Part shown: piece after piece, positions 1 through 34,112 of the stretch
Layout of the letters: every line of letters begins with the position of its first letter
How positions within the stretch are numbered: the first letter of the stretch is position 1
DNA from: an uncultured Chitinophagales bacterium
GTDB taxonomy: Bacteria; Bacteroidota; Bacteroidia; Chitinophagales; UBA2359
Direction: 5' to 3'
NCBI GenBank assembly: GCA_964480615.1
Contig: CAYZQX010000002.1
Coordinates: forward strand, 1 to 34,112
Length of the DNA stretch: 34,112 bases
Translations under genes and position numbers: made by a program
The notes under the pieces: model-generated
The model's input: the letters and a program-made list of their open reading frames with translations, nothing else
Told to the model about the DNA's origin: nothing
Databases searched by the model: none

Positions 1-18
1 TCTAGTGTCCAGTTAAAG
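1..18 (+). repeat. Family-2 repeat fragment fused to the 3' end of family-1 copy A, truncated by the window start
   Basis: TCTAGTGTCCAGTTAAAGCG matches the TCTAGTGTCCA and GTTAAAGCGAT modules of 18557-18590. It runs straight into CGATAGGGATAG, the complement of the copy A 3' box. Confidence 0.7.
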
Positions 19-178
19 CGATAGGGATAGCAGTGGATATCCTTTTAGGAGGCTATCGAATAGTATGACCTACTAATAGTTGTTAGAAGCTTAGTTGTAA
101 GTAAAAAACTAAATAATTATAGTGCTCAAGCCTCCTAAAAGATAGGAACGTATAGCCCAGGCCTGTAAGGCATCGCCA
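19..178 (-). repeat. Family-1 mosaic GC-rich element, copy A
   Basis: Read on the minus strand: TGGCGATGCC-TTACA-GGCC-TGGGCTATAC ... CACTGCTATCCCTATCG. It contains a perfect 12-bp stem (42-53 pairs with 130-141) around a 76-nt loop. It lies 89 nt downstream of the lptD stop, on the same strand. Confidence 0.9.
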
Positions 179-266
179 CAAATTTTAGTATTATCAGTTA
201 TTAAGCAGACCCTAAGTAAGGTGTCTAACCTCCAGCATCTAATTCTTTGTAGTGTACATCTATCAA

Positions 267-2957
267 TTAATAGTCATAGTCTTGCCAAGTTCTTCTCCTT
301 TCTAATTTCAAGTCTTTCAACATCTCAGAACGAACACGGATTGTAAAATCATAGCTTTTATACTGTCCTATAGGTCGCCAGTTAAAGGACATTTCCCAGC
401 AGTGGAGATCGCGGTGGATAGAGATAGCTGTACTGGATAATTTTTTTAATTCAAAGTCATAACCTGAAGTCATCGTAAGTTTCCATTTAGGAGTGATATT
501 TACTTCACCATTTCCAGTTATTACTTGTATCACCTTATAGGGCCTTGTTTCCGGATTGTAATTTTTTCGAATATCGAGCTTGTATGTCAGGCTAAGTTTC
601 CAGGGAATATCAAAATCTATGTATTCAGGAATGGTATTAGGTATTGTATTTACCACTATGTCCTCTAGTTGTTTCTTATTGCCATTGGGATCGCTTTCTG
701 ATTTGGTTTTTGTTTCATTTTTGGTGAGTGGCAAACTAAGACTTGTAGATAAATCCACGCTTTCAAATCTCAATATTTTTTGTCCATTGTTTATGGCATA
801 AGTCGATACCCTTTTCCCTGTGGCATCAGAGCCGTATGGGTCAAAACTAGCACCAAAATTCAAGGTTGTTTGATTAAATAATTTTGTGTTTCCAGAGAGT
901 GTTATCTTACTCATACTAAAAGAGTCTGCAATAAAATTATAGCCAGAATTGAGTGTTATATTGTCAAATATTGAGATCTTTTTGTATGATTCTATGGTAT
1001 CATTTTTAGATCTGACTTTGATCTCCAAGCTTTGACGAATGCCATAAGTCAATCCAAAATTATTTCCTAATGGCGGTCCTTGGTATATATTGTCTTGATA
1101 CTTGCTGTACCACTTGTATTTATCAGGAGTTTGTGAAGTATCTGTCTGTACTCGGTTATAATAGTTCCCCCAAAAATTAGTATAATCAGGTACATAATTG
1201 AGGGAGATACTAGGGCTTACGACATGGCGTATTGCATTGATTTTTTGGGATTTGAATTTTACTAGGCCATAAAAATTGGTGCTTAAAGCCAATGAAAAAT
1301 TGAGATCTACAGGCGCTTTGAATCCAACCTTTTTCAAGGATTTTAATACGCCGTAGGTAGTATCAATACTCAGTATTTCCCCATCACTTAGGGTCGTATC
1401 TATAATAGGTGTAGTATTGTCCCAATACTTAAAGATATAATCACCATACAACCTTTGATTAATGGTCATATTGGGATTTACAGTGATGTACTTAGCTAGC
1501 TTAGTGGAGGTACTTAGTTTTGCTGAATGACTAATACCATATTTGAATTTATCCCATATTTGATTGGAGAATATGATAGAGTCCGCATCACTCACTGAGT
1601 TTTTTAGGTTTGCATTGTAGTTCAAGGTAATATTCTCATACCATTTCAAATTGCCCACTCTAATTTTCCTTGCAAATGGGTTCTTGCGAGGCAAGGAAAA
1701 TGCCATTTCGGGCAATGTAACATCAGTGGTTTTTGCACTTATGTTTTGAAAAACTCGCATGGAAGCGGTAAGATTTGCATTTGACTTTCTAAATGTATGA
1801 CCATAGCTAATGCCAGAAGAATAGGTATTATTCGGGTTAGTCTGATTAATTAGAAAGCTGTTTCTATCATAAGTAGAGGAACCGAAATTTACATCGGTAC
1901 TAAATGTATTATTTGGCCAGCTTTTAGCATCTTGATTATGTGTCCAGGTAACCTTAAAGTCTTTTGATTTTTTGTAGCTGGTTTCGAGCGGATCATTCTC
2001 AATATTCACATTATAGCTCAAGGAGATATTACCCCTATATTTATAACGTTTAGCATAAGTACTTTTGGAGCTTAGTGACCATGACCCTTTGGTAAATACT
2101 TCACCTCTGATTGCAAGGTCTATATAATCACTAAATCCTAAATAGAAGCCACCATCCCGAAAATAAAAACCTTTGCTTGGGGATTCACCATAGGTAGGTA
2201 ATAATATACCGGAAGTGCGATCTTTTTGCAGTGGAAAAAGGCCAAATGGCAATACAAGTGGGGTAGGGATATCAGCAATATATAGTTCTGCAGGTCCCGT
2301 AGCTATGAGCTTATTGGGGATTACTTTTACCTTTTTCGATACAATCTTAAAATGTGGATGCTCTAGATCACATGTAGTATAATAGGCTTTGTATGCATAT
2401 AACTCATTGTTTTCATCTTTTTTTACTTTCTGTCCTACAAGGAATCCATCACCCTGCTGGGTTACTAATTGATTCACCGTACCTTTTTTAGTTTCAAAAT
2501 TATAGGCAATTTCATCAGAGCTAAACTTTTGATCACCATCCTGAAAGGTAGGTCGATTGATCTTTTGACCTAGGCTATCGAGTACATAAAAGGCTCGTAA
2601 AGTTTTAGTTTTTTGATTCATAATTATATAGCCGGCGTCGAGTCGTACATCTTTTTGCTGCATCCATGCCGCACCATATAGGTATATCTTTTGATCTATT
2701 AAGTCATAAATGATGGAATCTCTGGCCTCATAGGTAATAGGAGCGTCGAGGGTGTCCGTGGATATCTGGTAAGTAACAGGTTCGTTTCTTAGGGTGCTAT
2801 CTCTGGTTAGCTCCATTTCGGTGCTATCCGTCGCAATTGCTTGGGGTATGGGCTGTTTAGTTATGGAATCGGATGGAACAATGGCTTGCTGCCCAAAACT
2901 AATTAAATATTGGATTAAACAAATGGCTAAGATGATATGTCTAAAAATCGTTTTCAA
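267..2957 (-). CDS. lptD: LptD-like outer-membrane LPS-assembly protein (long Bacteroidota form)
   Basis: 896-aa ORF. The only in-frame start before the signal-like segment MKTIFRHIILAICLIQYLISFGQQ is TTG at 2955-2957. An OstA/LptD-N-like segment (TYEARDSIIYDLIDQKIYLYGAAWMQQKDVRLDAGYIIMNQKTKTLRAF) is followed by ~700 aa of alternating aromatic/polar beta-strand-like sequence with an aromatic C-terminus (WQDYDY). Confidence 0.7.
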   Translation of the reverse strand: MKTIFRHIILAICLIQYLISFGQQAIVPSDSITKQPIPQAIATDSTEMELTRDSTLRNEPVTYQISTDTLDAPITYEARDSIIYDLIDQKIYLYGAAWMQQKDVRLDAGYIIMNQKTKTLRAFYVLDSLGQKINRPTFQDGDQKFSSDEIAYNFETKKGTVNQLVTQQGDGFLVGQKVKKDENNELYAYKAYYTTCDLEHPHFKIVSKKVKVIPNKLIATGPAELYIADIPTPLVLPFGLFPLQKDRTSGILLPTYGESPSKGFYFRDGGFYLGFSDYIDLAIRGEVFTKGSWSLSSKSTYAKRYKYRGNISLSYNVNIENDPLETSYKKSKDFKVTWTHNQDAKSWPNNTFSTDVNFGSSTYDRNSFLINQTNPNNTYSSGISYGHTFRKSNANLTASMRVFQNISAKTTDVTLPEMAFSLPRKNPFARKIRVGNLKWYENITLNYNANLKNSVSDADSIIFSNQIWDKFKYGISHSAKLSTSTKLAKYITVNPNMTINQRLYGDYIFKYWDNTTPIIDTTLSDGEILSIDTTYGVLKSLKKVGFKAPVDLNFSLALSTNFYGLVKFKSQKINAIRHVVSPSISLNYVPDYTNFWGNYYNRVQTDTSQTPDKYKWYSKYQDNIYQGPPLGNNFGLTYGIRQSLEIKVRSKNDTIESYKKISIFDNITLNSGYNFIADSFSMSKITLSGNTKLFNQTTLNFGASFDPYGSDATGKRVSTYAINNGQKILRFESVDLSTSLSLPLTKNETKTKSESDPNGNKKQLEDIVVNTIPNTIPEYIDFDIPWKLSLTYKLDIRKNYNPETRPYKVIQVITGNGEVNITPKWKLTMTSGYDFELKKLSSTAISIHRDLHCWEMSFNWRPIGQYKSYDFTIRVRSEMLKDLKLERRRTWQDYDY

Positions 2958-2977
2958 AATATGGGCAAAAAAACACC

Positions 2978-2985
2978 TAAATTTG
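2978..2985 (+). promoter_or_regulatory. Bacteroidota-type -7 box TAAATTTG (TAnnTTTG)
   Basis: Exact consensus match, 24 nt upstream of TTG 3009 of the amidase gene. Confidence 0.4.
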
Positions 2986-2989
2986 CACT

Positions 2990-3003
2990 CGAAAAATTTT
3001 TCG
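2990..3003. promoter_or_regulatory. Perfect 14-bp palindrome CGAAAAATTTTTCG between the divergent lptD and amidase starts
   Basis: Read directly. It lies between the -7 box (2978-2985) and TTG 3009. Confidence 0.3.
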
Positions 3004-3008
3004 CAAAA

Positions 3009-4151
3009 TTGAAATTAAAAAATAACATTCTCACAATTTTATTTTGTGTTATGGGTATGACGGGGCTTTGGACAACCTCAGTTGCTCAGCCGTTTAACTA
3101 TGAATTAAAAAAAGTGGTGATTGATGCAGGTCATGGTGGCAAAGACCCTGGTGCGATGGCAAATAATGTGAGGGAAAAAGATGTGAATCTTGCAATAGCA
3201 TTGAAATTAGGAGATTATATTAAGGAAAATATTCCAGGGGTTTCAGTCATCTATACGCGGAGCACAGATGTTTTTATATCTTTAGATGAACGAGCAAATA
3301 TAGCAAATCGTGCCAAAGCCGATCTTTTTATTTCCATTCACTGCAATTCAAATGGCTCACCAGCCATCTATGGGACTGAAACTTATGTCATGGGAACCCA
3401 TAAAACCAAGGAAAATCTGGCAGTGGCTAAGCGTGAAAATGACGTAATCCTATTAGAAGACGATTACCTGAAAACCTACGGTGGCTTTGATCCAAAAAAG
3501 CCAGAGAGCCACATCATCTTCAGCCTCTATCAAAATGCCCATTTACAAGAAAGTTCCTTAATGGCCACCCTATTAGAAAATCAATTTAAAACAAGGGCTG
3601 GACGCAAGAGCAGAGGTGTTTCCCCAGCAGGATTTATTGTCCTCTATAAGTCTGCCATGCCATCCATTCTCGTCGAAACAGGTTTTCTTACCAATCCGGA
3701 TGAAGCAAAATTCTTAAAATCCGATGAAGGGCAAAGCCTAATTGCATCAGCGATCTATAGAACAATCAAAGAGTATAAAAGTAAAAAAGAAGGCAAAGGT
3801 GATGGTATTACTACCACACCAAAAAAAAAAGATAGTTCTGAGCCAGCAAATAAATCAAATGAACCAAAAATTACTTACACCTCACCTATAGAGCATAAAT
3901 CTGACAATAGTGGAGTTTCATTTAGAATACAATTATACAGTTCCTATGACCAATTTGATATAAGCAAAGCCAATATGGCAGACATACAAGAAATCGAAAT
4001 CGATACCACTAAAAATGGTATAAAATACTTCATGCTGCCTGGCAAATTTGATGACATAAAAAAAGCAGAAGCGAAACTTGAATTGCTTCTGAAAAATGGA
4101 TTTAAAAAAGCCAGCATTATTACCTACAAAAACAATATAAGACAAAATTAA
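3009..4151 (+). CDS. N-acetylmuramoyl-L-alanine amidase (Amidase_3 family) with C-terminal SPOR-like domain
   Basis: Amidase_3 motifs: VVIDAGHGGKDPGA, ADLFISIHCNS, PSILVETGFLTNPDE. The C-terminal ~75 aa (VSFRIQLYSSYDQF...KNGFKKASIITYKN) looks SPOR-like. The start is uncertain among ATG 2937 (ORF track), ATG 2961 and TTG 3009. I favour TTG 3009 because it gives a canonical signal peptide (MKLKNNILTILFCVMGMTGLWTTSVAQ), sits 24 nt after a TAAATTTG -7 box at 2978-2985, and avoids overlap with the divergent lptD start. Confidence 0.85.
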   Translation: MKLKNNILTILFCVMGMTGLWTTSVAQPFNYELKKVVIDAGHGGKDPGAMANNVREKDVNLAIALKLGDYIKENIPGVSVIYTRSTDVFISLDERANIANRAKADLFISIHCNSNGSPAIYGTETYVMGTHKTKENLAVAKRENDVILLEDDYLKTYGGFDPKKPESHIIFSLYQNAHLQESSLMATLLENQFKTRAGRKSRGVSPAGFIVLYKSAMPSILVETGFLTNPDEAKFLKSDEGQSLIASAIYRTIKEYKSKKEGKGDGITTTPKKKDSSEPANKSNEPKITYTSPIEHKSDNSGVSFRIQLYSSYDQFDISKANMADIQEIEIDTTKNGIKYFMLPGKFDDIKKAEAKLELLLKNGFKKASIITYKNNIRQN

Positions 4152-4236
4152 ATAGTTGCCCGAATACTTAATTCTTGGCTATAAGGATGCTATAACAGAT
4201 AATATTGTAATTTTACCGCTAATAATATTTTTTGAG

Positions 4237-5268
4237 ATGATAAAAATTGCAAACGAAGTAAAGGTTGGCATACTGGCAATAGCAGGATTGGTTTTGTTAT
4301 TTTTTGGCTATAAGTATTTAAAAGGGTCTGCATTTTTTAATAGCGAACACGTATATTACGCTGAATACAATGATGTAGGAGGGCTGCTTGTAGGTAACCC
4401 TGTACAAATACAAGGGGTGAAAGTGGGAACGGTGGAAAGCATCGACTTCATACAAGAAAACCCATCTGATACTAAAGTAAAAGTGGGTTTGCGCGTTTCT
4501 GATGATATTATGATCCCTAAGAAATCGAATGCTGATATAGTAAGTACAGGATTAATGGGCAACATTGTAGTCAGTATCATATATCCAGTAAAAGATTCAT
4601 TACCCAATCCATTGACTTATCTTGCCGATGGGGACTTGTTAAGTGGCAAACTATCAGGTGGTATGATGGAAACTATGACACAAGAAATTGCACCTATCAG
4701 AGATAAATCAACTAAATTAATGACCAGCTTAGATAGTGTATCAGTAGCCATTAATAATATACTGCGCTCCTCACGTATGGATAATACATTGACTAATGTC
4801 GATAAGAGCTTTGTTACATTAGAAAAAACATTGCATAACTTAAATGCAATCTCCGCACAAATGCAATCTATTATGAGCTCAGAAGCAGCCCATATTAAAA
4901 GTATAACAACTAATGCCGATCTAGTTTCTAGTAATTTTGTCCAGTCTAGTAAGAAATTAGATGGCATACTCGATCAAGCTGCTACCATCTCTGCAAATGC
5001 TGCTAAAGCTGATATCAGTGGTACCACTGAACAATTAAAGACTACTCTTGTCTCTACACAATCTGCTATTAAAGACTTACAGTCAATGCTTAATCAAATC
5101 AATAGTGGGCAAGGCTCAGCAGGTAAATTGATGAAAGATGAAGCCTTGTATGCTAATTTAGAAAGAGCCAGTGCCAATCTCGATAAGTTGTTCATCGACC
5201 TCAAGGAAAATCCTTCGGACTATGTTAATTTTTCATTAATTAAAATAGGAAGACGCGATAAAAAATAA
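4237..5268 (+). CDS. MlaD/MCE-family protein (outer-membrane lipid asymmetry)
   Basis: N-terminal TM segment (VKVGILAIAGLVLLFFGY) followed by an MCE-like core (VGGLLVGNPVQIQGVKVGTVESIDF) and a long coiled/low-complexity C-terminus. The ORF track starts at TTG 4156. ATG 4237 (MIKIANEVKVG...) gives the usual short N-terminus. Confidence 0.75.
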   Translation: MIKIANEVKVGILAIAGLVLLFFGYKYLKGSAFFNSEHVYYAEYNDVGGLLVGNPVQIQGVKVGTVESIDFIQENPSDTKVKVGLRVSDDIMIPKKSNADIVSTGLMGNIVVSIIYPVKDSLPNPLTYLADGDLLSGKLSGGMMETMTQEIAPIRDKSTKLMTSLDSVSVAINNILRSSRMDNTLTNVDKSFVTLEKTLHNLNAISAQMQSIMSSEAAHIKSITTNADLVSSNFVQSSKKLDGILDQAATISANAAKADISGTTEQLKTTLVSTQSAIKDLQSMLNQINSGQGSAGKLMKDEALYANLERASANLDKLFIDLKENPSDYVNFSLIKIGRRDKK

Positions 5269-5365
5269 GATATTATCCATCCAATTTTGCCTTCTATTTC
5301 AATTATTAATTCATCACATACATATTTTTCGAATTTGAATTTCAAGCGATTTCCTATCAGTGATC

Positions 5366-7291
5366 ATGCATACTAAAATATTAGTCAATTGCCTTAAATT
5401 TTTAATCTTTATTGGGGTGTATATGGCTATGCACACTGCCTGTATTCAAGCCCAAAACAACGATCAAAATATCCCTAAGGGCAAAGAGGTAATTATCCAA
5501 AATACCGAAGTACTTGAGTCTATAACAACAGACTCTATGGATGTGAAAATGCTCAGTGGCAATGTTGTACTGATACAAGGGGATGTAATCTTTGAATGTG
5601 ATAGTGCTGTCGTTTTTTTCTTAACTAATAATTTTGATGCCTACGGGAATATACATATAAATCAAAATGATACACTGAATATATATGGTGATAAATGCAA
5701 TTATCAGGGCAATGCCAGAAAGGCCAAGATGATAGGCAATGTTGTGCTTGAAGATTGTTCGGCTAGGGCTACTTCCAAGCGATTGGATTATTTTTTAGAT
5801 GAAGACCTCGCTATACTTACTGATAAAGTTTTTATCACTGATCAAAAAGTAAAAGTATATACGGATTCTCTTCGCTATACTACCGATCAAAAAAAAGCAA
5901 ACCTGTATGGCAAAAACAAATACATAGGCGAAGATGGAAATGTAATGGAGAGCCGTGTGATGGCTTACGATTTCCTCACACAACAGGGGAATTATGACCA
6001 ACGTGGAACGATTAAAAATGGCAATACAATAATTGAAAGCAATAAAGGTCAGTTTTTTGAGGCTGAAAAAAAAGCATTTTTTCAAGGTGATGTAGTGATT
6101 AATGATCCTGATTATAAACTCAAAACGGAAAGCCTAGAATATTTTACGGAACTCGATAAAGCCTTCTTTTCAGGGCCTACACGCATCGATCGTGATAGTA
6201 CCATCATTAAAACCAATCAAGGGTGGTATGATAAAAAAAATGAAATTGTAATTCTTAGCCAGGGGGCTGAAGTGTATTCTAAGGAGCAGACTGTGCTCGC
6301 CGATAGTATCTATTTTGATGATGCCGCAGGCAAGGGGTTTTGCTATCGAAAGGTTTCTTTGGAAGACACTCTTAACAAGACTTTGATTACAGGTGAGTAT
6401 GTAGAGTTCGAGCGTGCTACTGATTATATACTAGCGACCGATCATCCTATATTGCGCAATGTAAGTGGTGATGGTGACACATTATTTATGATGGCCGACA
6501 CATTGGTATCCATCGGCAATGGCAAAGAAAAGCCCCGCAAACTCAATGCATATAACGATGTGTGGATGTGGAGACCTGACTTTCAAGGTGTATGCGACTC
6601 TTTGTACTACTCCAGTGAGGACTCTTTGTTTCGTTTCTTTCGGTCGCCTATCTTATGGATGGACAGCACCCAACTTAGAGCCGATACAGTACTCCTACAC
6701 GCGCCTAATAATAAACCAAAGAATATAAAATTGAGAGAAAATTCCTTTGTCGTTAATTGGATTGAATCTATGATTTATAATCAGCTAAAGGGCAAAACAA
6801 TCGATGGATTTTTTAAGGACAATAAGCTGCATAAAATGCAGATCGATACCATGGCTCAAAGCATCTATTATGCGCAGGACGATGCTAAAAAATACATAGG
6901 AGCTAATAAGTCCAGCTCTGCATCTATTCACATTCTATTCAATAATGGAAAGGCTGAAAGGGTGAAATTTCTCACCGCACCAAAAGCAGAATTTGTACCT
7001 ATGGGCAAGATCAATCCTGAAACAAATAAACTGGAAGGCTTTAGTTGGTTGATTGATATGCGACCACTAAGTTTAGCTGATATGAAATATAAACGATCAC
7101 AGGGCTTGCACAAATCAATGATTGCACAGCAGATCAATGAAAAGAAAATAAGCGATACACAAGCCCAAAACTCTGCAACTGATCCAACTATAAAGGCCAG
7201 TGAAAGAAATAATGCTAAGCCAACTGAAACTGTACAGCCACAAATAGCAAAAGACAAATCAAAAAGAATGGGGACTCAACCAAAGAATTAA
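5366..7291 (+). CDS. OstA-like (LptA/OstA_N repeat) domain protein
   Basis: Signal-like N-terminus (FLIFIGVYMAMHTACIQAQ). OstA-type segments recur (MLSGNVVLIQGDVIFECDSAVVF, MIGNVVLEDCSARATSKRLDY, AFFQGDVVINDPDYKLKTESLEY, AFFSGPTRIDRDSTIIKTNQGWYD). The C-terminal tail is rich in Q/K/T. ATG 5366 lies two codons inside the GTG 5360 ORF start. Confidence 0.6.
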   Translation: MHTKILVNCLKFLIFIGVYMAMHTACIQAQNNDQNIPKGKEVIIQNTEVLESITTDSMDVKMLSGNVVLIQGDVIFECDSAVVFFLTNNFDAYGNIHINQNDTLNIYGDKCNYQGNARKAKMIGNVVLEDCSARATSKRLDYFLDEDLAILTDKVFITDQKVKVYTDSLRYTTDQKKANLYGKNKYIGEDGNVMESRVMAYDFLTQQGNYDQRGTIKNGNTIIESNKGQFFEAEKKAFFQGDVVINDPDYKLKTESLEYFTELDKAFFSGPTRIDRDSTIIKTNQGWYDKKNEIVILSQGAEVYSKEQTVLADSIYFDDAAGKGFCYRKVSLEDTLNKTLITGEYVEFERATDYILATDHPILRNVSGDGDTLFMMADTLVSIGNGKEKPRKLNAYNDVWMWRPDFQGVCDSLYYSSEDSLFRFFRSPILWMDSTQLRADTVLLHAPNNKPKNIKLRENSFVVNWIESMIYNQLKGKTIDGFFKDNKLHKMQIDTMAQSIYYAQDDAKKYIGANKSSSASIHILFNNGKAERVKFLTAPKAEFVPMGKINPETNKLEGFSWLIDMRPLSLADMKYKRSQGLHKSMIAQQINEKKISDTQAQNSATDPTIKASERNNAKPTETVQPQIAKDKSKRMGTQPKN

Positions 7292-7481
7292 TCTCTTGAC
7301 CCAATAAAAATACACTGAATTTTTTGTTCTTTGCTTGCCGAATAGTACAATGTAAATTCAGCTATAAAGTGATCAACTTATTTCCATTTAATATTCTTGT
7401 CTTACTTAATATGCCTAGATTATGGTGTAATAAAATTATGTATCTTTAGTATTAAACGATAATTGATTGATTTCTTTCTAT

Positions 7482-7626
7482 TGGCGATGCCTGCGGCCCG
7501 GGCTATGCGGGGCTACGCTAGCGCTTCGGTACTGAATTGGCAGGCTGCTTACATTCATATACACCCACAGTATCAGCAGCGGTTTCCAGCCTGCCAATTC
7601 AGTACAAACCCCTCCTATCCCTATCG
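7482..7626 (+). repeat. Family-1 mosaic GC-rich element, copy B
   Basis: TGGCGATGCCTGCGGCCCGGGCTATGCGGGGCTACGCTAGCGCTTCG, then a perfect 19-bp stem (7529-7547 pairs with 7587-7605, 39-nt loop), then AAACCCCTCCTATCCCTATCG. It lies 191 nt downstream of the OstA-like gene stop, on the same strand. Confidence 0.9.
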
Positions 7627-7793
7627 TGGTGAGCACGGAATTAAATGCAAATATTACCACATAATCAAAACATAATGCTAGGATGTATAATAAAAAACTA
7701 CTATTTTTGTATCTACATTGATAATGAGATCGAGCTAAGTGGCTCTTGATTTTTTAATAATAAGTCAGTGTTTTTGAATGTCCAGTTTCAATG

Positions 7794-7905
7794 CGAAAGG
7801 GATAGTAGTGGTTAAGTCAGTAGCGCAGCGGATGACCGAGGCGATAGCCGAGCCACGAATAGCCCGACCCTCCTAGTGCGCATAAGCACTAGGAGGGATT
7901 CGCCC
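7794..7905 (-). repeat. Family-1 mosaic GC-rich element, copy F (variant with long 5' hairpin)
   Basis: Read on the minus strand: GGGCGAATCC, a 12-bp GC-rich stem (7868-7879 pairs with 7886-7897, 6-nt loop), GTCGGGCTATTC, a GTGG...CCAC-closed module, then TACTATCCCTTTCG. It converges on copy B. Confidence 0.85.
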
Positions 7906-7973
7906 TAATGAAGATGAAACAAGTGACCTTGCTTATTTATTATCTCATAATAAACCGAACAAATTTTTTTTAC

Positions 7974-8927
7974 ATGAAAATATTTTTATTTTTCTTTGCC
8001 TTAACCATTTCGATTGTTCTTTCTGCTCAGAACCAAATTGATTTAACAATTCACCATAAGATTGGTGACCAGGATTTTGCATTAGATCAAGTTTTTCAAG
8101 CGCCTATAGGTGGTGATTTTGAATTCACCAGACTGCAATATTATCTTTCAAATTTTAGTATTACACACGATGGTGGAATGGTGACGATGGTGCCTGGAAA
8201 TTATGCCCTTGTTAGTGCTAACACACCTACAACAATTGCATTAGGTGAACATAATGTTCAGCATATCGAAGCTATAGATTTTCACATAGGAATTGATCCA
8301 GATACGAATCACCTCGATCCATCACAGTATCCAAGTGACAATCCACTGGCATTGCAGCATCCTGATATGCATTGGGGATGGGATGCAGGTTATCGTTTCT
8401 TAGCGATGGAAGGATTAGCTGTTAATAATACTATTGTTCAGATTCATACATTAGGGGATTCCAATTATATGATTGTTTCGGTACCAGTGAATGAAGATGT
8501 TAGCAATGGCAATGCTATGATTGATGTCGATGCGAATTACATCAATATGCTCAATAATTTAGATGTGAGTACTGGGCCCTTTTCGCATGGTGAAACAGGA
8601 GTGTCACAATTAGCAATTGCTAATTTAGCTTTTTTTGTATTCAGTGCATCTGCTACCGTATCAGGGATTGCACAAGTAAGCAACGATTACATCGAAGTAT
8701 ATCCTAATCCCACGCTGGATAATAGAATTACCATACATACTGCTGGTGCAACTGATTCAGCTCTGAGCTTTAAGTTGTATGATGTAAAGGGAAGTTTGGT
8801 AGCTGAAAATTCAATTAGCACAGCAATTCAATCATTTGATTTTCCACACCTATCGAATGGCCAATATTTCATGACCATTAGCGACAACAAAAACATTATC
8901 CATAGTCAACACTTGTTATTTCAATAA
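7974..8927 (+). CDS. MbnP-like domain protein with T9SS C-terminal sorting domain
   Basis: ATG 7974 gives the signal peptide MKIFLFFFALTISIVLSAQ. The segment FALDQVFQAPIGGDFEFTRLQYYLSNFSITHDGG and the later HPDMHWGWDAGYRFLAMEG resemble what I recall of MbnP-like copper-binding domains. It lies directly upstream of a di-haem peroxidase, as MbnP/MbnH pairs do. The C-terminus VYPNPTLDNRITIH...GQYFMTISDNKNIIHSQHLLFQ is a T9SS (Por) tail. Confidence 0.5.
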   Translation: MKIFLFFFALTISIVLSAQNQIDLTIHHKIGDQDFALDQVFQAPIGGDFEFTRLQYYLSNFSITHDGGMVTMVPGNYALVSANTPTTIALGEHNVQHIEAIDFHIGIDPDTNHLDPSQYPSDNPLALQHPDMHWGWDAGYRFLAMEGLAVNNTIVQIHTLGDSNYMIVSVPVNEDVSNGNAMIDVDANYINMLNNLDVSTGPFSHGETGVSQLAIANLAFFVFSASATVSGIAQVSNDYIEVYPNPTLDNRITIHTAGATDSALSFKLYDVKGSLVAENSISTAIQSFDFPHLSNGQYFMTISDNKNIIHSQHLLFQ

Positions 8928-8958
8928 GGAGATCAACCAGCAAATATCCATCACATCG

Positions 8959-9975
8959 TTGAGGTCAATTGTATCAGGAATTCTAATTGTATTTTTGCTT
9001 ATTGCTTGCGAGGAGGAGAAGGCAATAATAGCAGTTGATTATCCTGCGCTCATGGAAATTCCTGAGGGGTTTCCGCCCATTGATGCGCCGGACGATAATG
9101 AGTTTTCACAAGCACGATGGGAACTGGGAAAAGCTTTATTTTATGACCCTATATTATCACGCGATTCTACAATTAGCTGTGCCAGTTGTCACCATGCACA
9201 ATTAGCATTTAGCGATAATACGGCTACTACTGCGGGTATAGAAAATAGGGCAGGGGTGCGCAATGTATTGCCATTGTTTAATTTAGCATATCATCCATAT
9301 TTTTTGAGGGAAGGCAGTTTGCCTACTTTGGAAATGCAAGTTATTGTGCCTATTCAGGAACACAATGAGTTTGATTTTAATATGGTGTTATTAGTTGATA
9401 AACTCAATGAATCACTAACTTATAAAGCAGCTTCATTAGCTGCTTATGATCGACAGCCTGATGCATTTGTCGTTACGCGATCCATCGCTTGTTTTGAAAG
9501 GAGTCTATTGAGTGGAGATAGCAAATATGATAAGGTCACAAGCGGAAATAATGGATTAGAATTTACTGACGAGGAGTCAAGAGGTCAAGACTTATTTTTT
9601 AGCGAAACTACTAACTGTAGTCAGTGTCACAATGGATTCAATTTTACTGATTACTCCTTTCAAAACAATGGGTTGTATGAAGTGTATAATGATGATGGAC
9701 GTTATCGGCACACATTGATAGAATCGGATAGAGCTTTATTTAAAGTGCCGTCTCTGCGCAATTTGAGCTTTACTGCACCTTACATGCACGATGGATCTTA
9801 TTCATCATTGCAGGAAGTATTATTACATTACAATTCTGGTGGAGCTAATCATCCGCATAAAAGCCCGTTTGTAAAGCCATTAAATCTGAGCCAGCAAGAA
9901 CTAGATGACTTAATGGCATTCTTATTGACATTGAGTGATAGTACTTATATTAGCAATCCACTTTTTATTAAATAG
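8959..9975 (+). CDS. Di-haem cytochrome c peroxidase family lipoprotein (MauG/MbnH-like)
   Basis: Two CxxCH haem motifs (CASCHH, CSQCHNG). It carries the typical CCP_MauG segments FKVPSLRNLSFTAPYMHDGSYSSLQEVLLHY and a lipobox-like N-terminus (LLIAC). TTG start at 8959. Confidence 0.85.
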   Translation: MRSIVSGILIVFLLIACEEEKAIIAVDYPALMEIPEGFPPIDAPDDNEFSQARWELGKALFYDPILSRDSTISCASCHHAQLAFSDNTATTAGIENRAGVRNVLPLFNLAYHPYFLREGSLPTLEMQVIVPIQEHNEFDFNMVLLVDKLNESLTYKAASLAAYDRQPDAFVVTRSIACFERSLLSGDSKYDKVTSGNNGLEFTDEESRGQDLFFSETTNCSQCHNGFNFTDYSFQNNGLYEVYNDDGRYRHTLIESDRALFKVPSLRNLSFTAPYMHDGSYSSLQEVLLHYNSGGANHPHKSPFVKPLNLSQQELDDLMAFLLTLSDSTYISNPLFIK

Positions 9976-9981
9976 ATATTT

Positions 9982-11997
9982 TTAGCAATCTCCCCCAGCG
10001 GGTGCAATAAGTGTTTCAAGCTCGGCGATGGTCGTTACTGGCATAGAACATTGCTGGCCTGAACATACATATATATAAGTGTGTTCAGGAACATATCGCT
10101 GATCAAATATTGGCAATGCGGATGCTCGCTCTGCAATGAAAAACAAGATATTTGGTCTGTACTTGCCATCGATTTGTTCGTATAATTTTTTGGCGTCCTT
10201 GCCTATGATAACTACTTCATAAGAGGTGATAGCCATTTCCCATGCAAGATTTGTCCATTGGTAATACCACAGTGCATTTTTATGTATTGAATCTCCCATG
10301 ATGGATACCATTTTATAGGCCATTGACCGCCAATTTTCATCGCCATACACTAGGCTTAGGTGGTAGAGATTCGCAGCCATCACAGCATTAGAAGAGGGTA
10401 TTACATTGTCCTGCGATTCTATGTGATGGGCGATTAGGGCATCATCATTTTTATCCTTGTAATAAAACATGGAAGACTCCTGATTGTAGAACCTATCGAT
10501 GGCGGATGATAATATTTCAGCGGCGAGTAATAACCATTTCTCATCAAAACTAACGTGGTATAAATCGGTATATGCCTTTATTACAAATGCATAGTCATCA
10601 AGAAACCCATTGATGGTAGGTTTGTTATTCAAACTATGAAAGTTTCGAAATATTTTCAAGTCAGGCGTGGTCATCCTATTCATCAAGTGATCAGCAGTTT
10701 TGTAGGCTTGCTCAATGTAATTATTATCAGGCATAGCTAATGATGCTTTGCACAAGGCACTGACCATCATTGCATTCCATGCAGTAATCGCCTTATCATC
10801 AATTGAAGGTGCTATGCGCTGTTTTCTGTAATTTTTAAGTTTTATTAGGCAAGATTTAACCATTTCCTTGGATGCTCCCGATAATTCAATATTTGGCTGT
10901 ATTCTCAATATGATAGCACCTTCCCAATTGCCCTCTTGCCGAACATCAAAGTAAGTAATAAACTCCTCAAAGTTATCGGACAATATTTCTTTGAGCTCAT
11001 TATAGGACCATATATAATATTTTCCCTCTATGCCTTCGGAGTCAGCGTCCATAGAAGCGTAATAGACGCCCTTTCCATCGCTTAGCACTTCCATACAATA
11101 ATTGATACTCTGTGTGATGACGAACTTATAAAGGTCATTGTCTTTATATATCAAGTAGGCTTGTGCATATAGTTGTATAAGCAGCGCATTGTCATACAAC
11201 ATTTTTTCAAAGTGTGGTACGAGCCAGTTTTCATCGGTACTATATCGGGCCCATCCGCCTTCTACCCAATCGAATATTCCCTGTGTAGCTACTTGGTCGA
11301 GTGTACGAAGTAGAAAGGACTCGGTTTCTGAATCAGTTTTGAGCTGTATGTAATTGATCAGAAACATAAAATATCCTGGCATCACGAATTTAGGTTCACC
11401 AGCTAAGCCACCAAGTCTGAAATCCCATAATTTTTTAGATTTAAGATGGGCATTTATTATTGATTCGATAGTGGGTATTTGTAACTCAACTTGCTGATAA
11501 AATGTCTCTATATATTTTATTCCTTCGGTAAGTTTTTCGGCTTGAATGATCAGTTTATCTTTTTCATTTTGATAAGCATTGTGAAAATAGGCTAGTAGAT
11601 TTTTCCAATTTTCTTTAGGAAAGAAAGTACCTGCATACACAGGTCTTCCATCGGGCAGTGCAATAATATTAAGTGGCCATCCTCCTGAATTATTGATGAG
11701 TTGACATACATTCATGTAAATATGATCTATGTCAGGTCTCTCTTCGCGATCCACTTTGATGGATACAAAATATTGATTCATGATAGCAGCCACCTCTTGA
11801 TCTTCAAAAGAATCTTTTTCCATTACGTGGCACCAGTGGCAGGCGGCGTAGCCTATGCTGATGATTAGTAGTTTATCCCTTTGGGTGGCTAGTTCTAGAG
11901 CGTCTTGACGCCAAGGAAGCCAATGGACAGGATTGTAGGCGTGCTGTCGCAAGTAAGGGCTGGATTCGTTAATCAATGCATTAGGTGTTGTCGTCAC
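9982..11997 (-). CDS. Thioredoxin-domain protein of the DUF255/YyaL type (Trx fold plus alpha/alpha six-hairpin domain)
   Basis: N-terminal SPYLRQHAYNPVHWLPWRQDAL...GYAACHWCHVMEKDSFED is the DUF255 signature. The protein is 671 aa with a GTG start at 11997. It converges on the peroxidase gene, with only 6 bp between the stop codons. Confidence 0.85.
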   Translation of the reverse strand: MTTTPNALINESSPYLRQHAYNPVHWLPWRQDALELATQRDKLLIISIGYAACHWCHVMEKDSFEDQEVAAIMNQYFVSIKVDREERPDIDHIYMNVCQLINNSGGWPLNIIALPDGRPVYAGTFFPKENWKNLLAYFHNAYQNEKDKLIIQAEKLTEGIKYIETFYQQVELQIPTIESIINAHLKSKKLWDFRLGGLAGEPKFVMPGYFMFLINYIQLKTDSETESFLLRTLDQVATQGIFDWVEGGWARYSTDENWLVPHFEKMLYDNALLIQLYAQAYLIYKDNDLYKFVITQSINYCMEVLSDGKGVYYASMDADSEGIEGKYYIWSYNELKEILSDNFEEFITYFDVRQEGNWEGAIILRIQPNIELSGASKEMVKSCLIKLKNYRKQRIAPSIDDKAITAWNAMMVSALCKASLAMPDNNYIEQAYKTADHLMNRMTTPDLKIFRNFHSLNNKPTINGFLDDYAFVIKAYTDLYHVSFDEKWLLLAAEILSSAIDRFYNQESSMFYYKDKNDDALIAHHIESQDNVIPSSNAVMAANLYHLSLVYGDENWRSMAYKMVSIMGDSIHKNALWYYQWTNLAWEMAITSYEVVIIGKDAKKLYEQIDGKYRPNILFFIAERASALPIFDQRYVPEHTYIYVCSGQQCSMPVTTIAELETLIAPAGGDC

Positions 11998-12018
11998 TGG
12001 GATAGATTTTTTTATTAA

Positions 12019-12051
12019 TAAAAAAGCCGCTTTTAGAACTAAAAGCGGCTT
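12019..12051 (-). terminator. Rho-independent terminator after the Cys-rich protein gene
   Basis: An 11-bp stem AAGCCGCTTTT/AAAAGCGGCTT (12024-12034 pairs with 12041-12051, 6-nt loop). On the minus strand it is followed by a T-rich run (TTTTTATTAATAAAAAAA). It lies 25 nt after the stop at 12076. Confidence 0.75.
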
Positions 12052-12075
12052 GAATTAGATTGTTTAATTTTTCAA

Positions 12076-12558
12076 CTAAGGCTTTTTAGCGCAACAACCT
12101 TTAGCAGCACTAGCGCCATTAGCACAACAGCCAGCTTTTTTCTCGCCTACACAAGATTTTTTATCCATAGCTGGTTCAGCATTTCCAGCACTCTTTACAT
12201 TGCCTTCTAATACTGTAACTTCTTTAGATAATACTTCTCCTGATTTAGCAATTTTAGTTACTACTACTTCACCAGTTGAAGGATTGAAATCCTTAGTAGT
12301 AGTAGTTCCTGAGTTAGCGCAAACTTTAGTTCCGTGAACCATACCAGAAACGCCACAAGTTGAAACTTCGAAGCCTTCAGCCTTTAATGATTCAGCTGAT
12401 ATTCCGCCATTTTCTACAGTTCCACTTTTTGCAGCCGAAGCTGTGCAAGCGGTTTTGTTGGCGGTACAAGCAGCCTTAGATGCGGTACATTTTTTAGCAT
12501 CCTGTGCGCTAAGTCCTAACGCAAAAAGGAATGATAAAGCAAAAAATAAATTCTTCAT
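12076..12558 (-). CDS. Secreted Cys/Ala/Lys-rich small protein of unknown function (possible metal- or thiol-active protein)
   Basis: Signal peptide MKNLFFALSFLFALGLSAQ. Three tandem 7-aa Cys repeats (CTASKAA/CTANKTA/CTASAAK). The C-terminus has paired cysteines (GCCANGASAAKGCCAKKP), giving 10 Cys in the mature protein. A hairpin plus T-run terminator lies downstream at 12019-12051. Confidence 0.6.
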   Translation of the reverse strand: MKNLFFALSFLFALGLSAQDAKKCTASKAACTANKTACTASAAKSGTVENGGISAESLKAEGFEVSTCGVSGMVHGTKVCANSGTTTTKDFNPSTGEVVVTKIAKSGEVLSKEVTVLEGNVKSAGNAEPAMDKKSCVGEKKAGCCANGASAAKGCCAKKP

Positions 12559-12676
12559 GTTTTTTATAATGATTAATGAATATTTTAATTATACGCAATA
12601 ATAATAATAATATTTCAAATCCTAAAAGAAATACCTCATTTTAACATCTATTTGGATTAATGAGTTCCTAACATTA

Positions 12677-13234
12677 TTATTTTTTCCATTTAATATTGCA
12701 GCCAATACTTGGGATCTGGGGTGTTATAGGAAGTTTTCCATTTAGCATTTTTTCAAAGGCATTGATCATTTGATTTCCATCAGAGGGGATTCCATTGCTA
12801 GGTCTTGATCCGTCCAGTTGTCCTCTATAGATGCAATTGCGTTCGGCATCGAATAGGCTGAAATCAGGGGTGCAGGCGGCATAATAGGCCTTGGCAACCA
12901 TTTGTGTTTCATCGTACAAATAAGGAAAGGGAAAGTTTAACTCATTAGCCCAAGCAGCCATCAGTTCAGGACGATCATCGGGATAATTAGTTACATCATT
13001 GCTATTAATGGCTATAAATCCGATACCCTGAGGCTGATACCGATGAGCAAGATCAATGATTGTATGTATAACATGCTTTACATAAGGACAATGATTGCAC
13101 ATAAATATGAAAAGCAACCCCTTGTAAGAGCTAAAGTTATCCAGCGATAAACTGTTACCTGTCCTAGGGTCAGACAAGGTAAATTCTGGCGCTTTATAAT
13201 ACAATGGTAATTGAATTGTTTCAGTAGCTGCCAT
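12677..13234 (-). CDS. Thioredoxin-fold (AhpC/TSA-redoxin-like) protein with CxxC
   Basis: LLFIFMCNHCPYVKH CxxC motif in a redoxin-like context. The protein is 185 aa. Its start is 3 nt downstream of the stop of the upstream gene, suggesting an operon. Confidence 0.75.
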   Translation of the reverse strand: MAATETIQLPLYYKAPEFTLSDPRTGNSLSLDNFSSYKGLLFIFMCNHCPYVKHVIHTIIDLAHRYQPQGIGFIAINSNDVTNYPDDRPELMAAWANELNFPFPYLYDETQMVAKAYYAACTPDFSLFDAERNCIYRGQLDGSRPSNGIPSDGNQMINAFEKMLNGKLPITPQIPSIGCNIKWKK

Positions 13235-13237
13235 TAG

Positions 13238-14701
13238 TTATTTTGGGGTTTCAATTATTGGAATTTTTTGACCTTTATCCACGAGTTTTTGCTTCTTTTT
13301 TTCTTCAAGTTTTAAGTAGTTTTCCATGAATTTTACCGCATGTTCAGGGCCAATTTTTTTTGCAATGATATTTTTGTTTTTATCGAGAATAAACAATCTT
13401 GGCGTTCCAGATATATCGTAATCCTCCCTAAAGTTAGAGCGATAATTAAAATCAGCGAGGTTAATAAATGGATTTGTATGTTCTTTGAGGTATTTAACCC
13501 ATTTATCACGTTCAGGCTCTGTGCATATCGAATATCCAGTCATATTGTAGAGTGTACTCAAAGTATCCCAAGCGGCAATAAGTTTTGGCGTTGCTTTTTT
13601 ACAGTGCCCACAGTCAGGATCCCAAAACCATAATAGTGTATAGTCTGTATTAGAATTATACATATTGTGCATTACCCCTAATGAGTCTGATAATATGATG
13701 TTTTTAGCTTTTTTACCTATCAAGCTGTTGCGCATGCGTTTAGCACCATTAACGATCTTGTATAAGTTGGTACTATCAACCCATGGTGTTTTTCCTTTAG
13801 CATAATATTCATCTGCTATGTGTACGTATATGGCATCCTGTCCCATTAGCTTTGAGTTGGCGTATTTATTGAGGGTATAGGACAGCATATACTTATGATT
13901 TTCTTCGGAGTTCTTGGTTCGCTCTATTAGCTCATCACAATATTTTATCAGTGAATCAGGATCTTGATAACAATAGTGATCTAAATATTTTTCGAGTGCG
14001 CGATAAAGAATAGGTGTTCTTAAAAGTCGGCTGTCATTGATATCGATATCATCCCAAAAGTGAGTATGCATAAAGTCAAGCACAAACTCATTGTATTCCT
14101 CATCACTCATATTTTGATCCTTAGTAGGAGGAATTGGTTCAAATAGGAATTTTAATAATGAAGTAAACAATAAATTAGGATTGTTCTTAATAATAGATTT
14201 CCTATTGGCATTAATTTTATCCTGTATCTCTTGAAGTTCATCGACATATTTATTGTATTTGGGATCGGATTTGTCGCAGGCATCACGCCACTTAACAAGT
14301 GTATCAGTTCTAGCTTTGTGAGAGCTGATATATTTTAGATCTTGATACATTACCTCATTTTCTTTAGACCCTTCAAATTTGGTACGTTCCACAAAATCTG
14401 TTGTATCGGTCTCCAAGCTAAAAGCTGGTTCATTGAGTACAAATTCCAAGTATTTTTTACTTGGAAACATTAACAAGTAAAGACCAGCTTTTGTTTTTTC
14501 AGATCCTTTAAAAATGGCATTTCCTTTTTTATCGGTGAACAGGGTGTCGGCCACATACTGCTTATCAGCATAGTGGTTAGCGATAATAAGTGTGTCATTA
14601 GGGAGTGATTTTACTTTTATCTTCACTTCATAGGATTGTCCTATAATGGAGTTGAAACAATAAGAAACGGAGAAAAGAAAAATGAATAATTTAGAAGCCA
14701 T
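13238..14701 (-). CDS. TlpA-like thiol:disulfide oxidoreductase with long N-terminal domain
   Basis: Signal-like N-terminus, a ~330-aa N-terminal domain, then a thioredoxin fold with LLWFWDPDCGHCKKATPKL. The arrangement is typical of Bacteroidota TlpA/ResA-like proteins. A TAGATTTG -7 box lies 20 nt upstream. Confidence 0.7.
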   Translation of the reverse strand: MASKLFIFLFSVSYCFNSIIGQSYEVKIKVKSLPNDTLIIANHYADKQYVADTLFTDKKGNAIFKGSEKTKAGLYLLMFPSKKYLEFVLNEPAFSLETDTTDFVERTKFEGSKENEVMYQDLKYISSHKARTDTLVKWRDACDKSDPKYNKYVDELQEIQDKINANRKSIIKNNPNLLFTSLLKFLFEPIPPTKDQNMSDEEYNEFVLDFMHTHFWDDIDINDSRLLRTPILYRALEKYLDHYCYQDPDSLIKYCDELIERTKNSEENHKYMLSYTLNKYANSKLMGQDAIYVHIADEYYAKGKTPWVDSTNLYKIVNGAKRMRNSLIGKKAKNIILSDSLGVMHNMYNSNTDYTLLWFWDPDCGHCKKATPKLIAAWDTLSTLYNMTGYSICTEPERDKWVKYLKEHTNPFINLADFNYRSNFREDYDISGTPRLFILDKNKNIIAKKIGPEHAVKFMENYLKLEEKKKQKLVDKGQKIPIIETPK

Positions 14702-14720
14702 TAGCTAAGAGAATGAGTGG

Positions 14721-14728
14721 CAAATCTA
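14721..14728 (-). promoter_or_regulatory. -7 box TAGATTTG
   Basis: Exact TAnnTTTG on the minus strand, 20 nt upstream of ATG 14701 (TlpA-like gene, first gene of the redox cluster). Confidence 0.4.
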
Positions 14729-14829
14729 ATATTTTTTTTTGTAATAAATTGTGGTATTATCAAGCTCAATAGGGGCTATTGTCATTATTTTTAGATTTTT
14801 TAATATCCTTTTTACAGGACATTAGATAA

Positions 14830-15756
14830 CTAAAATTTTGTTTGTGCCAGTAAGAACAAGACAGCCATTCTCGTAGCTACACCATTTTCAACTTGTTGTA
14901 AAATGATGCTGTGATGGGAGTCTGCTGCATCAGAGCTCAATTCAACCCCACGATTTATGGGGCCAGGATGCATAATTGTAATTTGTTTTTTTAGACCATC
15001 TAGCTTTTGCTTATCAATTCCATAATAGAGGGCATATTCTCTTAAGGATGGAAAATAATTGATGTTTTGTCTTTCCAATTGAATCCGCAATACATTCGCA
15101 ACATCACACCATTCTAATGCTTCTTGTACATTATAAGTTACGTGAACACCTAATGGTTCAACATTTTTGGGGAGTAGGGTAGGCGGACCGCATAGCAATA
15201 CCTCAGCGCCTAATTTTTTAAGACAATAAATATTGCTCAATGCCACTCTGCTGTGAATGATATCACCTATCAGGGCGATTTTTTTACCTTTAAGATCTCC
15301 TAGTTTTTCTCTAATTGAAAAAGCATCTAGCAGGGCTTGTGTAGGATGCTCGTGTGTGCCATCGCCAGCATTAACAATATGTGCACGTATATTGCGACTC
15401 AAGTATTCAGGCACGCCAGGGCTTTTGTGGCGTATTACGACCATATCCACTTTCATGGCCAGGATATTATTCACCGTATCTAATAGCGTTTCGCCTTTTT
15501 TTACGGATGATCCTGATGATGAAAAATTTAGCGTGTCCGCACCTAAGCGTTTTTCTGCTAGTTCAAAGGATATTCTTGTACGTGTAGAATCTTCAAAAAA
15601 ACAATTTACGATCGTTAAATCTCTCAGGGAGGGCACTTTTTTTATCGGTCTATTGAGGACTTCTTTAAATTGTGTAGTAGATTCAAAAATTAGATTAATA
15701 TCCGCTTCACTAATATTTTTAATTCCTAAAAGATGTGGTACACTTAATTGCCCCAT
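14830..15756 (-). CDS. pyrB: Aspartate carbamoyltransferase catalytic subunit
   Basis: Motifs FFEDSTRTRISFE, HPTQALLD, HPGPINRGVE; 308 aa. Confidence 0.95.
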   Translation of the reverse strand: MGQLSVPHLLGIKNISEADINLIFESTTQFKEVLNRPIKKVPSLRDLTIVNCFFEDSTRTRISFELAEKRLGADTLNFSSSGSSVKKGETLLDTVNNILAMKVDMVVIRHKSPGVPEYLSRNIRAHIVNAGDGTHEHPTQALLDAFSIREKLGDLKGKKIALIGDIIHSRVALSNIYCLKKLGAEVLLCGPPTLLPKNVEPLGVHVTYNVQEALEWCDVANVLRIQLERQNINYFPSLREYALYYGIDKQKLDGLKKQITIMHPGPINRGVELSSDAADSHHSIILQQVENGVATRMAVLFLLAQTKF

Positions 15757-15771
15757 AATGATATAATGTAA

Positions 15772-16320
15772 TTAAAGCTTTCGTTTTTCAATTAATAAGA
15801 CTCTGTCCATATCGCCTGCTGCTGACCATTCAACTCTTACTTCTTGAGATTGTATGCTATCGACACTGATACCAGTGTAATCGGGCTGTATAGGCAGTTG
15901 ACGAGAAAATCTCCTTTCTACTAGTACCATTAGCTCTACTTTTTGTGGTCGCCCATAATCCAGTAAGGCATCGAGTGCTGCGCGCACAGTACGACCAGTG
16001 TACATAACATCATCAATTAGAATGATGTTTTTTCCTTCAGTCGAAAAGTTAATTGTCGATTCATTGACGGCGAGTATCTTATCATTCCTTCTAAAATCAT
16101 CGCGGTAAAATGATACATCTAGTTTGCCAGCGTGATATTTTAGGCTGGGATTTATCTGCATTAATTTGTCACATATCCGATCGAGTAATGGTATGCCCCT
16201 TGGCTGTACACCTATGATTACTGAGCGGCTAAAATCACCATGATTTTCAATCAGTTGCCTGCAAAGCCGATTGATTGTCAATGCTAAGGGCTGTGAGTCC
16301 AATAATATTTTTTCAGTCAT
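15772..16320 (-). CDS. pyrR: Bifunctional pyrimidine operon regulator / uracil phosphoribosyltransferase
   Basis: 182 aa with the PRTase motif IILIDDVMYTGRTVRAAL and a PyrR-like N-terminus. It lies immediately upstream of pyrB. Confidence 0.9.
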   Translation of the reverse strand: MTEKILLDSQPLALTINRLCRQLIENHGDFSRSVIIGVQPRGIPLLDRICDKLMQINPSLKYHAGKLDVSFYRDDFRRNDKILAVNESTINFSTEGKNIILIDDVMYTGRTVRAALDALLDYGRPQKVELMVLVERRFSRQLPIQPDYTGISVDSIQSQEVRVEWSAAGDMDRVLLIEKRKL

Positions 16321-16330
16321 GATAATTGTA

Positions 16331-16338
16331 CAAAGATA
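16331..16338 (-). promoter_or_regulatory. -7 box TATCTTTG
   Basis: Exact TAnnTTTG on the minus strand, 11 nt upstream of the pyrR ATG 16320. This would give a very short leader. Confidence 0.35.
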
Positions 16339-16429
16339 TTTTGAATTTAGGTGATTGTAATATTTTTTCTTTTGGGTTGCAATAATATTTTACTTCCATA
16401 CCTTTATACATAATCAGTTGAGATAAGTG

Positions 16430-17086
16430 TTATAAGGATTGTGGGTTATTTTCAGGCCATTCTATTACAGTCATTCCTGGCGGATAAGTTTGAGTTATTT
16501 TATTGAGTACCCAGTCCCAATGCACCTGATCATTTACAAAATCTATATCGTGCGCATTGATGATCAATATCCTCAATTGTGGATTGTTTTCAAAATATTT
16601 AAAATACACATCCTCTACATCTTTTAAGTATTGTCGCCTAACTACTTGTTCAAATCCCCTTCCCCTTTTTTTGATATTTTCGATCAGCCTATCTACATTA
16701 GAATGGATATAGATAACTAATTCAGGTTCAGGCAGTGATTCGTACATAATATGAAAAGTCTTGTGAAAGAGTTCAAACTCTAGCTTGGACAAATTGACCT
16801 CGGCGTAAAGCAATGACTTCACAAAAATATAATCCGATATATGCAATTCATTGTAGAGTGCAGGGCTATTGATAATATTTTTTAGTTGATGATATCTTGC
16901 AGTGAGAAAAAATATCTCATTCTGAAAATCGTAACGACCTGGCTCCTTATAGGCCAATGGAAGGAAAGGGTTTTCTACGAACTCCTCTAAAATTAATTGG
17001 CCACCAAATAATTGATGAAGCTGGTTAGCCAATGAGGTTTTACCCGCACCAGTATTGCCATCAATTGCAATAAAATTATACTTCAT
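16430..17086 (-). CDS. Deoxynucleoside kinase
   Basis: P-loop IAIDGNTGAGKTSLA, dNK-like ERS-type region, and LIENIKKRGRGFE lid motif; 218 aa. Confidence 0.85.
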   Translation of the reverse strand: MKYNFIAIDGNTGAGKTSLANQLHQLFGGQLILEEFVENPFLPLAYKEPGRYDFQNEIFFLTARYHQLKNIINSPALYNELHISDYIFVKSLLYAEVNLSKLEFELFHKTFHIMYESLPEPELVIYIHSNVDRLIENIKKRGRGFEQVVRRQYLKDVEDVYFKYFENNPQLRILIINAHDIDFVNDQVHWDWVLNKITQTYPPGMTVIEWPENNPQSL

Positions 17087-17187
17087 TTGTCAAAAAGATA
17101 GGTTTTACATTTCAATGAATAAACCGAAGGCCTATACGCTGGAAAGAGTCTAACTAACTCTAATGACCGCGAAATTATAAAAAAAAC

Positions 17188-17195
17188 TACTTTTG
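17188..17195 (+). promoter_or_regulatory. -7 box TACTTTTG
   Basis: Exact TAnnTTTG, 23 nt upstream of ATG 17218 (M42 peptidase). Confidence 0.4.
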
Positions 17196-17217
17196 TAATA
17201 AAACCAATCAAATAAAT

Positions 17218-18243
17218 ATGGAAAATCACCTAATCAACTGGGATTGGCTTGGTAAATTAGTGGCTATAGACTCCCCCACAGGTTTTACTGATCGTGCCGC
17301 GGATTATGTTGTAGATCTACTTAGCGAGATGGGCTGGTCGCCAAGGATTAATAAAAAAGGCGGCATACATTGCCCATTGGGGAATGATCCTAAGTTGGTC
17401 ATAGCAGCCCACATCGACACATTAGGTGGGATTGTACAGACCATTAATGAAAATGGTAGCCTAGGCATCAGCAAAATTGGTGGGCCTAACCTAGCGAGTT
17501 ATGAAGGTAGCAATGTGCGCATTATAACCTTAGAACAAAAGATATACACAGGTAGTTTATTGCTCAATAATCCATCGACCCACGTAAATAGAACAGCTGA
17601 ATCCCAAGAACGCACTACGGCTAATATGCATATCAGAATTGATGAACCAGTTGCTAGTAAATCCGATGTAAAAAAACTGGGTATTGATGTAGGGGATATT
17701 ATTTGCTTTGAGCCTTATTTTCAAATATTGGAAAATGGTTATATAAAATCCAAATTCATGGATAATAAGGCGGGCTGTATGTCTTTATTCTTAATTGCTG
17801 AATGGTGTAAAAAGCAGAACAAAAATTTCCCTGTTGAGCTGTATTTTTCTAATTATGAAGAGGTGGGACACGGCTCATCAATTCGATTCGATGAGGCAAT
17901 TGCTGAGATGCTGGTGGTGGATATGGGTATAGTAGGCGAGGGAAGTGGAGGCAATGAGCGATTATGTAGTATATGCGCTAAAGATGCTACAGGTCCTTAT
18001 GACTATTCCATGCGCAAAAAATTAGTGGAAATTGCAAAAGCATCCAACATAAACTATGTGCAAGACATATACCCTTATTATGGATCAGATGGCAGTGCTG
18101 CATTGCGTGCTGGCAATGATTTTAAAGTTGCATTAATAGGCCCTGGGGTGTCGGCATCACATGGTATAGAGCGTGCGCATAAGGATGGTATCATTGCTAC
18201 AGCGCAGCTATGTATTGAATATATTCAATCAATAGAGTTGTGA
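17218..18243 (+). CDS. M42 family metallopeptidase (glutamyl aminopeptidase/FrvX-like)
   Basis: Metal-ligand motifs AAHIDTLG, MDNKAGC, YEEVGHG; 341 aa. A TACTTTTG -7 box lies 23 nt upstream. Confidence 0.85.
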   Translation: MENHLINWDWLGKLVAIDSPTGFTDRAADYVVDLLSEMGWSPRINKKGGIHCPLGNDPKLVIAAHIDTLGGIVQTINENGSLGISKIGGPNLASYEGSNVRIITLEQKIYTGSLLLNNPSTHVNRTAESQERTTANMHIRIDEPVASKSDVKKLGIDVGDIICFEPYFQILENGYIKSKFMDNKAGCMSLFLIAEWCKKQNKNFPVELYFSNYEEVGHGSSIRFDEAIAEMLVVDMGIVGEGSGGNERLCSICAKDATGPYDYSMRKKLVEIAKASNINYVQDIYPYYGSDGSAALRAGNDFKVALIGPGVSASHGIERAHKDGIIATAQLCIEYIQSIEL

Positions 18244-18323
18244 TCAAAGAACAACAAATAAGTCCGATTAAGCTTCCTTGCTTGTAACTAGGGTTTGCTA
18301 AATAACTCATAAGATTGCAATTA

Positions 18324-18456
18324 TGGCGATGCCTGCGGCCCGGGCTATGCGGGGCTACGCTAGCGCTTCGGTACTGGGGTGGCGGGCTTTCTGCATAATT
18401 GAATCAAAAAAATTGAAAGCCCGCCACCCCAGCACAAACCCCTCTTATCCCTATCG
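18324..18456 (+). repeat. Family-1 mosaic GC-rich element, copy C
   Basis: The first 52 nt are identical to copy B. A perfect 18-bp stem of different sequence follows (18374-18391 pairs with 18415-18432, 23-nt loop), then ACAAACCCCTCTTATCCCTATCG. It lies 81 nt downstream of the M42 peptidase stop, on the same strand. Confidence 0.9.
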
Positions 18457-18465
18457 CGTTTAACG

Positions 18466-18527
18466 ATGTACGATTCACGATAGGCTATCGCGATTTATGA
18501 TTCACGATTTTAGATTTACGATACTGA
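18466..18527. repeat. Degenerate tandem heptamer tract, about 9 units of ATTYACG
   Basis: ATGTACG ATTCACG ATAGGCT ATCGCG ATTTATG ATTCACG ATTTTAG ATTTACG ATACTGA, read directly and starting 10 nt after the 3' box of copy C. Confidence 0.75.
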
Positions 18528-18550
18528 AGCTGGTTGCAGTAACTAGTTAA

Positions 18551-18612
18551 AAAGTCTAGTGTCCATTATCCAGTGTCTAGTTAAAGCGATTTACGATAAT
18601 ACAATAGGATTA
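18551..18612 (+). repeat. Family-2 repeat (AAGTCTAGTGTCCATTATCCAGTGTCTAGTTAAAGCGATTTACGATAATACAAT...)
   Basis: About 90% identical to the reverse complement of 34041-34112, apart from one exact 7-nt indel (AGTCTAG). It has internal 7-nt periodicity (GTGTCCA/TTATCCA/GTGTCTA). Weaker copies lie at 18666-18696 and 18814-18838. Confidence 0.85.
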
Positions 18613-19091
18613 TCAATATTGGAGTTTTATCATAAAAATATTTATGACCGCAGATATGACTTATCAAAGTCTAGCGTCCACGATCTAGTAGCTAAGATCT
18701 ATTTATGAAGAATCTGACTCCTTCAGTATTTGATTACTGTTGTATTAATTGCACTGCAATATTACCGCATCTTCGGCTTGAATATATTAATTTAAACTGG
18801 CTATTAATATACTAAGTCTAGTGTCAATTATCATTGTGCGAAATTCAGTTTTAAGGATTATTACAAAAGCATTTTGAATAGAATCCGTTATAGATTTCTA
18901 TTAATGAAATACAAAATATTATTTACCTCCCCCTCCACGAAAATTGTTCTAATAATTTATAAAATGTTTTGCCTTCAGCACTCAATAGATAGTATATACA
19001 AACATATTTCAATATGTATTGTCAACCATAAGCTTCCTTAGGAACAAAAATTATACATTTTTACCAATATTTTACTAATCAAAAAGGTATA

Positions 19092-20288
19092 TTAATTTTT
19101 TTGGAAGATAAAAATATATTCGTGCTTAAATACATAAAATCCCCCTGACAGGGCCCTGTAGCGCCAGAGTTCTTTTTGGTTGAGTTTTGCCTTGGTATCT
19201 TCAAAATTTTTAATGATGGTTGACTTTAGCTTGTAGCCTCTTTTAGTAAACTCTTGCATGGTGAAAAACGCTAAAGGTATCCATTCTCCTTGCTCATATT
19301 TATCACTGATGATCAATGCACAAAATCGATCTTTGTCTAACACCTTATATACATTTTCAGCAAGTTTGCCCATCTTCTGTAGAAAGGATTCCAGGTCAAT
19401 GGCATTAGATAAGTCTGAGGGCTCTTCACTAAATTTTATAATATCCCAATAAGGCGGATGTAGTATGGCCAGTTGGATTGATTTAATACCTTGTTCTTGT
19501 AGCGCATTAGGCATATTAATCTCGGTACAATCGCCATTAATGATATGCGTTCTGGTTTGGTAGGAAGAAACAGTCTTACTAATAAGCGCATTCGCATGGT
19601 CGGCTATATGGGGCAATAGCTCTATACCTATTACATTGCGTCCTAATTTTTTTGCTTCTATTAAAGTTGTGCCACTGCCTGCAAATGTGTCTAAGACCCA
19701 TTCATCCGTCTTGGTGTATCTTCTGATTAGTTGATTGGGAATTTGTGGTATAAAATTGCCCCAGTACCCAGCATTGTGTACACCACTATTATCGCGCTTT
19801 TCTATTACCCATAGACTATCGGTAAGAATATCCTCATAATCTTTCCACCTATTGAGATTAATATCGTTGTATTTAGTGGTTCTTTCGACGGTGAGTGCTT
19901 TGATAAGCCGCTGGATATAGTATTTTGTTCGTTCTAATGTTTTGGTTTCACTTATCTGTATGAGTTCTTTGATTATATATTGTATGTCTTCTTGATTTAA
20001 GTATTCAGCGTATTGTATATCTTTTGTCTTTGAGGATTTTTTTTGGGTGTTTTTTTTTGTCTCACTTTTGGTTGAAATACTATTAAGTATGGACTTTATG
20101 CCTAGCTGTATTTTGTCCTGTTGTTCTAATATCAACAATGATTCTAATGCACTAGTGATGCGGTTATAAGGGCTAGTATTGTGTTGTTTTTCATTTTCGT
20201 CGATAGGTTGATTGATCATATATGGGATCCTTATAATGGTTATTTGTCCTTGAGTATAACTGATAATTAATAGCTCTTGGAGCTTCAA
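19092..20288 (-). CDS. SAM-dependent DNA (N6-adenine or N4-cytosine) methyltransferase, orphan, with ~160-aa N-terminal extension
   Basis: GNFIPQIPNQLIRRYTKTDEWVLDTFAGSGTTLIEAKKLGRNVIGIEL (SAM-binding motif I, as in N6_N4 MTases) is followed ~70 aa later by ILHPPYWDII (a (D/S/N)PPY-type motif IV). The TTG start at 20288 sits 24 nt after a TAGATTTG -7 box; the alternative is ATG 20219. No restriction-enzyme-sized ORF lies on either side. Confidence 0.8.
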   Translation of the reverse strand: MKLQELLIISYTQGQITIIRIPYMINQPIDENEKQHNTSPYNRITSALESLLILEQQDKIQLGIKSILNSISTKSETKKNTQKKSSKTKDIQYAEYLNQEDIQYIIKELIQISETKTLERTKYYIQRLIKALTVERTTKYNDINLNRWKDYEDILTDSLWVIEKRDNSGVHNAGYWGNFIPQIPNQLIRRYTKTDEWVLDTFAGSGTTLIEAKKLGRNVIGIELLPHIADHANALISKTVSSYQTRTHIINGDCTEINMPNALQEQGIKSIQLAILHPPYWDIIKFSEEPSDLSNAIDLESFLQKMGKLAENVYKVLDKDRFCALIISDKYEQGEWIPLAFFTMQEFTKRGYKLKSTIIKNFEDTKAKLNQKELWRYRALSGGFYVFKHEYIFIFQKN

Positions 20289-20311
20289 ATATATTTATTT
20301 TTTTTTAGATA

Positions 20312-20319
20312 CAAATCTA
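20312..20319 (-). promoter_or_regulatory. -7 box TAGATTTG
   Basis: Exact TAnnTTTG on the minus strand, 24 nt upstream of TTG 20288 (methyltransferase). Confidence 0.4.
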
Positions 20320-20357
20320 TTAGTTTAAGCGTATAAGATTGTATAAGGCGGTTTATG

Positions 20358-20472
20358 GACAAGGGATCGCAGCGAGCACGCAATGGAGCGCAGCGCAATG
20401 AAGTAAAGCGGAGAGCCCGGCCCTGAGCGGAGTTTGGCGACCTAAGAAGCCAAAATCCGCTCAGGGTGGCCC
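20358..20472 (-). repeat. Family-1-related element, copy G (divergent)
   Basis: Read on the minus strand: GGGGCCA, an 11-bp stem (20421-20431 pairs with 20456-20466) enclosing a 6-bp inner stem (20433-20438 pairs with 20449-20454), GCCGGGCTCTCC, GCGCTGCGCT-type box shared with copy F, then GCGATCCCTTGTCC. It lies 134 nt downstream of the stop at 20606, on the same strand. Confidence 0.7.
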
Positions 20473-20605
20473 CAAATAATTGTATTGATCATCTAAATCA
20501 GTTTCCAAGTTAATTTTCGTATAGCAAAAAAAAGACATCAGCGATTGCCAATGTCTTCTTAAGAACAGAATAAATAATCTTGTGTGTGATTTTTATCTCA
20601 AAGAA

Positions 20606-22090
20606 TTATTTTATAAACTTATAACTCAATCCAGCATGGATGCCCAATGCGATATTCAATGGCTTATGCGCCATGCTCATTTCTCTTCCTTTATTGAATA
20701 CCGTACTTATATTGCCCCTCGTACCAAGTGTAAATGAATAATTACGCGAAAGGAAAATCTGATATTCATAACCAAGAACAACGCCTAATTCGTTTTTGTT
20801 TAGCAAGTCAATAGCGTGGATACTTGGGTCATCAATATTGAGGTGTATGGATTTTAATTTGCCATATTTAAGACCAATTATTAGGTTGCGATTGAGGGGG
20901 GTGCGCTTGCCTAATATAGTAGTTGTTTTCTTATGTTTAAGAAGCAATGGCACTTGCAGATAATCCAATACATTAGCGGCCACTTGTCCACCATTTTCTC
21001 CTATACCAGGATAGTTAAACTCTTGATGGATTTTGCTATTCAGTGTTATCTCCGTCTGTAATGCCCAGCGCTCATTAATGTCATATGTCACACCCAGTCC
21101 ATAGGCGGTGCCAAGGCTCTTAGTGCTTACAGGACCTGCATCAGCGCCTGTTCCAGAGATCCAATTGGTGCTAAATTCTGAAAACCCATAAGCCGAGATA
21201 CCACGCATTTTACTCACTAACAAAGAGGGAGGAAGATTGGTTTTTCGCTTTTTACTTGCTTTGTGTTTGCCATTGATTACAGGTTCATTATTCGTGTTTT
21301 TAAAATTGATACTGTTGTGTTTGATAGCAGGTAAGGAACTTATTTCATTAGATATATACAAGGCGCTGCGATCGCTATATACTTTAGGCTGATTGTTATG
21401 CTCAACTGCTAAGATTGCTGTGTTATCGGCTTTGTAAACTGCGGTATTATTGTGAATGTTATGATTCACTTGTAGGTTAGCAGATATGTTGTTGTATTCT
21501 ATTCTGGAGTCATCATTAGAGGCGAATAAATTATTACCGCTTATAGATGATGTGTTGATATTCTTATAAGTTTCTGCTTGTTTATGAGCAATTGTAGGCG
21601 TTAGTTTATCACTATTGAATACTTGTGTGGAATGATTGTATTGATATGAAGAAGGAGGATTATGATTAATGCTAGCTGCGTTGATAGGCTGGTTATGTAT
21701 TATTCGATTGTCAGGCTCATTTGATACATATTGTGGTTCAGTATCCTTGATTCTCTTATCAAAGCTTTCTTGAATATTAGCATTCCTAGCTATATCGAGG
21801 AGCGTGGAGAATTTAGGTGTAGAATCTTGTCTTGCGAGATCAGCCATAGTGGCGTGGCGTGGTGTAATTTTTATATCAGCTTCCAATTTATAATTTGTGA
21901 AGAGGTATATCATGCTGATTCCGAGAAGAAAGGAAGCTGCTCCCCAACCCCAAAAAGATTTGGTCTTATAAAAAGGAGGACTGACAGGAAGACGAGACTG
22001 AATAGCCGACCAAGACCGAGGTCCTGGATTGACTTCCAGCTCATCCATTTTCTTTTTAATTATATCATCCATATCACTATTGTAAGGCAT
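20606..22090 (-). CDS. Membrane protein partner of the ECF sigma factor: N-terminal anti-sigma-like segment, one TM, N/H/S-rich linker, C-terminal OM beta-barrel-like domain
   Basis: Its start overlaps the sigma gene stop by 14 nt. The TM is FWGWGAASFLLGISMIYLF. A ~170-aa Asn/His/Ser/Ile-rich low-complexity region follows. The C-terminal ~190 aa has alternating beta-strand patterns and ends in GLSYKFIK. Confidence 0.55.
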   Translation of the reverse strand: MPYNSDMDDIIKKKMDELEVNPGPRSWSAIQSRLPVSPPFYKTKSFWGWGAASFLLGISMIYLFTNYKLEADIKITPRHATMADLARQDSTPKFSTLLDIARNANIQESFDKRIKDTEPQYVSNEPDNRIIHNQPINAASINHNPPSSYQYNHSTQVFNSDKLTPTIAHKQAETYKNINTSSISGNNLFASNDDSRIEYNNISANLQVNHNIHNNTAVYKADNTAILAVEHNNQPKVYSDRSALYISNEISSLPAIKHNSINFKNTNNEPVINGKHKASKKRKTNLPPSLLVSKMRGISAYGFSEFSTNWISGTGADAGPVSTKSLGTAYGLGVTYDINERWALQTEITLNSKIHQEFNYPGIGENGGQVAANVLDYLQVPLLLKHKKTTTILGKRTPLNRNLIIGLKYGKLKSIHLNIDDPSIHAIDLLNKNELGVVLGYEYQIFLSRNYSFTLGTRGNISTVFNKGREMSMAHKPLNIALGIHAGLSYKFIK

Positions 22091-22661
22091 AAGATTCCTT
22101 ATAGTTGTTATTATAATTTTTTAAATTGAGGATCATATCTTGCAATAGGTAACGCGCTCTTGAGAGTTGTGACTTCGATGTCCCTTCGCTAATATTGAGC
22201 ATCTCACCTATCTCTTTATGTGAATATCCCTCGATTACATAAAGATTGAATACGGTTTTATATCCAGGAGCTAATTGCTGTATAAGCTGCATTATTTCTT
22301 GTGCACTCATAAGTTCTAAACCATTGTCTTCTACTACATTTTTATCGGTACCTTTCACATCCATAATAGGATACATAGGAACTGCTTTTCGATAATGTTC
22401 GATGGCCGTATTCACGACTATTCGGCGCATCCATCCTTCAAATGAGCCTTCTCCTCTGAAATTTTTAATGTGGTTAAATATTTTTACAAATCCATCTTGC
22501 AAAATATCTTCGGCACTACTATGATCTTTAGCATAGCGAAGGCATATCGCAAACATTTTACCGCTGTATCGCTGATAGAGCAATTCCTGATAGCGCGGTT
22601 GCAAATCCTTACAGCCTTGCAATATTTCTTCTTCGGTTACTTGACCATTTTTTTTGAACAT
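22077..22661 (-). CDS. ECF (sigma-70 family group IV) RNA polymerase sigma factor
   Basis: Region 2 (EDILQDGFVKIFNHIKNFRGEGSFEGWMRRIVVNTAIEHYRK) and region 4 HTH (GYSHKEIGEMLNISEGTSKSQLSRARYLLQ). Confidence 0.9.
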   Translation of the reverse strand: MFKKNGQVTEEEILQGCKDLQPRYQELLYQRYSGKMFAICLRYAKDHSSAEDILQDGFVKIFNHIKNFRGEGSFEGWMRRIVVNTAIEHYRKAVPMYPIMDVKGTDKNVVEDNGLELMSAQEIMQLIQQLAPGYKTVFNLYVIEGYSHKEIGEMLNISEGTSKSQLSRARYLLQDMILNLKNYNNNYKESYALQ

Positions 22662-22703
22662 AACAATAGAGATTAGAACAGTAAAGTTTTAAATCATAAG
22701 CAA

Positions 22704-23297
22704 TTACACATTTTTGTTTTTATTTATTGACTGGATAAAATTAATCATTTTATTAAAAGCCATTGATCGGTGGCTAATTTTCTTTTTTACTTCAATTCCC
22801 AATTCGGCGAAACTATGGTCATAACCTAGGGGCTTAAAAATGGGATCATAACCAAATCCTCCATTTCCTTGTGGAGATTCTAAAATTTGACCTTTTACAA
22901 TCCCCTCAAAAAAGTGCAGCTCATCGTCCCATCTCAGCGCAAATACTGTTCTAAACTGCGCGCTTCGGTCGCTCTGATCCCTTAGCTCATGAAGCACCTT
23001 TGCCATATTCGCTGCGGAATCACCTTGTTCGCCAGCGTAGCGGGCACTCCGAACGCCAGGCCGCATATCCAAGGCCGCTATTTCCAAGCCAGTATCCTCA
23101 GAGAACGAATTTTTGCCATATCTATTCCATATCACATTCACTTTTTCAGCGGCATTTTCCGCGAGCGTATTATACGGTTCTTCTATGGGCTGTTGATCTT
23201 GTAGGTCGGCAAGACTGATAATTTCATAATCACCCGCCAGCGCCGCCTTAACCTCCAAGACTTTATTATGATTATGTGTAGCGAAAATCAGTTGCAT
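22704..23297 (-). CDS. rdgB: Non-canonical purine NTP pyrophosphatase (RdgB/HAM1 family)
   Basis: The family N-terminus MQLIFATHNHNKVLEVK begins at ATG 23297. Motifs SEDTGLEIAALDMRPGVRSARYAG, GGFGYDPIF, KKISHRSMA. The 65 codons upstream in the ORF track (to 23492) have no family similarity. Confidence 0.9.
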   Translation of the reverse strand: MQLIFATHNHNKVLEVKAALAGDYEIISLADLQDQQPIEEPYNTLAENAAEKVNVIWNRYGKNSFSEDTGLEIAALDMRPGVRSARYAGEQGDSAANMAKVLHELRDQSDRSAQFRTVFALRWDDELHFFEGIVKGQILESPQGNGGFGYDPIFKPLGYDHSFAELGIEVKKKISHRSMAFNKMINFIQSINKNKNV

Positions 23298-23565
23298 CCT
23301 CGGCGAAATTTTTTTACAAATAACGCTATTTTTATCAATATCATAAAAAATTCTGGAAAAATGCACTAAAATAATTACTCTTAACCAGCTACACTCATCA
23401 ATTCTAGCGTAAGTCTTAATCTTTGGGGTAACGATGTGAAAGCCATTCAATATTGGCTTAATGAGTGAATACAATTCAAATTTGCTTTTCAATCAGTAAC
23501 TATAGTTTCTGATTCGATAGGATAGAGAAATAATTTGTAATTTAAAGGCCTAATCCATTGTTGCA

Positions 23566-25665
23566 ATGCATAAAATATACCTTTTATTTATGGGAACCAT
23601 TATGGGTCTTATGATGATGAGATCGAATTTCATTAATGCCGCTACTGGTGATACTTTAACCATCCAAGCCCACAATAATGTGGATATGGTGTGGTATGGA
23701 AATTATGACCAATTGGTAGAATTTCCGACCGATGATTCGCTCAGCTATTCCAAAATATTGATGAATTATACCATCGGCTGTGCTACGGCACATTGCAGCG
23801 ACTGGGACTATACTGTTCATCTTGAAGTGGGTATGCCTACAGGTATTATGCAAGATCAAATCTCATCCATCGACACCATCAGCACAAATCCACTGGTCAT
23901 AGATACAAGTTATATAAGTGTAGAGGTCATTAAATGGATTGAACTGGGTAGGATGATAACGCCATATGGCACTTACATGGACACCACTTCGCCCTCCTAT
24001 GGCACATCTGGATTTAATAGCGACTGGACCCACAGTTTTACATTCGATGTGAGTGATTATGTATTGCTGTTAAAAGGTAGCAAGACTATCCGATGTTTTT
24101 ATTCGGGATGGAGCACAGGATTTAGCTCTACCATTAGTTTTGACTTTATCGAAGGGCTACCTTGTAGGGATGTAATAGCTTTCGATCAAGTATATGATTA
24201 TGGAGGTATGCCTTATGACAATACCAGCAATTTTGAATTGAACTATGTGTATACTAAGAAATTTAAAACCCTTGATAATGCCGATGCAGGACATGTCAAT
24301 GTATTTGTATCAGGACATGGAATTGATAATCAAGAGTGCTCAGAGTTTTGTACTAAAAATTACTATTTGAAAGCTAATGATACGCAACTTGCTCAATACA
24401 CTATATGGCGTGATGATTGTGGCAAAAATCCTTTGAAACCACAAGGCGGTACTTGGTTGTTCAACCGTGGCAATTGGTGTCCAGGCGATCAAGTATATCG
24501 CAATGCACACGATATTAGTTCTCAAATGAATCCAGGAGATTCCATAGAGATTGATATTGATTTTACACCATATAGTAATGGAGGTGGTTCTTATGCCTTA
24601 GAGGCACAATATGTACAGTACGGCCCAGCTCGATTTAGCAATGATGTAGAGATCGTAGATATAATTGCACCAAGCAATAAAGATATGCACATGCATTACA
24701 ATCCGATTTGCAATAATCCAAGTATAAAAATTCGCAATAATGGGGCAAATACCTTGACGAGTTGTATCATAGAATTTGGCACTACAGGTCCTTTAGTATG
24801 TCATCACCAGTGGGAAGGATCTCTGGCCTATAATGAAGAGGTTGAAGTAGCCCTGCCAGCATTTATGTGGGCGGGTTTTGATATTGATAATCCAGTATTC
24901 TTTGCTAGGGTAGGGAAGCCCAACGGAATGGATGATGAATATATGTACAACAATCGTATGGAATCCTCCTTTTCATTGCCTCCTCGATTCGATGATTCGT
25001 TTGTATTAAAACTTAAGACCAATAACAAAGCGAATGAAAATCATTGGACCATTACAAGTATGGATGGTACAGTGATGTATGAAAATGGAACATTGGCTAA
25101 TAATACAACATATACCACTGATATCAATCTGCCTATGGGATGTTACACCTTTTTGTTAACGGATTATGGCACTGATTGGGATCAAGGTGATGGTCTTTCA
25201 TTTTGGTATAATTTGAATCTGGGAATTGAAACATCGGGCTTTGTGAGATTTGAAAAAAACAATCAAATAATACAAAGTTTTGATCCTGATTTTGGTGATG
25301 AAATTCGCTTTCAGTTTATAGTAGATTATGATATGGCTAATGATATACCTGCTTTTATTGAGTGTGAAGAGTTAGCTCTTGAAACAGGCATTGAGGAAGT
25401 AGTAGATTTGACCAAGCTAAAGCTCTATCCCAATCCTGCGAACGATGTGCTGAATATCTTGTATGAACAAGAGGGTGTTAATAAATATAGAAATGCGCTC
25501 CATATCTATAATTCATTAGGTCAGCTTGTACACAGTGACATAATGGAACATAATCGAGCGGTGTATCAATCTGCCATTGATATACAACATTGGGCGAGTG
25601 GGATATATATTGTTTCTATAAGTAATGGTAATTCAGTTAAGAATCAAAAATTGATCATTGAATAA
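23566..25665 (+). CDS. PNGase F-like (peptide-N-glycosidase F family) secreted protein with T9SS C-terminal sorting domain
   Basis: Segments parallel what I recall of Elizabethkingia PNGase F. Examples: GCATAHCSDWDYTVHLEV (cf. CPNKTCDEWDRY), WIELGRMITPYGTY (cf. WYEIGRFITPYW), FDVSDYVLLLKGSKTI (cf. IDVTDFKSLLSGNTEL), CSEFC...DDCGKNPLKPQGGTWLFNRGNWCPGD (cf. CAEWC...GCSANP...GNWAPDRAGWCPG). The C-terminus LKLYPNPANDVLNI...GIYIVSISNGNSVKNQKLIIE is a T9SS tail. Confidence 0.75.
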   Translation: MHKIYLLFMGTIMGLMMMRSNFINAATGDTLTIQAHNNVDMVWYGNYDQLVEFPTDDSLSYSKILMNYTIGCATAHCSDWDYTVHLEVGMPTGIMQDQISSIDTISTNPLVIDTSYISVEVIKWIELGRMITPYGTYMDTTSPSYGTSGFNSDWTHSFTFDVSDYVLLLKGSKTIRCFYSGWSTGFSSTISFDFIEGLPCRDVIAFDQVYDYGGMPYDNTSNFELNYVYTKKFKTLDNADAGHVNVFVSGHGIDNQECSEFCTKNYYLKANDTQLAQYTIWRDDCGKNPLKPQGGTWLFNRGNWCPGDQVYRNAHDISSQMNPGDSIEIDIDFTPYSNGGGSYALEAQYVQYGPARFSNDVEIVDIIAPSNKDMHMHYNPICNNPSIKIRNNGANTLTSCIIEFGTTGPLVCHHQWEGSLAYNEEVEVALPAFMWAGFDIDNPVFFARVGKPNGMDDEYMYNNRMESSFSLPPRFDDSFVLKLKTNNKANENHWTITSMDGTVMYENGTLANNTTYTTDINLPMGCYTFLLTDYGTDWDQGDGLSFWYNLNLGIETSGFVRFEKNNQIIQSFDPDFGDEIRFQFIVDYDMANDIPAFIECEELALETGIEEVVDLTKLKLYPNPANDVLNILYEQEGVNKYRNALHIYNSLGQLVHSDIMEHNRAVYQSAIDIQHWASGIYIVSISNGNSVKNQKLIIE

Positions 25666-25809
25666 TATGCACCATTACAAGTAATTATATGACCTATTAA
25701 TCGCTAATCAAGGCGAGTACAATTAATAAAACAGGGGATATAAAAGCTCACCAATAAATATTTTACTTATTGAAATTTTTGAGTTAATAAATATAGCTTA
25801 AAGATATTA

Positions 25810-25992
25810 TGGCGATGCCTCCGGCCCGGGCTATACAGGGCTTTCTGATTTTATTAGTTTTTTAAAGGACATCAGAATCTTCGCAAGCTCGATTTGCTGA
25901 CGCTCCGGTACTGATCTGGCAGGCTTTCGGAAATATTATTTCAAAGCGTTGAAAGCCTGCCAGTTCAGTACAAACCCTTCCTATCCCTATCG
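25810..25992 (+). repeat. Family-1 mosaic GC-rich element, copy D
   Basis: TGGCGATGCCTCCGGCCCGGGCTATACAGGGC, then an inserted module with a 7-bp stem (25843-25849 pairs with 25871-25877). A 21-bp stem with one T:T mismatch follows (25908-25928 pairs with 25951-25971), then AAACCCTTCCTATCCCTATCG. It lies 145 nt downstream of the PNGase F-like gene stop, on the same strand. Confidence 0.9.
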
Positions 25993-26576
25993 TTTAAAAC
26001 TAGGTTTGTAATATTATCTAACTTTTCATTAAGACTTTATAATGAGACGCTAATTTATATAGCGAGTATTTTATAATTCTGGCTATTATTAGTAATGGCA
26101 TTTTTTTATTAATGGTTAATTTGATTTCTTTGTAATCAGAAAATCAGTTAATAAATTGAGTTTTTGCTTTCATAGGGATATTAGCATTTATCATATCAAG
26201 CGAATATAGCGAACATAAAACATACATTAATCGTAATTTTTTTTATTAGAAATAGCAAGAATCTATAACTATAACAATGAAACATTGTCAGTTGAATATC
26301 TAAATTTTAGTAACAATAAATATTGCTTTGCTACTTGAAATGAAAAGATGATATATAATTAGGGTATATCTGTAACCATTGGGTGGATAGAGTTATATAT
26401 ACATTAGTCAGAAATTGTACTGCGGATAGAAGAAATACGACCTCTAACTGAAGATTCCTCTTCCATCAAGAAAATACTATTTGGCGTTATCTCCGTACCC
26501 TCCCATAGATTTGTTGCTAGGGCTGAAACTGTAAAATTGAATTGTTTAAATTTTTTTTAACAAATTTTGCGAGAAT

Positions 26577-26687
26577 AATAGTAAAAAATCTATTCAAGAA
26601 TAGTAAAAAGATAGTAAATGTATAATAAGTAGTATTTTAACAATTATTAGTAATAGTAATACTATTATATGGAATAGTTATAGTATC
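26577..26687 (+). promoter_or_regulatory. Array of (A)ATAGTA-type direct repeats overlapping the ABC operon promoter
   Basis: Units are GAATAATAGTAAAAAA (from 26574), GAATAGTAAAAAG (26598), ATAGTAAAT (26611), TAAGTAGTA (26625), TTAGTAATAGTAATACTA (26647) and GAATAGTTATAGTATC (26672). Spacings are roughly multiples of 10-11 bp. Confidence 0.35.
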
Positions 26688-26691
26688 TTTG
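26684..26691 (+). promoter_or_regulatory. -7 box TATCTTTG
   Basis: Exact TAnnTTTG, 26 nt upstream of ATG 26717 (ABC exporter operon), at the end of the ATAGTA repeat array. Confidence 0.45.
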
Positions 26692-26716
26692 TGGGGTAAA
26701 ATAATGGTAAGAATAA

Positions 26717-28366
26717 ATGGGAAAAAAAAGCTATAGTTTTGAAAAACTATTCAAATTGTTGAAATTAGAGCGCCAAGAGATTCTGGCAATTTACTTTTAT
26801 GCCATTTTAAGCGGATTAATACAGCTAAGTTTGCCATTAGGCATACAGGCAATATTGGGATTGGTCTTGGGTGCTACAATGGTTACTTCGGTCTATATGC
26901 TTATAATTATTTTGATAATTGCAGTATTTATAGTTGGTTATTTACGTGTAAATAAGATGATGATTATAGAAAAGATTCAACAAAAAATATTTGTTAGGAT
27001 TGCATTTGAGTTTGCTGAAAAAATTCCCAACCTAGATCTAAAAGCTGCAGATCATTATTATTTGCCTAATAAGATAAATCATTTTTTTGATATTCAAAAT
27101 ATTCAAAAAGGGATTTCAAAATTACTGTTAGATATTCCTGGTGCTTCTATTCAAATTGTTTTAGGACTACTTCTAATTTCATTATACCATCCACTATTTA
27201 TACTGTTTTCCTTATTATTAATTTTTATGCTTTGGGTAATTTTTAGAATTACTGCCAAACAAGGGTTAGAAACTAGTATAATGGAAAGCAATTATAAATA
27301 CGAAGTTGCAGCTTGGCTTGAAGAGATAGGACGAGTCATTAAATCCTTCAAATATAGTCAGGGTACTAACCTAAATTTAATTAAAGCCGATGAAAAGTCA
27401 TTAAATTACATTAATGCTCGTACGGCACATTTCAAAGTATTATTATTTCAATTCAAATCCTTGGTTTTTTTTAAAGTTTGTGTAACAGCTGTTATGTTGC
27501 TTCTGGGCACCTACTTGTTATTTGAACAGAAAATAAATATAGGTCAGTTTGTAGCTGTTGAAATAGTTATTCTTTCCATAATTAGTGCTATGGAAAAGCT
27601 AATAGCAAGTTTAGAAAATGCCTATGATGTGATTGCTGGTTTATATAAGATAGATTCATTGCTTGAATTGGACAGTGAAAAAGATGGTAAGTTTATATTG
27701 CAATCTAGTGAGTTGAATATCGAAATAAGTAATTTGAATTTTTCCTATACTGACACACTAGAGTTGTTTAAAAATATATCGACTAATATAAGTGCAAATA
27801 GCGTAACCGCAATATCAGGTGAAGAGAATAGTGGTAAATCCACTTTCCTTAAGCTATTGACAGGTAGTTATAAAAACTTTAAGGGGAATATACTTTTTAA
27901 CCAAATTCCTATACAAAACTATTCACTCCAAAGTATTCGATCTAACACAGGTATATTATTGTACGAACAGGATTTATTTGAAGGCTCTTTATTCGACAAT
28001 ATTACTTTAGGGAATACAAATATAGAGATGGAGCATATATTAGATGTTGCTAAGAAATTAGGAATTGAAAATTTTCTATCTTCTTTTCCGCATTCGTATG
28101 AAACCAAAATAGAACCGATGGGGCAAAAAATGCCTTCATCATTAATAAAAAAAATACTATTGCTTAGGGCATTAGTAAATGACCCCATACTGTTGGTATT
28201 AGAAGAACCTTGGGCAGGCTTTAATGAAGATATTCAACAAAAAATCCAAAACTATTTGTTAGAAATTTCATCGAATAAGACCATAGTTATTACTACCAAT
28301 GATCGAGAATTTATTAAAAAGTGTAATCTTCATATTAACCTGAAAAATGGAACCATTACAAAATAG
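26717..28366 (+). CDS. ABC exporter (fused TMD-NBD, type I exporter fold, no C39 peptidase domain) with degenerate ATPase motifs
   Basis: The ~300-aa N-terminal domain has six hydrophobic segments. The NBD has an intact Walker A (SGEENSGKST) and Q-loop (YEQD). The signature is MPSSL instead of LSGGQ, Walker B is LLVLEEP instead of hhhhDE, the D-loop is WAGFN, and the H-loop position is N (VITTND). It lies 6 nt upstream of the HlyD gene. Confidence 0.85.
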   Translation: MGKKSYSFEKLFKLLKLERQEILAIYFYAILSGLIQLSLPLGIQAILGLVLGATMVTSVYMLIIILIIAVFIVGYLRVNKMMIIEKIQQKIFVRIAFEFAEKIPNLDLKAADHYYLPNKINHFFDIQNIQKGISKLLLDIPGASIQIVLGLLLISLYHPLFILFSLLLIFMLWVIFRITAKQGLETSIMESNYKYEVAAWLEEIGRVIKSFKYSQGTNLNLIKADEKSLNYINARTAHFKVLLFQFKSLVFFKVCVTAVMLLLGTYLLFEQKINIGQFVAVEIVILSIISAMEKLIASLENAYDVIAGLYKIDSLLELDSEKDGKFILQSSELNIEISNLNFSYTDTLELFKNISTNISANSVTAISGEENSGKSTFLKLLTGSYKNFKGNILFNQIPIQNYSLQSIRSNTGILLYEQDLFEGSLFDNITLGNTNIEMEHILDVAKKLGIENFLSSFPHSYETKIEPMGQKMPSSLIKKILLLRALVNDPILLVLEEPWAGFNEDIQQKIQNYLLEISSNKTIVITTNDREFIKKCNLHINLKNGTITK

Positions 28367-28372
28367 TAGAAA

Positions 28373-29689
28373 ATGAATAATTACCAAATTCCACTGAAGG
28401 CTTTTGATGCCATTTTAATGATTCATGCTAAGCCAAGAATTAGATATTATTTTTGGATTATTATAGCTTTACTTTTGTTGATTTTATTTTTACCATGGAC
28501 ACAAAATATAAAGTCGAAGGGAAATATCACAACATTAAAGCAAGAACAAAGACCTCAGAATATCAATGCTTTGATCCCAGGTAAAATAGATCAATGGTTT
28601 GTAAAAGAAGGGGATTTTGTATTAAAAGGGGATACTATATTGATTTTGTCAGAGATAAAAGAGGATTATCTTGATCCAAATTTAATTGGTCGCACTCAAA
28701 ATCAATTGGATGCCAAAGAAGGTAGTATTGAGTTTTATAAGGGTAAGATCACTTCAACACAATTGCAAATAAGTAATCTTAAAGAAGCCAAGCGATTAAA
28801 GATTGATCAATTGAAAAATAAAGCATTACAGCTTGAGAATAAATTGATAGGAGAGAAAGCTGAATTAGAAGCTAATCAAAATGAGGTTCAGCTATTAAAA
28901 AACCAGTACGAAAGACAATTAAAAATGTATGAGGAAGGTTTAGTATCACAAACTCAGTTGCAACAGCGCAGTATTGTATTTCAGAATGCGATGGCTAAGC
29001 TAACAATCACTGAAAATAAGATAGCGCAAACCAATCAAGAGATAATAAATAATCGCATTGAACAGAATAGTGTAGAACAAGAATATACCGAAAAAGTAAA
29101 TAAAGCTGAAGGCGATAATTTTCAAAATTTAAGTCAAATTGCATCCACTCAATCCGATGTGGCTAAGTTACAAAATCAGGTAAGTAATTATACCATCAGG
29201 AATAGTAGATATGTAGTCACTGCACCTCAAGATGGTCAAGTAATACAAGCTAATAAAGCAGGTATAGGTGAGATACTGAAAGAAGGTGAATCGATAGCCT
29301 TAATCGTGCCTAATGCCTTGGAGTATGCCGTAGAAATGTATGTTAATCCAGTTGATTTACCATTAGTAGATATTGGTCAAACTGTTCGCTTTACATTCGA
29401 TGGGTTTCCAGCGATTGTATTTAGTGGTTGGCCAGAACAAAGTTATGGAACCTTTTCAGGGAAAGTTGTTGCATATGAAAATGCCATAGGAGAAAATGGA
29501 AAATATAGAGTATTAGTAGCTGAAGATAGGGCCTATAAGAAGTGGCCTAAGGAACTGCGAATTGGTGCTGGAGCTAAGTCTATATTGCTTCTAAAAGATG
29601 TCCCTATATGGTATGAAATATGGAGGAATATTAACGGGTTTCCTAATGATTTTTATAAAGTTGAACAAGAATTAATAGATAAAAAATAG
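28373..29689 (+). CDS. HlyD-family membrane fusion (periplasmic adaptor) protein
   Basis: N-terminal TM (YYFWIIIALLLLILFLPW), lipoyl-like hairpin (VKEGDFVLKGDTILIL), a long coiled-coil (Q/E/K/L-rich, aa ~110-270), and a C-terminal beta-barrel segment. Confidence 0.85.
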   Translation: MNNYQIPLKAFDAILMIHAKPRIRYYFWIIIALLLLILFLPWTQNIKSKGNITTLKQEQRPQNINALIPGKIDQWFVKEGDFVLKGDTILILSEIKEDYLDPNLIGRTQNQLDAKEGSIEFYKGKITSTQLQISNLKEAKRLKIDQLKNKALQLENKLIGEKAELEANQNEVQLLKNQYERQLKMYEEGLVSQTQLQQRSIVFQNAMAKLTITENKIAQTNQEIINNRIEQNSVEQEYTEKVNKAEGDNFQNLSQIASTQSDVAKLQNQVSNYTIRNSRYVVTAPQDGQVIQANKAGIGEILKEGESIALIVPNALEYAVEMYVNPVDLPLVDIGQTVRFTFDGFPAIVFSGWPEQSYGTFSGKVVAYENAIGENGKYRVLVAEDRAYKKWPKELRIGAGAKSILLLKDVPIWYEIWRNINGFPNDFYKVEQELIDKK

Positions 29690-29694
29690 TTGTA

Positions 29695-31089
29695 ATGAAA
29701 ACAGCAGTATTAGCATTGTTTATAATTAATTTTAGTCATTGCCTTTTCGCTCAATATAACACCTTCAATGCTGAAGAATTTTTATCTATCGTGCGTAGTT
29801 ACCACCCCGTGGTAAGGTTGGCAAATATTAATATTGAGCAATCTGATGCTGATATTTTAGTGGCGCGCAACATTTTTAATCCGATAATTAGTAATTATAT
29901 AGCTAATAAGACCATTAATAATATTGAGTATTACAACTATCTTCATCCACAAATTACAATTCCTACATGGTTTGGTATTAATGTATCAGCAGGGCTAGAG
30001 AATTTATCAGGTAATCGTTTTGATCCTAGTGAAACGATAGGACAATCGAGTTACGTTGGAGTCAGTATTCCATTACTCAATAATTGGGTCATTGATAAAC
30101 GGAGAGCATACTTGCAAAAGGCCAAATTGTATAATGAGTTGGCAATTATTGATCAGCAAAAGGTTGTTAATGATGTATTGAAAGATGCAATTACTACCTA
30201 TTGGGAATGGGTTAATGCTTATGAGAGTTATGAAATTGTAGGGAGAAATTATGACATTTCTCAACAGCGATTTAATTTTGTTAAGCAAACAGTAATAAAT
30301 GGGGAAAGACCTGCTATTGATTCTATTGAAGCACTTACACAGTTGCAAAGTATGGAGTTTCTAAAGAATGAACGATGGTTTCAATTTCAAAATAAGGGAA
30401 TCGAGTTATCTGTTTTTTTGTGGAATGAAAATAATATGCCTTTTGACTGGCAAGAAAATATTATTCCGCAAAGTGGTTGGGAAAATCAAGAGAATATAGA
30501 GAAATTTATTTTACCATTGTCCGATTTGCTACAAAATGCCAAGGAGTTTCATCCAGAAATTAGAATGTTTACCCAAAAAACTTATCTCCTAAATATTGAA
30601 AAGAAATTAAAATTTCAAGAGCTTTTCCCAAAACTAGATTTCAATTATTATCATTTCAACAAAGGCCTAAATCAATTTAGTACTGATGGATTATTTTTTC
30701 AAAACAATTTCCAGTACGGGTTAAAATTTGAAATGCCATTATTTCTTTCTAAGAGTAGAGGTGAGTATAAAAAAGCGAAGCTCAACTTACAAGCAAATTT
30801 TATTATGCAAGCCCAAAAAGTTCAAGGAATAGAACAAAAGGTCGAATTATATTATAACCAATACCTCAACTTAAAAAAACAAATTATGGTGCAATCCAAT
30901 ATGCTCCAGAATTTTAGAAAATTGCTAAAAGCAGAGGAGACATTGTTTCAAAATGGGGAGAGTTCCCTTTTTCTTATTAATAGTAGAGAAAATAAAGTAT
31001 TAGAAACTGAAAATAAATTAGTGGAATTAAAAACCAAATATTTCAAGTCTATTTACGATTTACAATGGGCAGCAGGTCTCTTGCAATAA
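29695..31089 (+). CDS. TolC-family outer-membrane efflux protein
   Basis: Signal peptide MKTAVLALFIINFSHCLFAQ. The 464-aa protein shows two-fold repeat organisation of coiled helices typical of OEP/TolC. It is the last gene of a 5-6-nt-spaced three-gene operon. Confidence 0.8.
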   Translation: MKTAVLALFIINFSHCLFAQYNTFNAEEFLSIVRSYHPVVRLANINIEQSDADILVARNIFNPIISNYIANKTINNIEYYNYLHPQITIPTWFGINVSAGLENLSGNRFDPSETIGQSSYVGVSIPLLNNWVIDKRRAYLQKAKLYNELAIIDQQKVVNDVLKDAITTYWEWVNAYESYEIVGRNYDISQQRFNFVKQTVINGERPAIDSIEALTQLQSMEFLKNERWFQFQNKGIELSVFLWNENNMPFDWQENIIPQSGWENQENIEKFILPLSDLLQNAKEFHPEIRMFTQKTYLLNIEKKLKFQELFPKLDFNYYHFNKGLNQFSTDGLFFQNNFQYGLKFEMPLFLSKSRGEYKKAKLNLQANFIMQAQKVQGIEQKVELYYNQYLNLKKQIMVQSNMLQNFRKLLKAEETLFQNGESSLFLINSRENKVLETENKLVELKTKYFKSIYDLQWAAGLLQ

Positions 31090-31203
31090 GGCTAGGTTTT
31101 AAGAACAGCATAATAAAAAATATTTTTATAATTGCCAATCATAATTGTATCTTCTTAAACAAGTTAATTAGGGCTTGTTTAATAACTCGTAATTAATCAA
31201 TTT

Positions 31204-31445
31204 TGGCGATGCCTAAAGACCTATGTTACTTGCAACTTTATTTTTGCTATAGGTAGCAATAACCTGCACTATCGCTTGGTTTTACGCTATACCCTCGCTA
31301 CTTGCTGGAAGGTATATTTTCTATGAGAAGCAAATACCTGCGCATAGCTTGGTTTCTCGCTGTTGGAGTGCATTGGAATTTTCTATTTTTCTTAGTGGCA
31401 ACAAGAATCTATGCTTACGCTTGATTTGCTGCAATCCCTATCACG
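31204..31445 (+). repeat. Family-1 mosaic element, copy E (expanded, internally triplicated, degenerate 3' box)
   Basis: It starts with TGGCGATGCC and ends with GCAATCCCTATCACG. The interior holds three ~63-67-nt related units (31226-31288, 31298-31361, 31366-31432), each ending in a CTTGGTTT(T/C)(A/T)CGCT-like box. It lies 115 nt downstream of the TolC gene stop, on the same strand. Confidence 0.75.
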
Positions 31446-31572
31446 AATACAACTTGAAATCGTATTGTGTAAGATAATAGATAAATGACATAAATAGAAG
31501 ATATTAATACTACTCATACAGGGATTTTTTGGATGCAATACATGTTAACTCATCTATTTACCAAGGAAAAAC

Positions 31573-31580
31573 TATTTTTG
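31573..31580 (+). promoter_or_regulatory. -7 box TATTTTTG
   Basis: Exact TAnnTTTG, 15 nt upstream of the ribF ATG 31595. Confidence 0.4.
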
Positions 31581-31594
31581 CAAAAGAAATAATA

Positions 31595-32536
31595 ATGAAA
31601 GTTTGGAATAGCATCGCATCACTACCATCTTTTACAAGAACGGTTCTTACTATCGGCAGCTTTGATGGCGTCCATTTGGGTCATCAAAAGATTTTGGCTC
31701 GGCTTAAGGAGCTAGCTAATATCTTAGATGCTGAATCTGTATTAATTACATTTAATCCGCATCCACGTACAGTTGTGGCGAATAATAATAACCAGGTTGA
31801 ACTATTGACCACAGCGGATGAAAAAATTCATTTATTAGAGCGTTATGGCGTTAATAATCTAGTCATTATCCCTTTTACTAGAGAGTTTTCAGAACTCAGT
31901 CCAGCGGCATTTATCAGTGATTTTTTAGTTCAAAAGTTTCGACCAGCAGCAATTGCAATAGGTTACAATCATAAATATGGCAAGGACCGAGCGGGCGATT
32001 TAGAATTATTGGTGCAATATGGAAAAATTTATAATTTCGAGGTTGAAGAGATTAAGAAAGAGGCCTTATTAGAATGGGAAATTAGTTCAACTCATATCAG
32101 ACAAGCATTGAGCACTGGTGCGATAACTAAAGCCAACCAATTACTGGGTCATCCTTATTTTTTTGAAGGTATAGTTATTAAGGGTTTACAATTAGGCCGC
32201 ACCATTGGTTATCCTACAGCTAACATACACATAGAAGATCATGAAAAGCTCATTCCATCTGATGGCGTATATGTTGTAAGAGTAATGAGAAAAGATCAGG
32301 TGCTGAGGGGAATGATGAGTATAGGCGGACGCCCCACTATTGATCGGCCAGAGCGATTAATTGAAGTAAATATTTTTGATTTTGATGAAGTTATATATGG
32401 TGAGAAAATTTTTGTTGAGCTGTTGCAATATTTGCGAGGTATTGAAAAGTTTGATGGTCTTGAATCACTGTCGAAACAGTTAGCGCTTGATAAGTTAGCA
32501 TCATTGGCTTATTTTGATGAGCAAATGGACAATTAA
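31595..32536 (+). CDS. ribF: Bifunctional riboflavin kinase / FMN adenylyltransferase
   Basis: LTIGSFDGVHLGHQKIL (nucleotidyltransferase motif) and GRTIGYPTANI plus EVNIFDFDEVIYGE (riboflavin kinase). ATG 31595 lies 15 nt after a TATTTTTG -7 box; the ORF track's TTG 31529 lies upstream of that box. Confidence 0.92.
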   Translation: MKVWNSIASLPSFTRTVLTIGSFDGVHLGHQKILARLKELANILDAESVLITFNPHPRTVVANNNNQVELLTTADEKIHLLERYGVNNLVIIPFTREFSELSPAAFISDFLVQKFRPAAIAIGYNHKYGKDRAGDLELLVQYGKIYNFEVEEIKKEALLEWEISSTHIRQALSTGAITKANQLLGHPYFFEGIVIKGLQLGRTIGYPTANIHIEDHEKLIPSDGVYVVRVMRKDQVLRGMMSIGGRPTIDRPERLIEVNIFDFDEVIYGEKIFVELLQYLRGIEKFDGLESLSKQLALDKLASLAYFDEQMDN

Positions 32537-33272
32537 TAGTAGCTAATATTTCTATATCCTCAATGCAGTAACTTAGAGCTTGCAAAGCAAAACAAAACAA
32601 ATGGATTGAAGGATAGGTAAAAAAAAACTGTAAAGCATTTATTTTTTGTTATTAGGGCATCTATAACATCGCAATATTCGCTGATTATTCTGTTGACTTA
32701 CCTTGTTAGAAAGCAAACCCATTATCAAAGAATCTTAAGCCAATGATTTTACTTTGTAATAAAAAAGAATTCAATCGTTATTGAAGGCCGCTACCCATTT
32801 TTATAGAAAGTGCCAACCAATAGATTCACTTCAACCTCATCTATAAATAGTTTTGATCTATAGCAGCCTATAAAGCTATTTCAATTTTATAACAGGCTAA
32901 GCTGCCTAGCCATAATCAAAACTACAAAAGGATACCTTGTGCCGAAGCCTTTGATATCCTTTCTAATGCAAACAAACAATATTATATATATATCTGGGCG
33001 GATTATTCTTTAAACTTAGGCTAAAATGCTTTGTGTGAAATTGAAAGGGCATCTAGTGCATATGCCTATAATACCCTTTCTTCAAGCAATCAACCAAAAT
33101 CGCAACTATCTGAGCAAGAATTTTATTTCTTTGCTATTATACCTTATATTTTATTTTGACTAAAAATTTTCTCATTATTACTTACAATTTAAACTCATAA
33201 TTATAATAAAATTGAACTCAAAGGATTGCCAATTACAGAAACACACTAATTAGATCGATCCATTCTTTCACA

Positions 33273-33704
33273 TCAGGTTTTTAGGTAAAACTTTCCACTA
33301 TCTAATTTGGAATTAAAATCGGCGATGGTATTTTTTTCAATCATTTTAATGAGATTTTTTTTGATCTCTTTAAATTCAAAATGCACAGGACAAGGGGAGG
33401 CTTCAGAGCACTCTTTAAGACCTAGTACACAATCAGAGTATATACTATCTCCATCAATGGCTTTTACAATATCAGCTATTGAATTTTTTAAATCATGCTT
33501 GTCCATATAAAAACCTCCATTGGGTCCCTTCATAGAATGAACTAGTTTTTTCTTGCTCAATTCCTGCATTATCTTAGCCATAAAATGCTCCGGTGCGTTA
33601 GTGCCTACTGCAATTTCCTTCATGCTGACACGAACTTCATCCTTTGATTTTTGCGCAACAAAAATCATCGCTTTTATAGCATATTCACAAGATTTAGAAA
33701 ACAC
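33273..33704 (-). CDS. Rrf2-family transcriptional regulator (IscR/NsrR-like, putative Fe-S ligands)
   Basis: N-terminal wHTH MFSKSCEYAIKAMIFVAQKS...MKEIAVGTNAPEHFMAKIMQELSKKKLV. A three-Cys cluster follows: CVLGLKECSEASPC (C-x6-C-x5-C). GTG start at 33704. Confidence 0.9.
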   Translation of the reverse strand: MFSKSCEYAIKAMIFVAQKSKDEVRVSMKEIAVGTNAPEHFMAKIMQELSKKKLVHSMKGPNGGFYMDKHDLKNSIADIVKAIDGDSIYSDCVLGLKECSEASPCPVHFEFKEIKKNLIKMIEKNTIADFNSKLDSGKFYLKT

Positions 33705-33747
33705 TCAATCGAATTATGACGTAAAGATAATGCAAAAATTTATTATA

Positions 33748-33767
33748 AAAGGAGTTTAATATCCTTT
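33748..33767. promoter_or_regulatory. Imperfect 20-bp palindrome AAAGGAGTTTAATATCCTTT, candidate Rrf2 autoregulatory operator
   Basis: 6-bp perfect arms AAAGGA/TCCTTT around an 8-bp AT core centred on TTAA, 44-63 nt upstream of the Rrf2 GTG start. Confidence 0.3.
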
Positions 33768-34040
33768 AATGTGTAATATTTTTAGAATTATTTTTTGGTG
33801 TATTCTAAATTACTGATTTTTAATACCTTAGCTTTTATGGCTCAAGTAATTTTTTTTATCCTAATAGTTTTTTTAATACAATGGTTTGAGAAATAGAGTT
33901 AATTTTAATTCTAGATAATGGCTTATGGAAGCTGGATTATTTTGTAGGACACTAGATTATAAACTATCGACTCTGGATTCTAGACATTAATTCATAATAG
34001 TTAGTGACATGAAATTATAAACATAATACGACTAAGTCTT

Positions 34041-34112
34041 GTAATCCTAATTGTATTATCGTAAATCGCTCTAACTAGACTCTAGACACTAGATAATGGA
34101 CACTAGACTTTA
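34041..34112 (-). repeat. Family-2 repeat, inverted copy, truncated by the window end
   Basis: The reverse complement reads TAAAGTCTAGTGTCCATTATCTAGTGTCTAGAGTCTAGTTAGAGCGATTTACGATAATACAATTAGGATTAC. Related fragments lie at 33910-33920 and 33948-33990. Confidence 0.85.

Follow-up and report, generated by a model that had tools for sequence, protein, structure and literature searches.

The 34,112-nt window, which is the whole stretch of DNA analysed here, contains six or seven copies of an intergenic element, and sequence comparison identifies six of them (copies A to F) as members of Flavo-1 (RF01705), an already catalogued motif of Bacteroidota. On the window alone, the finding is a rediscovery of a known motif. 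Flavo-1 was published by Weinberg et al., 2010, who judged it likely RNA and reported a few Flavo-1 RNAs in Spirochaetes (PMC2864571), and it appears in a list of the most abundant families of sRNA (PMC9029176). The Flavo-1 unit is, however, larger than the Rfam model of it: a closing helix (P0) and a side hairpin (P1) accompany the modelled main arm (P2), and the sequences that flank the original seeds already contain the two of them. As to what the elements are, we lean, at slightly less than even confidence, towards a REP/BIME-like selfish repeat that would act as a single-stranded nucleic acid.

Read on the strand opposite to that chosen by the first-pass annotation, which we call the Flavo strand, good copies have the form (N)CGAU-A-GGG-A-UA-GNA-(variable hairpin)-GNA-UA-G-CCC-GR-(hairpin P1)-AUCGCC, which is the Flavo-1 core. 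P0 is a helix of 4-6 bp with the window form GCGAU/AUCGC, P1 is free in length, and P2 sets GGG-A-UA-GNA-stem opposite stem-GNA-UA-G-CCC, with an apex that tolerates any hairpin or insertion. Copies A to D and F have both P0 and P1, and E is without P0. With their flanks included, all ten published seeds examined have P0 and P1, and RNAfold gives the P0-closed junction in nine of them. What had been described as the 5’ box of the element is the 3’ half of P0 together with P1, and the boxes GGGCTAT and CTATCCC turn out to be paired with each other.

The Rfam Flavo-1 model matched copy A along its full length (1-76) with 38.3 bits (E=7e-5), against a gathering score of 42 bits that no window copy reached in the Rfam search; the copies other than A gave no match at all, B and C not even when searched singly against Rfam. 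For four relatives in Mucilaginibacter the best structured match was again Flavo-1 (24.6-27.4 bits, Rfam model). A covariance model built from the ten published seeds and their flanks only (R2) finds A to F over its full length, with E values from 2e-12 to 3e-3: C at 57.3 bits (E=2.2e-12), A at 33.0 (1.7e-6), E at 30.1 (8.4e-6), B at 28.0 (2.7e-5), D at 26.8 (5e-5) and F at 19.6 (2.9e-3). The best background match in the window scores 9.5 bits (E=0.79), and the relatives score 38-52 bits. The core of the published seed alignment is identical to that of the window copies. All of A to F and five relatives carry GGG-A-(UA/UC)-RNA...GNA-(UA/GA)-G-CCC, as do seeds such as GCGUUAGGGAUAGUAGU...ACGUAUAGCCCGG, and A to F show the basal P2 consensus of the seeds (GGGAUW, a 3x3 GNA/GNA internal loop, steps of 2 bp, a bulged A facing a bulged G, ...WAGCCCG). 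Within the window, GGGA-NN-RNA...GNA-N’N’-GCCC, with NN pairing with N’N’, occurs in A to F and nowhere else. The first-pass annotation had found no Rfam family for the element; the near-threshold score of copy A, the relatives, the shared seed core and the R2 matches together amount essentially to the match with a described RNA family that it had named as a refutation.

The window copies belong to the Flavo-1 subgroup whose seeds read GCGUKA-GGGAUW-GNAGY...GNAWAGCCCGR. They share with published Flavo-1 (PMC2864571) the phylum, the multi-copy intergenic occurrence, an identical basal architecture with near-identical sequence (GGGAUW-GNA-2 bp...2 bp-GNA-WA-G-CCC-GR), a P2 apex of variable length and, where seeds are taken with their flanks, P1 and P0; copy A and the Mucilaginibacter copies also have the second GNA/GNA loop. 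They differ in that the Rfam model covers P2 only, with a consensus that follows the other subgroup (UAGCC-CCGAUU...GCGGGA), in bearing apical insertions of 40-140 nt, in their P0 (GCGAU/AUCGC versus GCGUK/MACGC in the seeds) and in a P1 that is usually GCC-GNA-GGC. The host also differs, being a deep-branching uncultured member of Bacteroidota, with relatives of the elements in Mucilaginibacter, rather than one of the Flavobacteriia. Its place in Bacteroidota is reflected in the window by T9SS-sorted proteins, LptD_2 and similar products, and the nearest homologues of its M42 peptidase, at ~60% identity, are from Chitinophagales, Flavobacteriales and Aureispira.

Five of the copies form a complete junction. 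Copy A (16..181, plus strand) combines P0 GCGAU/AUCGC, P1 GCC-UGUAA-GGC and a P2 with two GNA/GNA loops, the apex of which holds an AT-rich insertion (~76-104 nt); its RNAfold minimum-energy structure on the plus strand gives the junction. Copy B (7479..7629, minus) has a perfect 19-bp apical hairpin (GTACTGAATTGGCAGGCTG / CAGCCTGCCAATTCAGTAC), falls in repeat families D1 and D2, and is also found in L001, a contig from another sample. Copy C (7791..7908, plus), the best R2 match, has a compensatory P0 variant, GCGAA/UUCGC, and a P1 formed by a 12-bp hairpin that comes after GCCCGACCC, as in the published seeds; its minimum-energy structure contains the junction on both strands, and L001 carries it with one stem substitution. 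The first 52 nt of copy D (18321..18459, minus), read on the first-pass strand, are identical to those of B, and their apical hairpins differ at five positions with both arms changed. Copy F (25807..25995, minus) shares the apical-hairpin module of B and D and has an extra AT-rich insertion; it scores 69.6 bits with our own covariance model, R1, of which it is a training sequence. In copy E (20355..20476, plus), identical in contig L050 of another sample, the P2 core has UC/GA replacing UA/UA, a compensatory change, and P1 is a long hairpin. The small GCC-nnn-GGC hairpin that had been assigned to A to D is present in A, B, D and F but not in C, and the long first stems attributed to F and G belong instead to C (12 bp) and E (19 positions, one mismatch).

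The common architecture reported for seven copies holds for A to F, which share the core, but not for G, a degenerate remnant at 31201..31277 (minus) that keeps the P0 halves (GCGAU.../...AUCGCC) and a P1-like stretch and has lost the GGG/CCC stem. The 242-nt element described there gives a weak, partial match to R1, confined to 31201-31277 (17.7 bits, E ~0.009), and by R2 (5.5 bits, E=7) G is not a member. Another box fragment, CAATCCCTATCA, sits at 31432-31443 (plus), and contig L054 breaks inside the 242 nt. At the level of primary sequence, TGGCGATGCCT-N5-12-GGGCTATRC occurs exactly four times (A, B, D, F; 0 expected), GGCGATGCC is exact at A, B, D, F and G, and CTATCCCTATCG, with up to two mismatches, is found at A, B, C, D, F and G among 10 hits in total (1.5 expected). 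Only CTATCCCTATCG is a general 3’ box, the long form ACAAACCCYTCY... being restricted to B, D and F. An accessory module, TAGGGYYTGYTWAATAAC (repeat family D5), lies 17-22 nt beyond the P0 end of A (197-214, minus), D (18289..18306, plus) and G (31169-31186, plus); besides these three exact matches, allowing up to three mismatches gives 4 hits in all against 0.5 expected, a number reached in 0 of 100 shuffles. The original view of a structured mosaic repeat, with conserved boxes between stems of variable length and sequence and with gain and loss of modules, is supported. The copies were also said to be GC islands filling almost every long spacer: GC reaches 57-62% in B to E only, against 35.7% in the window, with A at 39%, F at 47% and G at 41%, and six of the eight spacers of at least 250 nt hold a copy.

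Covariation, proposed at the outset as a check, is strong. Core cells are 94.8% paired, five pairs are altered on both sides, and the observed score was reached by 0 of 500 shuffles. When B, D and F are compared pair by pair, their apical hairpins show 2-5 two-arm changes and only one one-arm change per comparison, and P0 covaries within and between families (GCGUG/CACGC, GCGUU/AACGC, GCAUU/AAUGC, GCGAU/AUCGC, GCGAA/UUCGC). Such covariation, along with variable stem lengths (Weinberg’s ‘COV V’), is what would be expected if Flavo-1 were a structured ncRNA family (Rfam class Gene; sRNA), with the Flavo strand transcribed, the junction and its GNA loops serving as a protein-binding scaffold and the hypervariable P2 apex providing a copy-specific function. 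However, intrastrand template switching in DNA can also yield compensatory changes in hairpin arms, and seven sRNA genes of the same family in 34 kb would be unusual. By eye, the sequences that precede the window copies showed no shared Bacteroidetes-type promoter (TAnnTTTG), and neither did those preceding the ten flanked seeds.

The question of strand bears on the same alternative. On the Flavo strand, purines occupy the conserved unpaired positions (GNA/GNA loops, a GNA triloop, A and G bulges), and the published seeds have 38 G-U versus 16 A-C pairs, 12 of the A-C pairs being in one column pair. For both reasons, the element strand of the first-pass annotation was probably inverted. Purine-rich unpaired positions on one strand and the G-U excess speak for an ncRNA, but the excess is partly an ascertainment effect, as the seeds were gathered with covariance models on the Flavo strand, and it fits a role as single-stranded DNA as well as it fits RNA. 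In the window family, the G-U versus A-C balance of D, E and G favours the Flavo strand, while P0 of B and F and a Mucilaginibacter stem favour the other, and the minimum folding energies of the copies are mixed between strands.

Gene context is inconsistent, with no fixed relation between copies and genes. In the window, six of the seven copies come after a gene to which their Flavo strand is antisense; as ncRNAs, they would run into the 3’ end of that convergently oriented gene. In Mucilaginibacter and a Bacteroidota MAG, all five copies instead precede a gene start on the Flavo strand by 57-200 nt, four of them in divergent regions, an arrangement that would suit an ncRNA. Flavo-1 hits in F. 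psychrophilum occur in either orientation relative to transcribed regions, and many show no transcription (PMC9723704), which again counts against ncRNA genes. Weighing these points, we regard an ncRNA family as doubtful, if the strongest of the alternatives.

The window arrangement, in which the first-pass strand is sense to the upstream gene in six of seven cases, would also be consistent with a 3’-UTR element on that strand, acting as a transcription terminator or as a 3’ exonuclease shield for the upstream mRNA, like enterobacterial REP/BIME and ERIC. Since all core pairs are Watson-Crick, the fold can form on either strand. Yet the bias of six in seven falls short of significance (two-sided p ~0.13), the first-pass strand has pyrimidines in the conserved loops, and relatives have their copies in divergent promoter regions or ahead of genes. 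Neither strand has a U-tract after the structure, and the genome uses canonical hairpin-plus-U terminators, one of which (20560-20529, minus) separates copy E from the upstream gene and leaves E beyond the terminator. A terminator scan recovered none of the elements. We rejected a terminator role because of the missing U-tract and the canonical terminator upstream of E, and the wider 3’-UTR explanation seems to us improbable.

Several observations bear on the behaviour of the element as a repeat. In other samples, contigs of this organism terminate within it (L001 at both ends, L049 and L054), which fits a high-copy repeat. The L001 and L049 strains differ at locus D, where another spacer with another copy follows the end of the M42 gene. 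Only this locus differs: copies B, C and E and part of G have the same or almost the same sequence in other samples, so we saw no simple presence/absence polymorphism. No copy was found in a syntenic locus of 13 kb in the nearest relative. Scanning collections of genome and metagenome contigs with the box pattern recovered, apart from chance hits, only five true relatives, one in a Bacteroidota MAG and the others in Mucilaginibacter spp., and the same scan of viral contigs and plasmids gave nothing.

Short, multi-copy, intergenic and length-variable copies are also characteristic of ordinary MITEs, which as deletion derivatives of an IS would have moved via terminal inverted repeats. The only complement common to both ends is the 5-bp P0, however, and neither terminal inverted repeats beyond it nor a target-site duplication was present in the flanks of the seven copies, which also counts against the REP/BIME-like reading. 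No examined locus encodes a transposase with matching ends, and an internal structure conserved with covariation across orders of Bacteroidota is unlike MITEs. The combination of shared termini, target-site duplications and an autonomous transposon, by which the first-pass annotation would have recognised an ordinary MITE, was not found, and we consider this identity, rejected for its missing repeats and duplications, very improbable.

We therefore favour a REP/BIME-like repeat over sRNA genes and terminators on the grounds of multi-copy intergenic occurrence, lack of a fixed gene relation, assembly breaks, strain differences and the missing U-tract. The element would be a non-coding, non-autonomous repeat that spreads and turns over in intergenic DNA; its mobility, a single-stranded DNA or RNA substrate and a protein partner are inferred, while the analysis itself shows family identity, junction, covariation, high copy number, the absence of a fixed gene context and a strain difference. 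A complete copy folds, as a single strand, into the P0/P1/P2 three-way junction, the conserved junction and purine loops of which may form a recognition platform for a trans-acting protein. This putative protein would read the folded Flavo strand, and any influence on neighbouring transcripts, for example by blocking exonucleases in a 3’ UTR, would be incidental. A more specific version, which we think rather unlikely as it stands, is that the closed junction, with P0 as a ‘double foot’, is the substrate of a Bacteroidota-specific enzyme acting on folded ssDNA (HUH/RAYT-like or another nuclease or recombinase), which would copy the unit into intergenic DNA while foreign hairpin modules nest in the apex. 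Flavo-1 would then be the equivalent of REP/BIME in Bacteroidota, recognised through a novel geometry. No transposase, RAYT-like or HUH/Y1-motif ORF was found in the window or in any examined locus.

The elements resemble REP/BIME as high-copy extragenic palindromic units in both orientations, with a GC-rich basal stem (three G-C pairs with bulges), a short conserved basal ‘foot’ with its complement at the other end, where P0 resembles the double foot, and, as in BIMEs, mosaic association with other small modules. They differ in the foot, CGAU rather than GT[AG]G (no window copy has GTAG or GTGG there, the base reading (G)CGAU-A-GGG), in forming a three-way junction rather than a single hairpin, and in unit length (70-190 versus 20-40 nt). 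The comparison with REP/BIME elements and their RAYT (TnpA-REP) partners took in the ‘double foot’ and ‘atypical’ REPs that belong to subclasses 2.4 and 2.6 of the Bacteroidetes RAYTs (Quentin et al., 2018; PMC6006769). Some published subclass 2.6 REPs seemed by eye to share CGATAG or GCTAGCGCT with the elements, but when 23 of the published REPs of this subclass were aligned locally with 22 Flavo-1 seeds, the result was at best a shuffle p of ~0.06, no better than subclass 2.7 controls, and since this is not significant we dropped the similarity as evidence. With ERIC, Correia and RUP elements the copies share an intergenic location, structure, internal indel variation and likely co-transcription with neighbouring genes; unlike these, they are without long terminal inverted repeats, target-site duplication and an IS partner, and their conservation spans orders of the phylum, with compensatory changes. 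Integron attC sites were considered because of the conserved base, the variable apex and a GTTTAAC after copy D, and were rejected: the neighbours are housekeeping genes with no cassette array, orientations are mixed, and an RYYYAAC-like flank occurs at D only. A hammerhead or other small ribozyme was likewise rejected, the junction strands (0-2 nt) being far too short for any known catalytic core.

The current Rfam model thus misses part of the family, namely divergent lineages and apically inserted copies. A model including P0 and P1 would annotate many more Flavo-1 copies and would make the choice between an RNA gene and a REP-like selfish DNA repeat testable genome-wide, through orientation, strain polymorphism and enzyme co-occurrence. 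The Flavo-1 seed alignment also includes rows from short NC_ records, which we take to be Bacteroides plasmids.

The GC-rich elements in the window belong to the Flavo-1 family (RF01705; Weinberg et al., 2010, PMC2864571), a placement that follows from the core they share with the published seeds and from the recovery of copies A-F by a covariance model built on those seeds. At gathering thresholds Rfam gives zero matches in the window; when the cut-off is an E-value instead, Flavo-1 on copy A (16-181(+)) ranks above every other match in the window and aligns to the model from end to end with 38.3 bits (gathering score 42; E=7e-5). This match has 76 nt inserted in the terminal loop and lies on the strand opposite to that read in the first-pass annotation. 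In the genome collection, a scan for the boxes picked out Mucilaginibacter gilvus, M. pankratovii, an uncultured Mucilaginibacter and a Bacteroidota MAG as carriers of true relatives, and the best structured match of the four Mucilaginibacter copies is Flavo-1 too. In the original Stockholm alignment (Weinberg et al., 2010), the seeds include a large subgroup of the form GCGU[UG]A-GGGAU[AU]-GNAGY...GNA[UA]AGCCCGACC, the same core as in the window elements. After GCCCGA, all ten seeds that were read with their flanks have a hairpin (for example CCC-GUA-GGG in one F. johnsoniae seed), followed by CACGC, AACGC or AAUGC, which are complementary to the 5' GCGUG, GCGUU or GCAUU, and for nine of the ten RNAfold draws a junction closed by this helix (P0). 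The covariance model R2, trained on these ten seeds and their flanks alone, finds six of six copies over its full length: C (7791-7908(+), E=2e-12), A (2e-6), E (20355-20476(+), 8e-6), B (7479-7629(-), 3e-5), D (18321-18459(-), 5e-5) and F (25807-25995(-), 3e-3). Copy G fails in the same search, the best window match other than A-F has E=0.8, and the relatives' copies score 38-52 bits.

The copies fall below the Rfam threshold because the Rfam model spans the main arm only, because its consensus sequence is that of the other subgroup (UAGCC-CCGAUU...GCGGGA), and because the window copies carry long apical insertions. The first-pass annotation had called the element unrecognised, a claim to be dropped on a hit to a described RNA family; since Flavo-1 itself is already known, that description falls. 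Modestly new are the sub-threshold members in Mucilaginibacter and in one deep-branching uncultured member of the Bacteroidota, the complete unit as a closed three-way junction that can be seen in the sequences flanking the published seeds and is absent from the Rfam model, and the acceptance of long nested modules by the apex.

The window has a GC content of 35.7%, resembles Bacteroidota DNA and carries housekeeping genes (LptD, amidase, MlaD, pyrB/pyrR, M42 peptidase, ECF sigma factor, an ABC/HlyD/TolC exporter, ribF and T9SS-sorted proteins). The boxes by which the elements had been recognised do exist, well above chance (four occurrences of the composite 5' pattern against 0 expected); the 3' box is found at six of the seven sites and exact GGCGATGCC at five sites, and a repeat search of the window joins B, D and F directly. 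Stricter than box matching is the shared core GGGA-NN-RNA...GNA-N'N'-GCCC, in which NN pairs with N'N': A-F satisfy it, and nothing else in the window does. The proposal of seven copies of one element stands for A-F; G is a degenerate remnant that retains the end boxes only, with a weak, partial covariance-model match at 31201-31277(-). The extended 3' box, taken as a general feature, is confined to B, D and F, and the long stems said to substitute for the small hairpin in F and G are instead in C and E. As GC-rich islands, B-E qualify at 57-62% GC and the other copies lie below that range; of the eight spacers that are 250 nt or longer, six hold one of the copies that had been placed in almost every long spacer. 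The interior of what had been read as copy G (31275-31431) is an imperfect direct duplication, CCTGCACTATCGCTTGGTTTTACGCT and CCTGCGCATAGCTTGGTTTCTCGCT, and a contig of the same organism from another sample (L054) begins within it, a hint of one more repeated unit.

Every core pair of the window family is Watson-Crick, and either strand could therefore adopt the fold. The conserved unpaired positions (the two GNA/GNA loops, the GNA triloop of the side hairpin P1, and the A and G bulges) are purines on the Flavo strand and pyrimidines on the strand first chosen. The 58 published seeds have 38 G-U against 16 A-C pairs, 12 of the latter in one column pair, a count biased towards the model strand because covariance models were used to collect the seeds; within the window family the G-U/A-C signal is mixed between strands, as are the folding energies. 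With the unpaired purines and the seed G-U excess on the opposite strand, the original element strand was probably inverted.

On the Flavo strand, each good copy reads (N)CGAU - A - GGG - A - UA - GNA - [stem, variable apex, stem] - GNA - UA - G - CCC - GR - [hairpin P1] - AUCGCC, so that the box GGGCTAT pairs with the box CTATCCC, and the former '5' box' consists of P1 together with the 3' half of P0. P0, P1 and the paired boxes make a tight three-way junction, which RNAfold draws unaided for A, C and some of the relatives' copies. Across 11 aligned sequences (six window copies and five from relatives), 94.8% of cells are standard pairs, five pairs show two-sided changes and none a one-sided change, the covariation score of the alignment is not attained in any of 500 shuffles, and pairing falls to 30-40% in slid controls. 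Compensatory variants include GCGAA/UUCGC for P0 in C, UC/GA in place of UA/UA in E and, in the helix after the UA/UA step, GU/AC, GG/CC, AG/CU, AC/GU and GC/GC. Between any two of B, D and F, the apical hairpins show 2-5 changes that affect both arms and one that affects a single arm; the 52 nt preceding the hairpin are identical between B and D although the hairpins differ.

As to what the elements do, our tentative best explanation is that a Flavo-1 copy would be a non-autonomous repeat and that a protein acting in trans would recognise its folded single strand. Consistent with a repeat of the REP/BIME type are the high copy density in the window, contigs of the same organism from other samples that end within the conserved part of an element, a different spacer with a different copy at locus D in other strains, nested foreign modules in the apex and small accessory modules adjoining some copies. 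Also in favour are the lack of any copy in the nearest relative's syntenic 13-kb locus (65% protein identity) and the origin of some Flavo-1 seed rows in short NC_ records, presumably Bacteroides plasmids. The same holds for the few Flavo-1 RNAs that the authors of the family reported in Spirochaetes (Weinberg et al., 2010, PMC2864571).

A structured-RNA role is a serious rival, if a less likely one. Several observations speak against independent sRNA genes. Gene placement is inconsistent between the window, where the Flavo strand of six of seven copies is antisense to the gene that precedes the copy, and the relatives, where all five copies have a gene start 57-200 nt downstream on the Flavo strand, most of them in divergent regions. 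No common promoter is visible by eye in front of the copies or the ten seeds, and Flavo-1 matches in F. psychrophilum are sense or antisense to transcribed regions, many being untranscribed (PMC9723704). A terminator role was rejected: no U-tract follows the structure, and canonical terminators exist, one of them between the upstream gene and copy E. For the protein partner of a non-autonomous repeat, the obvious candidate is the Bacteroidetes-specific subclass 2.6 of the REP-associated transposases (RAYTs), whose genes have 'atypical' flanking structures (Quentin et al., 2018, PMC6006769). The ORF search and the REP comparison leave it unsupported: no subclass 2.6 ORF occurs in the window or at any other locus examined, and the similarity of published subclass 2.6 REPs to Flavo-1 is not significant.

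Both window ends fall inside copies of a second repeat family, AGTCTAGTGTCCA (1-18(+), 18553-18565, 18668-18680, 18815-18827(+) and 33946-34109(-)), which at 34074-34108 forms a 7-nt tandem array (ACTAGAC, five copies). One copy adjoins element A, with TCTAGTGTCCAGTTAAAG meeting CGATAGGG at the junction, and copy C is followed by a related flank, AACTGGACATT. An accessory module, TAGGGYYTGYTWAATAAC, lies 17-22 nt beyond the P0 end of A, D and G in constant relative orientation (197-214(-), 18289-18306(+) and 31169-31186(+)), and a similar sequence, ACTAGGTTTGTAATATTATC, follows copy F (26001-26020). The ABC/HlyD/TolC exporter operon is preceded by a 1-kb spacer (25666-26716, 29% GC) that, outside copy F, contains neither an ORF nor a recognised RNA. 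Directly adjoining copy D, about seven (A/T)CGAT motifs cluster at 18460-18530, with a 14-nt period by TRF and a perfect palindrome, CGATAGGCTATCG (18478-18490), that resembles two element feet head to head.

Copies D and E, in opposite orientations, flank an AT-rich segment (18244-20605) with an orphan N6/N4 DNA methyltransferase gene (19092-20288(-)). Sample ERR8482632 (L050) contains the start of this gene and copy E, and the D-side flank differs in the strains of contigs L001 and L049. In the nearest relative's syntenic contig (L048, 7620-8545; JGI Ga0114938_1000200), the pyrB call is split into two fragments (201 and 58 aa), which points to a frameshift in the gene or to an error in sequencing. 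Finally, a 1-kb contig (JAHZTJ011981676.1) encodes an ECF sigma factor identical in protein sequence to that of the window; contig numbering in its assembly (GCA_020051655.1) reaches many millions, and this may be a large eukaryotic or metagenomic assembly that includes the organism as a contaminant or an associate.

Follow-up and report, generated by a model that had tools for sequence, protein, structure and literature searches.

The window analysed here, by which we mean the whole stretch of 34,112 nucleotides, has a G+C content of 35.7% and a gene content that is ordinary Bacteroidota housekeeping. Its 24 genes include lptD, an amidase gene, MlaD, an OstA-like gene, MbnP, thioredoxin-family genes, pyrimidine genes and an M42 peptidase gene, together with a DNA methyltransferase gene, an ECF sigma factor, a PNGase F-like T9SS protein, an ABC/HlyD/TolC operon, ribF and an Rrf2 regulator. 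As would be expected of a Bacteroidota host for the repeat described below, the window encodes T9SS sorting domains and LptD_2. The best homologues of the M42 peptidase, with 55–59% identity, are found in MAGs of Saprospiraceae and Chitinophagales, and the window sequence itself is present in activated-sludge and wastewater metagenomes. We describe the host as an uncultured activated-sludge bacterium that is Chitinophagales/Saprospiraceae-like. No transposase was found among the 24 window genes (34 kb of genome), and neither an integrase nor a tRNA or tmRNA was found in the window.

The spacers between these genes hold a structured repeat. In what follows, the reading orientation is the strand that an earlier, sequence-only reading of this DNA had called sense; it is complementary to the strand on which Rfam annotates the Flavo-1 family. 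The whole element is enclosed by a closing stem, P1, of 5–6 bp (GGCGAU/AUCGCC). Inside it lie an optional hairpin of variable length, P2, and the Flavo-1 arm, P3. The sequence of P3 is GGGCUAU...CUAUCCC when taken in the reading orientation; on the Rfam strand it is GGGAUAG-N-AGCGG...AGCGGAUAGCCC. P3 bears a hairpin of 10 to >150 nt as well as conserved purine-rich internal loops.

Seven copies, A to G, had been proposed. They were scored with a covariance model, R1, which was built from 39 relatives, and they are also recovered by box searches, both exact and near-exact. Copy A (17..178; minus strand in the reading orientation, plus strand in the Rfam orientation; 44.5 bits) lies 88 nt past the stop codon of lptD, which was identified by Pfam; it is the window copy nearest to classical Flavo-1 and has a long variable hairpin in P3. 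Copy B (7482..7628, plus strand, 45.9 bits) lies 190 nt past the stop of the OstA-like gene and belongs to a subfamily, formed by B, C and D, with a 21-bp P3 hairpin and compensated base pairs. It is faced by copy F (7792..7905, minus strand, 51 bits), whose 5′ end in the reading orientation is 2 nt short of the ATG of the MbnP-like gene (7908), so that in the Rfam orientation copy F is sense to that gene and within its leader. Copy C (18324..18458, plus strand, 48 bits), the copy at the position that the sequence-only reading addressed, is supported by both fold and covariation; it lies 80 nt past the stop of the M42 peptidase gene, in the convergent spacer between this gene and that of the DNA methyltransferase. 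Copy G (20362..20480, minus strand) is divergent: R1 matches it partially, over 20362–20431 and model positions 7–67, with 32 bits. It sits 73 nt upstream of the methyltransferase start codon. Copy D (25810..25994, plus strand, 39.7 bits) carries an extra insert within P3 and lies 144 nt past the stop of the PNGase F-like T9SS gene. Finally, copy E (31204..31443, plus strand), 114 nt past the stop of the TolC-like gene, is matched marginally over 31204–31276 (13.7 bits, E = 0.06). Of its boxes, the 5′ one is kept and the 3′ one is weak, GGGCTAT is absent and the interior looks internally repeated; copy E is a degenerate relative.

Of the repeat as proposed, copies A, B, C, D and F are thus clear (about 40–51 bits), G being a partial and E a degenerate member. 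The distances from stop codon to 5′ box that had been given for A, B, C, D and E prove right within 1 nt, ours being in each case 1 nt shorter.

Family identity and structure

These elements belong to Flavo-1 (Rfam RF01705), a family of structured repeats in the intergenic DNA of Bacteroidota; the window elements are a divergent, extended and expanded variant of this known family, not a new element. The 2010 description of Flavo-1 saw in it a likely RNA that is not cis-regulatory and assigned it no function (PMC2864571); the family is one of the most abundant ‘sRNA’ families in Rfam (PMC9029176). An Rfam scan of the window at gathering thresholds returned nothing. Copy A matches RF01705 on the plus strand with 38.3 bits (E = 7e-5), which is below the gathering score of 42, and one relative close to copy A (L098) scores 43.3 bits against that same threshold of 42. 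At E <= 10, RF01705 gave no match to the other window copies, including B, C, D, F and G. In the window, Flavo-1 is thus represented by members that are divergent or fall below the threshold, and it is R1 that ties all of them to the family. Self-cleaving ribozyme and riboswitch classes (twister, pistol, hatchet, hammerhead, fluoride and ZTP) were dropped because Flavo-1 was the sole matching Rfam family.

The published Flavo-1 alignment has the same core, GGGAUAG..AGCGG...AGCGGAUAGCCC (PMC2864571). Within our set, this core, with GGG/CCC, UA/UA and GC/GC pairs placed round a variable hairpin, is found in copies A and F and in the 39 aligned relatives. Copies B, C and D keep GGGAUAG and AUAGCCC and have AGCGG replaced by GGGG/CCCC pairing. 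The most conserved letters are three direct GATAG repeats and two AGCGG repeats.

The comparison shows that the Rfam motif is just the P3 arm of a larger closed structure: the closing stem P1 and the optional P2 are found in the window copies and in about 50 relatives, and both are outside the 76-position Rfam model. Pairing is borne out by compensatory changes: copies B, C and D show 6 compensated pairs, the Flavobacteriia copies show 8, and at the GC/GC pair positions 3 and 6 sequences have both sides altered. Furthermore, P1 of copy F reads GCGAA/UUCGC in place of GCGAU/AUCGC, so that both sides have changed and the pair is compensated. The invariance of P1 and of the GGG/CCC pairs in the alignment arises because the sequences were chosen on them. 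The Flavo-1 structure of the elements has the support of covariation.

The word ‘sense’, as used for the copies before, presumes a strand, and on this point the earlier description has to be revised: the Rfam model and our strand tests alike put the structure on the opposite strand. Indeed, Rfam annotates Flavo-1 opposite to the strand that had been called sense. The minimum free energy was lower in the Rfam orientation for 37 of 46 elements. G.U-compatible positions were counted in clean ungapped hairpins, since the count in MFE folds is not robust, and they favoured the Rfam strand over the reading strand by 11:2 and 5:2 in two sets; the pooled asymmetry is 16:4, with a p of about 0.012 for sets that are partly non-independent. 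In addition, the symmetric GNA/GGA internal loops, which lie round the GC and UA pairs, could form purine–purine pairs on the Rfam strand only. Free energy, wobble positions and loops together suggest that structural selection acts, in most window copies, on the strand antisense to the upstream gene. This asymmetry is the main evidence that argues against a simple 3′-UTR reading of the elements.

The distribution of the element was followed with its boxes. The 25-nt 5′ box occurs unaltered in Mucilaginibacter genomes, and a box-to-box pattern search found the element in Saprospiraceae, Aquimarina, Flavobacterium, Nonlabens, Prevotella/Bacteroidales and a few Alphaproteobacteria MAGs. A first degenerate genome scan and one viral scan yielded almost entirely chance matches in GC-rich DNA, and in the second genome scan many matches came from sulfatase genes of Latescibacterota and were no elements; these were rejected. 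New with respect to the known family are the extension by P1 and P2, the burst in copy number, the occurrence on phages and, on phage contigs, the locked orientation behind stop codons.

As a separate observation, the copies in Alphaproteobacteria are well conserved, measure 77–80 nt (L028, L063, L082, L090 and L162) and come from high-GC MAGs of Rhodospirillales and Paracoccaceae. They fall outside the reported Flavo-1 taxa, which are Bacteroidetes and a few Spirochaetes.

Copy burst and neighbouring repeats

The element is dense in this genome. The window holds about 1 copy per 5 kb (6–7 in 34 kb), against 2 in 570 kb around the M42 homologues of the nearest available relatives, and the family is expanded about 50-fold in the host lineage. 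In sludge metagenomes, contig depth is about 1000x over 18277–18357, which covers the 5′ part of copy C and the module joined to it, as compared with about 5x over the flanking genes. Furthermore, copies B and C share 94% identity over 65 nt, and their flanks are unrelated. Density, depth and the identity between B and C indicate that the family has recently multiplied in the lineage, or at least in the community. No target-site duplication was found in the flanks of A to F, and no empty site was found in the genome data.

The spacers are mosaics, in which the Flavo-1 element is accompanied by at least three other repeat modules. One of these, TAACTAGGGTTTGCTAAATAACT... / (T)AACTAGGGTTTGCTAAATAACT, is a direct repeat family, termed D5, that lies at 18285..18323 on the plus strand and is joined to the 5′ side of copy C in the reading orientation. 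Related D5-type modules lie at 31165–31203 before copy E, at about 179–225 on the minus strand before copy A, and in a stretch at about 26000–26016 after copy D. As the module stands before C, E and A yet after D, it is no part of the Flavo-1 element. Depth is highest, at about 1000x, over (T)AACTAGGGTTTGCTAAATAACT and the 5′ box.

Behind copy C (18459–18650), a degenerate heptamer run (TACGATT, CACGATT, TATGATT) is followed by a GTCTAGTGTCC/CCAGTGTCTAGTTAAAGCGAT module. The latter recurs inverted at 34050–34111, at the right end of the window, and at 1–16, just behind copy A. The depth of 150–260x in the heptamer/GTCTAGTGTCC region, as opposed to about 5x over genes, points to further high-copy repeat families.

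Placement on chromosomes and phages

In the window, six of the seven copies follow a gene on the same strand, as had been noticed before, the exception being copy F, which faces copy B. The chance probability of about 0.06 that accompanied this count holds as a one-sided value (P(>=6/7) = 0.0625); the two-sided value is 0.125, which is weak alone. Moreover, copy C lies in a convergent spacer and the far side of copy A runs off the window, for which reason five co-directional copies are informative, and these split 4:1 (p = 0.375). None of the three divergent spacers of the window holds an element.

The accompanying claim that these gene ends lack canonical terminators is wrong in the case of copy G. 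A terminator scan found a canonical terminator-like hairpin of 14 bp with a T-run at 20529..20560 (minus strand); it separates copy G from the stop of the beta-barrel gene (20606), and copy G is downstream of it. The terminator that had been cited as the one case of its kind was confirmed by the same scan (12024..12051, minus strand), and no element adjoins it. Copies B and D are followed by weak terminator-like sites, which are no more frequent than chance would give. The scan flags no element as such, and the 3′ flanks of the elements are without a T-run. Terminators behind M42 orthologues in relatives follow no clear pattern, and the Bacteroidota −7 box (TAnnTTTG) has no consistent position on either side of the window copies.

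Outside the window, 38 independent chromosomal copies of other Bacteroidota were placed relative to their neighbours, using simple ORF calls and merging copies with sequence-sharing flanks as one locus. Seven are co-directional and sense, 11 co-directional and antisense, 7 convergent and 13 divergent, from which it follows that there is no family-wide orientation or 3′-end rule. The window (6/7) differs from these copies (14/38) with a Fisher p of 0.034, for a comparison made post hoc. The context count agrees with the transcriptome of Flavobacterium psychrophilum, where Flavo-1 matches lie in sense or antisense indistinctly and many are outside transcribed regions (PMC9723704). The three Mucilaginibacter copies lie between divergent genes. 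Several conserved copies stand upstream of genes in the Rfam sense, among them one before an S46 peptidase gene in Flavobacterium (L130, L134, L139, L159, L161 and L169), and the arrangement of copy F before the MbnP-like gene matches these loci. In four Aquimarina and several Flavobacterium species, same-locus copies with shared flanks have kept both position and hairpins via compensatory changes.

The picture on phage and mobile-element contigs is far more regular. All 16 of the 16 copies confirmed by covariance model on IMG/VR contigs are in the reading orientation, 0–104 nt (mostly 0–18) past a co-oriented stop codon. Often they begin at the stop codon itself, TAA or TGA being followed directly by TGGCGAT, and a terminator-like hairpin follows several of them. 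After allowing for related contigs, these copies represent at least 8 independent phage positions (p <= 0.008). A group of Bacteroidales loci in the genome collection has the same layout, with the element 14–44 nt past a P-loop gene that resembles a large terminase. Among homologues of this terminase-like gene, the element is present at 3 of 80 viral loci, and we take this to mean that it is sporadically acquired or lost. In two related phage loci (L331 and L332), the element stands exactly where a sister locus (L333) has a 7-bp hairpin followed by TTTTT, and the alignment resumes immediately after it. At one phage locus, contigs from RNA libraries (unstranded Logan) join gene and element, at low depth and without direction.

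Separately, in one run, contigs from an RNA library connect two direct copies that lie on one phage contig (L251:2155-3211) across about 950 nt, skipping the intervening gene. This joint may reflect a deletion variant or another copy elsewhere, and one of its sides rests on 21–24 letters.

Possible function and rival explanations

The sequence-only reading had taken the placement behind stop codons as a sign of transcription into 3′ UTRs and of a role at mRNA 3′ ends. This interpretation finds partial support, for a subset of the family. The phage copies (16/16), the exchange of element and terminator between L331/L332 and L333, and the excess in the window over the 14/38 elsewhere speak for it; the 38 unbiased chromosomal copies, the F. 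psychrophilum data, the terminator before copy G and the 16:4 wobble asymmetry speak against it. A 3′-end function of the elements is plausible but unproven.

Taken as a whole, the data are in our view best explained, with a probability of roughly 0.45, by a REP/MITE-like Flavo-1 repeat that in its young copies is transcribed as the tail of an mRNA and serves there as a 3′-end structure. In the host the family behaves like a repeat of REP/BIME or MITE type, the copies of which gather in the spacers behind genes and are absent from the short, promoter-bearing divergent spacers. Young copies, such as those of this genome and of the phages, would lie in one fixed direction behind a stop codon and would then most likely be transcribed as the tail of the upstream mRNA. 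Their stacked helices would most likely form a 3′-end structure, being either a barrier to 3′-exonucleases or a site that assists processing or termination; the element might in this way stand in for a terminator, though it is not of the hairpin plus U-tract type. Spread combined with toleration behind genes fits the data, as it does for REP-type repeats, most of which follow coding regions and have unidirectional or convergent genes on their two sides (PMC3733652). The 3′-tail model leaves the wobble asymmetry and the Rfam-sense leader copies unexplained, and three rivals are for this reason kept alive.

Several known systems invite comparison. Flavo-1 as published (RF01705; PMC2864571) is alike in its conserved core round a variable hairpin, its Bacteroidota host, its many copies per genome and in that no function has been assigned to it. 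The window copies, however, add P1/P2 and are far denser, five of them (B, C, D, F and G) are beyond the reach of RF01705, and relatives occur in Alphaproteobacteria and on phages. REP/BIME sequences are likewise high-copy structured spacer repeats that lie behind coding regions in mosaics with other modules, and the roles hypothesized for them include mRNA stabilization and transcription termination (PMC3733652). Unlike a REP, which is a single imperfect palindrome of 20–40 nt with an unpaired GTAG or CGTC tag, the elements here are 55–185 nt long, have up to three helices and conserved internal loops, and carry no such tag at their foot. In REP/BIME systems a RAYT (Y1 transposase) gene is flanked by the repeats; among the 24 genes of the window, a 34-kb part of the genome, no RAYT-type transposase is found.

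ERIC, Correia/NEMIS and other MITEs resemble the elements in length (100–200 nt), in a short terminal inverted repeat and in insertion into transcribed spacers. MITEs are defined by terminal inverted repeats with a target-site duplication; our elements are without such a duplication, have a terminal repeat of just 5–6 bp (P1) and are hypervariable inside. ERIC and Correia elements influence mRNA processing in an orientation-dependent way. Intrinsic terminators, too, lie directly behind stop codons, and in one phage pair a terminator occupies the same site as the element. Yet a GC-rich hairpin followed by a U-tract is not what the element offers: no U-tract comes after it, and a T-run precedes many chromosomal copies in the reading orientation.

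Of the alternatives, the one that survives best is that of a selfish, non-autonomous mobile repeat with no host role, the structure of which is the ssDNA or RNA recognition form for an enzyme encoded elsewhere. Placement at gene ends would then be tolerated insertion, and the orientation lock would reflect strand-specific insertion or selection against one orientation. We regard this as unlikely, albeit a serious possibility. It accounts well for the 50-fold lineage-specific burst with its roughly 200-fold excess depth, for near-identical copies in unrelated flanks, for the mosaic with other repeat modules and for the lack of orientation preference in other chromosomal copies; the patchy occurrence in close phage relatives (3/80, and L333 without the element) and the spread across phyla (Alphaproteobacteria MAGs) and onto phages agree with it as well. 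It accounts less well for the same-locus copies of Aquimarina and Flavobacterium, the compensatory changes of which point to lasting purifying selection on structure, and neither a transposase, nor a terminal duplication, nor an empty site was found in the host genome data.

A bolder form of the preferred 3′-tail reading would make the element an orientation-dependent 3′-end module of Bacteroidota and their phages, which is independent of a U-tract and replaces intrinsic terminators, be it through factor-dependent termination or through 3′-end protection or processing, and which is mobile, carried by phages and prone to bursts to hundreds of copies. In this full extent we hold the proposal to be doubtful.

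Improbable, in our judgement, is a site that works at the level of double- or single-stranded DNA, for example as an attC-like recombination site or cassette boundary, in replication priming or as a protein-binding signal, with GATAG and AGCGG as the binding motifs. The direct repeats of GATAG (three) and AGCGG (two) are indeed the most conserved letters; two phage contigs (L251 and L257) carry gene–element–gene–element arrays, in which elements start at the stop codon as attC sites do; and the contig joint of one run links two elements over about 950 nt. The joint, however, rests on 21–24 repeat letters and may stem from other copies. The elements end in GGCGAT...ATCGCC and lack the attC core sites (RYYYAAC/GTTRRRY), no integrase is nearby in the window, and the compensatory changes show that pairing matters beyond sequence.

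The weakest candidate, that of independent sRNA genes on the Rfam strand, antisense to and converging on the upstream genes of the window, would suit the Rfam orientation and type (Gene; sRNA), the purine-rich GNA/GGA loops that are possible on that strand only, the lower free energy (37/46) and the wobble ratio (16:4), but we give it very little credence given that no −7 box (TAnnTTTG) is consistently placed beside the window copies, that all 16 phage copies would be antisense with terminator-like hairpins between any promoter and the RNA, that a trans-acting sRNA would not usually have hundreds of copies whose arms are hypervariable, and that matches in F. psychrophilum are often outside transcribed regions (PMC9723704).

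Flavo-1 has been without an assigned function or a context rule since 2010. The larger closed structure with P1 and P2, the bursts of a mobile-like kind and the orientation lock on phages make its function directly testable, and if the element is indeed a 3′-end module, it would add a piece to mRNA 3′-end formation in Bacteroidota.

Several minor observations concern the surroundings of the element. In the window, the lone N6/N4 DNA methyltransferase gene (19092–20288) is bracketed by the facing copies C and G and by other repeat modules, and DNA methyltransferase genes also often follow the phage copies. Between the window enzyme and the phage methyltransferases that follow elements there is no specific kinship, the SAM-binding motif being all they have in common. 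In L331, L332 and L333, the element or terminator site is immediately followed by a shared block in which about 100 nt are conserved, with GCCCGAAAT ... ATTTCGGGC as its boundaries; this block may form a further structured element. On L251 and L257, several copies of the element have behind them a second conserved hairpin module, ..CCTCGGCACCACCTTCCCGGTGGATCCGAGG... Finally, P-loop proteins of 480–580 aa with GRGxSKT ... LFGDE motifs (L175:1730-3409, L176:4164-5618, L273:3753-5504, L269:6144-7781 and relatives) form a large family, with more than 500 relatives in IMG/VR. This family has no Pfam match, and a PHROGs search with four members gave a single weak match, to a terminase large subunit (E = 4.5e-10); these proteins are probably large terminases, of a divergent kind, from Bacteroidales phages.
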